The notes under the pieces are model-generated. The model ran no database searches, was not told the DNA's origin, and worked only from the letters and a program-made list of their open reading frames with translations. The position numbers and the translations under genes are program-made. This document shows, one piece after another, positions 1-64,000 of a DNA stretch of 64,000 nucleotides. This DNA is from Mobula birostris (Eukaryota), in assembly GCF_030028105.1 (NCBI RefSeq), contig NC_092371.1, positions 213,402,031 through 213,466,030 on the forward strand, given 5' to 3'. The first letter of the stretch is position 1, and each line of letters opens with the position of its first letter.

Positions 1-21
1 GAGCTTTTAGATTTTTTTTGA

Positions 22-215
22 TTTAGAGATACTGCATGGTAACAGGCCCTTCTAGCCCAGTACACCCATGTGATCAATTAACCTGCTAACTTGAATGGCT
101 TTGGAGTGTGGGAGGAAGCCAGAGCACCCGGAGGAAACCCACATGGTCACGGGAGCAAGAATTAGAATCCAGGTTGCTGGTGCCATAGTAGCATTACACT
201 GTTAAACTACTATGT
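22..215 (-). mobile_element. HE1/V-SINE-type SINE fragment
   Basis: Reverse complement of the V-domain core (ccgtgaccatgtgggtttcctccgggtgctctggcttcctcccacactccaaag) plus a CR1-like tail. Confidence 0.75.
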
Positions 216-1299
216 TGCACTTGTAGAATAAAGCTTCAAAGATGCAGTTACATTTTAATTAGGAAAAAACACCATTTTTTTCATCTTATTGCATCACTGT
301 GCTAAATTACTAAGGTATTAATAGAAAACTAAATCATCTCAGGGAAGCAGCTTTAATAGGTAACATATGTAGCCAGTGATTTTCACATGTAGTTTAATTT
401 GTTGGAGCATGTTCACTGACTTTCTTCTCTTTCTGCTTGTGCTGTCATTGGAAAAAGCAGAAATGCTGAATAGCGGTTTTAGATTCCTCTCAGTCTAATT
501 GTAAGCACACGAGATGTTACCGGTGGCTCCGTCAGATTAAACCTTATTGTGTTCTTCGTACCCACCTAGATCCAGTACTCCTGAGAGGCATTTAAGACAT
601 GATGTTGCATCTCTACCCCAGCAGAATTCCTGGGTCTGAAAGAAAGTTTTTTTTTTAATGAGTCTGTTCACACACTATGGTGACATGTCCTGAGGAGAAG
701 ATGAGGACTGTTTTTGCGAGGAAATAAATTGGCAAACATTTTTATCAATTCCTAAGCCTTATTACGAGCGGGTGGGAGTTTTAGCTTGTAACTGCCAGGC
801 GCTCTCTCTGTTGTTCTACCCCCTATTTTTTTGTACAAGTGGTTTCATTTACATCAGATGGGAGGGACAGGTTCAGTACCAGCAAGGGCAAACAAGAAAC
901 TGAAAACTGTACAACCAGTGGAGCTATTTAATAATTTTGAGGCTAATTGAATCTGGGTTCAAATGCGGGCATGTGAAATCTGGTAACATTTTCTGGACTG
1001 AGAGCTGTTGATGTTTTTTTCCCTGTGCCAATGTCCATTTCAGGACACTTAGACTCTTACCTCAACAGTTCAGTATGTTCCTGGATTCCAGTTCAGAACC
1101 AGTGAGGATAACTTCACCCACCGCAATTCTGAACTGATTCTATAACTGATGGACTCGCTTTCAGCAACTGTAACTTGTTTATTGGGATACAGCACAGAAC
1201 AGGTCCTTCCGGGCCGTGATTGTTGTCTAGCTCCAAGGGTGGCATGATGGTACCACAACCAGCTGAGCTTATTAAGTTCTGAAGGACATAGCTCCCAGA

Positions 1300-1790
1300 C
1301 TGAGTCAGCCGCAGGCAGTGAATGAATGGAAAACCCACTTGACCACATTCCCACCAGACACAAAGCATTGTCGATGATATCATTGATAGAAGTGGCTACC
1401 AGTCTTCATGAAGACAAAGTCCGAGTTTATATCAACAACACCTTTAGCCATGTTGAATGGAACTTCAATAATGCTAGATGGGATAAACTAAATGGCTCAA
1501 AGCTGGGCATCCAACTGGAGTTTCTGAGAGCATCTCCCAAACCTATGATCTTTACCACAAGACAGACAGGGGCAGCAGGATCAGGGGAATATTACCACCT
1601 GTGGGTCACTTCCATTCTGATTTAGAAATGTACTGCCATTGGTTCGTTGTTGTTGGGCCCGAACGCAGCAGCTCTATCAGAGCACTTCACCATCAGTGGT
1701 TCAGCTCAATGTCACAAAACTATAATTATTACAAATAAATGCTGGTGTTACCAGTGGCATCTGGACCAAGAATAAATAACACAAGAAGTA
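1300..1790 (+). mobile_element. Old, degenerate CR1/L2-type LINE 3' fragment
   Basis: Decayed match to a common shark LINE 3' end (gcagcagg..ggaatattaccacctg...aataaatgctgg); no intact ORF. Confidence 0.4.
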
Positions 1791-2051
1791 TTCCCCAATC
1801 ACCCCGATGAACTCTTATCCTGCTACTGTTCCAGCTGTTTGTTGCTGAAAATTCTCTTTCATCTCCATTCTAAGGTCTGTGTGTGTCTCTCATAGCGTCT
1901 GCTTTCCTTAATCAAGTGCAGAAGCATCAATGGCTTATCCATGCTATGCCTCCCCAAATTCTCTCCAAGACCTACTGTATAGCCCTTTCAATGACACTTA
2001 CCAAGTTATCTTTGATTTTACTGATTCTGGGAAGCATAGTAGAGTCATGGA

Positions 2052-2350
2052 TTAAGATTAAAATCTGTCACGAGCCTTGTGGCCCATCAGGCCACTGCTT
2101 ATGCTGGTTTCCGTGGCATGAAGCGACTGAGAGTACGAGACTCCCCCCCCCCCCCCCCACTGGATAGGACGCCAGTCTATCGCGAGGTTAACCCCCCAGC
2201 ATTTTTGTCGGTACCCATTCTCAGCTGGGTAGACTGGAGCATTGTGTGGTTAAGTACCTCAAGGACACACACGCTGCCTGAGCTGAGGCTCAAACCCACG
2301 ACCTTCAGATCGCTAGTCCAACGCCCTAACCACTTGGCCACACACCGCAC
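2052..2350 (-). mobile_element. tRNA-headed SINE with 11-bp TSD
   Basis: TSD agagtcatgga at 2041-2051 and 2351-2361. Minus strand begins gtggccaagtggttagggcgttggactagcgatctgaaggtcgtgggtttgagcc (Pol III A/B boxes); body has acccagctgagaatgggtacc. Confidence 0.85.
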
Positions 2351-2631
2351 AGAGTCATGGAGATGTTAAACAGCATGGGAGCTGTCCTTCAGCCCAGCTC
2401 ATTCATGCCTACCCATTAATGCCAAGTTGCTTACCTGGGCTAGTCTCATTTATCCCTCTCAATCTTTTCTCCCCATATACAAAAGTCTTTTAAACATTGT
2501 AATTGTACCTGGTTTACCACATACCCACCACCGCCTGTGTGGAAAAACTTACCCTGTAGGTCCCCTCTCACCTTAAACCTATACTGTCTAGTTTTAGACT
2601 CCCCTGTCGTAAGTAAAAGACTGGAACTATT

Positions 2632-2750
2632 CAGCAGTCAAAACAGCGACTGTACTCTTTTCCATAGATGCTGCCTAGCCTGCTGATTTCCTCCAGCATT
2701 TTGTGTGAGTTGCTTGGATTTTCAGCATCTGCAGATTTTCTCTTGTTTGT
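2632..2750 (+). mobile_element. Penelope-like pLTR fragment
   Basis: cgactgtactcttttccatagatgctgcc...ccagcattttgtgtg...agcatctgcagatttt, the same unit that ends the GIY-YIG-coding copies at 37020 and 49600. Confidence 0.75.
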
Positions 2751-2874
2751 GACTCTGCCTTTCATAGTTTTATATAGCTCTACAAAGTCACTCTTCGGCC
2801 TCCTGCCAACAGAGGAAATAGCAGCCAATTATCCAGTCACTCATTATAACTCAAGCCCGTTAATATTGGTAACA

Positions 2875-3750
2875 TCCTCAAGGAACTTCTATAGATGTGT
2901 GGTGGAGAGCATATTGACTGCTACATTACAGCCTGGTATGGAAACACCAATGCCTTTGAACAGAAAATCCTGTAAAAGTTAGTGGATTTGGCCTAATACA
3001 ACATGGGTAAATCCCTCCTAGCCACTGTGCACATCGACATAAAATGCTGTTGTAGGAAAGCAGGATCTATTGTTAGAAATCTCCACCGCCCAGATCATGC
3101 TCTCTTCTCGCTGCTGCCATCAGGTAGAAGGTACAAAAGCCTCAGGACTCACACCACCAGCTTCTAGAACAGTTACTACCCATCAACCATCAGGCATTTG
3201 AATAGAAGTGGATAACTACACTCATTTGCCCCATCATTGAAATGTTCCTACAACTAATGATCTCACTTTAAGGCTTCAAAGGTACACTTAATGTCAGAGA
3301 AATGTATACAATATACATCCTGAAATGCTTTTTCTTCACAGCCATCCACAAAAACAGAAGAGTGCCCGAAAGAATGAATGACAGTGAAATGTTAGATCCC
3401 CAAAGTCGCTCCCCAGCTTCCCTCCCTCCCACGCGTAAGTGGCAGCAAGCGACACCGAGCACTCAAGTGTGAGCAAAGCAACACTAAAGACTCAGATTTA
3501 CAGTTCTCCAAAGACTCTTTAAGGACTCTTTATCTCGTAATCTCATGTTCTCATTATTTATTGCTTTTTATTTATATTTGCATTTGCACAGTTTGTTGTC
3601 TTCTGCACTATAGTTGATCCTTCATAGATCCTGTTACAGTTACTATTCTATGGATTTGCTAAGTATGCCCACAGGAAAATGAATCTCAGGGTTGGTATGG
3701 TGACACACATGTACTTTGATAACAAAATTAACTTTGAACTTCGAACTCTG
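2875..3750 (+). mobile_element. Rex1/Babar LINE 3' end, carrying a nested antisense insert at 3274-3516
   Basis: Encodes RNFYRCVVESILT..ITAWYGN and LLPSGRRYKSL; ends in aactttgaact. The nested insert is flanked by TSD ctttaagg (3266-3273, 3517-3524). Confidence 0.8.
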
Positions 3751-3856
3751 AATATTTTCTGCACCTTTTTCAGCTCATGATATTCCTGTGGCATGGTGAC
3801 CAAAGCTGGTGTGGAAATTGTCCTTGCTGGGTCTCAACACCTCCCTCTGCAACTAA

Positions 3857-4645
3857 ATCAGAATTGGGTCTAATATCACGGCATATGTCGTGAAATTTGT
3901 TAACTTTGCGGCAGCTGTACAATGCCATACATGATAATATAGAAAAAATATAAATAATAAATCAATTACAGTAAGTGTACTTTTATGTTTATTAAATAGT
4001 TATATTAAAAATAGTGCAAAAACAGAAATAATAAAAAATGTGGTAGTGTTCATGGTTTCAATATCCATTTAGGAATCACATGGCAGAGAGGAAGAAACTG
4101 TTCCTAAATCACAGAGTGTGTGTCTTCAGGCTTCTGTACCCCCTGCCTGACGATAACAATGAGAAGAGGGCATATCCTGGGTGATGGGAGTCCTTAATAA
4201 TGGACGCTGCCTTTCTGAGGCACCACTCCTTGAAGATGTCTTGGATACTATGGAGGCTAATACCCATAATTTTACAACTTTCTGTAGCTTCTTTTGATCC
4301 TGTGCAGTATCCCCCCACTGCTCCCCACCATACCAGACGGTGGCACAGCCTCAGCCTGTCAGAGGGCTGTCCATGATACATCTGTAGAACCTTTCGAGTG
4401 TCTCAGGTGACAAACCAAATCTCCTCAAACCCCTAATGAAATATAGCCACTGTCTTGCCTTCTTTATAGCTGCCGTGATATGTTGGGATCAGGTTATATC
4501 CTCAGATTTAACCTGGTCCCAACTCTCTCCACTTCTGATCCTTCTATGAGGATTGGTTCGTTTTCTCTCATCTTACCCTTCCTGAAGTCCACAATCAGTT
4601 CTTTGGTCGTTGGGTGCAAGGTTGTTGGTGTTACACCACTCAACC
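3857..4645 (-). mobile_element. Rex1/Babar LINE 3' fragment nested antisense in another Rex1
   Basis: Minus ORF 4109-4381 (KAASIIKDSHHPGYALFSLLSSGRGYRSLKTHT); 3' tail reverse-complemented at about 3857-3900. Confidence 0.8.
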
Positions 4646-4688
4646 AGATCCTGGTCTTCTTAACAGAAAGGCCACGGGGGCAGCAACG

Positions 4689-5130
4689 TTTCTAGTCCCA
4701 TTACGCTGAGCACTGGCACTCCTCACTGGAGCTTTCTAGTCCTGTTACGCTGAGCACTGGCTCCCCTCACTGGAGCTTTCTAGTCCCGTTACGCTGAGCG
4801 CTGGCTCCTCTCACTGGAGCTTTCTAGTCCCGTTACGCTGAGCACTGGCTCCCCTCACTGGAGCTTTCTAGTCCCATTAACACTGAGCACTGGCTCCCCT
4901 CACTGGAGCTTTCTAGTCCTGTTAACGCTGAGCACTGGCTCCCCTCACTGGAGCTTTCTAGTCCCATTATGCTGAGCACTGGCTCCCCTCACTGGGGCTT
5001 TCCAGTCCCGTTACGCTGAGTACTGGCTCCCCCCACTGAGGTTTTCCAGTCCCATTACGCTGAGCACTGGCTCCCCTCACTGGAGCTTTCCAGACCCATT
5101 ACGCTGAGCACTGGTACTCCTCACTGGAGC
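4689..5130 (+). repeat. 44-bp minisatellite, 10 tandem copies
   Basis: Unit tttctagtcccgttacgctgagcactggctcccctcactggagc starting at 4689, 4733, 4777, 4821, 4865, 4910, 4955, 4999, 5043 and 5087; two units are 45 bp. Confidence 0.97.
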
Positions 5131-6013
5131 TCAGTCTGCTGTTGACCCATGACCCATGACTGTGTTGATTCGGCTCAAACCGTGTCATCAAGTTTGTGCA
5201 TGACACAAGGGTGTTTGTCCTCACCAACAACGATGATGAATCGGTGCATAGAGGGGAAGTGGAGCGACTGGTGTGAGAGCAACAACCTAAGTCTGAATGT
5301 GGAGAAGACCAAGGAAATAATTGTGGACTTTGGGAAGGTGCAGATGAACTATCCCTCTCTGCGTATACGTAGCTCCTCGTTAGAAAGAGTTAAGTTCTTG
5401 GGAATTCACATCATAGATGAGCTCACCTGGTCCCTCAATATCACCTCCATGAATCAGAAGGCTCAGCAGTGCCTGCACATCCTAAGGAGATTGAGGCAAA
5501 CGAGGCTCTCTTTCCACCCCCTGCCCCATTATAACTGTATTTTACAAGAGCATTATTGAGACCGTCTCGACAAGCTGCATCTCCGTCAAAGCATCAGTCC
5601 CTACGAAGGACTGTGAGAATAGCTAAGAGAATCATAGGGGTCTCCCTACCATCCATCGGGGACATTTATCAGGAGCATTGCATACACAGGGCCCTTATTA
5701 AGGATCCCACCCGTCCATCCAGCATCCTCTTTGACTTTCTGCCATCAGGCAGGAGACTCTGATGTGCAAAGACAAGAATGGTCAGGATGGGAAACGTCTT
5801 CTTCCCTCAGGCCATAAAGTTTCTGAACTCCCTGCTGCATTGCATCGAAGTGTCACCGAATAATTTGTATTGTACCCTACAGTATTTGATTTGTGTGCTT
5901 TACTTTGTTTCTCGATGCGCAATTCATTTGTACATTTAATTCTTACTTTTCAAAGTTATTGTGTGTTATGTGTGCCTTACACCCTGGTCTGGAGAAATAT
6001 TGTCTCGTTTGAC

Positions 6014-6014
<1 letters not shown>

Positions 6015-6055
<41 letters not shown>

Positions 6056-6067
6056 TATATATATATA
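6015..6067. repeat. Compound (GT)16 / (AT)n microsatellite
   Basis: Directly visible, inside the Rex1 3' UTR. Confidence 0.95.
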
Positions 6068-7497
6068 GTTAATGACAATAAACTTAACAATTCTCCAAGT
6101 GTGGTCTCACTAGCACAAAGTGCTTATTTTTGACTCTACTCTTACACTTGTTGCCCTGAGTGACAAAGGCAAGCGTGCCAAATGTCTTCTTCACCACCTC
6201 GTTTACCTTGTTTCTACTTTCAGGAACAACGTACTTGTATCTCTTGACCTCTCTGTCCAACAGCCCAACAAACCAGCTTTAATCTGAAACCAATGGCAAT
6301 GTATCATTCCTTTTCCATTTACGCCAAGCCAAGAGACTGCAATATTCTCTGTTTCGGGTATACGTGTTCTTGAATTTGTTTTAGTGTTAGGTGTTCTGAG
6401 ATCATTGCAATATTTTTGAACCTCATCATTTCACCTCATGGGAACACTGAAACAAATGTTCGGCTATACTTAGACAAATATCGGATGATATCCTTGGCTG
6501 AGAGCATCTGGTACTTAATAATGCCTTATATTTAAAAAAAGAGTTTGTCTGAATTAAGTTTCTGCTCCTGTGGAACCATTTTGATTAAATTATTTTGTGG
6601 GTTTCTTAGTCTAGCCAGATATTTTTCATAGGGCAGTTTATGCTTTATATGTTTTAATGCCTTGCATTTTGAATTCTGTAATAAACAAATTGCCAGTGTA
6701 CAATGTGTTACCTCAGTAATTCAGCATTAAATATAAGTAATAAATTTATGCTTATTCCTTACATAAATATTCCTCAAGTACACTTCCACCTAAGCTTGTC
6801 AAGGACTTTCTAGACACATTGAAGGTGCATGTAAACACTGATGTGTTATTGGCATTGAGGCATACAGCTCAGCCATATGTATACATACCAACTTGGAAGG
6901 TTCATTAGGAATTGATTTGGTTCCAGCTGAAAGTGGGTCTTTTAAATGGTTTTCCTGCACAGAAAAGATTAATTGTACTTAAAATCTTACATTTCTGTGC
7001 TAAATGCTACAAGTACTTGAACCAAAATGTTTTCTCTATTTTGGCTTTGAGAATAAACGTTGACTATTAATTTCTCCACGAAAGCTATCGGATTTTTTAA
7101 AAAATGCATTTATTTTCTTGTGCTCTGAGTGATGCTGGCAAGGCTGATCCTTTCTCTTTTTGATCATTCTTATCACTGTCAAGGTTAAGAAGACCTTATC
7201 AGTTGTACGTCCTTTGAGACCTGAAAAGATGCTAATGGACATTTCCTTGAACCTCTGCAGTCCTTATATTCACAATACTCCTGCAATGGCGTTGGCTATG
7301 ATACTGATTCAGAATGTATGTAAATATATTGTACTAAAGGTGATAGACTAGGAACTGTAGAGAAGCAAATGGAATTAATTGTAAAAACTTAGTTTATACA
7401 TACAACAATAGTAGAATGCTGGTCTTTCTTACAAAGGGTAGTTATAGAAAAACAATGAAATAATGTGTTGGTTGTCTTGCCCAAAGGTCATCTGAAG

Positions 7498-7870
7498 TAA
7501 TCAGAATCTGAATCCTTTATTATCGCCAAGTACGTGGACACATACAGGGAATTTGATGCCGGTTTCCCTGAGCTGTCGCTGTACAGAATCAAAAAGCAAA
7601 CAAAACAATAGTGCAAATAATCGTGAACTATATACAATGAGGTATACCTGTGTATGTACAGGTGGACTTGGTTTATAATAGACTAAAATTCAAGTGTTCA
7701 TAAGACTGATGGCATACGGAAAGAAACTGTTCTTGTGCCTGTTTGTCCTGGCATACAGTGATCTAAAGCGCCTACCAGAAGGAAGGAGTTGGAACAGTTG
7801 ATGTCCAGGGTGTGATGGGTCTACAATGATGCTGCTTGCTCGCTTCCTGACTCTAGATGCATATAAGTAA
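7498..7870 (-). mobile_element. Rex1/Babar 3' end fragment
   Basis: aatcagaatctgaatc tail; the reverse complement reads LFQLLPSGRRFRSL. Confidence 0.7.
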
Positions 7871-7878
7871 TGTTTATA

Positions 7879-9514
7879 CAGGTTCCCCCGCCATCCGAAG
7901 GTAGAGCGTTCCTATGAAACGGTTCGTAAGCCGAAATGTCGTAAAGCGAAGAAGCAGTTACCATTTATTTATATGGGAAAAATTTGTGAGCGTTTGCAGA
8001 CCCAAAAATAACCTACCAAATCATGCCAAATAACACATAAAACCTAAAATAACAGTAACATATAGTAAAAGCAGGAATGATATGATAAGTACACAGCCTA
8101 TATAAAGTAGAAATACTTTTCCACAATCATTACTGCACTGTTCTCTGTAGTGAAAATCTCACACAAGTGCAGTCGGCAGAAAATCTCATGCAAGCACTGT
8201 TGGCAAAAACACGGCACAAGCGTTCTCCAGTAACCTTTAAGCTATGAAGCTGCCAAATCATACCAAATAACATGTAAAAATACACAGCCTATATAAAGTA
8301 GAAATAATGTATGTACAGTGTAGTATCACTTACCAGAATTGGTTCAGCGCCGAGCACACTGATGATGGTGTGTTAGACTGAGTCATCGCAGGTTGGGTGG
8401 TGCAGTGGCCCCCACCCTCCAGGCTGCTGACAGATACCGAACCGTGAAGCATGCAGGGGTACAGCGGTAGCCAGGAGGCATCCAGCACATCTTTAAGAAA
8501 AAAGCCGAAATAAACATGCTAATTAATTAGGTGCCGTCCGACACATAATTGTCGGCCCAGATCAGTGCCGATTTCCAATTGTGTCGTCTCTGATCTGGGC
8601 CAACAATTACGTGTCGGGCGGCACCTAATTAATTAGCATGTTTATTTCGGCTTTTTTCTTAAAGATGTGCTGTGTGCATCCTGGCTACCGCTGCATTCTC
8701 CGCGAATGGCGGGGTGGTGGGACACTGGGGTGTCATCTTGTCGTCTGTTTCCATTAGAACAGGCAGCTCATCTTCTCCTATGACTGCTTACCTCGATGTC
8801 GAAGGTCGAAGTACGTTGTCTGCTGTGGCTGATGCGGAAGGCTTGCTTGACTGCTGAGCCTCGCGCATTTTTCTATCATACAGTTCTTTGTAAGGACTCA
8901 AACCATCCTGCAAATATCCCCTAAACCTACATACCCTTTCAAAATTAAAGTCGTACTTTATCATTGCAGCGAAAATCTCACACAGTTGCTTCACGTTCAG
9001 TTCCTGGACGACTTCACTTTCGGTCCTTTCACTACTGCATTCAATTTCAATTGTTATCCTTTCCTCTAACAATTGCATCAGCTCTTCATCTATCAGTTCT
9101 TGGGTCATGGGATGCCAAAACCTCTTCAACATCATGTTCGTCAGCTTCCACAAGCCAAACTCATTTTGTCCTTACTTCGTTCACCACGATGGAAACGCTT
9201 AATTATGTCTAGTTTTACGCTAAGTGTAACACCCTTAACGAGCTCTTTTAGGCTTTTCCAATACCTTAGAACTCATCTTGCAAATGGCTGCTCACAGGCA
9301 CGTGTTTAAGCAATGCAGGCTCGAATGCCGTTCCCGGGGAGAGCGGCTGCTTAGGACGCGCGCTGCCTTTTATCGAGCGCTGATTTTCCCCGTGTGCTGC
9401 TTTTTTGTCATAACAGTGAAAACACCTTCTGAAAGTGAAAACAGGGTATTAATGTAGGTCTTTCGTAACAATGAGGTTTTGTAAAGCGAACGTTCGAAAA
9501 GCCGGGGACACCTG
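7879..9514 (-). mobile_element. Tigger/pogo-type DNA transposon, internally deleted and non-autonomous
   Basis: TA|caggttcccccg ... ccggggacacctg|TA ends. Minus strand encodes a CENP-B-like N-terminus (KPKRAR.GVTLSVKLDIIKRF, about 9180-9275) joined directly to an acidic Tigger-like C-terminus (ORF 8788-9153); no DDE core. Confidence 0.85.
8462..8693. repeat. Long inverted repeat inside the Tigger element (104-bp arms, 24-nt loop)
   Basis: 8462-8565 is the near-perfect reverse complement of 8590-8693. Confidence 0.93.
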
Positions 9515-9577
9515 TATTGCATTTTGTGATGTGCTATGTGGGTTTAGAATGCATTAGAGCTGGTAGTTTAGAAAGCT

Positions 9578-9709
9578 AACAACAGGAATTCTGCAGATGC
9601 TGGAAATTCAAGCAACACACATCAAAGTTGCTGGTGAACGCAGCAGGCCAGGCAGCATCTCTAGGAAGAGGTGCAGTCGACCTTTCAGGCCGAGACCCTG
9701 AATCAGGAC
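9578..9709 (-). mobile_element. Penelope pLTR-only insertion with 14-bp TSD and a decayed hammerhead motif
   Basis: TSD tagtttagaaagct at 9564-9577 and 9710-9723. Minus strand starts gtcCTGATTCagggtctcggcctGAAAggTCgactg. Confidence 0.85.
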
Positions 9710-9879
9710 TAGTTTAGAAAGCTCCCTTATACTGGGGCTTTCCCTTAAATCATGTATGATCAGAAATGTATTAGCTGAATTTTCAAAAAGAAATTGTTAT
9801 TGGTTTAATGGAAAAATAGCCTAGATGTGGGATTAATCTATTTAAAACTATTTCATCTATTACTTTAATGTCAAATACA

Positions 9880-9880
<1 letters not shown>

Positions 9881-9932
<52 letters not shown>
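9881..9932. repeat. (CA)26 microsatellite
   Basis: Directly visible. Confidence 0.97.
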
Positions 9933-9934
<2 letters not shown>

Positions 9935-10079
9935 TCCGGTTAATGGGCCATCAGTTCTTTAGGACAGCCGCTTATTTATGACAACTCTTAAAGTACAAAA
10001 ACTGATCGTGGAAGTAGTCGGGATTCCCTTTGTTTATTTGGGACACCTATGCCTCTTAATTGGGATAGGAGACTATTTA

Positions 10080-10360
10080 TATAACAATACAGTGCAGAGT
10101 GGGTCCTTCTGGCCTTCAAGCCACACTGCCTCAGCAATCCCTGACCCCAACCTAATCACAGGGCAATTTACAACGACCAGTTAGCCTACCGGTACGCCTT
10201 TGGACTGCGTGAGGAAACTGGCACACCCAGGGAAAACCTACACATTCCACATGGAGGGCCTACGGACTCCTTACAGATGGCACCAGAAAAAAGTTTCAAA
10301 CTCCAGAATACCCCGAGCTGTGATACCAGCATGCTGACTGCTACACTACCATGGCGCCCT
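10080..10360 (-). mobile_element. HE1/V-SINE-type SINE
   Basis: Reverse complement has head gggcgccatggtagtgtagcag, a V core (ggtttttccctgggtgtgccagtttcctc) and a CR1-like tail. Confidence 0.75.
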
Positions 10361-11234
10361 AATTTGCCCTTGCAAATAATTAATTGGCTATGAAGCTTTG
10401 TAATTCTAACAGTGTGAAAAATGATTGATTTGGTTATAGAGCAATAGTCAAGCATAAAATGAAATATAGTTTGGCTTATAATTGCTTCCCCCCCCCCAAA
10501 TTGCTAAAAATATTTCAAAGAGACAGGTTTTGTCATTTCTCAGTTTTAAGTTCCTCTCCAGCCATTTACTTCTCAACATGTGAGGGTCTGAACAGCTTAC
10601 AAATGAACAAAGAGCTGAATAGCGCAAGCCCTTCAAATCCAGGCTTTTAATGATTTGCATGTTTTTCTTCTGATCCCAAGACAGTGGGAGCTTGGATGTC
10701 ACCCATACCCCAAGGTTTGTCATGGGTTTCTACTTTATCGGAAGAGTTATGAATGGGATTGAATAACGTGCAATCACAAAGTGATATTATGATAGAGAGA
10801 AGATCATTGGCAATGAATCTGTATATGCTTAGGCAAAAGGAACTCTCTGAGATGTTTCATGGGCTGTGACAACCACAACTGTCTTATTTTGTGCAAGGTG
10901 TTCTTCCTGTTAAAGGTTGTTTTTCCTGTTTACTACAGTTAATTTGTTTTGATAAGCTCCTTAGTGTTAGGCTAGCTCTTCTCTGTCTGCTGGAAATAGA
11001 CTTGCAGCTGTACCCAGATAAAGACTGTGATGAGGTCTTGAGTCCAATGATACCAAAGGATTCCAAACTGAGCTTTTACTGTATTGCTTAGAATATCACT
11101 AGGTATTGATCGATGATGCATCATTGTTCATGACTACTTCTAACCTTGCAGATTTTTCGAAGGAGCCTTTAAGCTGGTAGTTATTTATCTGTTAGATTTT
11201 ATACTGAATTGCTTTGACAAAATGTAGTTTGTTT

Positions 11235-11478
11235 TCAGTATCAGGTTTATAATCACTGTGTTCTATGATGTGAAACTTGTCGTATTGCGGCAATGACGAC
11301 GTAAATAAATAATACAACAAAAGGAATAATAAGTTAACATTCATGGGTTTAGGGACCATTCAGGAACCTGATGGCAGAGGGGAAGAGAGTTCTGAATCAT
11401 TGAGTGTCTTCATACTCCTGTATTTCCCCCCTATGACAGTATTGAGAAAAGGACATGTAGGTCCTTAGTGATGGATTG
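11235..11478 (-). mobile_element. Rex1/Babar 3' tail fragment
   Basis: Same antisense tail as 3857-4200 (atcaggtttataatcactg...ccattcaggaacctgatggcagagggg). Confidence 0.65.
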
Positions 11479-12353
11479 CAGATTGAGTACCCCAATCCAA
11501 AATACTTGGGGCCGCAAGTGTTTTGAATTTTAGATATTTTTGGATTTCGGAGTATATTATGAGATAGTTTGGGATTGCCATCATTGCCAACTCTGAATTT
11601 AATGTGCCGTCTTTGTCTTACACTTGTTCATCACACATGCATACTTAACAGAATAAATATTATAAACGATTAATGAAAATATAATGTATGCAGGGTAACA
11701 AAAGCAGAATCAGGTGACTACCTGAATCAGCTGTTGAACAACAACAAACATTGGCAGGTTTTCAGTTACTGGTGTTTAATTAAAAGGTTACAGTATATTG
11801 TATTTGTATTTTACTTTTTTAAGGTTTTATGTAAGGTAGAAAAACAATCGGCATTGTAGACTTGTTCTGGTGTTAGATTTTCATCAGCAATGCTTTAAAA
11901 ATTTAATACCATTGTGTAAGGTGTAAAAACAATCGGCATCGTAGACTTTGTTCTGGTGCTAGATTTTTGTGATCAGCTTTAAAAATTTAAGTTTCTTAAG
12001 TTTCTGCAACCAGCCTGCTAAATATTCACAATCACCTTCAGTTCTCAGTTTTTTACTTACTTTATGATCAGCATACTGATAAAGTGGCTTATGTTCACCC
12101 TGACGCTGACGATATGCAATTGAGATCTTCATTTTTCACTTTATCCAGTGTTTTTCTATTTTTCATGAACTTTTCATTACATGTGTAAGGTCACTTCCCA
12201 GAACTGCCTGTGGTATACAGAGATCTGCACATTGCCTGGGAACCTTCCCAGCATCTTGTGGAATTTTTCATTTGTGACATCATGTCAGCACTCAGAAAAA
12301 TTTCGAATTTCGGGGTTTTCAGATTTTGGAATTTCGGATGAGGAGTATCGCTG
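11479..12353. mobile_element. Tigger4/Zombi-like non-autonomous DNA element
   Basis: Left end cagattgagtacccc.aatccaaaatacttgggg..aagtgttttg; both ends carry repeated ggattttcgg subterminal motifs; internal duplication of about 85 bp at 11830-11990. Confidence 0.65.
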
Positions 12354-12404
12354 AAAGCGATTTGCTAACCAGGCAGTGAGCCAAGATACAAAGGCCTTTG
12401 GAAC

Positions 12405-12500
12405 TTGCCGAAGGGTTTCGGCCGGAAACATCAATTGTACTTTTTTCCATAGATACTGCCTGGCGTGCTGAGTTCCTCCAGCATTTTGTGTGTGGTGTTT
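12405..12500 (+). mobile_element. Penelope pLTR fragment
   Basis: gaagggtttcggccggaaacatc...atagatactgcctggcgtgctgagttcctccagcattttgtg. Confidence 0.7.
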
Positions 12501-15500
12501 GAAGTGGATGTTATCAGTCTGATCAGCTTCATTGTTTCCATTCTACTGAGCTAGATCTCAATATCTTGAAACAACTGAATTAATTGGGAAGTGACATTTA
12601 TGATGGTAAGGGAGCAATATGGAGGATAATAAGTCAATAATAGCTGAAGATGTTTTCAGGAATGTACTTGCATGCTGGGCTCCTCACATGATCTTGGATG
12701 AAGATGTTCGTGGACTGTCTTTCACCGTTCTGTTGGCAGATTGCTTACCATTATTTTCAGCTGGATGGACTTGATTTTGTGGGACTATGCTAATATCTGT
12801 TGGTGGTTTTATCAGTTCAGCAGTTTGTCACTGGAGGGAGATACAAAGCAAATTTTAAGTTTCACCTTCCTGTGCTCTTCACCTGTGTACTGTGGCTGGA
12901 GCTTTATCAGTGTGCCAACCATGTGCCACTTTGTAAGGATTAAACTAGTTCCTTCAATCATTAAATATAGCACCGCAAAAATGTAGTTTTCTTGACTACT
13001 GTTGTCATATTGAAATAGATAAAATATAATGGAAAGGTAAAAATAATGGCATAGATTGATGTAGTTATGATTCAGATGGTGCACTTTTGTCATAGAATAG
13101 CCAACGAGCCGGGATCAATAAAGATAGCCCACAATCTCACTGAGGTTTCCTCCCCAGTTCTGAAGGTTGCTTGGGCATTGTAGCTTACCCCGTGATTAGC
13201 CTGGGACTAAATCAGGAATCGCTGGCCGCCGTTGCTCAAAGGGCCTGAAGAGCCTATCCTGCGCTGTTTCTCAAATCAATCAGTCAATCAATAGAATTAT
13301 TTGTGCACATCTGACAAAAAAATGAAGTTCTGAAAATGTCTAAAAAGGCCTGTGTTTAGATATTATGAGAAAACATAATGCAAAACATTCAGTCAGATAA
13401 AAACCAAGTAGCAATTTACTGGAGTGTTTAAATAACTGATTATTAGACTAATGGAAAATTGAATTGTGATTTTTAATAAATTCTGGTTCTTTGTGAGCAT
13501 TATAAAAGCTTCTGTATAAACTGAAGATTAATAAAATATAGCAATGATATAACTACATTTGTTCTGTTAATCTTTGTGAGCTGCATATTTGAGAGGAATA
13601 AAATGAACTAATGGAACTACGTAAATTTACACAAAATTTTGAATCAGAAATAGTACTTTTATCCATGATATTTATGCTGAAGTACAAAGTGCTTATTATG
13701 TCTTATATTAAGAGGAGCCCCTTTTAACCTACCAAAGGAAATGATAGCTGCCCCCCTACTAATTATAGCTGCTACAATAAGAAACATTATATATTCATGG
13801 AGGGCCCTATGGTACAATGCACTTTACTGCAGGATGGGATCTTTTGCTATTGTCATAATGCTAATCACAATACTGTGAAGTAACATCAAGCTGAGGGTAG
13901 GTGCTTTGTTACTGAAGGAAATAAAATGGCAATAAAATCAAGTCAAGTTACCCTCTTTTTCCCCCTCTCAACCCCGATTGATTAATGTTGCAGAAACCAA
14001 CACAAAACCAAGGGCAGAAAAATGGGTATTGTAAAAACAGGCGTTCAACCTCCAAAAAGGGAGAAAAATTACCTTATTTGTATTCAAGAATGGCCCAAGA
14101 GGCAATTCTTTTACTTAAAGATGTTTTATTTCTGCATTTCTAAGAGATTAGGAACAGGTGACACATTTTCCTTCAACCCAGGAATGAGGCAGTTCTCGAG
14201 TATTGAAGTTAACATCATTAGAAGAAGCATTTAAGTCTGAGACTACTTTTTAGGTGAAATACAATTAATTGTATTAAGTTTTTGTTATTAGGCCTTTAAG
14301 CCCTTTGGGTTTTATTCTGACATCAGAATTCAGCGTAACAAATTTAGATATGATTTTTCAAGATGAATTTTCTCTGACATTTAAGCTACTTTTTCTAATT
14401 ATGTTGTCAAATTGTGAATACGAAACATAGCTTAAGATTATTTCGAACTTTGAAAGCCTGAAAGACCCAGTATGTTGTATAGCTCATTTGTACAAAGGAC
14501 AGCATTTCTCTCATCTACAGATAATGCTATTTAATATATAAATCAGAAGGATATTTTTATTTCAAATGTACAATATGTTAAAATGGATAATTTCTCATTG
14601 CATTTTAAAAAACAAAGTGCTAAACTAAAGGATGCATTTAGTGATATTTCAACAATAATTAAAGGGGGGGGAGGGAGAGGGAGACACTGACATAATGCAG
14701 GAAACATTGATGCCAAATGATATACAGGGTGATTCCAGTTTCACGTTTATTATCATGGGCACACTTTATCAGGATGTAAATGCCATGAAAATTTGGCTTT
14801 TTGTAGCAGCACAATCAATACATTTCAAACATGACAATCATAACTTGCATGAACAAATTAATGTACATTATACATAACTTACATGACACAATGAACAAAA
14901 TTGACATAACAGCGTTAATGCAATTGAGTAACATGTAGTCCAAGGTAGAATTGGGGTTTTCCAGGTTGGTTCAAGAGCCCGACAGCAATGGAAGGAAACT
15001 TCAGATGAGCCTTGAGGTGTGGATCTTCAGGCTCTTGAACCTAAGAATCACTCTTGAACCTAAGAATCAGGCATAGTCTGGATGGTGGAATCTGTGATGA
15101 TGGATGTTGCCTTTCTGTGATGTTACCCCTTGTAGGGAGACCTCCTCAACCATCAATTTGATAATAACGTAATTGATTATTGTGGTAATACCATGATAGG
15201 CTCTTGATTAATCAGGGCATCAAAGATGAAGGCAGGAAAATGGCATTATGAGTGGATGGAGCAGACTCGATGGGCTGAGTGGCCTAATTGTGCTCCTATG
15301 TTTTATGGTCATATAGTCCTATAATCTATTCCAATTATGTTGAGATGTAAAATAAACATTGGGTTATTTTCTTTCATTAAGATAATGAGTGCTGTGCAAA
15401 CTGAAGTGTCCGGCAGAGAGAGCAGATGGGCCTTGCTTTTATGGTCTATCTGAAAGATGGTGTTCCGATGAAGCAGTATTGGTAACTGATGGTATTTACC

Positions 15501-16016
15501 TGGCTTTCCATTTTAGGATGTTAAAATAATAGAATGAAACAGTGAAATTCACTCTAGCTCAGTAGTAGATACTTAAAAATAAAATAGTAATAAGAAATCC
15601 CAAAGGAATTTATGGATATGTTTGTAGATGTACCTGTCTGGGAAACATATTTTTCAATGTTAAACGAAGGCCTGTTTTGATGGTATTTCTTCTGGCATGA
15701 TTACTGTGAATCATGGATATGATCCATTTCAAGTTATTTTGATGCAGCTTAATTTTTGGGAACAGTGCATCCTTGTAGATAATTATGGGCAGGCTTGCCT
15801 TCCACATAAAAGGTGCACAGCTGAAGTTAAAAAGAGTTTGTATTTGGAAATGAAATGGTTCATCTCAGGACTACCAGAGCAAGCACATTTTAAATAAATG
15901 CACTAAACACCAATTGCAGAGGCGCAGTTAAATCTGTATTACAAGATTACTAGAGACACAAGGCACTGCAGATGCTAGAATCTGGAGCAAACATGAATTA
16001 CTAGAGGAACCCAAAG

Positions 16017-18334
16017 GGAAACGAGTTAGGACAAGTGACAGAAGCTTGTGTAGGGGAGCACTTTGGTTCCAGTGATCATAACACCATTAGTTTCAACTTG
16101 ATCATGGACAAGGATAGATCTGGTCCAAGGGCTGAGGTTCTTAACTGGAAGAAGACCAAATTTGAAGAAATGAGAAAAGATCTAAAAAGCGTGGATTGGG
16201 ACAGGTTGTTCTCTGGCATGGATGTGATCAGTAGGTGGGAAGCCTTCAAAGCAGAAATTTTGAGAGTGCATAATTTGTATGTTCCTGTCAGGATTAAAGG
16301 CAAGTTGAATAGGAATAAGGAACCTTGGTTCTCAAGGGATATTGCAACTCTGATAAAGAAGAAGAGGGAGTTGTATGACGTGTATAGGAAGCAGGGAGTA
16401 AATAAGGTGCTTGAGGAGTATAAGAAATGCAAGAAAATACTTAAGAAAGAAATCAGGAGGGCTAAAAGAAGACATGAGGTTGCCTTGGCAGTCAAAGTGA
16501 AGGATAATCCAAAGAGCTTTTACAGGTATAATAAGAGCAAAAGGATTGTAAGGGATAAAATTGGTCCTCTTGAAGATCAGAGTGGTTGGCTATGTGCGGA
16601 ACCAAAGGAAATGGGGGAGATCTTAAATAGGTTTTTTGCGTCTGTGTTTACTAAGGAAACTGGCATGAAGTCTATGGAATTAAGGGAAACAAGTAGTGAG
16701 ATCATGGAAACTGTACAGATCGAAAAGGAGGAGGTCCTTGCTGTCTTGCGGAAAATTAAAGTGGATGAATCCCCGGGACCTGACAGGGTGTTCCCTCGGA
16801 CCTTGAAGGAGACCAGTGTTGAAATTGCAGGGGCCCTGGCAGAAATATTTAAAATGTCGCTGTCTACAGGTGAGGTGACAGAGGATTGGAGAGTGGCTCA
16901 TGTTGTTCCGTTGTTTAAAAAAGGATCGAAAAGTAATCTGGGAAATTATAGGCCAGTAAGTTTAACGTTGGTAGTAGGTAAGTTATTGGAGGGAGTACTA
17001 AGAGACAGAATCTACAAGCATTTGGATAGATGGGGACTTATTAGGGAGAGTCAACATGGCTTTGTGCGTGGTAGGTCATGTTTGACCAATCTATTGGAGT
17101 TTTTCGAGGAGGTTACCAGGAAAGTGGATGAAGGGAAGGCAGTGGATATTGTCTACATGGACTTCAGTAAGGCCTTTGACAAGGTCCCGCATGGGAGGTT
17201 AGTTAGGAAAATTCAGTCGCTAGGTATACATGGAGAGATGGTAAATTGGATTAGACATTGGCTCGATGGAAGAAGCCAGAGAGTGGTGGTAGAGAATTGC
17301 TTCTCTGAGTGGAGGCCTGTGACTAGTGGTGTGCCACAGGGATCAGTGCTGGGTCCATTGTTATTTGTCATCTATATCAATGATCTGGATGATAATGTGG
17401 TAAATTGGATCAGCAAGTTTGCTGATGATACGAAGATTGGAGGTGTAGTAGGACAGTGAGGAAGGTTTTCAGAGCCTGCAGAGGGACTTGGACCAGCTGG
17501 AAAAATGGGCTGAAAAATGGCAGATGGAGTTTAATACTGACAAGTGTGAGGTATTGCACGTTGGAAGGACAAACCAATGTAGAACATACAGGGTTAATGG
17601 TAAGGCACTGAGGAGTGCAGTGGAACAGAGGGATCTGGGAATACAGATACAAAATTCCCTAAAAGTGGCGTCACAGGTAGATAGGGTCGTAAAGAGAGCT
17701 TTTGGTACATTGGCCTTTATTAATCAAAGTATTGAGTATAGGAGCTGGAATGTTATGATGAGGTTGTATAAGGCATTGGTGAAGCCAAATCTGGAGTATT
17801 GTGTTCAGTTTTGGTCACCAAATTACGGGAAGGATATAAATAAGGTTGAAAGAGTGCAGAGAAGGTTTACAAGGATATTGCGGGGACTTGAGAAACTCCG
17901 TTACAGAGAAAGGTTGAATAGGTTAGGACTTTATTCCCTGGAGCGTAGAAGAATGAGGGGAGATTTGATAGAGGTATATAAAATTATGATGGGTATAGAT
18001 AGAGTGAATGCAAGCAGGCTTTTTCCACTGAGGCAAGGGGAGAAAAATACCAGAGGACATGGGTTAAGGGTGAGGGGGGAAAAGTTTAAAGGGAACATTG
18101 GGGGGGCTTCTTCACACAGAGAGTGGTGGGAGTATGGAATGAGCTGCCAGGCAAGGTGGTAAATGCGGGTTCTTTTTTAACATTTAAGAATAATTTGGAC
18201 AGATACATGGATGGGAGGTGTATGGAAGGATATGGTCCGTGTGCAGGTCAGTGGGACTAGGCAGAAAATAGTTCAGCACAGCCAAGAAGGGCCAAAAGGC
18301 CTGTTTCTGTGCTGTAGTTTCTATGGCTTCTATG
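16017..18334 (+). mobile_element. Young 5'-truncated CR1 LINE (end of APE domain, RT, 3' UTR)
   Basis: ORFs 16035-17459 and 17488-18162 with [44 protein letters not shown] and FADD; frameshifts near 17450 and 18105; ttctatg terminal repeats. Confidence 0.95.
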
Positions 18335-18339
18335 GACTG

Positions 18340-19010
18340 CCTAGCCCAGTAAAAGCCCTGACCTCGGAGCTGGTGTTCACTGTGCAATTGGAGAACAATG
18401 CTGCTCCATTCCTTAAAGTTGTCATAGCTGGGGAAGTTAGTGAGAATAAGCTCCCACTACCGATTACATACTCCCAATAGTATCTGTCTCAGATAGCCTT
18501 TGACAAAATCCAGCTCCTTGCCTTCACATGTGGCTTAGCTACTAAACCAGGCGGAACCATTTCTACTGACAGGGAGAAGGGGCAAAAATGGGTTACTGGG
18601 ACCTTAAAACCAGTCACATTGGGTAGATGGGGCTCATCGGCTGTGGTTTAGGAGAAGGAAAACTCTAATCTTAAACCTTGCAGTTACAGCCACTCATGGG
18701 CAAGACATCGAGAGTAAACTGTAAAGAAAACTTTGGAACTGGAGTCCCCAAGGCAGTGGCATGTTGAGTTCAATGCTGACTGGCAACTCCTGCGATGCTG
18801 CTGGTGCAAACTGTATCGGCCTCTGCCATTCGTTTGGATTCATCAGCTGCGTGGAGATGGGGAGCCTGCTACATGGGCAACAGCTTGTTCTCCGCATGGT
18901 ACTGCCCTGGCTTGTATGTGACAGCAGGCTTGACCTCGACCAACGGAGGGCCTTACTGTGCTGCCCTGTTCCCACTCAGCAAACGTTGTGAAATCAGTTC
19001 CTATGACTTG
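18340..19010 (+). mobile_element. RTE-clade LINE 5' region or non-autonomous derivative
   Basis: Motifs gggtagatggggctcatc and ggagaaggaaaactctaatcttaaacc resemble RTE 5' UTRs as I recall them; no diagnostic ORF. Confidence 0.45.
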
Positions 19011-19039
19011 GTGTGAAAATAGAGAACCCATTTAAGTAT

Positions 19040-19800
19040 TAGAAGCATAGAAATCTACAGCACATTACAGGCCCTTCAGCCCACAATGTTGTGCCGACCA
19101 TGTAATCTATTCTAGAAACTGCCTGGAATTTCCCTAGTGCATAGTCCTCTATTTTTCTCAGCTCCATTTACCTATCCAAGAGTCTCTTAAAAAAGACCCT
19201 ATTTGATCTGCCTCCATCACCGCTGCCGGCAGCCCATTCCACGCATCCACCACTCCCCGTGTAAAAAAAACTTACCTCTGACATCCCCCTTGTTCTGACT
19301 TCCAAGCACCTTAAAACTGTGCCCCCTTGTATTAGCTGTTTCAACCCTGGGAAAAAGCCTCTGGCTATCCACACAATCAATGCCTTTCATCATCTTATAC
19401 TTCTCTATCAGATCACCTGATCCTCATCCTTTGTCACTCCAAGGAGAAAAGGCCAAGTTCACTCAAACTATTCTCATAAGGCATGCTCTCCAATCCAGGC
19501 AACATCCTTGTAAATCTCCTCTGCACTCTCTCCATAGTATCCACATCCTTCTTGTAGTGAGGAGAGCAGAACTGAACACAATACTCCAAATGGGGTCTAA
19601 CTAAGGTTGTATATAGCTGTAACATTACCTTCTGACTCTTGAACTCAATCCTACGGTTGATGAAGGCCATCACACCATACCCCATCTGAACAGCACTGTC
19701 AACCCGTGCAGCAGCTTCAAGTGTCCTATGGACACAGCCCCCAAGATCTCACTGATCCTCCACGCTGCCAAGAGTCTTGCCATTAATATTATATTCTGTC
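19040..19800 (-). mobile_element. CR1 LINE 3' fragment
   Basis: Minus ORF 19434-19685 (LYTTLVRPHLEYCVQF.SPHYKKD..ERVQRRFTRMLPGL); same subfamily as 44860-45900. Confidence 0.92.
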
Positions 19801-20809
19801 TGTTAAATAATTTGGAGAAGTTTCTTTGTGATTGCCATAAGTATACTTCACAACATTGAAATCAAGAATAAACCAGTGCTTTTCTTTAATACCTTCTGTC
19901 AACCTTTTGATTAGTTGGGAATTTGGAAACCATTGTACAAATGTAAACTTTAAAGAGCAATCTGTGTTCTGTGTGTGCCATTCAACATCATCTGTCACTA
20001 TATGAAACCAAGTGCTCCTACAGATGTTCAGGGCTTACAAAAAATGAAAAAAAAATCACTTTTATTTGATTCTTTACACTATAAATAACTTGTGCAGCAT
20101 GTACACTTGAGCTATCTGAAAGAAACTCATGATAACTCTGTCAACCAGGTTGAGTAGGATTGCTAATTACTTGTTCCATGAGGTTCCATTCCTCGCTGTT
20201 TTAAGGGAAAATGGTGCAAAGCAATCAGCCGAAGAGTGAGTGGAAGGTGTGTTAGTCCCTTGACTCGAACTAGTACTGTATCTTGAGTTGATTCTCTTTA
20301 TTATCCTTGAGGTGGTCAATTAAGGTCAACACTCAATAGTCAGGATGCTTCTGTTTTGTTTTCACTGCAGCTGAGTTTTGGGCACGATTGAGGACTGACT
20401 ATCCGTCGTGTAGTTTTTTTATATCCTATACGCTGTCTCATGGTTGATTGCTTTACTACCTGAGTGCTTTACGACAAATGATCATCTGAAAGAATACCGA
20501 TCATTCAAGACAACACACAAAAAATGTGTGAACTCAACGGCTGCTTTTATTTCTGACAGACAAGTGCAAGGCCATAGCTGTGCTTTCTGCAGTTTGGTAT
20601 TGCCTGCATTGTTACTTTGTTTGATGGGATTATTGAAAATCAAATGAAATTGATGAGCAGGGACTTAATGATACTGGGATCATGGAAGAGTTGCTGGTTG
20701 TTATCCCATATACAGAGTGCAAATTGAAAACATTTTTTGAAGTCTTTTGAATTTAAATTTGATGCTTTCAACCTCCCATGGAAACTGAAGAGTCTTCTTG
20801 ACTTTATTG

Positions 20810-21200
20810 ACTTTCATTTTTGCATTGAATGTGGTGTCAAAAAATAAAATACAAAAGAAAAAAAAACTCAAAAAAAGCAAACACCCCGCGATTAAAAAAA
20901 GCAGTCAATTCAGTTCGTTACTTTCAGTATCCTGAATATTGTTCTCCAGAAACTTGTAGAAAATGTGCCAAATTTCCTGAAATTTGCCAGGTTTGTTTTT
21001 CGTAACGCAGCTTATCTTTTCTGGAGCAAGATAAGAAGTCATTCCTTTCAGCCATTGTGAGAGGCTACTGGTTGTTGGTTTCTTCCATGAATAGGCTATG
21101 CAGCATTTGGCTTCCAAAAAACAAATATTAAGCAGAGACCTTAATTTTTTCCTTTTCTTTAACTTCGTTGTACTTTCAAACCTATGGATGATCTAATGTG
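20810..21200 (-). mobile_element. L1-clade LINE ORF2 C-terminal fragment
   Basis: Minus ORF 20905-21117, AKCCIAYSWK...WLKGM....EKI......KFQEIW..F, has the layout of a fish L1 ORF2 C-terminus and is followed by a T-rich 3' UTR. Confidence 0.7.
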
Positions 21201-21382
21201 TTTCCTCTTCACTCTGTCAAAGCAATAAAGAGATGTTTTTAAAAAAGTGCCAAAGAATTATTAGTTTGTGTGGTTTTCTACATAAAATTCTGTGATAAAT
21301 CTAGGATTATTTTATTTTGTTTTATTCAGGGCTGCGATACCCTTTACAACCTAATACAGTGTATCACCTATATTCTATAGAG

Positions 21383-21462
21383 CAGGGGTTCCCAACCTTT
21401 TTTATACTGTGGACCAACACCATTAAGTGAAGGGTCCATGGACCCCACATTGGGAACCCCTG
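21383..21462. mobile_element. About 80-bp hAT/Charlie-type MITE
   Basis: TIR caggggttcccaa...ttgggaacccctg; degenerate 8-bp flanks ctatagag/ctagaaag. Confidence 0.8.
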
Positions 21463-22059
21463 CTAGAAAGTAATACCAGAAATCTGTTGAAGTAATAATC
21501 CTGAATTCTGGGCCTCGTCTCTTTCCTGACCACTTCAATTATTTAGTGATATCTTAGATAGTACACATGCCAATCTGGAAAACTAGGTATTAGCTTTAAA
21601 ACAAAAATTTCTGATTGAAGAACCTGACTCTTAAGAAACAAGACTAAGTATAGACTTTTGTATTGTACAATATAACGTGGATTGAGAATCTAGTGGGCAC
21701 GTGTTTGTTGAAACTTGGGCTGTACTTTCAGTATCAAGCAATCTATCACCTGTATTGCTGGGGGGTCGGGGGAGACACTAAGTTGCATAGACGTGCTACT
21801 TGCATTGATGATGCATTTGAAAATGCATGAATAAATATGATAGGAAAAAGGGATAAGGGCCAAACCTCCCAGGAAAATTTGATTGCTGATAATATTCCAG
21901 GGACAAGATGGTGACTCTTTGCATGCATCTCCGATGTGAATCATCAAGTGTTCTCATGTTGGGAAATCCAGTCACAGTTACGGGTACTTCAGCAAGCAAC
22001 ACCGTTTGAAGACGTTTACATGGTTTATCAATCCACAAATTTGACAGATCCTGAACAAC

Positions 22060-22300
22060 AGACTCAGGTCATGAGTGAAGTACCCCTTTAAGGAAACAGA
22101 AGTGGGGAAGTCTTCAGAGTTCCAGGGAAGTAATCACTCCTAAGTTGCAGGAGGTGAGTAGATGAGTGACTGTCAGGAGAAATGGAAATGTGAACAGCCA
22201 GTTGGGCAAAGCACCACTGTGGCTATTCCCCTCAATAATATGTATACCGTTTTGGATACTGTTGTGAGGGGTGTCCTCCCAGGGGAATGCCACGGAGACT
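22060..22300 (+). mobile_element. CR1 ORF1 fragment
   Basis: Encodes TTVAIPLNNMYTVLDTV, typical of the CR1 ORF1 segment before the esterase domain. Confidence 0.55.
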
Positions 22301-22309
22301 TCAGAATAT

Positions 22310-24540
22310 CTTTCATCTTTCAGGGCATCGGGCCCCGATGATGTACCTCTAGGGCATTGCGAACTTGTGCCAACCAACTGGCGGAAGTGTTCAAGGACAT
22401 TTTCGTTTCTCGCTGCTGCATTCGGAGGTTCATAGAAACACAGAAAATAGATGCAGGAGTAGGCCATTTGGTCCTTCGAGCCTGCACCACCATTCAGTAT
22501 GATCATGGCTGATCATCCAACTCAGAATCCTGTACCTGCCTTCTCTCCATACCCCTGATCCCTTTAGCTACAAGGGCCATATCTAATTCCCTCTTAAATA
22601 TAGCCAATGAACAGGCCTCAACTGTTTCCTGTGGCAGAGAATTTCACAGATTCACCACTCTCTGTGTGAAGAAGTTATTCCTAATCTCGGTCCTAAAAGG
22701 CTTCCCCTTTATCCTCAAACTGTGACCCCTCGTTCTGGACTTCCCCAACATCGGGAACAATCTTCCTGCATCTAGCCTGTCCAATCCCTTTAGGATTTTA
22801 TACGTTTCAATAAGATCCCCCCTCAATCTTCTAAATTCCAGCGAGTATAAGCCTAGTCGATCCAGTCTTTCATCATATGAAAGTCCTGCCATCCCAGGAA
22901 TCAATCTGGTGAACCTTCTTTGTACTCCCTCTATGGCAAGGATGTCTTTCCTCAGATTAGGGGACCAAAACTGCACACAATACTCCAGGTGTGGTCTCAC
23001 CAAGGCCTTGACAACTGCAGTAGTACCTCCCTGCTCCTGTACTCGAATCCTCTTGCTATGAATGCCAGCATACCATTCGCCTTTTTCACTGCCTGCTGTA
23101 CCTGCATGCCCACTTTCAATGACTGGTGTATAATGACACCCAGGTCTCGTTGCACCTCCCCTTTTCCTAATCAGCCACCGTTCCCACCTGCTTCAATAGG
23201 GCGACAATCATACCAGTGCCCAAAAAGAGCAGGATGAGCTGCCTGAACAACTGTTGCCCCATTGCACTCACACTTATTGTGATGAAGAGCTTTGAGAGGT
23301 TGGTCATGGCCAGAATCAACTCTCCTAAGCAAGAACCTGCACCTGCTGCAATTTGCCGATCACTACAGTAGATCCAAAGCGGATACAATCTCACTGGCTC
23401 ACCACTTGATCTTGGATCACCTAGACAATAGCAATACCTATATCAGGCTGCTCTTTATTGATTACAACTCAGGATTCAGCTCAGTCATACCCTCAGTTCT
23501 AGTCAACAAGCCCCACAAGCCAGGCCTTTGTACCTCCCTCTGCAACTGGATCCTTGACTTCCTCATCCGGAGACCACTGCCTGTGCGGGTTGGAGGTTGA
23601 TCAGAGACAATCAACACTGGCGCACCTCAAGGATGCATGCGTAGCCGCTGCTGTACTCTCTCTACACTCACACCTGTGTGGCTATGCACAGCTCAAAAGC
23701 CATCTATAAATTTGCCCACGACGCAGTATTGTTGGCGGAATTTCAGATAGTGAGGAGGAGGCATACAGGAGAGAGGTATAGCAGCTGATTGACTGGTGCT
23801 GCAACAACAGCCTTGCACTGGGCACTAGTAAGACCAAAGAGTTGATTGTGGAGTTCAGGAAAGGGAGGTCAAGGGAACAGATCCCAGTCCCCATCGAAGG
23901 ATCAGAAGTGGGAAGGGTGAGCAGTTTCAAGTTCCTGGGTGTCAACATCTCTGAAGATCTATCTTGGGCCCAACCTATTGATGCAATTACAGGGAAGGCA
24001 CAACAGTGTCTATATTTCTTTTGATATTTGAAGAGTCTTGGTATGTCACCAAAGACACTTTCTCAAATTTCTACAGATGTACCATGGAGAGCATTCTAAC
24101 TGATTATTGTTTCACCATCTGATATGGAGGGGCCACTGCACAGAATTGGAAAAAGCTGCAGAAAGTTGCAAACTTAGCCAGCTTCAACATGTGCCGTATC
24201 GAGGATATCTTCAAAAGGCGATGCCTGAGAAAGGTGGCATCCATCATTAAGGACCCCCATCAGCCAGGACATGCCCTCTTCTCAATGCAACCATGAAGGA
24301 GGAGCTTTAGAAGCCTGAAGACACACACTCAATGATTATATTCTTCCCCACAGCCATTAATATTCTGAATGGAAAATAACCCATGTACACTATCTCAATT
24401 TTTTTCTCTCCTTTTTTCATTGCTTACTTAATTTCTTATATATATAGTAAATTATAGTTTATTATGTATTGCAATGTACTACTGCTGCAAAACAGCTTAC
24501 TTTATGATACATGCCAATGATATTAAATCTGATTCTGATA
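22310..24540 (+). mobile_element. Rex1/Babar LINE (RT to 3' end), interrupted by a CR1
   Basis: ASGPD..CANQLAEVFKDIF resumes at about 23180 with VPTCF; YIRLLFIDYNSGF, CNWILDFL, GAPQG, FKFLGVNISEDLSW; gattctgat tail. Confidence 0.88.
22431..23179 (-). mobile_element. CR1 LINE 3' fragment inserted antisense into Rex1
   Basis: Minus ORF 22644-23003 (VRPHLEYCVQFWSP...RRLRGDLIETYKI); catagaaac tail at 22431. Confidence 0.93.
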
Positions 24541-25571
24541 CTGCTTTTCCAACTTTTTAAAAGTCTTTCATCATTCTTCCTTTAAAATCAAATTAATCGC
24601 AAATGTTCTCTATGTTGAATATGACGTTGTAAGATAATCAAAACTTTTGCTTTGTACAAAACCTAACTTCAGAAACAGTGTTAATTTATGAACTGAAAAC
24701 TTTAAAATTCCGCACCTGCACTGATACCAACCAGAAGGTAATTCATCCTGGAAAGGTACGGTGCACCACCTCATTCTGCAAAGACTTGAAAATGTCCTTG
24801 CTTACTCTGCCAAGCTTCAAAATAGATGGCACACAGATTTGCAAAATGTTTCATTGTATAACAGGCTGGCATTTATTTAAAATTTTCACAACAGGTAGGC
24901 TAAATTGATATAGAGAAGCACTTGCGACTATAAATATCAGTTCTGTGTTTGTTTACGGAGCATGACTTTTTGCTTGCTATTATTGTAAATAAAGTTTGAA
25001 ACTCTATATATCAACCTTGGAAAATGTAGTAAGGTGAGAACTTGAGCATTTTAAAGGCTGTTTTTGTTTCTGATGAAAATTTAACATTTAAAACTTGTTT
25101 ATTTAAAGAAATTCACAAATAGAGCATATATATTTTGCTCCAGGCAAAATTAAGAGTGGAAAGCAGTCAACCATGTTACTTTTCCACCATCTATTAATTT
25201 TAAGAAGCAGAACATTTACGTTTAATGACCTTAACTGGGAAAGTTAAGGTAGGAGGTCACATGTGATGGGTCACGTGTATTCAAATTATAGGGCACGTGA
25301 AGAATCTCAGTGTAATAGCAGGAGGAGAAAGCTCAGAAGTAGGAATACAGTGGGAAGAGGCAAGTCGGATCAGAGAGAGGGAGAATTTCAAGGAAGAGGG
25401 CTATTGAGATGCATTCTCGCTGAATAAACCGAAACATCTTCAATTCACCTACCTGAAAAGTTAGAAGAAAGTGTATTTCAATTCATTACTGAGTCTATTT
25501 TCTTCATTTCACCATTTAGCTAACACTTTAACTTGAAGAGAAATGAAAAGAATGAAATACTGTGGTATTTA

Positions 25572-27104
25572 CAGTGCCTATGAAAAATATTCACTCCTCT
25601 TGGAAGTTTTCATGTTTTATTGCTTTACAATATTGAATCAGAGTGGATTTAATTTGGCTTTTTTTGGACACTGATCAACAGGAAAAGACTCTTTGATGTT
25701 GAAGTGAAAACAGATCTCTACAAAGTGATCTAAATTAATTACAAATATAAAGCACAAAATAATTGATTGCGTAAGTATTCACCCCCTTTAATATGACTCA
25801 CCAAATTATCACTGGTGCAGCCAGTTGGTTTCAGAAGTCACATAATTAGTTAAATGGAAATCACCGTGTGCAGTCAAGGTGTTTCAATTGATTGTAGTAA
25901 AAATACACCTATATCTGGAAGGTCCAACTGCTGGTGAGTCAGTATCCTGGCAAAAACTACACCATGAAGATAAAACAACATTCCAAGCAACTCCACGAAA
26001 CGGTTATCGAAAAGCACAAGTCAGGAGATGCGTACAAGAAACTTTCCAAGTCAGCGAATATCCCTTGGAGTACAGTTAAGTCAGTCATCAGGAAATAGAA
26101 AGATTATGGCACAGCTGTAAATCTGTCTAGAGCAGGCCGTCCTCAAAAACTGAGTGACCGTGCAAGAAGGGGACTAGTGAGGGAGGCCAACAAGAGACAA
26201 ATGATAACTCTGGAGGAGTTACAAGCTTCAGTGGCTGAACTGGGAGAGGCTGCACATACAACAACTGTCGCCCGGGTGCTTCATCAATTGCAGCTTTATG
26301 GGAGAGTGGCAAAGAGAAAGCCACGTTGGAAAAAAAAACTCACATGAAATCTTGGCTAGAGTTTGCCAGAGGCATGTGGAAAACTCTGAAGTCAGCTGGA
26401 AGAAGGTTTTATGGTCTGATGAAACTCAAACAGAGCTTTTTGGCATAAGCCAAACACCGCACATCATCAAAAACACACCATCCGTACCATGAAGCATGGT
26501 GGTGGCTACATCATGCTGTGGGGATGCTTCACTGCAGCAGGCCCTGGAAGGCTTGTGAAAGTAGAGGGTAAAATGAATGCAGCAAAATTCAGAGAAATCC
26601 TGGAGGAAAATCTGATGCAGTCTGCATAAAGCTAAAGCTACACAAGAATGGCTTAAAAGCAATAAAGTTAATGTCCTGGAGTGGCCAAGTTAGACCTCAA
26701 TCCAATTGAGAATTTGATGCTGAATTTGAAAAGGGCTGTTCATTCATGTTCCCCAAGCAACCTGACAGAGCTTGAGCAGTTTTGTGAAGAAGAATGGGGG
26801 AAAATTGCAGTGTCCAGATGTGTAAAGCTGACAGAGACTCAAGGCTGTAATTGTTGCCAAAGGTGCATCTACTAAATATTAACTTGAAGGGGGTGAATAC
26901 TTATGCAATCAATTATTGTGTTTTATATGTGTAATTAATGTAGATCACTTTGTAGAGATCTGATTTTATTTTGAAATGTAAGAGTCTTTTTCTGTTGATC
27001 AGTGTAAAAAAAAGCCAAATTACATCCTCTGTGATTTCATGTTGTAAAACAATAAACATGAAAACTTCTGGGGGGGGGGGAGCGAATACTTTTTATAGAC
27101 ACTG
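25572..27104 (+). mobile_element. Tc1-family (IR/DR-type) DNA transposon with a decayed transposase at 25964-26882
   Basis: TA|cagtgcctatgaaaaatattc ... gaatactttttatagacactg|TA; inverted repeats of about 220 bp with inner repeats. Transposase remnants GRPQKL, WKKVLWSDET, KHGGGYIMLWGCF, LNPIENL, KGASTKY*, with stops, frameshifts and deletions. Confidence 0.95.
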
Positions 27105-27379
27105 TATGTCTTGCAATATTGTAGTAATATTGAGTAATAAGTATTCAAAAAACACTATGATTATGATAGTCTAGACTTAGAAGCTGAAATGAACCGAAGC
27201 TAAAAGATCTAATTGTAATAACCTATTAAAAGTGATTTGGTATAAATCCAGCATTCTATTGCTATTTATATTGGTCATCTGTAATACCAGTGCAAAGATC
27301 AGAGGATTAGTAACCATGGCTAAAAGTAAAATTGAAGTGTCTCCTTTTATTTTGTTATTGAATAGTCTGATTAAATTTT

Positions 27380-27505
27380 AAACACGATATTCTACAGATG
27401 CTGGAAATCCACAGTACACACATAAAGTGCTGGCAGAGCTCAGCATGTCAGGCAGCATCAATGAAGAATGAAGAATCAATATTTCGGGCTGAGACCCTGA
27501 TCAGA
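27380..27505 (-). mobile_element. Penelope pLTR fragment
   Basis: tctacagatgctggaaatcc...ggcagcatc...atttcgggctgagaccct. Confidence 0.7.
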
Positions 27506-27669
27506 AATAAATGGATTAAATTGAGTGTTTGAGTAATCAATTGCACTGTACCATTGATGGAATAAGAGAAAGGTGTAATAATCTGGTCATTGTCTTCATT
27601 TTGTACATGAATTACAGAATTTCGACTTCGGAGAAGTCACATTTACAGTACATTGGCTTAACACCAACA

Positions 27670-29228
27670 GAACGTGGCGGTATCCTCCTGAACTCCCAGA
27701 GCCCCCGATGACTCTATGATTTCAGTCTCTGAGGTCAACGTGAGAACATCCTTCAGGAGGGTGAATCCACAGAAAGCAGATGGTATACCTGGCTGAGTAC
27801 TGAGGACCTGTTGTAATCAATTGGCTTGTTTATTGATATCGTTAACCTCTCAGTTTGGCAGTCCGAGGTACCCACCTGCTTCAGTCAAGCCGGCGCTCAA
27901 AAAGAGCATGGTAACCTGCCTCAATCCAGAAGCATGTTTTGAGTGGTTGGTGGGGTGGAACATATCAACTCCTGCCTGAGGAGGGACTTGAATCCATACC
28001 AATGTGCCTACTGTCACAACAAGTCAACAGCAGATGCCACTTCATTGGATCTACACTCAGCTCTGGAACACCTGGACAGTGAAGATACCTCACCAGAATG
28101 CTCCGCATTGACTACAGCTCAGCATTCAATGCTATCATCCCCTCAAAACTAATCAGTAAGCTCCAAGACCTTAGGCCTGTATACCTCCTTGTGCAACTGG
28201 ATCTTCAATTTCCTCAATTGCAGATCCCAATGCCTGTGGATTGGCAACATCATCTTCTCCATAATCATCATCAGCACGGGAGCATCATAAGGCTGTTTGC
28301 TCTACTCGCTGTATACCTATGACTGTGAGGCTCAGTACAGCTCCAATGCCATAGTTAAGTTTGCTGACGCCACCAATGTTGTTGACCGAATCAGAGATGG
28401 TGAAAAATCATCATGTAGAAGGGAGACAAAAAGTCTGCCAAAACAACAACCTCTCACTCAACACCAGCAAAACCAAAGAGCTGGGTATTGACCACAGGAG
28501 GTCCATGAGCTAGTCCTTAATAGGGGATCAGAAGTGGAGAGGACAGTAACTTTAAATATCTTGGCGTTATCATATCAGAGGATCTTTCCTGGGACTAGTG
28601 CATAAGTGCCATCACAAAGAAGGCAAGACAACACCTCTTCTTTTTTGGAGGTTTGCATAGATTCTACATGTCATCTAAAATTTTGACAAACTGCTATGGA
28701 TGCACAGTGGAGGCACCTTGACTGGTTGAATCATGGCCTGATGTGGGAACACCAATGCCCAAGAATGGGAAAGCCTCCAGTCCAGTCCATCACAGGGAAA
28801 GCCCTCTTCACCACTGAGCACATCAACAAGGAGTGCTGCAGCAACAAACCATCCAGAGCTCCCATCATCTAGGCCACGTGCTGTTGCCATCTGGAAGGGG
28901 ATACAGGAGTCTTAGCTCCCACACCCCCAAGTTCACAAACAGTCGTTACCTTCAACCATCAAGCTCCTGCACCAGCATGGATAATTTCAGTCATCTCATC
29001 TCTGAATGGATAGCATAACCTATGGACTCTACAACTCACATTGTCAATATTATTATTATTGTTATTTGTATTTGCAGCCTTCCTTTGCACTTCGGTTCTT
29101 TGTCAGTCTTTGTGTGTAGTTTTTCATTCATTCTATTGTATTTACTGTGAATGTCTGCAAGAAAGTGAATTTCGCTTTCTTGCAGGCATTCACAATACCT
29201 TGATAATAACTTTACTTTGAACTTTGAG
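27670..29228 (+). mobile_element. Rex1/Babar LINE, degenerate
   Basis: LDLHSALEHLD, IDYSSAFNAIIPSKLISKL, LYSLYTYDC..KFAD, LLPSGRGYRSL; actttgaactttg tail. Confidence 0.88.
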
Positions 29229-30050
29229 ATGATTAGCTACTTTGCAGAATTCTTGGTGGATAAGAATCCTCAGTGAATGAGGAAGAGTGATGGGACTATG
29301 GTTCCTTCATTAGGTGCATTGGTATATTGTATTTTTAATCATTGTTAATCTTTAATTACATGACTGTACACCTGAGTGTTTTTGAATTTGTATAAACTTT
29401 CACTGAGATCACCTGTAGCAAGAAACTTTGAAGTTGATCATAACCCTTGCCCCTTCATTCATAAATGTTAAATAGCTGGACCAGCCTAAGGTTGACTTCG
29501 ATGTATGGGATGATCTCTGCAGGCTAGATGTTCCTGGTCAAAAAACTAGAAGAGAATTGTTCACTAATAAAGGAGATACAATTCTCTCACAATTTGTTTC
29601 TGTAGAGCAGTAGACTTTAAATTTGCCCTTTATAAATAAGTATTCTTAAGTATAAAGACTGAGGAGCATGTTGCATACTATGTTGTACATTTTGTTAAAT
29701 TGGAGTGAGTTCATCAAAACTATTGTGTTACATCTCTCTGCATTTCCTTAATCACTCCATGCTGCCTCTGTAAGTTTGTAAACTACAGCCTACGTCCACT
29801 CTTCACAGCCACAAATTCAATCTGGTATCTTCCTCAGTTATGGAGCTGTGGTGGGAATACTGCCAAATGGCACCCTCAGCAAGAATGGAGTTTTAATGTC
29901 AATGGAAAGTTCCATTTTCACTGCCGCTCTGACTTCAGATTTGTTTCAAATTAAAACAAATCATGTAAAAGGTGTAAAGCACTTAATGGAACACAAGCTG
30001 TTGGTAAAATCTCCTGCCTCCTGATAAGCAGTTTGATGTTGGCTTGGATT

Positions 30051-30150
30051 TAGGTGATATTGATTCAGGATGTTGGAAACTGTTACAAAATTTCATTTGT
30101 AATTTTAGAATTCCCTAGCAGTTTCCAACATCCTGTATCAATATCACCTA
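30051..30150. repeat. 100-nt inverted repeat or hairpin (35-bp arms, 30-nt loop)
   Basis: taggtgatattgattcaggatgttggaaactgtta versus the reverse complement of tagcagtttccaacatcctgtatcaatatcaccta: 33/35 identical. Confidence 0.93.
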
Positions 30151-31024
30151 CTTTGCACCTGCCTCCTTCATCCACTGAGCCCAAATCAGAAATTCCGGTG
30201 CAGTAATGTGAATATATGTTTAAGATTCAAAGCATGGAAAAATGGTGAATTCAGTGGTATAAAATTTGTTATTTTGGCAACTGACACATGCTTTTTTTAT
30301 AAGTCGATTTGTAATTGTAGGGAAATGCATATTAATCGTGATTTGATCCTACTATGTAAGTTATGTAATATTTTAAGGGCTAGGTATTCACTGTTTTTTT
30401 TCTCCTAAATTTCAAAATGCAAGTTTAAGTTTGTTTGCTGAATAAAGATTAAACCAGTACTAATGCCTCAGAAAACCTGGTGATTGAAGTTAACATTGGA
30501 ATGACTAGATGCTAATCTTTTAGTAATCTATGTTTCGTTCCTTTCTCAACCATTATAGTACATCTTCAAAAGTGAGCTAGCTCCTTTTCTTAGTGCTTAA
30601 TTATGCTAATCCACTGAGAATGGAAGTGTTTTCTATGAGACATAGAGACTGAGTAAATAATGGATTATCTTGTTGGCAGTCCTCCCAAATACAGGTATCA
30701 GCACTAAAAGTGAGCATTTGCGCAGAATGTTGCATTGGAGGGTGCTTTTTTTCTCAGTGAATTGGAATCCTAATAATATAATAAAATCGTGTTTTCACTT
30801 CATTTGTTGCTGCTGGGGGCAGACTGCAGAGTTACTCATGGGATGTTATTCATAACATGTTTAAGTTCAGTAAATGATTCAGGCAATGAATTTGCTTAAT
30901 ATTTAACCAATTGCTTTATTTTAGGGTAAATTGCAATTTTAAAAGTGTGAAAGATTACAATTCTACACCACTGGAGTTTTTCATTTGTGACTATAATAAA
31001 TATTAACATGCAGTCCTTCTGCAG

Positions 31025-31129
31025 GGATGACTGGCCACGCAGAAGTAGTGCGAGTTGTGTACCAGCCAGAGAAAATCTGCTTTGAAAAATTGCTCAAGGT
31101 CTTCTGGGAGAGCCATGACCCAACACAAG
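31025..31129 (+). CDS. msra: Methionine sulfoxide reductase A, internal coding exon (vertebrate exon 4 equivalent)
   Basis: Acceptor ttctgcag| and donor |gtacag; 105 nt, phase 1/1. Translates (G)[34 protein letters not shown](G), with the MsrA TGHAE and HDPTQ motifs. Length matches my recollection of the mammalian exon. Confidence 0.97.
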
Positions 31130-33489
31130 GTACAGTAATGAATAGACCAGCTCCTCATTATATTCCTAATTACTGCTGTGGTAATTAGTGTTTCAGTAAC
31201 ATGTTTCAAGTGAACCTTGAAACCACACGTGGTCCAAACATCGAAGAAGGCAAAAAAAAAGATGGGCAGAGATTCTTTGTAAAACTGAGTCAATTGAACC
31301 AGAAAAATATTATGATTCTTCAACTCAGAGGAATTAGCGTTGCTTTGACAAAATCCTGTCCACTGGGAGTCAGTAACAGTCTGCAGCATGTTTTATTTTT
31401 GCATTCCCAATTGTAATAGAATGTGGGGTGATACACAATATGGAAAGAGATGACAAATTTTTCACAACTGGAATTTGTGCTTATCTGTGACAAAACCAAA
31501 TAACCTTTGCTTTTACTTACCACCTTGTAAACTTTTTATAGTGGGTTACTGGGTGTGGGGATGATGGTGAAAGGTGTTGCTGGTGATAATTGGATTTCCA
31601 ATTCAGTTATCAAGTAGTGCTCCAATTATCTTCATATTAAAAACAACAGTGGAACAAAAGTGAATTGTTAGAATGTAAAATTATGGAATTTTATTAAATC
31701 TTAATCCAGGCAACTCGCCATAGTTTTCTTTTTAAATGCAGTTTCTTTTGTATTCTTGGAAATTTTCCTAAACTGGGAAGAGGCTTAAAATGAATTGACT
31801 AAACTTTGGCTTTACAAGTGTAGAGGTGCCAAAGAATTTAAATGGAGGTGATTCACTATCCTTTCTTCAACCAACCAATTTGGGTATTCTTCCTCCAAGG
31901 ATAATGTGTTAGAAATATACTAGAGGTTTAAAAATATTTATTTAAATTAGTGTGCTATGTTAGTTATATTTTTTCTCCCATTACTGAGTGCCCTAATCCT
32001 TGATTTACTTCAGAGTAAGTATGATATGCTGCTTAGACATGCTTATCAAGGAGGAAGGTCTCTTTTGCAGCAGATTTTAAAGGTTAATTCAACACAGACT
32101 GGTTAATTGCTGGTGTGAGCATTCATGACTTCTTAACCCTTTTTCATGCTTTTTCAGCAATTTAATTCTCAGATTCAAAGACAACTATTTACAGTGCTAC
32201 TTCTTTCGGCCTCTTTTGTTATAGTTTTCCTTTAGCCGTTGGTGCTGCACAGGGTTTTCTTCGGACTCGGAGGACGCTGAGGAGCAGCCAAATTGGCAGG
32301 AGAGAGCATGGCGAAGTGAAGGGAGAGGGTGGAGAGAAGAACGGCTTTGGAAATCTTATCAATGTTTACCTTTAAGAAACAATTCTTTCAAAAACTTAAA
32401 GGGCAATGCATTTATTTCTAAAAGTAGAACATCACTGCTGCAGCTGTTGCTCAGAGCATTTAGAAAGACAAGAACAATGTGGTTAGTTAGGGCTGCCATG
32501 TTGACGAGGATGCTTTTTTTTAAAATGTCTAATTTCAGAGTGCAGTCTGTGATCACTTAGTTTGCAGCATACCATTGCTTCAAGATAGTCCTCAGTTCTC
32601 TGAAGCAAAGAGGAACATCCACATCGTCTTTCCATTGACAGAGTAAAGCAGGACATTGCCGTTGTGTCAGTGCAAACTTCCTTAATCCAAAGGTGTAGCA
32701 CATATCGAACGTTTCCCAGCAAGATCCTGGCATCAATTGAAATGAAATGCAAATTCTACCAGATTTGTGATCGTAAACTGTGTGCCATGGAGGTCTCTGC
32801 CTGTTTCTGGTAGCAGTCTTACTGTGTCACTTGAACAGTACAATCAAGTTCCTGGCTCACTGCTGGTTACCTAGGGCTGTCCTTTTCATGTTTAATATGT
32901 GTGCTATCAGAAAGCTGGCACGGCTGCGGAGCTGGACAACAAAGGAGGTGATCCTGCCTCGAGGTAGGCTGTGCTCTAGGAACATGTTGCTCAGGATACT
33001 TTGGTTGATGATTTGCAATAGGGCCCTGAACAGAGAATGCAGGTTTTTAAATTATCTGCTTGCATGCCCCATCATTTTACCATCACGTTTGCTTGCCTTC
33101 TCCACCACCAAGGCAGTGAAAGGTGTAGCAGACATGGTATAGACACCAGTACCTTTTAGTTGTAAGTGTTTTTCGATAGCTGCATGTGTTCTGTACACCC
33201 ATAGTTCTCAGGATACTTTCTGTATGTTCAACATGGGTTTTGCTGTCATTTAAAAATTCGTATTAACAGCAAATCCAGAACAGAATTTAATTTTGTCGAA
33301 AGATGCCTTTCCACACATGCTTGGTAGAAATGTTTAAGGATCACCATTGTGCAGTTTCCTTTTGCCTTCTGCTGTTCATATTCCCTCACCCTAGTCCTCT
33401 ACAAAGCTCCATCTCAGAAATTTCACTTGGGAGATGAAACTTCCTGGGCTCCCAAAGGGGATACATCTGATAGCGATGGTGGGCAAACC

Positions 33490-34070
33490 GGCTGCGCAGT
33501 AGCGTAGTGGTTAGCACAACACTTTACAGTACCAGCGACCCGGGTTCAATTCCGACTGCTGTCTGGTAGGAGTTCTCCCCGTGACTGCGTGGGTTTCCTC
33601 CGGGAGTAACAGTTTCCTCCCACAGTTTGTACTAGTTGGTTTGTTAATTGGTCATTAGTGTGTTGGCGCGTGGCCAAGTGGTTAAGGTGTCGGTCTAGTG
33701 ATCTGAAGGTCGCTAGTTCGAGCCTCAGCTGAGGCAACGTGTTGTGTCCTTGAGCAAGGCACTTAACCACACATTGCTCTGCGACGACACCGGTGCCAAT
33801 CTGTATCGGCCCTAATGCCCTTCCCTTGGACAACGTTGGTGGCGTGGAGAGGGGAGACTTGCAGCATGGGCAACTGCCAGTCTTCCATACAACCTTGCCC
33901 AGGCCTGCGCCCTGGAAATCTTCCAAGGTGCAAATCCATGGTCTCACAAGACTAACGGATGCCTATAATCTATAATAAGTTGGTCATTGTAAATTGTTAA
34001 ATCATATCAACTAGGTTAAATTGAAAGTTGCTAGGCAGCACCACTCGAAGGGTGCTATATCCCAATAAAT
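33490..34070 (+). mobile_element. HE1/V-SINE interrupted by a younger SINE
   Basis: gcgcagtagcgtagtggttagcac head, ggttcaattcc B box, ttctccccgtgactgcgtgggtttcctccggg V core; resumes at 33980 with ttggtcattgtaaattg. Confidence 0.85.
33657..33979 (+). mobile_element. tRNA-headed SINE with RTE-like tail and 9-bp TSD
   Basis: TSD ttggtcatt at 33648-33656 and 33980-33988. Head gtggccaagtggttaagg...agttcgagcc; tail catggtctcacaagactaacggatgcctataa. Confidence 0.85.
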
Positions 34071-34409
34071 ATATAACTAAACCATTATGGGTCCTGGTGA
34101 CAGGATGGAATGCCAGTGTGGGTTGACTAATCATTCAGTACGAAAAATCATTAACAACTCATTAACTGAAACATATGTGAGATTGGGCCTTGTACTAAAA
34201 AACCACAAATCAAAGTTCTCTGCAATCTTTCCCACGACAATGAGGCCCTGAAAAACATGAACAATTTCCCATCTATTGGGAGCCATTTTAAACAAAGGCA
34301 AACACTTGCAATTGAATGGCTCTGTTTCTTGTCATTGTATTCTTGTCAGAGCTTTATTGCTCATCTCGTAGTTTTGCATGAGTATATATAGGGTATAATC
34401 TTTTTCATT

Positions 34410-34494
34410 ATGCTGCCTGGCCTGCTGCGTTCACCAGCATTTTTTGTGTGTGTTGCTTGAATTTCCAGCATCTGCAGATTTCCTCGTATTTGTG
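34410..34494 (+). mobile_element. 85-bp Penelope pLTR 3' piece with 13-bp TSD
   Basis: TSD aatctttttcatt at 34397-34409 and 34495-34507. Confidence 0.85.
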
Positions 34495-35597
34495 AATCTT
34501 TTTCATTGCGTTGTTTCCTCTCAGAGCTGAAGGCACAGGGAAGTCTGTTTTCTCTTCATACATTTCACTAACTTCATTGTCAACACCTCACTGCAACTCC
34601 TAAATCATCCAAAACTTGAATCCAAAATGATTGTTATGTAATACTGTTTATGTTGTTTTGAATTGGATTTGATTTTGCTTGGGTAGCTTGGCCGCAGAAC
34701 AATGAAATCACCCAGACAGAATTCTGGCACGGTAACGTGGCTTGTTGCAATACTTCAGATTTCCATTTTGGCTGGGATAGTCTATTGACCCGTACAAAGC
34801 AAACTTCAAAAGGTCTGTTGGCTTTCCTAGGAATTTATTAAGCTGCTTAAGTTTACGCAGAGAGCCACGTGCTCTGTTAGTGCTTCACAAATATTGGGGT
34901 TAACTGGGATCTTGTCACCAGTGAAACTGGCTTCAAGTGTACACATGCTAACTGCACTTTGCTTAGCTAGGCATGATTCAGGTTGGTTGTATTACGGTTT
35001 AATCAACATAAGTCTGAGCAGGTACCAGTTTCAAATCAGCACTGCTTGTTTATCAAGGCTGGAGAATTGTTTCTTCAAGCATTTCCTTTTGGTGACATAT
35101 ATTAACATATATTTGCATTCCTCGGGAGAAACTAAACCTAGAATTTTCTTGGAGAAGTGTATGAACAGTTCCAAATTGGTACCTTTAAAAATCTAGCTTA
35201 AATATACATTATTAAATTAAATTAAATGTAGCCTCACAAAGGACAGTATATTACTGCAAAATATGCTGTTGTGTCAGCCAAAATTGTACCTTTACTTAAA
35301 AAGATGGGTCAGATAAATTGCTAATTGGGTTCTCAGTTGATCAGTTGGTTTGAAGAAAAGGCAATACGTACCTTTTGACAAGTGCGTTCAGTACAAATAG
35401 TATTTTTTAAGCAGATCACCAATCACAATAAAATTATTTCTCTATTCATTTTTATTAAAATATTTTTGTTTCTCAAAGATTTCTTTAACTTAACATCTTA
35501 AGTTTACATTTAGTCACAGTAAGCATCAAGAACACATGCTTTCTATTAATATTTCATAATTAACAGCACTCAACTATAGACAACATGTTAATTGTTA

Positions 35598-35803
35598 GCA
35601 ACACACACAGAATGCTGGAAGAACTCAGGAGGCCAGGCAGCATCTATGGAAAAGAGTTCAGTTGACATTTTGGGCTGACACCCTTCGGCAGGACTGGGAA
35701 CGTCGACTGCACTCTTTTCCACAGATGCTGCTTGGCCTGTTGAGTTCCTCCAGCATTTTGTGTGTTGTTTGGATTTCCAGCATCTGCAGATTTTCTCTTG
35801 TTT
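35598..35803. mobile_element. Head-to-head inverted Penelope pLTR pair with 13-bp TSD (1 mismatch)
   Basis: Flanks atgttaattgtta (35585-35597) and atgttcattgtta (35804-35816); the left half is the reverse complement of the right half. Confidence 0.85.
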
Positions 35804-35922
35804 ATGTTCATTGTTAATCCATTTTGCTCACCAAGCATTCATTATTAACTGCAAAAGATATATTACAGTGCTGTTACACACTGAAACCTGCAAATGTATC
35901 AGCCTATGTTTTTGATGTGCAG

Positions 35923-36029
35923 GTATGCGGCAAGGAAACGATGTTGGCTCTCAGTACCGGTCAGTCATTTATCCGTACACCAAGGAGCAGATGGCTGCGG
36001 CTCTGAAATCTAAAGAAGTCTTTCAGGAG
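35923..36029 (+). CDS. msra: Methionine sulfoxide reductase A, internal coding exon (vertebrate exon 5 equivalent)
   Basis: Acceptor gatgtgcag| and donor |gtactg; 107 nt, in frame with the previous exon. Translates (G)[35 protein letters not shown], with the MsrA RQGNDxGxQYRS motif. Confidence 0.97.
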
Positions 36030-36359
36030 GTACTGTGGTTAAAAGCTTAGAGGGAGATTATTTTCTTTAAATGGTTTGAAGTTTGTCTGTTTTGAAATAG
36101 CACAAAAGATTTCTGATGTTTATGAGATCCCGTGGCTGTGGGAGTAGAAATATCAATGTAGAGCTGGAATTAGCAGCCATTTTTATAGTCAGTTTGGTTA
36201 TAAATCTGAGATGGTGGTGTTTCTTCTTGCAATTTTATTCATTATTATCTTTTGGCCTATGTATTTTGCATTCATAAAGGTAAAGTGCTTGAGAACGGCA
36301 AAGACAGATCTGGAAATCCGAAATGTGATTTTGAAATTTCAAATCCTGTTTCCTCCTAC

Positions 36360-36545
36360 GTCCATGCAGGAGTAGGCCCTTCCAGCCTCTTGAGCGGCGT
36401 CGCCCCAGCAACCCCCAACCGTCCCGATTTAACCCTAACCTAATCAAGGGGCAGTTTCCTCCTCACAGAGGACTCTGGGATTGAACGCTGAACTCTGAAC
36501 TCTGAACTCTGAGCTGTAATAGTGTTGTGCTAACCCTGCCACCCT
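36360..36545 (-). mobile_element. HE1/V-SINE fragment, internally deleted
   Basis: caggagtaggcccttccagcc...ccctaacctaatca...gagctgtaatagtgttgtgctaacc. Confidence 0.6.
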
Positions 36546-37017
36546 TTTTAGATGATAGAATGAAGATTCTAGCTGGTTGTTGCGTTTGAATAAAATAAAG
36601 CAGTAACATAGAGCTTGGTATTGAAAATTGATATTATACAAATGAATCTAAATATGATATCCAAAATGTTATCTCAGCTGTAACACCAGAGAAGAATGAA
36701 CATTTATTTTTTGTTTCCTAAAAGCAATTTGTCAGACATTGGTGCTCTAGTGAATTTTTGAACTGAATTGAACAAAATTGCATTTTACCATAATTTAAAT
36801 TTATGCAGCCTGACATTAGTGTATACTCTCTGTGACCCCATCCACTCCACCATTATCTTATCCACAGAAAACACTCAATGAACTTGCAAAGCAAACAAAC
36901 ACCATCACAGTGGTTACCCTGTTGGACAAGTATAGATTGATTAATCCATCTTAAATCCCACCAAAGTTGTTTGAGGATTTGAAATTGCTTTCCAAAATTA
37001 ATAAACTATTTTCAAAG

Positions 37018-38240
37018 TAACATACAGAAAATGCTGGAGGGAACTCAGCAGGACAGGTGATATCTATGAAAATGAATAAACAGCCCATGTGTCGGGCTGA
37101 GACCCTTCTTCAGGACTGGAAAGAAAGGGAGAAGACACCAGAATAAAAAATGTGGGGGGAGGGGAGGGAGGATAGCTGGAAGGTGATAGATAAAGCCAAG
37201 TGAGTGGGAAAGATAATGGGCAGGAGAGGAAGGAATTTGATAGGAGAGGAGAGTGAATCATCAAAGAAAAGGAAGGAGGAGGGGACCCAGTGGGAGATGA
37301 TGGGCAGGTGAGAAGAGGAGAGAGGCCAGAGTGGGGAATACAAGGAGAGGAGAGGGGGGTAGGGAAGGAGAAATTGATGTTCGTGCCATCAGGTTGGAGG
37401 CTACCCAGATAGAATATAGGTGTTGCTCCTCCATCCTGAGGGTGGTCTCATTGTGGCACCGGAGGAGGCCATAGACTGGCATGTCGGAATGGGAATGGGA
37501 ATCGGCCTGAAACGTCGACTGCACCTCTTCCTACAGATGCTGCCTGGCCTGCTGCGTTCACCAGCAACTTTGATGTGTGTTGCTTGAATTTCCAGCATCT
37601 GCAGAATTCCTGTTTGCGTTTATTGGTATTATAATGTTTGGCCACTGGGAAGTTCTGCTTTTGGCGGATGGAGAGAAAGTGCTGAGCGAAGCTGTCCCCC
37701 AGTTGCGACGGGTCTCACATGTACAGGAGGCCACACCAGGAGCACTGGACACCAGTAGAAGACATCAGCAGCACTCACAACACGCTGGAGGAACTCAGCA
37801 GGTTGGGCAGCATCCGTGGAAAAGAACAGACAACGTTTCAGGCTGGAACCCTTTGACAGGACCTGACGAAGGGTTCCGGCCCGAAACGTCTGTTCTTTTC
37901 CACAGATGCTACCCGACCTGCTGAGTTCCTCCAGTGTGTTGTGAGTGTTGCTTTGACCCCAGCATCTGCAGAGTATTTTGTGAAGATATCAGCAGATTTG
38001 CAGGCCAAGTGCTGCCTCACCTGGAAGGGCTGTTTGGGGCCCTAGATGGAGGTGAATGGGCAGGTGTAAGGTCACTTTGGCCACTTGCAGGGATAAGTAG
38101 TGGAGAGGGACGAATCATCAATGGAATCATGAAGGGAGCAATCCCTGCAGAAAGCAGGGGTGGGATAAGGCTGTACAGAAATTTTGTTGTAGTACGATCC
38201 CTTTGGAGATGGCAGAAGTTGCGGAGCATGATGTGTTGGT
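37018..38240 (-). mobile_element. Penelope-like element (GIY-YIG region plus pLTR) with two nested pLTR inserts
   Basis: Minus strand encodes SHSHSDMPVYGLLRCHNETTLRMEEQHL and is colinear with the copy at 49598-50425; inserts at about 37503-37620 and 37768-37980. Confidence 0.82.
37863..37890 (+). ncRNA. Minimal type I hammerhead ribozyme core (Penelope-type); stem I disrupted in this copy
   Basis: CTGACGA-a-GGG-ttccgg-CCC-GAAA-cg-TC: conserved core boxes, stem II and palindromic ACGT stem III. Confidence 0.6.
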
Positions 38241-40914
38241 CTATTTTCAATGTGGTTTGTTAAAAATACAAATGGTCATCAATATCCTTTAAGGGATAGT
38301 GACATCAGACTCCTCTCAACGTGAATGACTCTCAGCAGATCTTCAAGTAAGCTACTCATTGATACTAGCAAGTGGATATACAGAATTGGCAGCTGTATCA
38401 GTGGTATCACGAGGTCAAGAATATTAACTGGCGGCTTTTACTGGAATTACTGGACGTTTAACGTTTGCTGTGATACTAGGTGGACTTCGACGTGTATTGG
38501 TAGCAAACTTCCAAGTTCCTATTTACATTTATTTTCACTTGTTAAATTTTGAATTGTACCCAAAGAGCTTTTACTATTTTGTGTTCATAAGAAGCACTAA
38601 AAGCATTCAGTTAGTGATAGAATAGTGACCAAACAGAATCAATACTTGTATGTTTAATTTCCCACTGAGCAAAGAAAGAATGTCTGTTGAAAAGAGGTAA
38701 GGTGGGTTGAATATTAGTGTCTCTTGATCCAAGGTAGGATTATGCTGTCATTGTTATGGGCCTTATCAGAGTATCGGCACATCCTGTGCTGCTACTGCCT
38801 AAACTTGTAGCTGACACTGTATGAAATTACTGCAGTAATCTGCACGTGGTGCTACGTAATCATTTGTGTGACTCAAAGAATCTTTGCAATAAAATAGAAT
38901 TAATAAAATTGCTGTGTTCCAATCATTTATACCCAAAACTTTATCTGTTGGATCAGTCTTGCTGTTTTGGAAAGTGTAAGATTTTGATAAGTATGATTTA
39001 TGCCCTAAATTAGTTTCAAAATATTTCAAATTCAGAATATTTTAGGATCCCTTTGATCAGGTTACCGGGAGCCATTAGCTTCAGCTGTTATCTGGGTTAG
39101 TATGAAATTTGCTGTAATGGTTCGGAGAAGTGCTGTGGTGCAGTAGAAAGCACAAAGACCAACCTGAAAGTTAAACAGCTGAGCCCACCTTCATTGTTCT
39201 TGAACACTGAGGTGGGAGGCCCTGCCAAAGGCACCATTGTTAGGTCTCATCTGTTTTTCTCTTGCTTTATAACTCTTCCAGAGATTTACACAAAATCAGC
39301 TGTCAAGGAATTCAGTTTTTATTGTAAAAGGTTATTAATTAGAATTGGAAAAAATAGCAATGAATTGTCAGAGAGGATTTTCATAATAATTTAGGAGTCT
39401 CTACCAGCACTTGAGAATCCTCTGGCTCTATGTGAGTAAATCAGGGGAATAGTATTCCAATATCCCTTCTGGGCTTTTCCCCTGTGATAAAATGCATTTT
39501 TATGTAATCTCTTTGGTCATTATGTTGGTAAATATTTGAACCCCAAGAAGAGGATAGCACTTAAATGACAGAAGCCTTACATGGCGTAATAGAGGAGCAA
39601 GCTTATGAACCTTTTTCATGGGGTTGTTATTGTGGTACAGAAGAGAAAACTCCAGGGGATGAAAAACTGCTTTACAAAACCAGGCCAGCTTTTTTGTCAT
39701 GCAGTTTGCAACATGACAATACATTAATGATACAGAGCATATTTAGCATACATAGCAGCTTCAGAGCTGATCTTTTTACAGCAACTTTCCAGAACCCTGA
39801 GGTTTGTCCACATGCCCTTCTGTTTCAACTAAAAGGTTGAGAGTGTCAGTACAAAAATCTACCATTATGCTGCAGTGCAGCTCTGAGAGACTAGACCCGG
39901 CAATAGTTCCGCATTTTGCATGAGAACGTAAAGTACGGACCCGTTTGTTCTATTGTGTGAGCCAATTGCAAAGAAAGGAGGGGAGGTCAATATTTTTTTA
40001 ATATCAGTATTATATTTTTAAATGACTCAGGCACTGTCACATTACTGTTTGTGGGATATCGTATCCAATCGGATATCCTGAGGCTGTTAAAGATGCATTA
40101 TTAAAGCCTTTTTCTTCCACAGTAATGAGGACACTAATAAATAGGCATAACTTTCCAAAATATTTTTAGATTTCTGAAATAGCTTTGGGTTGACGTAGAT
40201 CTTCAGTGGGCAAATAAAGTAATTAAACAGGTTCAAATTCAGTATTGTCCTGATAAAACCATGAGCAATTACTTTTGTGTTCAATTTTTAAAAACATATG
40301 ATGACTTTTTATGAATTATGTTAGAGTGATTAATTGTATAGATGCTGAGTTAAAATAAATATGAAACATAGCATAAATTGAAGATGTTTTTCATTGCTAA
40401 AACATTGGTTGCTTTGCAAATTGGTTGAGTGCATCAAACAATGGTTAAGTAGAACTGTGTTGAAGCTCCCTCTCCTGGTCCATTTACTATCATTCTTCTG
40501 GTTTCCACCATTATTTTTTGTGACATCTGTGCAGCGTTCAACAGATCTATTACCACGGCAACAGACTCTGTTTCACCCTTTGATTATCTGAGGAGAACCA
40601 GTGGGGTTAAGGGTCAGTTGCATATTGTCACGCAGCTGCTTGAAAATCAGCTGCTGGCCTTGGCTATTGCGAGGAGGTATTGGAGGCAGCTAGGTTAAGC
40701 AGCTCTGAATAACTGCCAGCTGTGTGCATCATAGCAGTATAGCAGCATAGCCCAGGGGCCCTAAGGTCAATGTCATTAGCTTTGTCCTCAGTCCACCCCT
40801 TTCCCCACTCAGATCTAAGACAGTACTTTATTCCAGTCATATTCAGTTCAATTTCTGGAGTCATATATTCCATTTGATGCAACGTCTGCGTTGTGCTTTA
40901 GATATTTTAAAGAG

Positions 40915-41190
40915 CGATTAGCCTTATTTGTCACATGTACATCGAAAGATAAAGTGAAATGCATCATTGTGTCACCGAGCAACATGAGCAACATTGCGGG
41001 CTGTCCGCGAGTGTTGCCAGGCTTCCAGCGCCAACGTAGCTTGCCCACAACTTGCTAGCCCTAACCTGTGTTGTGTGTCTTTGGAATGTGGGAGGAAAGT
41101 GGAGCACCCAGAGGAAAGCCCCACGGTCACGGGGAGAACGTGAATCTGGTTCACTAGCACTGTAATAGTATTACGCTACTGTGCCACTCC
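40915..41190 (-). mobile_element. HE1/V-SINE-related fragment with a different tail
   Basis: tctttggaatgtgggaggaaagtggagcacccagaggaaagccccacggtcacggggagaac is the reverse complement of the V core. Confidence 0.7.
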
Positions 41191-41267
41191 AGTGCTGTTG
41201 CCGCATTCTGACTCGTACGCAGTGATTGCTTACTTTTAGGCAATGATTCTGATGTGCACACTAAATC

Positions 41268-41508
41268 AGGGGTAAATGCAAGCAGGCTTTTTCCACTGAG
41301 GTTGGCGGGACTACAGGGAAAGGTCATGGGTTAAGGGTTGAAAGGTGAAAAGTTGAAGGGGAATATCCCCAATCAAAGGGTCGTGAGAGTGTGGAACAAG
41401 CTGCCAGTACAAGTGCAGGTCGATGGGAGCAGGCAGTTTAAAGGATTCAGCATGGACTAGAGGGGGCCAAAGGGCCTGTTTCTGTGCTGTACTTCTCTAT
41501 GACTCTAC
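41268..41508 (+). mobile_element. CR1 3' end fragment
   Basis: aatgcaagcaggctttttccactgag...gggcctgtttctgtgctgta, as at 18007-18320. Confidence 0.8.
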
Positions 41509-43327
41509 AGTAAGCTAGATGGATGGTGACAAGAAAAAAAAATCACATCTTTAAAACCACTGACTAAAATTCTTTCCGCCGGTTGCTTTTTTGGGTTGTG
41601 CTGTTACACGCATAACTGCCATTTTCCATTATTATTCATGAAGAACAAAATGTATTCTGCTTATGAAGAATATAATGTATTTTAAAAAGAGGGGAAATTA
41701 ATTAAAATGTGTAGTGGTAGATAGGATCAAAAGGATGTTAGTAAGCTAACAGTTCCATGAAGATGGATGTATTTAACTCACTGTGTTATTTTTATATGTT
41801 GATCATTTAGTCGGGCTGTGTGACTGCTTCATATTTCTGATTTTGTTTATTTAAATATGATCATGCTGAAGTTAAATATGCTTAAAATATGAATGAATGA
41901 TGCTGAATATTTGACTGTTTTATAGCTGACATCTTCATACTGCACACACTATCTTGAATGTAATCTGTAGCAGTTTAGACAATTAGACCACACGTATTCA
42001 GTCCAGGCTCACTGCCTCTTTGCTTTTCTGTCCCTCTGCATTACGTCTTATTGCTTTAATTGTCACTGAAATCAAGAAGCTGGACAGTAAGAATTTTTCA
42101 AGGAAATAATGTAGAGTATCAGAACTTTACAGTTAATCTACTTTATTGAATAGAACAATATTTTTCACGGTGGCTCTCACTGAAATAAGAACACAAGAAA
42201 TAGGAGCAGGAGTAGGCCATCTGGTCCCTTAAGCCTGCTCAATAAGATCATGGCTAATCTAGCCAGAGTATCTTCCCCCTGCTTTCTTCACCCGCCTCTT
42301 CCACCCGTCCCCCTATTCCCCCCCTCCTCAGTCCTCCTCCCCTCCCCCCATACGCTTTCTCCTCTCCCCTCTCCCTTACCTCCCTTCTAACATTCCTCTG
42401 ATCCTCCCTAAGCTACACATTTGAAGGGCCAAGTGGCCTAATTCTGCTCCTATGCACAAAAAATAAACAAAGCATTGGTCTTTTTTTCTGTCTCTGCTCA
42501 GTAGCTTTTAGGGAAGCTATTGTTTGGCTAAATGGGCTGAAAATTTCCGCAGACACGGGAGATTCTGCAGATGCTAGAAATCTTTGAGCAACACGTACAA
42601 AGTAGTGGAAGAATTTTGTTTATCCAGCATTTTGTGGGTATTGCAGAAGATTTCTACACAGCTGCCCCTTCAGCAGAGGACTGAGGAGTAGCTCTGATGG
42701 AATTTCAAGCATGATACCTGATCATACCTTAATAAAAAATCTATCTGCACGTTTTCTGTCTCTCCTCATTGATTTCTTGTCACATTTTTGTTTCAGCTTT
42801 CCCTGTTAAATTCATCTGTCTGTATTTATAATGGATTATGCCTGTGACCTCATTTTCTTGATCGTAGTCTAAAAAATGAAAAAGCTGCAGTTTCATATAA
42901 TTAAATTTAACCTTTAATAATTAAGCTTACAAATTTAAAAAATCAAAGTTTTCATTTAAAGATTGCAACTTTTCCATTTTAGAGTTAATACTAATGTCTA
43001 TATCTGTGAATCCTGAACTGAGTTTACATTGTTGAATTTTAGCATGTGTATTTTGTCTAAATCTCCAGGATATTTCACTGATAGCTGTGCTGAAACAGTA
43101 CCTTCCTGAGATGCATAGCACCTGTGCTTATATTGTTTCTTAAAGAATTTATGAAATACAAGGTTACATTTTTATTTGGTAGTGTCCTTATCAATATGGA
43201 AGAGTAAATACTGTGCAATATCAATTCTATATCTGTTGTAACCACCAGACTGAAGTTAGTAAACATACATATTGAAGCCAGTAAACAACATATTGAATAG
43301 GCAAAAGCAACTTGGTTTTAAATTATA

Positions 43328-44845
43328 GTTCAAAATAAATTTATTATCAAAGTACATATACATCACCATATACAACCCTGAGATTCATTTTCTTATGGGG
43401 ATTCACAGTAAATACAAAGAAACACAATGGAATCAGTGAAAGACCGCACCCTAGAAGACGAACAAACACCAACGTGCAAAAGACAACAACCTGTGCAAAT
43501 ACAAAAGGAGAATTAAAAAAAATAATAAATAGCAAAAATATCAAGAACATGAGATGAAAAGTCTTTGAAAGTGAGACCAGAGGTTGTGGGAACAGTTTGT
43601 GTTGGAGTGAGTGAACTTCAGCAAAGATATCCCCTCTGGTTCAAGAGCCTGATGGTTGAGGAGTAATAACTGTTCCTGCACTTGGTGCTGTTGGCTTTGA
43701 CTCTCCTGTAGCTCATTCCTGATGGCAGCAGTGAAAAGGGAGCATGGCCTGGATGGTGGGAGTCCTTTTCTGCGCTAGCACTCCACGTAGATGTGCTGAA
43801 TCGTGGGCAGGTCTTTATCTGTGATGGACTGGGCGGTATATTGTGGGCTTTCTGCTCAAGAACACTGGTGTTTCCATACCAGGCTGTGCTGCAACCAGTC
43901 AATATACTCTCCACTGCACATCTATAGAAGTTTGTCAAAGCTTTAGACCACATGCCAAATCTTCACAAACTTCTAAGAAAGTCGAGGCACTGCTGTGCTT
44001 TCTTTGTAACAGCGCTTGCGTGCTGGACCCAGGACAGATCCACTGCAGTGATAACACCGAAGAATTTAAGCTGCTGATTCTCTCCACCCCAGATCCCCTG
44101 AAGAGGACTGGCTCATGGACCTCCAGTTTCTTCCTCCTGAAGTCAATAATCAGCCCCTTGATCATGCTGACGCTATTGAAAGGTGGTTGTTGTGCACCAC
44201 GCAGCCAGGTTTTCAATCTCTTTCCGATATGCTGATTCGTCACCACTTTTGACTTGGCTAACAACAGTGGTGTCATCAGCAAACCTGAACATGGTGTTGG
44301 AGCTGTGCTTAGCCACACAGTCATAAGTGTTAAGTGAGTAGAACAGGGGGCTAAGCACACAGCCTTGTGGTGCACCTGTGCTGATGGAGATTGTGGAGGA
44401 GATGTTGTTGCCAATCCGAACTGACTGAGAAATCAGCAAGCAAGGAAATCAAGGATCCAGTTGATCTAGTTCCTGAAGCTTATTGATTAGCTTTGAGGGA
44501 ATATTAGAATATTGAATGCCAAGCTGTAGTCAATGAAGAGCATCCTGGTGTATGCATCTTTACTGTTCAGGTGTTCCAGAATTGAGTAAGAGGAAATGAA
44601 ATGGCAGCTGATGTTAACCTGTTGTGCCGGTAGGCAAATTGGAATGGATCCAAGTTGTTTCTCAGGCAGGAGTTGATATGTTTCATCACCAACTCCTCAA
44701 AACACTTCATCACAGTGGATGTAAGTGCTGCTGGACAATAGTCATTGAGGCAGGTTACCACATTCTTCTTAGGCACTGATATGATTGAAGCCTGCTTGAA
44801 GCAGGTGGGTACCTCAGACTGCCAAGGTGAAAGGTTAAAGACAGC
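43328..44845 (-). mobile_element. Rex1/Babar LINE (RT to 3' end)
   Basis: Minus ORFs: VPTCFKQASII..DPFQFAYR; SVRIGNNISSTISISTGAPQGCVLSPLFYSL..FADDTTVV; NFYRCAVESILTG. Confidence 0.92.
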
Positions 44846-44859
44846 TGTGAAAGGAAAGG

Positions 44860-45900
44860 AATGAATATTCTGCATGGAGGTCGGTGACCAGTGGTGTGCC
44901 TCAGGGATCTGTTCTGGGACCCCTACTCTTCGTGAATTTATAAATGACCTGGATGAGGAAGTGGAGGGATGGGTTAGTAAGTTTGCTGATGACACAAAGG
45001 TTGGAGGTGTTGTGGATAGTGTGGAGGGCTGTCAGAGGTTACAGCGGGACATTGACAGGATGCAAAACTGGGCTGAGAAGTGGCAGATGGAGTTCGACCT
45101 AGATAAGTGTGAAGTGGTTCATTTTGGTAGGTCAAATATGATGGCAGGATATAGTATTAATGGTAAGACTCTTGGCAGTGTGGAGGATCAGAGGGATCTT
45201 GGGGTCCGAGTCCATAGGACACTCAAAGCAGCTGTGCAGGTTGACTCTGTGGTTAAGAAGGCATACGGTGTATTGGCCTTCATTAATTGTGGCATTGAAT
45301 TTAGGAGCCAAGAGATAATGTTGCAGCTATATAGGACCCTGGTCAGACCCCACTTGGAGTACTGTGCTCAGTTCTGGTCACCTCACTACAGGAAGGATGT
45401 GGAAGCCATAGAAAGGGTGCAGAGGAGATTTACAAGGATGTTGCCTGGATTGGGGAGCATGCCTTATGAAAGCAGGTTGAGTGAACTCGACCTTTTCTCC
45501 TTGGAGCAACAGAGAATGAGAGGTGACCTGATAGAGGTGTATAAGATTATGAGAGGCATTGATCGTGTGGATAGTCAGAGGCTTTTTCCCAGGGCTGAAA
45601 TGGTTGCTACAAGAGGACACAGGTTTAAGGTGCTGGGGAGCAGGTACAGAGGAGATGTCAGGGGTAAGTTTTTTTACTCAGAGAGTGGTGAGTGCGTGGA
45701 ATGGGCTGCTGGCAACGGTGGTGGAGGCAGATACGATGGGGTTTTTTAAGAGACTTTTGGATAAGTACATGGAACTTAGAAAAATAGAGGGCTATGGAGA
45801 AGCCTAGTAATTTCTAAGATAGGGACATGTTTGGCACAACTTTGTGGGCCGAAGGGCCTGTATTGTGCTGTAGATTTTCTATGTTTCTGTGTCTCTATGA
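44860..45900 (+). mobile_element. Young CR1 LINE 3' fragment
   Basis: ORF 44874-45749 with [17 protein letters not shown] and LVRPHLEYCAQFWSP; ttctatgtttctgtg tail. Confidence 0.95.
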
Positions 45901-46224
45901 ATTCTCTCCTTCTATATGACATAGACCATCCATTGTGGCTACTTCAACTCATGTAAATAATTGTGCCAAGGATTCTAAATGAAGGCATGGGTAAGGGAGA
46001 TACAAAGAGAAAGGAAGGTGCTTAGGCTTTTTATTTCTTCATTTCACATCCAAGTCTTAGCCTATTGATCAGTGGCTTTCGGGTTCCAGCTTTTATTGCA
46101 GAGACTGGAGCACGCAGTCCAGGCTGGCGCTGAAATATTATTGTGCAGTGGAGATGTTAGACTGTTAAATGTGCTACTCTCCAAATGAGATGGTAAGCTA
46201 TTGAGATGAACAACAAAGGTATTG

Positions 46225-47029
46225 TTGAGATTATTGTCATATGCAGATATACATGTATGCAAGTATGCAGTGAAAAACTTACTTGCAGCAGCATTCACAA
46301 GAAAAGCATAAATTAAGCATAGTACACAATTTTACAAGAAAGAATTCAAAAAAAGTAGAACAGAAGTCCATTTTGGTGCAAAGTGATCATAATGTTGCTA
46401 AACTGTAGTGATTAGGGCTTTACTGGTTGGTTCAGAACTGAATAGTTGAAGGGAAGTTGCTAATCTTGAACTGGATGGTGTGGTATATCAGGCTTCTGTA
46501 CTTCCTGCCCAATGGTAGCTGCAACGCATGGCATGATTTGGATGGTGGTGATCTTTGATGACTTATCATCTATCTTCGAAGCTAGATGCTGGTTTCCTGA
46601 GGCAGTGCCTCCTGTAGGCAGTACCGGCGGTAGGGAGGGATGTGCCTTTGACGTATTCAGAGGAATCCAGTACTCTCTGAAGCTTCCGACATGCATGTGA
46701 ATCGCTGTATGAGGCCAAGATGCAACCAGTCAGGATGCCTTCAACAGTAAATTCATCTCTAGACATTTGTTAGAGTGACGAGCCAACCTTTACTAATTTG
46801 CTAAGAAAGTAAAAGATGCTGGAGCACTTTCCTTGTGGTTGCATCTATGTGCTGGGCCGAGGACAGGTCTTCTAATATATTAGGAATTTAAAGCTCCATT
46901 GTAGATTAGTGCATGTTTGGCCCTGTTCCCCTTCCTGAAGTCAACAATTAGCTGTTTAGTTTTGCTGACGTTGAGCAAGAGATTGTTGTTTATAGCTCCA
47001 TGCAACCAGGTGTCCAATGGGGTGCTGAC
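46225..47029 (-). mobile_element. Rex1/Babar LINE 3' fragment, degenerate
   Basis: Minus TVEGILTGCILASY..RKLQRV; tail shared with 54520-54680. Confidence 0.75.
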
Positions 47030-47032
47030 TTA

Positions 47033-47747
47033 AGGCTGATTTATACTTGTGCATACTAGCCTACGCAAGTGGGCTACGCCATTGTGAGCATTTATACTTG
47101 TGCGTTGGTGTGTCTGCGTCGCTCTGCAATTCACCGCCAAAATGCTCTTTGGCGGTGGGGTTTCTATGCCACTGTATGAAACTCAACACGAAGAAACTCA
47201 AACTTCAAACAATGGCGACTGAAGCTGAAGGAGGGTGAATTTTCTGTGCTTGTCCGGCCACTGAGAGACATGGATGAGGAAATGCATTTCAAATATTTTC
47301 GGATGTCGGCAGATAGATTTGACGATTTGGTTCATCGTCTCCAACCATTTATTTCGCGTCAGTATATGCACAGTGTGCTCAGAGACTGGCAATCGCCATT
47401 CGAGTTTTAGCTTCAGGTGGAAGTCAACAGGCTGTAGCAGCTAGCTACAAACTGGCATCAAGCACAGGGTCCTCCATAATTCCGGAGGTCTGTAAAGCTT
47501 TATGGAAAGCATTGCAGCCAGAGTTCCTTCCCTGCCCTTCATTTGCCCAATGGGAAGCTATTGCAGCGTAGGAGGAAATGCGATGTTCCCAAGTGGACCA
47601 ATCACAGTTGTTTCAGTCTGCATCGCCGCAATGCATAGTCACTTTTTGGGAGAGGTGCGCGTTAGGCTATGGCATAGGGTTCGGCGTAGGGTATGCTGCT
47701 ACGCCGTACCTACGGTGTACATTTGACGCTCAAGTATAAATCAGCCT
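47033..47747 (+). mobile_element. PIF/Harbinger non-autonomous element with a transposase N-terminal remnant
   Basis: Perfect 17-bp TIR aggctgatttatacttg/caagtataaatcagcct and TTA TSD (47030-47032, 47748-47750). Internal [21 protein letters not shown]...[38 protein letters not shown]. Confidence 0.93.
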
Positions 47748-47819
47748 TTATTGATTATCAATGAGCCACAGGAGAGTAGGTGAATCCTCCATCTCTCTTC
47801 CAACTACTGAGGCAAATTA

Positions 47820-47980
47820 CACTGGTCTAGAAAAGTTGTGAACCCCGTAGAATTTTCTCTATTTCTGCATAAATATGTCCTAAAATGTGATCAGATCTTC
47901 ACGTAAGTCCTAAAACTAGATAAAGAGAACACAATTAAATAAATAAAACACAAACATTATACTTGTTCATTTATTTATTG
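47820..47980. mobile_element. Tc1-type terminal fragment
   Basis: TA|cactggtctagaaaagttgtgaacccc resembles a Tc1 end; no partner end seen. Confidence 0.55.
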
Positions 47981-47989
47981 TGAATTCAA

Positions 47990-48530
47990 ATTCAAGACAA
48001 ATCAAATAAGATCAAGTTTAATTATTCAAACCATATGTAAATACAGATGAATGAGACAGCGTCCTTCTGGGGCCAAGGAGCAAAACGTTCAAAATAGTGA
48101 GTAATACAGTTCCAAATGCAGACCAAATAAGCATATTCACTTAAAAAAAACATGTATAGTGCAAGACCCTGAGCGACAATATCCAGCAATTGATGGTAGA
48201 GTCTCCCGGCAGTGTACAGATGCGCGCAATCCAGCCTGTCATTCCACCACTCAAACACAAGAGGGCAGCAATGAAGGGCGAGGCCAGGCCCTAGCTGATC
48301 TCAACCACTTCCGCCTCAGCCAACCCTTTGACGCCTTGGCCGGCTCTGCTGCTGACACCAGTCCAGCTACTCAGATCAACAAGCAGCTCACTGATGGAGC
48401 AGCCCTGAAGGCTGCAGGACCCGATGTTTTTGGAGCAGAACTGTCTTTGGATCGTTAAAAACAAATTTTACATCGAAAAAAGCACCTTGAGACCGCTGTG
48501 TTCGCACGCGCCACCACCTTACTGGAAATT
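47990..48530 (-). mobile_element. LINE-tailed (Rex1-type) non-coding repeat
   Basis: Antisense 3' tail (tcaagtttaattatt...atgaatgagacagcgtcc) resembling the tail at 5980-6088. Confidence 0.45.
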
Positions 48531-48899
48531 TTAAGTTAAAATATTTCTAATGATTTTATATCACTTAAGGGCTCATGTACAAAGATCGGGTAACGAATTA
48601 GAAGATTAGGTCTGTATATTGTCCTTTGATTGCTGTCTGCAGAAACTAATAGAAGTGAAACAATGAAATAATTGATTGCTGACGCAGTTTTCAGAGATGA
48701 ACAAAACACAATGCCCTGTCCCAAGGGTTTTATTAGTTATTTTGGGCCACAAATTAAGGAAAGGCAACCAAATTGTGATTTGATTTGGAAATTCTTTGCG
48801 TGTGTTTCAAACTCTCAATATTGAATCGTTAGAACGATGGGGTAAGAAAATCAGACACCTTCATGACCTCATTATTTCTTCCCCAACCCAACAAAGAAA

Positions 48900-49597
48900 C
48901 CCTACACATCTTTGTTAATTACGAGAACATGTACTGAGAACAGGATCTGTAGGAAGAGGTGCAGTCGACGTTTCAGGCCGAGACCCTTCGTCAGGTCTCG
49001 GCCTGAAACGTCGACTGCACCTCTTTCTACAGATGCTGCCTGGCCTGCTGCGTTCACCAGCAACTTTGATGTGTGTTGCTTGAGTTTCCAGCATCTGCAG
49101 AGTTGCTGTTGTTTACTGAGAACAGGAGATGGGATGTTATGTTGAAGTTTTGTAAGACATTGGTGAGGCCCAATTTGGAGTATTGTGTCACCTACAATAC
49201 CTACAGGAAAGATATCAATAAGATTGAAAGAGTGCAAAGAAAATTTACAAGAAAAGTTACCAGGACTTCAGGACTGAAGTTATAAGGAAAGGCTGAACAG
49301 GTCTGTATTTTATTCCCTAGAGCACAGAAGAATGAGGGGAGATTTGAAAGAGATATTTTTATATAAAATTATGAGGGGTATAGATAAGGGTAAATGGAAG
49401 CAGGCTTTTTCCACAAAGGTTGGGTGAGGCTAGAGCTAGAGGTCATGTGTTAAGGGTTAAGGGTGAAAGATGAAACATTTAGGGGAACATGAGGGTGAAC
49501 TTCTTCACTCAGAGGGTGGTGAGAGTGTGGAATGAGGGGTCAGCGTAAGTGAATGATGCGGGTTTGATTTCAACACTTAAGAAAAATTTGGATAAGT
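48900..49597 (+). mobile_element. CR1 3' fragment, degenerate
   Basis: WDVMLKFCKTLVRPNLEYCV..DINKIERVQRKFTR. Confidence 0.85.
48946..49113. mobile_element. Inverted Penelope pLTR pair with 14-bp TSD, inserted into CR1
   Basis: TSD tactgagaacagga at 48932-48945 and 49114-49127. Palindrome about 48945-49034; minus strand reads CTGACGAagggtctcggcctGAAACGTCgactg. Confidence 0.88.
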
Positions 49598-50425
49598 AAC
49601 GCACACAAAATGCTGGAGGTAACTCAGCAGGTCAGGCAGCATCTATGGAAATGAATAAGCAGTCGTTTTTTTTGGACCGAGACCTTTCTTTGGGACTGGA
49701 AAGGAAAAGCGTAGACAAAAGTACAATAAAGTCGGGGGAGGGTGAAGAGGATAGCTAGAAAGGTGATAGGTGAAACCGGGTAGGTTGGAAAGGTAAAGGG
49801 CTGGAGAGGGAGAAATCTGATTGGAGAGGTGAGTAGACCATAGGAGAAAAGAAAGGAGGAGGAGGGGAGAAGAGGTAAGGGGCCTGAGTTGGAAACAGCT
49901 GAAGAAGAGGGAGGGAGAGGGAATTTTTTTTTGTAACTGGAAAGAGAAATTGATATTCATGCCATTAGGTTGGAGGCTACCCAGAAGGAATATAATCTCT
50001 TGCGCCTCCACCCTATGAGTGGCCTCATCATGGCACAAAAGGAGGCCATGGACCAACATGTCAGAATGGGAATGGGAATGGGAATTAAAATGTTTAGTCA
50101 CCGGACGGTTCCATTTTTGGTGGACGGAGCAAAGGTGCTCAACGAAGCAATCACCCAATTTATGAGCATCTCGCCAATGTAGTGGAGGCCAGATCAGGAA
50201 CATCAATAGATGGCCCCAGCAGGTTCGCTGGTGACTCACCTGGAAGGACTGTTTGAGGCCCCGAATGGAGGCGAGGGAGGAGGTGAATGGGCAGGTGTAG
50301 CACTTTGGCTGCTTGCAGGGATAAGTGCCGGGAGGGAGATTAGTGGGGAGGGATGAATGGACAAGGGAATCACAAAGGGAGCCACCCCTGCAGAAAGCAG
50401 ATAGATAGGAGGGTGTGGAGGGCAA
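49598..50425 (-). mobile_element. Penelope-like element: Cys-rich linker, GIY-YIG C-terminal part and pLTR
   Basis: ORF 49643-50425: GTYPCKQPKCYTCPF...LGDCFVEHL...VTKHFNSHSHS...E..IIFLLGSLQPNGMN. Confidence 0.88.
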
Positions 50426-50669
50426 TGGTGCAGGTGCAGGTCGATTCGACTAGGCAGCCTAACTGTTTGACACAGATCAGGTCCTCCAAAGGGCCTGTTT
50501 CTGTGCTGTAGTTTTCCCATTCCTAGAACAATAAAGCCTTTTGCTGAGCTGTAATTTTGTCTTGGCTCAGATTTAACATCTCAGCAAAGAACAAGGTATA
50601 TGAAATAGGTTAATCTTCAAACTAAGAGAAATTTGATGATTTCATCCAAGTGAGCAATTTAAAACAATG

Positions 50670-51307
50670 CAGACATCCCACCCTGCAAAAACTCATTTCA
50701 GGGAGGTAGCACCCCCCGCCCCCCACAACCCCATATCCCCCCACCCCCCGTCGACCTCCAAGGGTGTATGTAATACTTTGTTTAGTGATTTTGTCTAATC
50801 TGTAAACCAAGTTGGGTATATGCAGAAAATGTGACATTAAAATATGTACTCATATTACATTATCATGTTTACTCTATTACAACTTTAAGCAAGTCTACAG
50901 GGAGTTTGGCCTCATCACGTAGGACATCAATAGAGTAGCTCCTTAGCAGCTAGCCGGCTAGTTTAAATAACTTTAGCTACGCTAATGAACCAATGACACC
51001 CGTTAAACTCACCTCAACATGTCTTTTACATTTTAACCCACGATGGGCAATAGAAAAGTCGCTGTTGCAAATAGTGCAGCGAGCAGCACTGTCATTATTT
51101 TTGAGGTCGACTGTAAAGCCCGCTCACAGAGAAAACTGATAGGTCTACTTAGCAGGAAGAGAGACCAATCAGGATGCTCGCTTTTGCTCTCCTTCTCCCT
51201 CTCAAAAAAATCGATTTCCGGGATATTGTATATAATTTCCAGGCATCAGCGAGCCGCTATCAATATGCGGGAGACTCCTGGAACTTCCGGGAGAGGTGGG
51301 ATGTTTG
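50670..51307. mobile_element. Non-autonomous TIR element with 6-bp TSD (hAT-like)
   Basis: TIR cagacatcccacc/ggtgggatgtttg (12/13); acaatg directly flanks both ends (50664-50669, 51308-51313); gggaga subterminal repeats. Confidence 0.72.
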
Positions 51308-51569
51308 ACAATGAAAAGTTAATACTATGCCATGCAGTTATGTACTAAAGAGGCTATGTACGAAAAAGCTAATGAAATCTAATAAAAAGCTCATAAAGAG
51401 CATATAGTCTTTTGTAATGTTGTAACACAGTTATACTTTCTTACATACACAAGTGTTTGGGGTAACTTGGTTCCCTAGAGGTTGATCTATGTTAGCTATT
51501 GTTAATGGGAGTGAAGGGACGTTCCGATGTTTGAAAAGTTGTTTTATAAGTTGTTTAATAAGCTATTAC

Positions 51570-52900
51570 AGTAGAGTGTGACAGAGAAGTTTCAGTGTTC
51601 GTTCTGTGGGCCCAGGAGTGAAGTTGGGTCGCTCTAGGTGCCAAAAGAAGTCAGGGCCTGGGTAGGGAAGTTCCAATGCTCGTTCAGTTTGCCCAGGGGT
51701 GAGGTTGGATTGCTCTGGGCACTGAATTGGTCTGAAGAGCTTGAGAGCGGCTTTGGACTGGGCAACAGAATCTGGGCCTGGAGCCTGTCGCTGGGCGATG
51801 TGGTCTAGGCCCGGTTCCTGGGCCCTAGTGTGAGGTACCTTATGCCATTTAGACAATTTAAACACTGGCCCAGGCTGGAGGTGAGGCCTAATCTTACTCA
51901 CTTTCTGCGATGGTCACTTCACTCTTCAGGGCACCAAAGCTTTCTACTGTTCCGTTGTTGGGTCAATTTATACACTGGCCCAGATAGACTGAAAAGACAG
52001 GGTTTTGGTCAGGATGAGAGCTGATTTTGCTTGTTCTCCACGATGGTCATCTCCACGGTGCTGAGGCTACGAAGACTGCCCTGGTTGCTGTGCTCTGTGC
52101 CCACTAGGGTTGCCAACTGACCCGTATTAGCCAGGACATCCCGTACATTGGGCTAAGTTGGTTTGTCCCATACGGGACCGCTCTTGTCTCGTACTTCCCC
52201 CGCTAAGGTAGAGCGTTCCTATGAAACCTTTCATGCCGAAATGGCATAAAGCGAAGAAGCAATTACCGTTAATTTATATGGGAAAAATTTTTGAGCATCC
52301 CCAGACCCAAAAAATAACCTACCAAATCGTACCAAGTAACACATAAAACCTAAAATAACACTAACATATAGTAAAAGCAGGAATGATATGATAAATACAC
52401 AGCCTATATAAAGTAGAAATAATGTATGTACAGTGTAGTTTCACTGAACTGAATCGCCAAAGCCGATTTGTAGAAAAAATATCGGCACGTACACACATGC
52501 GCACACAGGTGCCCATGCAAGGCTTAATGGTCATGGTAGTCTTTCTCGGGGTAAACACAAGTGTCCCGTGTTTGACTGCTACTTTTGTCCCTTATTTGGG
52601 AGTGAGAAAGTTGGCAACCCTAGTGCCCACTAATATAATGAGGCTTTAGGCCTACTCCAGCAGCTCTGGGTTTCGGACCTGAGGACTCAATTTAGGTTCA
52701 GAATCGAAGCAAACAACAGTTGTTTGCATGATTTGTATTTTTTTCTTTCCCTTGAGTGTTGGTTTTTTATTTGTTATTCTTTTTTTTTCTTTTAATTGGG
52801 TTCTTTTGGGTTTCTTGCTTTGTGGCTACCTGTGAGCAAGCACATCTGAAGGCTGTATAATTTATACATTCTTTGATATTAAATGAATCATGAATCTTGT
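51570..52900 (+). mobile_element. Long non-coding repeat with a Rex1-type 3' tail and internal duplications, split by a hAT element
   Basis: Diverged direct repeats at about 51587-51642 / 51668-51722 and 51852-51875 / 51962-51985; tail at about 52800-52900 resembles Rex1 tails. Confidence 0.45.
52105..52622. mobile_element. hAT-type non-autonomous element (518 bp) containing Tigger-derived sequence
   Basis: Perfect TIR tagggttgccaact/agttggcaacccta; perfect 8-bp TSD gtgcccac (52097-52104, 52623-52630). 52195-52439 matches 7883-8115 plus 8306-8324. Confidence 0.93.
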
Positions 52901-54514
52901 ACTGTGATAAAGTGAGTGGACTTCTATCACTCAGTAGGACTCCACCTCATTGCAACAAGCAGAGAAACTGCTGGCCAAGCTTGCTACAAACCTTCACTCT
53001 GGAAGCGTTGTATTGAAACCAGAATGGCTCCCTGGGAAGAGATGCTATTGCAGCTCAAAGAATACACAGAGAACAAGAGCCTTCACTGTTTTCTTTTGCA
53101 TTAAGTATAACTCTATGAAAAAAGGAAAAAAAAAACAAGTTGCTTTTTAGAAATCTTTGTAGGCACAGCAAATGGATGTAACGTAACTTCAATGAGTGAG
53201 ATGCCTGTGGAGTAGACTGCAGCTGATAATTTCAACTCATTGCGATTCCTAAGCAGGAAAGGCTTGAATATTGTTGTAGTCCCCTGTGAGTCAGCCTCGG
53301 TTTTCTAAACGGACATCTTAAGCAAGCTCCTGGTTCAGCTTCAGGCATGTGACAAGAGCCAAATTATTGGAGGATGCTGCAGGAAAGATGGTTGGTCAAA
53401 ATTTTCTTTATGCATGAGCCATCTTATAGTGTTTGTTTGCTCTCTGTGGTGCACAACGATGTACACAGCGATTAATATTTTACTCCGTACTTTGCACCAT
53501 TCTTTCATAAAACTAAAATTAATTTGATGTTTGCTGGAAAACTTGTTTAAAGTGTAGGAACATAATTACACACAAACCTCACGATTAACCGATGAAGCTG
53601 GAAAGGCATTAGCATTCAGGAAGCACCAAATGGAAAACAATCAATACATATTTTCTAGAGCCCTGGGCTCATGTACGGTAGAAATCGATTTATAATTAAG
53701 TTGTATGTTTTACACAAAACATTTTTTAAAAATATATAAATCCATTAAACCACTGTATCTAAAGTAGGCCTGTTTTTGCTGAACATAGCTCAAGTGCTGT
53801 CCTGTTTTCTGTCGCAGATCAATCAATGTGATGTCCTTTTCCCAAAGCCGATTGTGTTACCACAGACATTACCTTTATTTCATTTTATGTTATGAAAGGT
53901 ATGCTTGAAGGAGGCCAACATCATGGTAAGTTGTTTTTCCCCACAAGATTCGCAACAATTTCAGTCAATGTTTCCTGGGTAAATGAAACTCGAGAACTTT
54001 TTCCACAAATCCAGAGAAAAAGATATCACAATCCAAATGCACAGATCAGATGTGTTTGTAGCAGACTTTATCTATGTGCATGATGTACATTCCAAAAGGG
54101 AGAAAACAATAAATATCTCCCTTGGTTCCTGACAACCTATTTCATGCTCAAACTTTCCAACTAATGCTTGTACCTGTGGGAGGAGAGGATGAGGCATATT
54201 AAAATATATTACAAACCATGTGGAGGATTTACATTGTATAGGCAAGGGGAGAATTAAGCTCTCAATCTTTACAGACTTTAAATGAGCTTTGTAACATCCT
54301 CAGGGAATATGCGGTCAGGCTGAGCTCCTGGGAGAGCTGGGCAGAGGCTGCTCTTAAAATTCTCCTCCCAAAATGGAGCTTTGTAGCAGCACACAGCAGA
54401 CTGGCCAGTGGACAGTTTCTTACTATGTATTTCCTTTCTCTTTTAAATTTAGAATTTTTAAAAATTAGCAGCATCTCGATTTATTGCTGCACATACCTTT
54501 ATTTTTCTCTCAAG

Positions 54515-56195
54515 TGTCAAAATGAGTTTATTGCCATGTGCAGGTACTTGTGTGGACGGGGGCAATGAAAAGCTCAATAGCAGCAGCACCACAAGCGCAT
54601 AGCGTCACCTGCAGCATTCACAAGAAAATCATAAACATAAATTATGTACAACGTTTACAAGAAAGAACTCAATTAGAATTCGATTGGCAGAAGAAATAAA
54701 TGGGCAGACTATTACTTAAATGGGGAAAGAATTCAAAGTTCTGAGATGCAACGGGACTTGGGAGTCCTTGTACAGGATACCCTTAAGGTTAACCTCCAGG
54801 TTGAGTTGGTAGTGAAGAAGGCGAATGCAATGTTGGCATTCATTTCTAGAGGAACAGAGAATAGGAGCAGGGATGTGATGTTGAGGCTCTATAAGGCGCT
54901 GGTGAGACCTCACTTGGAGTACTGTGGGCAGTTTTGGGCTCCTTATTTAAGAAAGGATGTGCTGACGTTGGAGAGGGGTACAGAGAAGATTCACTAGAAT
55001 GATTCCGGGAATGAGAGGGTTAACATATGAGGAACATTTGTCCGCTCTTGGACTGTATTCCTTGGAGTTTAGAAGAATGAGGGGAGACCTCATAGAAACA
55101 TTTGGAATGTTGAAAGGCATGGACAGAGTGGGTGCGGCAAAGTTGTTTCCCATGATGGGGGAGTCTAGTACGAGAGGGCGTGACTTAAGGATTGAAGGGC
55201 GCCCATTCAGAACAGAAATGCGAAGAAATTTTTTTAGTCAGAGGGTGGTGAATCTATGGAATTTGTTGCCACGGGCAGCAGTGGAGGCCAAGTTATTGGG
55301 TGTATTTAAGGCAGAGATTGATAGGTATCTGAGTAGCCAGGGCATCAAAGGTTATGGTGAGAAGGTGGGGGAGTGGGACTAAATGGGAGAATGGATCAGC
55401 TCATTATAAAATGGCGGAGCACACTCGATGGGCCGAATGGCCGACTTCTGCTCCTTTGTCTTATGGTCTAGAACAAAATAGTCCATTTAGTGGTCAAAGT
55501 GATTATAGTATTTCTAAACTGTAGTTGGTTTCAGGAAGGGGAAGGAGACAGCTAAATGATTGAAGTAGCTAAGTATCTGTTCTTGAACTTGGTTGTGTGA
55601 CACTTCATGTTTCTTTATCTCCTGCCCGATAGTAGCTGCAAAAAAATAGAATGGACTCGATAGTGGGGATCTTTGATGACAGATGTTCCCTCCTGTAGAT
55701 ATAACCAATGGTGGGGAGGGATATGCCCGTGATGTACAGTATTGGTCAGAGTCTACGACTCTCTGCAGCTTCTTAAGTTCCCGTGCATTTGAATTGCCGT
55801 GCCAGACCATGATGCAACCAGTCAATTTGCTTTCCACAGTACATCTGTAGAAGCTTGTTGAAGTGTTCAATGACGTGATGAACCTCCTTAACATCCTAAG
55901 GAAGTATAGACGTCGTGTCCAGGACAGGTCATCTGATACATTAACAGCCGGGAATTTAAATCTGTTGACCTTCTCCGCCAGTGACTTCCCCCAGTGGTCA
56001 CCCTCTTTCTCCTTCTTGAAGTCACCTCTTCAGTTTTGCTGATTTTTCAGCAAGAGGTTTTTTGCAGCACCACTGAACCAGGTTTTCTATCTCACTCCAG
56101 TAAACTGACTCATCTGCCAATTGTGATTCACCCATCGACAGTGTCATTGGTAAACCTGAAGATAGTATTGGAGCTGTGCTTAGCCACACAAGTGT
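54515..56195 (-). mobile_element. Rex1/Babar LINE 3' part, interrupted by CR1
   Basis: Minus ORF 55514-55894 (FYRCTVESKLTGCIMVWHGN..KKLQRVV); tail split around 54680-55470. Confidence 0.82.
54680..55470 (+). mobile_element. CR1 LINE 3' fragment, young
   Basis: ORFs 54746-54997 and 54999-55382 (QRDLGVLV..LVRPHLEYC; RRMRGDLIETF..FFSQRVVNLWN). Confidence 0.93.
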
Positions 56196-57004
56196 CTGAC
56201 GGCCTACGATGTGGTTGAAATGACCCAGTGCCTGAGCACTGCAGTGAAACCTCACACTGACCCGGAGCCAGCTTGCTGCCACATTAAGCACATTTCTGCT
56301 GCTATTGTGGCTGATCAAAACTGCTTTAGGAAGTGGCAGCCTTCCACCAGCAACCTCCAATAATTGTTGGGTTCTTACTCCTGAGGGTGTGGTTCCAATG
56401 TCACAGAGCCACTGTCCTCTGTTCACCCTTGCAAGAGAGGCCCTGTTTTGTTTCTCAGTTACCTGGTGCAAACCACTGTTGCTGATGGTAGGAAATGTAT
56501 TCTACAGCTGAGCCTGTAGGGCACAAAAAACTGCTCAAGGTTATCTCTCAAAGCCTTCCGTAGTCCTTCTGCTGCAAGTCAGCTGCTTCCCATCTCCCTT
56601 TGGTTGGCAAGTTCAGAAGCAGCTGCCGCACCAAAATGCTGCAGTCGTACGGCATGATGGCTGCTGCCAGGATAACAAACACTGATGATATGATTAATCT
56701 ATACAATGAAATTTGCTGGGGAGATTTACCTAAAAAAATAGCAGCATGGTTGTCTAATCGGCATTACATGTGATTTGCTTGTTGTCCTCCCTTCTCGTAA
56801 ATGTTTATTCCACATATGTTATTGACCTCATCATTACTTCATCCAGGCAATTCTCCTAAAGGTTACAGACTCACTGAAGACACCATTTTATAATTGGGCA
56901 AAAAATGGGCTGTAACGGTCTCAATTGCCTCTCTTGTGAAATTAGGCCTTTCCAGACAGTCTGTAAACAATTTAAATAAAGGATTTGATCTCCCACAAAT
57001 TAAG

Positions 57005-57358
57005 TGTAGAATCAGAATCTGGTTTATTCTCATTGTTTTATATAACATGAAATTTGTTGTTTTGCTGCAGCAGTGTGGTGTAAGAACATAAAGTTAATAC
57101 AAACGACAAAATAAATAAATAATGCAATAAAGGAAGTAATAGCGTAGTGTTCATGGGTTTATGGACTATTCAGAAATCTGATCACCGAGGAAGAATCAGC
57201 TCCTGAATCGTTGTGTGTTTGTCTTCAGGCTCCTTTACTTCCTCGCTGATTGTAGTAACGAGAGAGGGGCATGTCCCCAACGGTGAGGAACTTTAGTAAT
57301 TGTTGCTACCTTCCTGAGATGTCTTGATGGTGAGGAGGGTAGTGCCCACGATGGAACC
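57005..57358 (-). mobile_element. Rex1/Babar 3' tail fragment
   Basis: agaatcagaatctggtttatt...gtcttcaggctcc, as at 3857-4250. Confidence 0.7.
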
Positions 57359-57364
57359 CAAAAA

Positions 57365-57905
57365 ATGCATACAACACCACAGGAATAGGCCCTTTGGCCC
57401 ATAATATTTGTGCCAAATGTGATAGCAATTTAAACCAATTGTCTCTGATTCATATCCCACTACTCCCTGCATGTTCAGGTATCTGTCTAAGAGTCTTTAA
57501 AATATTATATTTGCTTCCACCACTTCCCGCAGCAGCCTATTTCAGATATTTACCGCTCTCTGTAAAAAATAATTGTCCCACACAACTTTAAATTTCCCCC
57601 CTCTCATCCTAAAGGCATGTCCTCTAGTACTTGACATTTCTACCTTTGGGAAAAGATCCTATCGCTCTACCCTATCTATGTACCTCATAATCTTACAAAC
57701 TTCTGGCAGAGCTCCCCTCAGCCTCTGACACTCTAGAGCAGGTGTTCCCAACCTTTTCTACGTTACGAACCAGTACTGTTAAGCAAAGCTTCTATCGACC
57801 CCAGGTCAGGAACCGCTGATCTAGAGAAACAATCCAAGTTTGTCACATCTCTTTGTGTCACTCATACCCTTCAATCCAAACAGCATCCTGGTAAATCTCT
57901 CTGGC
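57365..57905 (-). mobile_element. CR1 3' fragment, degenerate
   Basis: acaggaataggccctttggccc...cagcatcctggtaaatct, antisense of the CR1 3' region. Confidence 0.75.
57739..57818. mobile_element. About 80-bp hAT/Charlie-type MITE inside CR1
   Basis: caggtgttcccaacc...aggaaccgctg with 8-bp flanks ctctagag/atctagag. Confidence 0.75.
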
Positions 57906-58029
57906 CACAATGACCTGCATTTAAAAGCAATCTTCTGATGATGATGTTTTTGTGATAGATTTTTAACATCCTTTTCAAAAGATTATGGGAGAGAAAAAAC
58001 CCTAACGCCTTGGTTAACCACATTCGTAC

Positions 58030-58245
58030 TCTTAAATTAAATTGCTGGACAAGTAATCAAAAGCCAGGAATTCAAATTTCACCACGGCAGCTGCAGAATA
58101 TAAATTCAGATGAATACTCTGGACTTCCAAAAAAGAAATCATGAATAATGATTACCTGAAACCTCTAGGGGTTTATAAACTAATTGACTGCATTAGTGTC
58201 CTTGGAAGAGGAAATCAGTTGTCTTTATTAGTGATGGCCAAATGT
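58030..58245 (+). mobile_element. Old degenerate shark-type SINE
   Basis: ttcaaatttcaccacggcagctg...tagtgtccttggaagaggaaatc; recalled similarity only. Confidence 0.4.
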
Positions 58246-58509
58246 AAAAGGTCTGAATGATGATCAGAGTGTGATCTTGAAGACGGCTGAAAGTTCTGCA
58301 GGTCTACAGGTTCCTTAGTATTTTTCATAATGACATTGAAGGAAGTTATTCAGGAAACTGTTGGTAATGCTCTCTGTAACTCTATTTTCCCATTTGCTTC
58401 TCTACAGCTCATCCTCAATACTGTGCCTGCCAATCTGAATTAGGGTGTTAGGCGCAAAATAACCCCTCAGTGCAAGGCTCAGATGTTAAACAATTAATAG
58501 CGACTATCT

Positions 58510-58790
58510 CGGGCGGTAGTGTAGCGGTTGGCGCGACCCGTCGGAATTTGGAGTTCAATCGCAGCATCCTCTGTCAGGTGTCTCTGTCCTCTGTCAGATG
58601 TCTCTGTACAGAGTGCATGGGTTATCTCTGGGCCCTCTGGTTCCCTCCCACATACTGGGTAGGTTAATTGGCCGTTGTAAGTTAACCTGTGATTAGGTTA
58701 GGGTTAAGCCAGGGTTGCTGAGGGTTGGTGCAGTTCAAAGGTCTGGAAGGGCCTATTCTGTGCTGCATCTCTAAATAGATCAATCAATCT
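58510..58790 (+). mobile_element. HE1/V-SINE
   Basis: gcggtagtgtagcggttggcg head, gcatgggttatctctgggccctctggttccctccca V core, gaagggcctattctgtgctg tail. Confidence 0.75.
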
Positions 58791-59809
58791 AAAGCTGGAC
58801 AGCAGTCTGTTTCATAGAAACAATGATATGCTTGTTAAATCCAAGAATTTTGATTTTGCCTCTGAACAAATCAATGTAAATAATTTACTTTTAAATGAAG
58901 CAAAGACAAAAGAGTGATTCTCATCACTTCTACTAAGCGATGTAGAATTTTTAATAAAAAAAACGGGTTCCAATCCAATTCTGTACCATTAGAGTAGATC
59001 TAGTTCCAGTAATTGTTCCGGAAAGTAATTTATTTGAAGAACAATGAGAACATATTGGTTTTAGGCTGTCACCTCACAGCTACAATTTTCGAACACTATG
59101 CTCATAAATCTCTCCCCTCTCTCCTTTACAATCATATTGTTCCTGTAATGTGGTCTAACTAATAACAGAAGCTGTCTCCCCTTATGTTCTATGGCTAACA
59201 AAGAGAAGCTACCCCTTTGTCTTTTTAACTAGTATATTGACCTCTTCTGCTACGCTTAAGGATCTGTGGACGTAAAGTTCAGAGTCCTGTTGTACCTCAG
59301 CACCACTTCTTATATTCCCATTTATCTTATCTTCCCTGAAATGCCTTTCCTCCCATTTCTATTGATGATGATAAAATCATCATAATCATACTATAGATAT
59401 ACATGTACAAGTTAAGTTTTGGTAAATCGGTGTAATGCTGTTGGCATATTGTGCTAATTTTGATTTTCAGATTAATAGACTTATATTCGATAACCTTTAT
59501 TAATTGCCTTGTTTTTACTAACTGACCTAGTATTTTAAATTAGTTAGCAACTTTGGACTATTTTCCCGTTGGGTTTTTGTGCTTCAAGGGAATATAGTAA
59601 TTATTTACATGTTAGCCACTGTTAGTAAGCTGTTACTCCTTTTAATACAGTTTCCTATATAACATTTCCAGCTCATGCTTCATCATTTTCACAAGTGCTT
59701 TATTCCAACTAAGAGTCTGGTTTCAGATTGACTTAAAGAACTTTCAATCTCGATTTATATTCTATCAAATTTTGATCATTCTTCCATAAACACTGCATTT
59801 TGCATTGCA

Positions 59810-62800
59810 GGGTCAGGGGCATCTCAGATTGGGTCTACAGCATTCTTAAGGGGAAAAGTGAACAACCAAAAGTGGTGTACATATTGATACCAACTATATA
59901 GGTAGGAAAAGGGAGGAGGTTCTGAAGAGAGAATATAGGAAGTTAGATAGAAAGCTGAAAAGCAGGACCTCTGGGGTAGTAATCTCTGGATTGCTGCCTG
60001 TGCCGTGCACCAGGCAGTTGAACATGTGGCTGAGGAATTGGTGCAGGGAGCAGTTTTTCAGATTTTTGGATAATTGAGATCTCTTCAGGGGAAGATACGA
60101 CCTGTACAAAAGGGGCAGGTTACAACTGAACTCGAGGGGACTAATATCCTTGCGGGCATATTTGCTAGAGCTGTTGGGGAGGGTTTAAACTAGGTTGGCA
60201 GGGGATTGGGAACCAGGGTGATAGGCCAGAGGATGGAGCAGTTGGTGAAAGGTAGATGCAGTGTATAGTGATATTGTGAGGAAAAATAGGCAGTGGATAT
60301 GGCATAATTGTAGTCAGTTGGATGGGTTGGAATAATTTGATTCAGATTTATTTTATTTTAATAGAGAAGCATCAGGGACAAGGGTGATGAACTTAGAGCA
60401 TGGATCTGTACATGGAACTACAATGTGGCTAATGCAAAGACTTGGCTGCCACAAGGGCAGAAATGGCTGCTGGCTGTTCTGGGGTTTAAGTTTCAGAAGG
60501 GACAGGAGGGAGGTAACAGAGATGGGGGAGCGACAGTGCTTATCAGGGATAGTATCACAGCTGCAGAAAGAGAAGACATTGGGGAGGGATTGTTTACTGA
60601 GTCTGTGGGTGGAAGTCAGAAACAGGAAAGGAGCAATCACTCTTTTGGGAGTATTCTGTAGACGCCCAATAGTAACAGAAACACTGAGGAGCAGATCAGG
60701 AGGCAGATTTTGGAAAGGTGCAAAAATAACAGAGTTGTTGTCATGGGTGACTTCAACTTCCCTAATACTGATTGACATCTCCTTAATGCAAAAGGTTTAG
60801 ATGGGGCAGAACTTGTTAGGTGTGTGTAGAAAGGATTCCTGACACAGTATATAGACAGGCCGACTGCACGAAAGCCAATCTGGGTTTGATACTAGGCAAT
60901 GAACCTGAACACGTGATAGATCTCTTGGTTGGTGAGCATTTAGGAGACAATGAATAAGACTTTATCATTAGGAGACAATGAATGAAACTTTATCATAGCC
61001 TTGGAGAAGGATAGGAGCAGATGGTATGGGAAAATATTTAATTGGGCAGGCATTATGTTATTAGGCAGGAATTTGGGGAAAAATGGGAAACAGATGTGCT
61101 AAGGGAAATGAACAAAGAAGATGTAGAGGTGGTTTGGGGAGCACTTGCATAGGATTCTGGACAGGTTTGTCCCACTGAGGCAGGGAAAGGATGGTAGGGT
61201 GAAGGAACCATTGTTGACAAGAGATGTGAAACAGCTAGTCAAGAGGAAGAAAGATGCATATTTAAGATTTAGGAAGTAAGATTCAGACAGGGTTCTAGAG
61301 AGATACAAGGTAGCTAGGAAGGAGCTTAAGAATGGATTTATGAGAGCTAGAAGGGGATATGAGAAAGCCTTGGCATGTACATGAAGAACAGGAGGATGAC
61401 TGGAGTGAGATTAGGACTAATCAGGGATAAAAGAGGGAACATGTGCCTGGAGTCAGGTGGGGGGTGTAGGGCGGGTCCTTAATGAATACTTTGCTTCAAT
61501 CCTCACCAGAATCAGAATCAGGTTTATTATCACCGGCAGAGGGACCTTGAGGAATGTGAGGACAGTTTAAAACAGTTTGATATGTTGGAACATTAATTGT
61601 TTGAACTTTTGAAAAAATATTAGGATAGATAAGTCCCTGGGGCCAGATGGGATATATCTCAGGTTACTATAAGAAACGAGGGTAGAGATTGCTGCACCTA
61701 TGGTGGTGATCTACATGTCCTCGCTGACCACAGGAGTAGTACTGGAAGATTGGAGGCTGACAAATGTTAGTCCTTTGTTAAAAAAGTTAATATAAATAAT
61801 CCTGGTAATTATAGACCAGTGAGTCTTACTATTGGACAGGGTTCAGTAAGACAGGATTTAAAAGCATTTGGAGAAGCTCAATTTGATTAAGGACAGTCAG
61901 GCTTTGTGAGGGGAAGAGGGTGTCTCACGAGCCTGATTGAATTCTCTGAGAAAGTGACAAGACAAATTGAGGAAGATAGAACAATGGATTTTTACTGAGA
62001 TCTTTGATGAGGTTCCCCATGTTAGGCTTATTCAGAAAGTCAGGAGGCATGGAATTCAGGAAAACTTGGCTGCTTGGATACACAAATGGCTTGCCAACAG
62101 CAGAGAGAAGGTGATGTAGACAGGGTGTATTCTGCCTGGAGATCCACGGCTAGTGGTGTTTCACTGGGTTTCTGTTATGGAACCCCTGCACTATGTGATT
62201 TGTTATAAATGATTTGGATGACGAAGTGGAGAGGTGGGTTAGTAAATATACAGGTTATATGGCTTGGCAGTGGTGTGGATAGTGTAAAATGTTTTTGTAG
62301 GTTACAGCGGGATATTGATAGGATGCAGAACTGGTCTGATAGAGTTCAATCTGGAAGTTTGAATTTGAAGCCAGTGTGTACGGTTAACAGCAGAATTCTT
62401 AGCAGCATGGAGAAACAGAGCGATCCTGGGGTTTCTCAAGGTTGCCGTGCAAATTGAGGTGGTTAAGAAAGAGTATTGGCCTTCATTAGTCAGGAGACTC
62501 AGTTCATGAGTTGGGAGAAAATGTATCAGCTCTATAAAACTCTGGTTAAACCAGATCCCCTCAGAATTTACATCATATCAGTTTCCTTCTTCTTCAGACC
62601 TTTTCCACCTATCACTTCCCAAATTCTCACTTTATCCCTCCTCCCCTAACCACCTACCTTCCCCCTCACCTGCTTGTACTCATTCCGCTCCCCCCCACCT
62701 TCTTATTTTGGCTTCTTCACCCCCCCCCCCACACTCCTTTCCAGTCCCGATGAAGGGTCTCTGTCCAAAATGTCGACTATTTATTCCTCTCCATAGATGC

Positions 62801-63325
62801 TGCCTCACCTGCTGAGTGCATCCAGCATTTTATGTGTGTTCCTCTGGTGTGTTATTACACTTGGAGCATTGTACTCATTTCTGGTCACCTCATTATAGAA
62901 AAGATGTGGTAGGGTGCAGAGAAGATTTACCAGGATGCTTCCTGATTAGAGAGCACGTTTAATGAGTGAGCTAAGGCTTCACGCTTTGGAGGGAAGGAGA
63001 ATAGAAGGTGACTTGATTAAGGTTTATAAGATGATACAAGGCGTAAATAGAGTGGGCAGCCAGAGAGTTTTTTTCCCTTTGGAAATTGGAAATGGCTAAT
63101 ATGAGGGGTAATTTTAAGATGACTGGGGGAAAGAATGTCAGAGGTAGCTTTTTTTTTACACGGAGTGGTGGGTGCATAGCATGCTGCCAAGGGTGGTGGT
63201 AGATGCAGATACATTATGGATATTTAAGAGATTCAGTTGGGCACATCGTTGATAGAAAAATTAAATACTGTGTAGGAGGGAAGGATTAGATTAATTGATC
63301 GTAGAGTAGGTTAAAAGGTTAGCCA
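59810..63325 (+). mobile_element. Near full-length but heavily decayed CR1 LINE (ORF1 esterase, APE, RT, 3' UTR)
   Basis: VVVHIDTN..GVVISGLLPVP (ORF1); WVEVRNRKGAITLLGV and MGDFNFP (APE); NYRPVSLT; LQRDIDRMQNW; many stops. Confidence 0.9.
62555..62845 (+). mobile_element. Penelope 3' fragment/pLTR nested in CR1
   Basis: Pyrimidine-rich UTR, then cagtcccgatgaagggtctctgtccaaaatgtcgact (decayed hammerhead) and the pLTR body. Confidence 0.8.
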
Positions 63326-63328
63326 AAT

Positions 63329-63504
63329 CAGGGGTTCCCAACCTAGGGTCGATGGACCCTTCGGTTAATGGTAAGGCTCCATGGCATTAAAAAATTTGGG
63401 AACCGCCCAAAGGATCACTTTAACTCAGGGGTTCCCAACTTTTTTTATGCCGTGAACCAACACTGTTAAGCAAGGGGTCTGTGGACCCAGGTTGGAAACC
63501 CCAG
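63329..63504. mobile_element. Two adjacent ~80-bp hAT/Charlie MITEs in opposite orientation (about 63329-63407 and 63426-63504)
   Basis: Both start caggggttcccaac; bodies match 21383-21462. Confidence 0.75.
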
Positions 63505-63544
63505 TTTAACTCTACTTTTAATGGAATCATGGCATTATATTATA

Positions 63545-64000
63545 TTAGATTAGATTATGAGGACACACAGTCCTCTTTTATTGTCATTTAGTAATGCATG
63601 CATTAAGAAATGATACAATGTTTTTCCAGAATGATATCACGAAAACACATGACAAACCGACTTAAAAACTAACAAAAACCACATAATTATAACATATAGT
63701 TACAACAGTGCAAAGCAATACCATAATTTGATAAGAACAGACCATGGCACGGTAAAGTCTCAAAGTCTCTCGAAAGTCCCATCATCTCACGCAGACGGTA
63801 AACCTCCAGCGCCACCAACTTGCCGATGTAGCATCCTGGAAGCATCCGACCACAGTCCGACTCCGAGTCCATCCGAGAACTCCGAGCCTCCGACCAGCTC
63901 TCCGACACCGAGCACCATCTCTGCCGAGCGCTTCGACCCCGGCCCCGACAACAGGCGATACGCAAAGCCGAGGATTTGGGGCCTTGCCCTCCGGAGATTC
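63545..64000 (-). mobile_element. LINE-tailed repeat (3' end), truncated by the window edge
   Basis: attagattagatt terminal microrepeat; CpG-rich body suggests a young copy. Confidence 0.55.

Follow-up and report, generated by a model that had tools for sequence, protein, structure and literature searches.

A fixed 5' end at the foot of a hammerhead motif in short Penelope-like insertions of Mobula birostris

In the accessible parts of the literature, EN+ Penelope-like elements (PLEs) of the Neptune and Nematis type are defined by a CX2-5CxxC linker and by two cysteines between GIY and YIG (PMC8557442). How Penelope-like elements regenerate their pLTRs has been described as open (PMC2377424). 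Their hammerheads occur mostly as solo motifs and as opposite-strand pairs 100–700 bp apart, which have been ascribed to truncated PLEs (PMC4209133), and the available text of a study of the Anolis element Poseidon PAc describes the role of the PLE hammerhead as unresolved (PMC11167929). According to the same text, PAc used two adjacent internal reverse transcriptase (RT) start sites in vitro, with both strands cleaved and extended (Frangieh et al. 2024, PMC11167929); uncleaved RNA served as template, the length of the cDNA was set by the template's 5' end, and the RT needed ORF sequence beyond its start site. Non-LTR retrozymes, as far as the accessible preprint describes them, are short and non-coding, with a type I hammerhead, pLTR homology and dispersed monomers, and are defined by units repeated head to tail, two or more of which must follow one another with their ribozymes complete (bioRxiv 10.64898/2026.07.22.740005).

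We analysed a 64,000-nt stretch of the Mobula birostris contig NC_092371.1 (GCF_030028105.1, positions 213,402,031–213,466,030), called the window below; r positions count bases upstream of the 3' end of the pLTR unit. The original prediction described four short inserts in the window, flanked by long target site duplications (TSDs), as ends of Penelope pLTRs, which bear a minimal type I hammerhead motif. This description was confirmed, with TSDs agreeing at 14 of 14, 13 of 13, 12 of 13 and 14 of 14 positions, and of 5000 random 130-nt intervals drawn from the window none had a flush pair of 13-nt repeats with at most one mismatch. The first insert (9578–9709, minus strand; 14-bp TSDs at 9564–9577 and 9710–9723) is a direct-only pLTR end of 132 bp from the young subfamily, running from r130 to the 3' end with a hammerhead core broken at two conserved places. 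It begins at the hammerhead motif, as had been noted, but not at the cut site, which is predicted 31 nt further downstream, between 9679 and 9678 on the minus strand. The second (34410–34494, plus strand; 13-bp TSDs at 34397–34409 and 34495–34507) is direct-only, 85 bp long and starts at r79, and it was correctly described as truncated below the motif, which is absent there. The other two had been taken for single terminal units but are head-to-head pairs of an inverted and a direct arm. In the 206-bp insert at 35598–35803, the inverted arm (r33–r131; 35598–35695, minus) belongs to an older subfamily and has a decayed hammerhead core, and the direct arm runs from r105 to the 3' end (35699–35803, plus), between 13-bp TSDs with one mismatch at 35585–35597 and 35804–35816. 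In the 168-bp insert at 48946–49113, only the inverted arm (r79–r131; 48946–48998, minus) holds the core, with an incomplete stem I (three of four pairs), and the direct arm runs from r118 to the 3' end (48994–49113, plus), between 14-bp TSDs at 48932–48945 and 49114–49127. None of the four therefore retains an intact ribozyme motif.

The hammerhead consensus proposed from the window does fit the family, since 159 distinct minimal-hammerhead matches were found in the window together with the loci (1.2 Mb in all), and none after shuffling. An intact minimal motif (core CUGAnGA / GAAA / UH, with stems I and II) is present in 39 of 65 young copies that reach r131. These motifs resemble the minimal type I hammerheads of Cervera and De la Pena (2014; PMC4209133) in their stem I of 4–5 bp, the unpaired base before stem II, the lack of a loop 3 and the palindromic 15.2–16.2, but stem II is short here (4–5 bp), and the young subfamily has a G-U at the normally conserved 10.1–11.1 pair (37 of the 39 intact young motifs). 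When the window was searched with Rfam, no hammerhead family reached E ≤ 1, and what matched were hairpin-like miRNA families that stayed under their gathering scores. When one natural copy was folded, the monomer minimum (-12.0 kcal/mol) misfolded the core, the hammerhead fold reaching -7.7 kcal/mol.

We used 99 unselected insertions, all located within the initial 12.6 Mb of a single contig, after removing a duplicate, L159(-), and the second arm of L096 from 101 rows; the 5' end of L110 was set at r131 instead of r149 once its junction was read. All 99 carry the r30–r1 pattern, so that copies ending at r32 are excluded from the set. By the sequence of their longer relatives, the inserts are the 3' ends of what appears to be an autonomous Neptune-type Penelope element. 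Longer copies run into an ORF with an RT domain and, C-terminally, a GIY-YIG domain, and the open frame of one copy (L109), of 563 aa, holds both (PF00078, E 6e-6; PF01541, E 0.003; both below gathering cut-offs). Translations show a CX4CxxC linker ahead of the endonuclease and, between GIY and YIG, a pair of cysteines, both being Neptune/Nematis features. In full-length copies the 3' end of the unit runs on into the ORF start, and the upstream pLTR varies from 0 to 1032 nt. Exact matches genome-wide numbered 24,328 for the 3' end versus 284 for the ORF start.

As far as the accessible descriptions of EN+ Neptune/Nematis PLEs go (PMC8557442; PMC3846280), the element shares with them the RT and C-terminal GIY-YIG, the linker, the variable pLTR, an inverted 5' arm without the last ~30 bp, TSDs, heavy truncation and a 30–40 bp tail. 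It differs in its longer TSDs (mode 13–14, versus 8–10 bp in rotifer EN+ PLEs) and in that the direct arm is shorter than 170 nt in more than half of the sampled insertions. A 5' end precise to the base, with template jumps leaving from it, is likewise seen here and not in those descriptions.

The original prediction held that the short copies form a separate non-autonomous family. TSDs of at least 10 bp flank 48 of the 57 short copies and 29 of the 42 long ones (77 of 99 overall), with a median of 14 in both classes; among near-complete elements a TSD was found in 5 of 14. No diagnostic base separated 51 short from 36 ORF-reaching copies (14 variable sites; smallest p 0.04, uncorrected), an outcome that the original prediction itself had named as refuting. 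Since short and ORF-bearing copies have TSD length in common and no base tells them apart, no separate SINE-like family is seen, and no head-to-tail array of units with complete hammerheads was found within the window or in the 99 insertions.

The suggestion that the 5' ends are not random truncations was borne out. Among arms at risk, 23 of 72 direct and 15 of 36 inverted arms end at r128–137, where the end hazard is 0.032 per nt, versus 0.004 and 0.0005 just upstream (p 1.5e-10). The ends form a two-base peak at r130–131, the first bases of hammerhead stem I. Genome-wide, A131 is missing from 3,766 of 44,276 exact matches and T132 from 4,200 of 40,510, against a read-through background of 4 and 1 among 129 fetched read-through copies. 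When 40 of the 4,200 T132 losses were fetched and their junctions read, 27 were true breaks, 11 older subfamilies and 2 point variants. Ordinary 5' truncation with no preferred end would account for the 42 of 99 direct arms that pass r170, which spread flatly up to 2.3 kb, and strong 5' truncation is typical of the group in the accessible text of PMC8557442. The end rate at r128–137, however, is 30- to 60-fold that at r171–1000, and with the genome-wide steps at r130–132 this refutes random truncation for the short class and makes it a highly improbable account overall.

The original prediction would also have been refuted by the lack of a peak at the ribozyme. A peak does lie there, but at the ribozyme's 5' foot, about 32 nt upstream of the cut site, and so self-cleavage did not make the main class as had been proposed. 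A smaller cluster surrounds the cut site, where 9 of 89 direct arms end at r95–103 (p 3e-4), two of them exactly at r99; all nine are head-to-head joins around the palindrome, and none of the 15 short copies with only a direct arm begins in that interval (Fisher 0.09).

These observations lead us to the reading that we favour as the probable one, in which an abundant, protein-coding Penelope-like retroelement yields the inserts as its smallest insertion products. Its RT likely begins copying at fixed positions a little below the hammerhead motif and runs off at the 5' terminus of a linear RNA that has not been cleaved, a terminus that is likely the transcription start. Under this reading both target strands would be nicked and both would prime, one per start site, giving head-to-head pairs, and r131 would be the physical end of the RNA. 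After run-off the RT could integrate the stump, or jump to a downstream part of an RNA and copy back to r131. Long and full-length copies would come from templates that continue upstream of r131, either circular RNA made by ribozyme cleavage and ligation or read-through RNA. The steps known for PAc would, going by the available text, yield stumps like those found here (PMC11167929), with PAc belonging to a different clade and its genomic 5' ends and jumps not mapped in the main text. The sequence at r131, likely the transcription start of the element's RNA as far as genomic copies can tell, also fits the initiator-like consensus YYA(+1)NWYY. This assignment rests on DNA fossils and on a short motif overlapping stem I. 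A further G, as from a copied cap, was not evident, being clear in about 2 of some 15 direct-only junctions inspected.

Two fixed 3' ends lie about 30 nt apart, at r~0 and r~32. An inverted arm is present in 58 of the 99 insertions and mostly begins at r24–45. The lengths of the two arms correlate (58 pairs, Spearman 0.61), and the two arms of one insertion tend to share a length class (counts 34/4/6/14; Fisher 7e-6). In L1 twin priming the inverted arm arises from second-strand priming; unlike there, the two arms here overlap the same 3' sequence rather than abut.

Internal jumps were read in ORF-start copies, with 36 of 40 junctions kept (the second junctions of L234 and L251 and two landing in the ORF were omitted). 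Ten of the 36 leave from the r131 point (pLTR side at r128–133, p 1e-10), mostly at A131, with 0–10 unrelated bases between and with scattered destinations. All six r131-jump copies that reach r117 again end at r125–132; the other four of the ten end short of r117 and are uninformative on a second stop. Ends at r124–137 occurred in 2 of 30 long jump-free copies versus 27 of 76 terminal arms (Fisher 0.003); the jump-free set was followed only 1.5–5 kb downstream, and 11 loci from one group of 30 (7 jump copies, 1 chimera and 3 duplicates) were kept out of it. Of 23 other jump copies, 8 have an upstream arm whose end lies no more than 5 nt from that copy's junction (0 of 10,000 permutations), suggesting that jumps mark template 5' ends generally. 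In 2 of these 23 an arm runs past the junction. In minus-strand strong-stop transfer of LTR elements the enzyme likewise runs off the 5' end of the RNA and then jumps, but here the target DNA primes and the destinations are scattered.

The peak might instead reflect an RT pause or a fold-back at the stem I foot, with the template itself extending further upstream. In support, stem I begins exactly at r131, a cDNA ending there could pair with the stem I partner on the same molecule, and head-to-head joins make up many of the r131 junctions; because r131 is the exact edge of the helix, structure may contribute to the peak. Yet on the second pass through this sequence long elements rarely stop there, whereas r131-jump copies stop again in every informative case; the shared length class of paired arms also speaks against it. 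RT pauses are moreover expected on entering a helix from its 3' side, here near r95–108. On balance we consider a pause or fold-back unlikely.

It is also conceivable that the r131 end was made by RNA processing, either as exonuclease trimming to a protein-protected hammerhead or as a by-product of a 3' splice-site-like sequence. The stretch upstream of r131 resembles a splice acceptor, with a branch-point-like word, a pyrimidine tract and AG at r135–134 and r131–130. In Penelope of D. virilis, an intron stops at helix I's 5' end (PMC4209133). The junctions, however, retain AG (they start at A131) and share no upstream exon, the jump donors are scattered with no GT after them, and no skip ending at r131 was seen among the best 15 of 45 contig joints. 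Splicing or back-splicing was thus rejected as the source of the r131 junction, and processing as a whole seems quite improbable.

We place even less weight on the proposal of a SINE- or retrozyme-like family that would propagate itself through retroposition, in trans, of short pLTR RNAs cut by the ribozyme; we regard it as very improbable. The ends are indeed non-random, with some near r99, the minimal motif is often intact in young copies, and pLTR-related retrozymes are known in vertebrates, one of them a chondrichthyan, in the available part of the preprint (bioRxiv 10.64898/2026.07.22.740005). Against it stand the upstream position of the main class, the head-to-head nature of every copy at r95–103, the frequent G-U at 10.1–11.1, and the lack of diagnostic bases and unit arrays. 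Unlike retrozymes, the copies here are solo or head-to-head and indistinguishable from the ends of the autonomous element. A mini-element amplified from one deletion junction was rejected as well, the 21 genome-wide matches at the hot donor site checked, one of several, being many different joins with at most 4 alike.

As a repeat family these insertions are ordinary, and their value is mechanistic. In openly accessible main texts we found no description of a fixed 5' end or jump in Penelope elements; the retroelement itself is of a very abundant and already known kind. The fixed run-off point, the jumps from it and the near absence of stops at this point in long copies predict an RNA 5' end at r131 and a seamless circle junction at r99. 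A bolder interpretation, which we hold only as a tentative possibility, is that the Penelope cycle is recorded here at base resolution: a strong-stop-like cDNA of ~130 nt would be made on the linear primary transcript and then integrated or moved by a jump, and pLTR-bearing full-length copies would come from a circle closed at the hammerhead cut. If so, the hammerhead would decide whether a dead stump or a live copy is made, and the regeneration of pLTRs would have an explanation. On the main reading, stumps end at the RT start site without the part of the ORF start that lies below it and would be dead on arrival. The case is also a warning for counts of retrozymes, since a pLTR monomer included in them can simply be the stump of an autonomous element.

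Nine further Penelope fragments lie in the window, where at least six without a clear TSD had been reported. One of the nine is a fifth TSD-flanked insert whose 14-bp duplication (one mismatch; 37758–37771 and 37982–37995) had been missed; this head-to-head copy of an older subfamily (37772–37981) has an inverted arm to r130 and a direct arm from r128. It and a young pLTR end without a detected TSD (r114–r2; 37502–37614, plus) split an older Penelope 3' remnant with endonuclease region, 3' UTR and pLTR (37011–38239, minus). A second older 3' remnant (49594–50449, minus), with endonuclease-region homology and its pLTR end, gave no match in a Pfam search and has 72% DNA identity to the ORF of L106. 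Decayed pLTR ends lie at 2641–2751 (plus; r106 to the 3' end) and 12406–12503 (plus; r126–r28), neither with a detected TSD, and at 27381–27504 (minus; from about r128, with only a 9-bp repeat alongside), and a small decayed pLTR 3' fragment is present at 42562–42603 (minus). The last, at 62743–62843 (plus), is a decayed end of an older subfamily that spans r131–r32, with a pyrimidine-rich 3' UTR upstream.

The four short inserts of the Penelope pLTR end at 9578-9709, 34410-34494, 35598-35803 and 48946-49113 are present with target site duplications (TSDs) where the original prediction placed them, and flush repeats like these were found at 0 of 5000 random intervals. The window holds nine additional fragments, one of which (37772-37981) has its own 14-bp TSD. 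Only two of the four inserts are single units; the other two are head-to-head pairs. In the coordinate r, which gives the distance in bases from the unit's 3' end going upstream, the 5' strand of hammerhead stem I occupies r131-128, CUGA starts at r127 and the predicted cut site is at r99. None of the four inserts has an intact ribozyme. In the 9578 copy, the changed core reads like a 4-base micro-inversion of the copy's CUGA, and similar forms occur at other genomic loci (L001, L008, L021). The 35598 insert is intronic, about 110 bp upstream of an exon (35923-36029, forward strand) with AG/GT edges that encodes part of a peptide methionine sulfoxide reductase (PF01625, E 3.6e-7).

In the 4.0-Gb host genome, a 30-base probe from the unit's 3' end matches exactly at 24,328 places, against 284 for a probe of equal length from the ORF start. 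Many copies extend upstream through a 3' UTR of ~430 nt into a reverse transcriptase (RT) and GIY-YIG frame with a CX4CxxC linker, described in PMC8557442 as the hallmark of the Neptune/Nematis clade. In full-length copies the unit's 3' end runs on into the ORF start, as is also described for an anole element (PMC11167929). Among the near-complete elements within loci L229-L258, 10 of 14 end at about r26-35 and not at the tail end; in some copies at these loci, 210-230 bp of the 5' part of the ORF are duplicated in tandem.

All 100 places listed among the 24,328 3'-end matches were taken as an unselected sample, which gave 99 insertions. TSDs of at least 10 bp flank 48 of the 57 short copies and 29 of the 42 long ones, with a median of 14 in each, so the long TSD is a trait of the family. 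Since no diagnostic base distinguishes 51 short from 36 ORF-reaching copies, and no head-to-tail array of the unit occurs among the 99 insertions, a separate subfamily is not evident, and the proposed SINE-like family of self-cleaved units is not supported.

The 5' ends are, as had been suspected, non-random. In the 99-insertion sample, the interval r128-137 holds the end point of 23 of 72 direct arms (mostly at r130-131) and of 15 of the 36 inverted arms at risk; the end rate per base is 0.032 in this interval, 0.004 at r138-170 and 0.0005 at r171-430. Among genome-wide exact matches, A131 is missing from 8.5% of those reaching r130 and T132 from 10.4% of those reaching r131, against a background in read-through copies of 3% and 1%, respectively; judged from 40 retrieved loci, of which 27 proved to be true breaks, about two thirds of T132-lacking matches are genuine ends. 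A smaller cluster is seen at the hammerhead cut site (9 of 89 direct arms), but all nine copies are head-to-head joins next to a palindrome, and none of the 15 short direct-only copies begins at that position. Because RNA cleaved at r99 cannot serve as template for a copy starting at r131, the main class is not made by self-cleavage. Where the inverted arm (r134) meets the direct arm (r131), the two unrelated insertions L092 and L097 carry almost the same few added bases of element origin, a micro-jump that has recurred.

A sequence-determined pause would be expected on every pass, whereas an RNA end affects only templates possessing such an end. We examined 70 ORF-start copies (30, and 40 more of the 100 places listed among the ORF-start matches), of which 38 show an internal jump that leads from pLTR sequence to a point farther downstream in the element. 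Of the 36 jumps landing in the pLTR, ten do so at r128-133; their destinations are scattered, and 0-10 unrelated bases stand at the joins. All six r128-133 jump copies that get back to r117 stop at r125-132, and in 8 of 23 other jump copies the upstream arm terminates at the copy's own junction position. By contrast, the upstream pLTR ends at r124-137 in 2 of 30 long copies free of jumps, and in most of these copies it extends far past this interval. A131 fits an initiator-like motif, which overlaps stem I and is thus weak evidence by itself. An initiator-type promoter lies internally, within the pLTR, in the D. virilis element (PMC2377424). About one third of ORF-start copies (L199-L268, e.g. 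L202, L205, L214, L226, L251, L264) are mini-elements, in which ORF-start position +115-275 is joined to pLTR r157-336, giving loops of roughly 270-560 nt; there is a hot donor near +175, and individual joins are mostly unique. Such mini-elements may reflect jumps on fragmented RNA or the copying of small RNA circles, and they might serve as non-autonomous templates.

Element copies have two 3' ends ~30 nt apart, inverted arms start mostly at r24-45, and arm lengths within head-to-head insertions are correlated. We propose that the element's protein nicks the two strands of the target at positions 13-14 bp apart and that priming would then take place at the two internal start sites. The cDNAs on a linear, uncleaved transcript would run off at r131 and be joined to the target or to one another, while part of them would jump templates and copy again. 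Long copies extend past r131 and so need RNA continuing upstream, which may be read-through RNA or a circle, the latter being compatible with the circular template proposed for Penelope-like elements in PMC4209133. The same paper also reports solo and opposite-strand hammerheads from truncated elements; inverted arms and tails of Penelope-like insertions (PMC8557442 and PMC3846280) and pLTR-related retrozymes (bioRxiv 10.64898/2026.07.22.740005) are likewise published. In Perere-3, according to PMC8501958, ribozyme cut sites abut the TSD, unlike the pattern of the short pLTR-only Mobula copies. No report of a fixed 5' end or of jumps in Penelope elements was found in the literature searched, and the main value of the short Mobula copies is a testable mechanism.

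The window also contains CR1-like LINE remnants with RT frames at 16005-18162, 44865-45749, 22644-23192 and 54966-55382 (PF00078, E 2.5e-27 for 16005-17456), and the edge of one such remnant is the site of the 48946 insert. A tandem repeat with a period of ~44 bp lies at 4689-5131. At 8522-8633 there is a near-perfect hairpin of ~110 bp, to which miRNA models match below cut-off; together with an adjoining 127-aa frame (8788-9171) without a Pfam match, it is probably a DNA transposon remnant or MITE.
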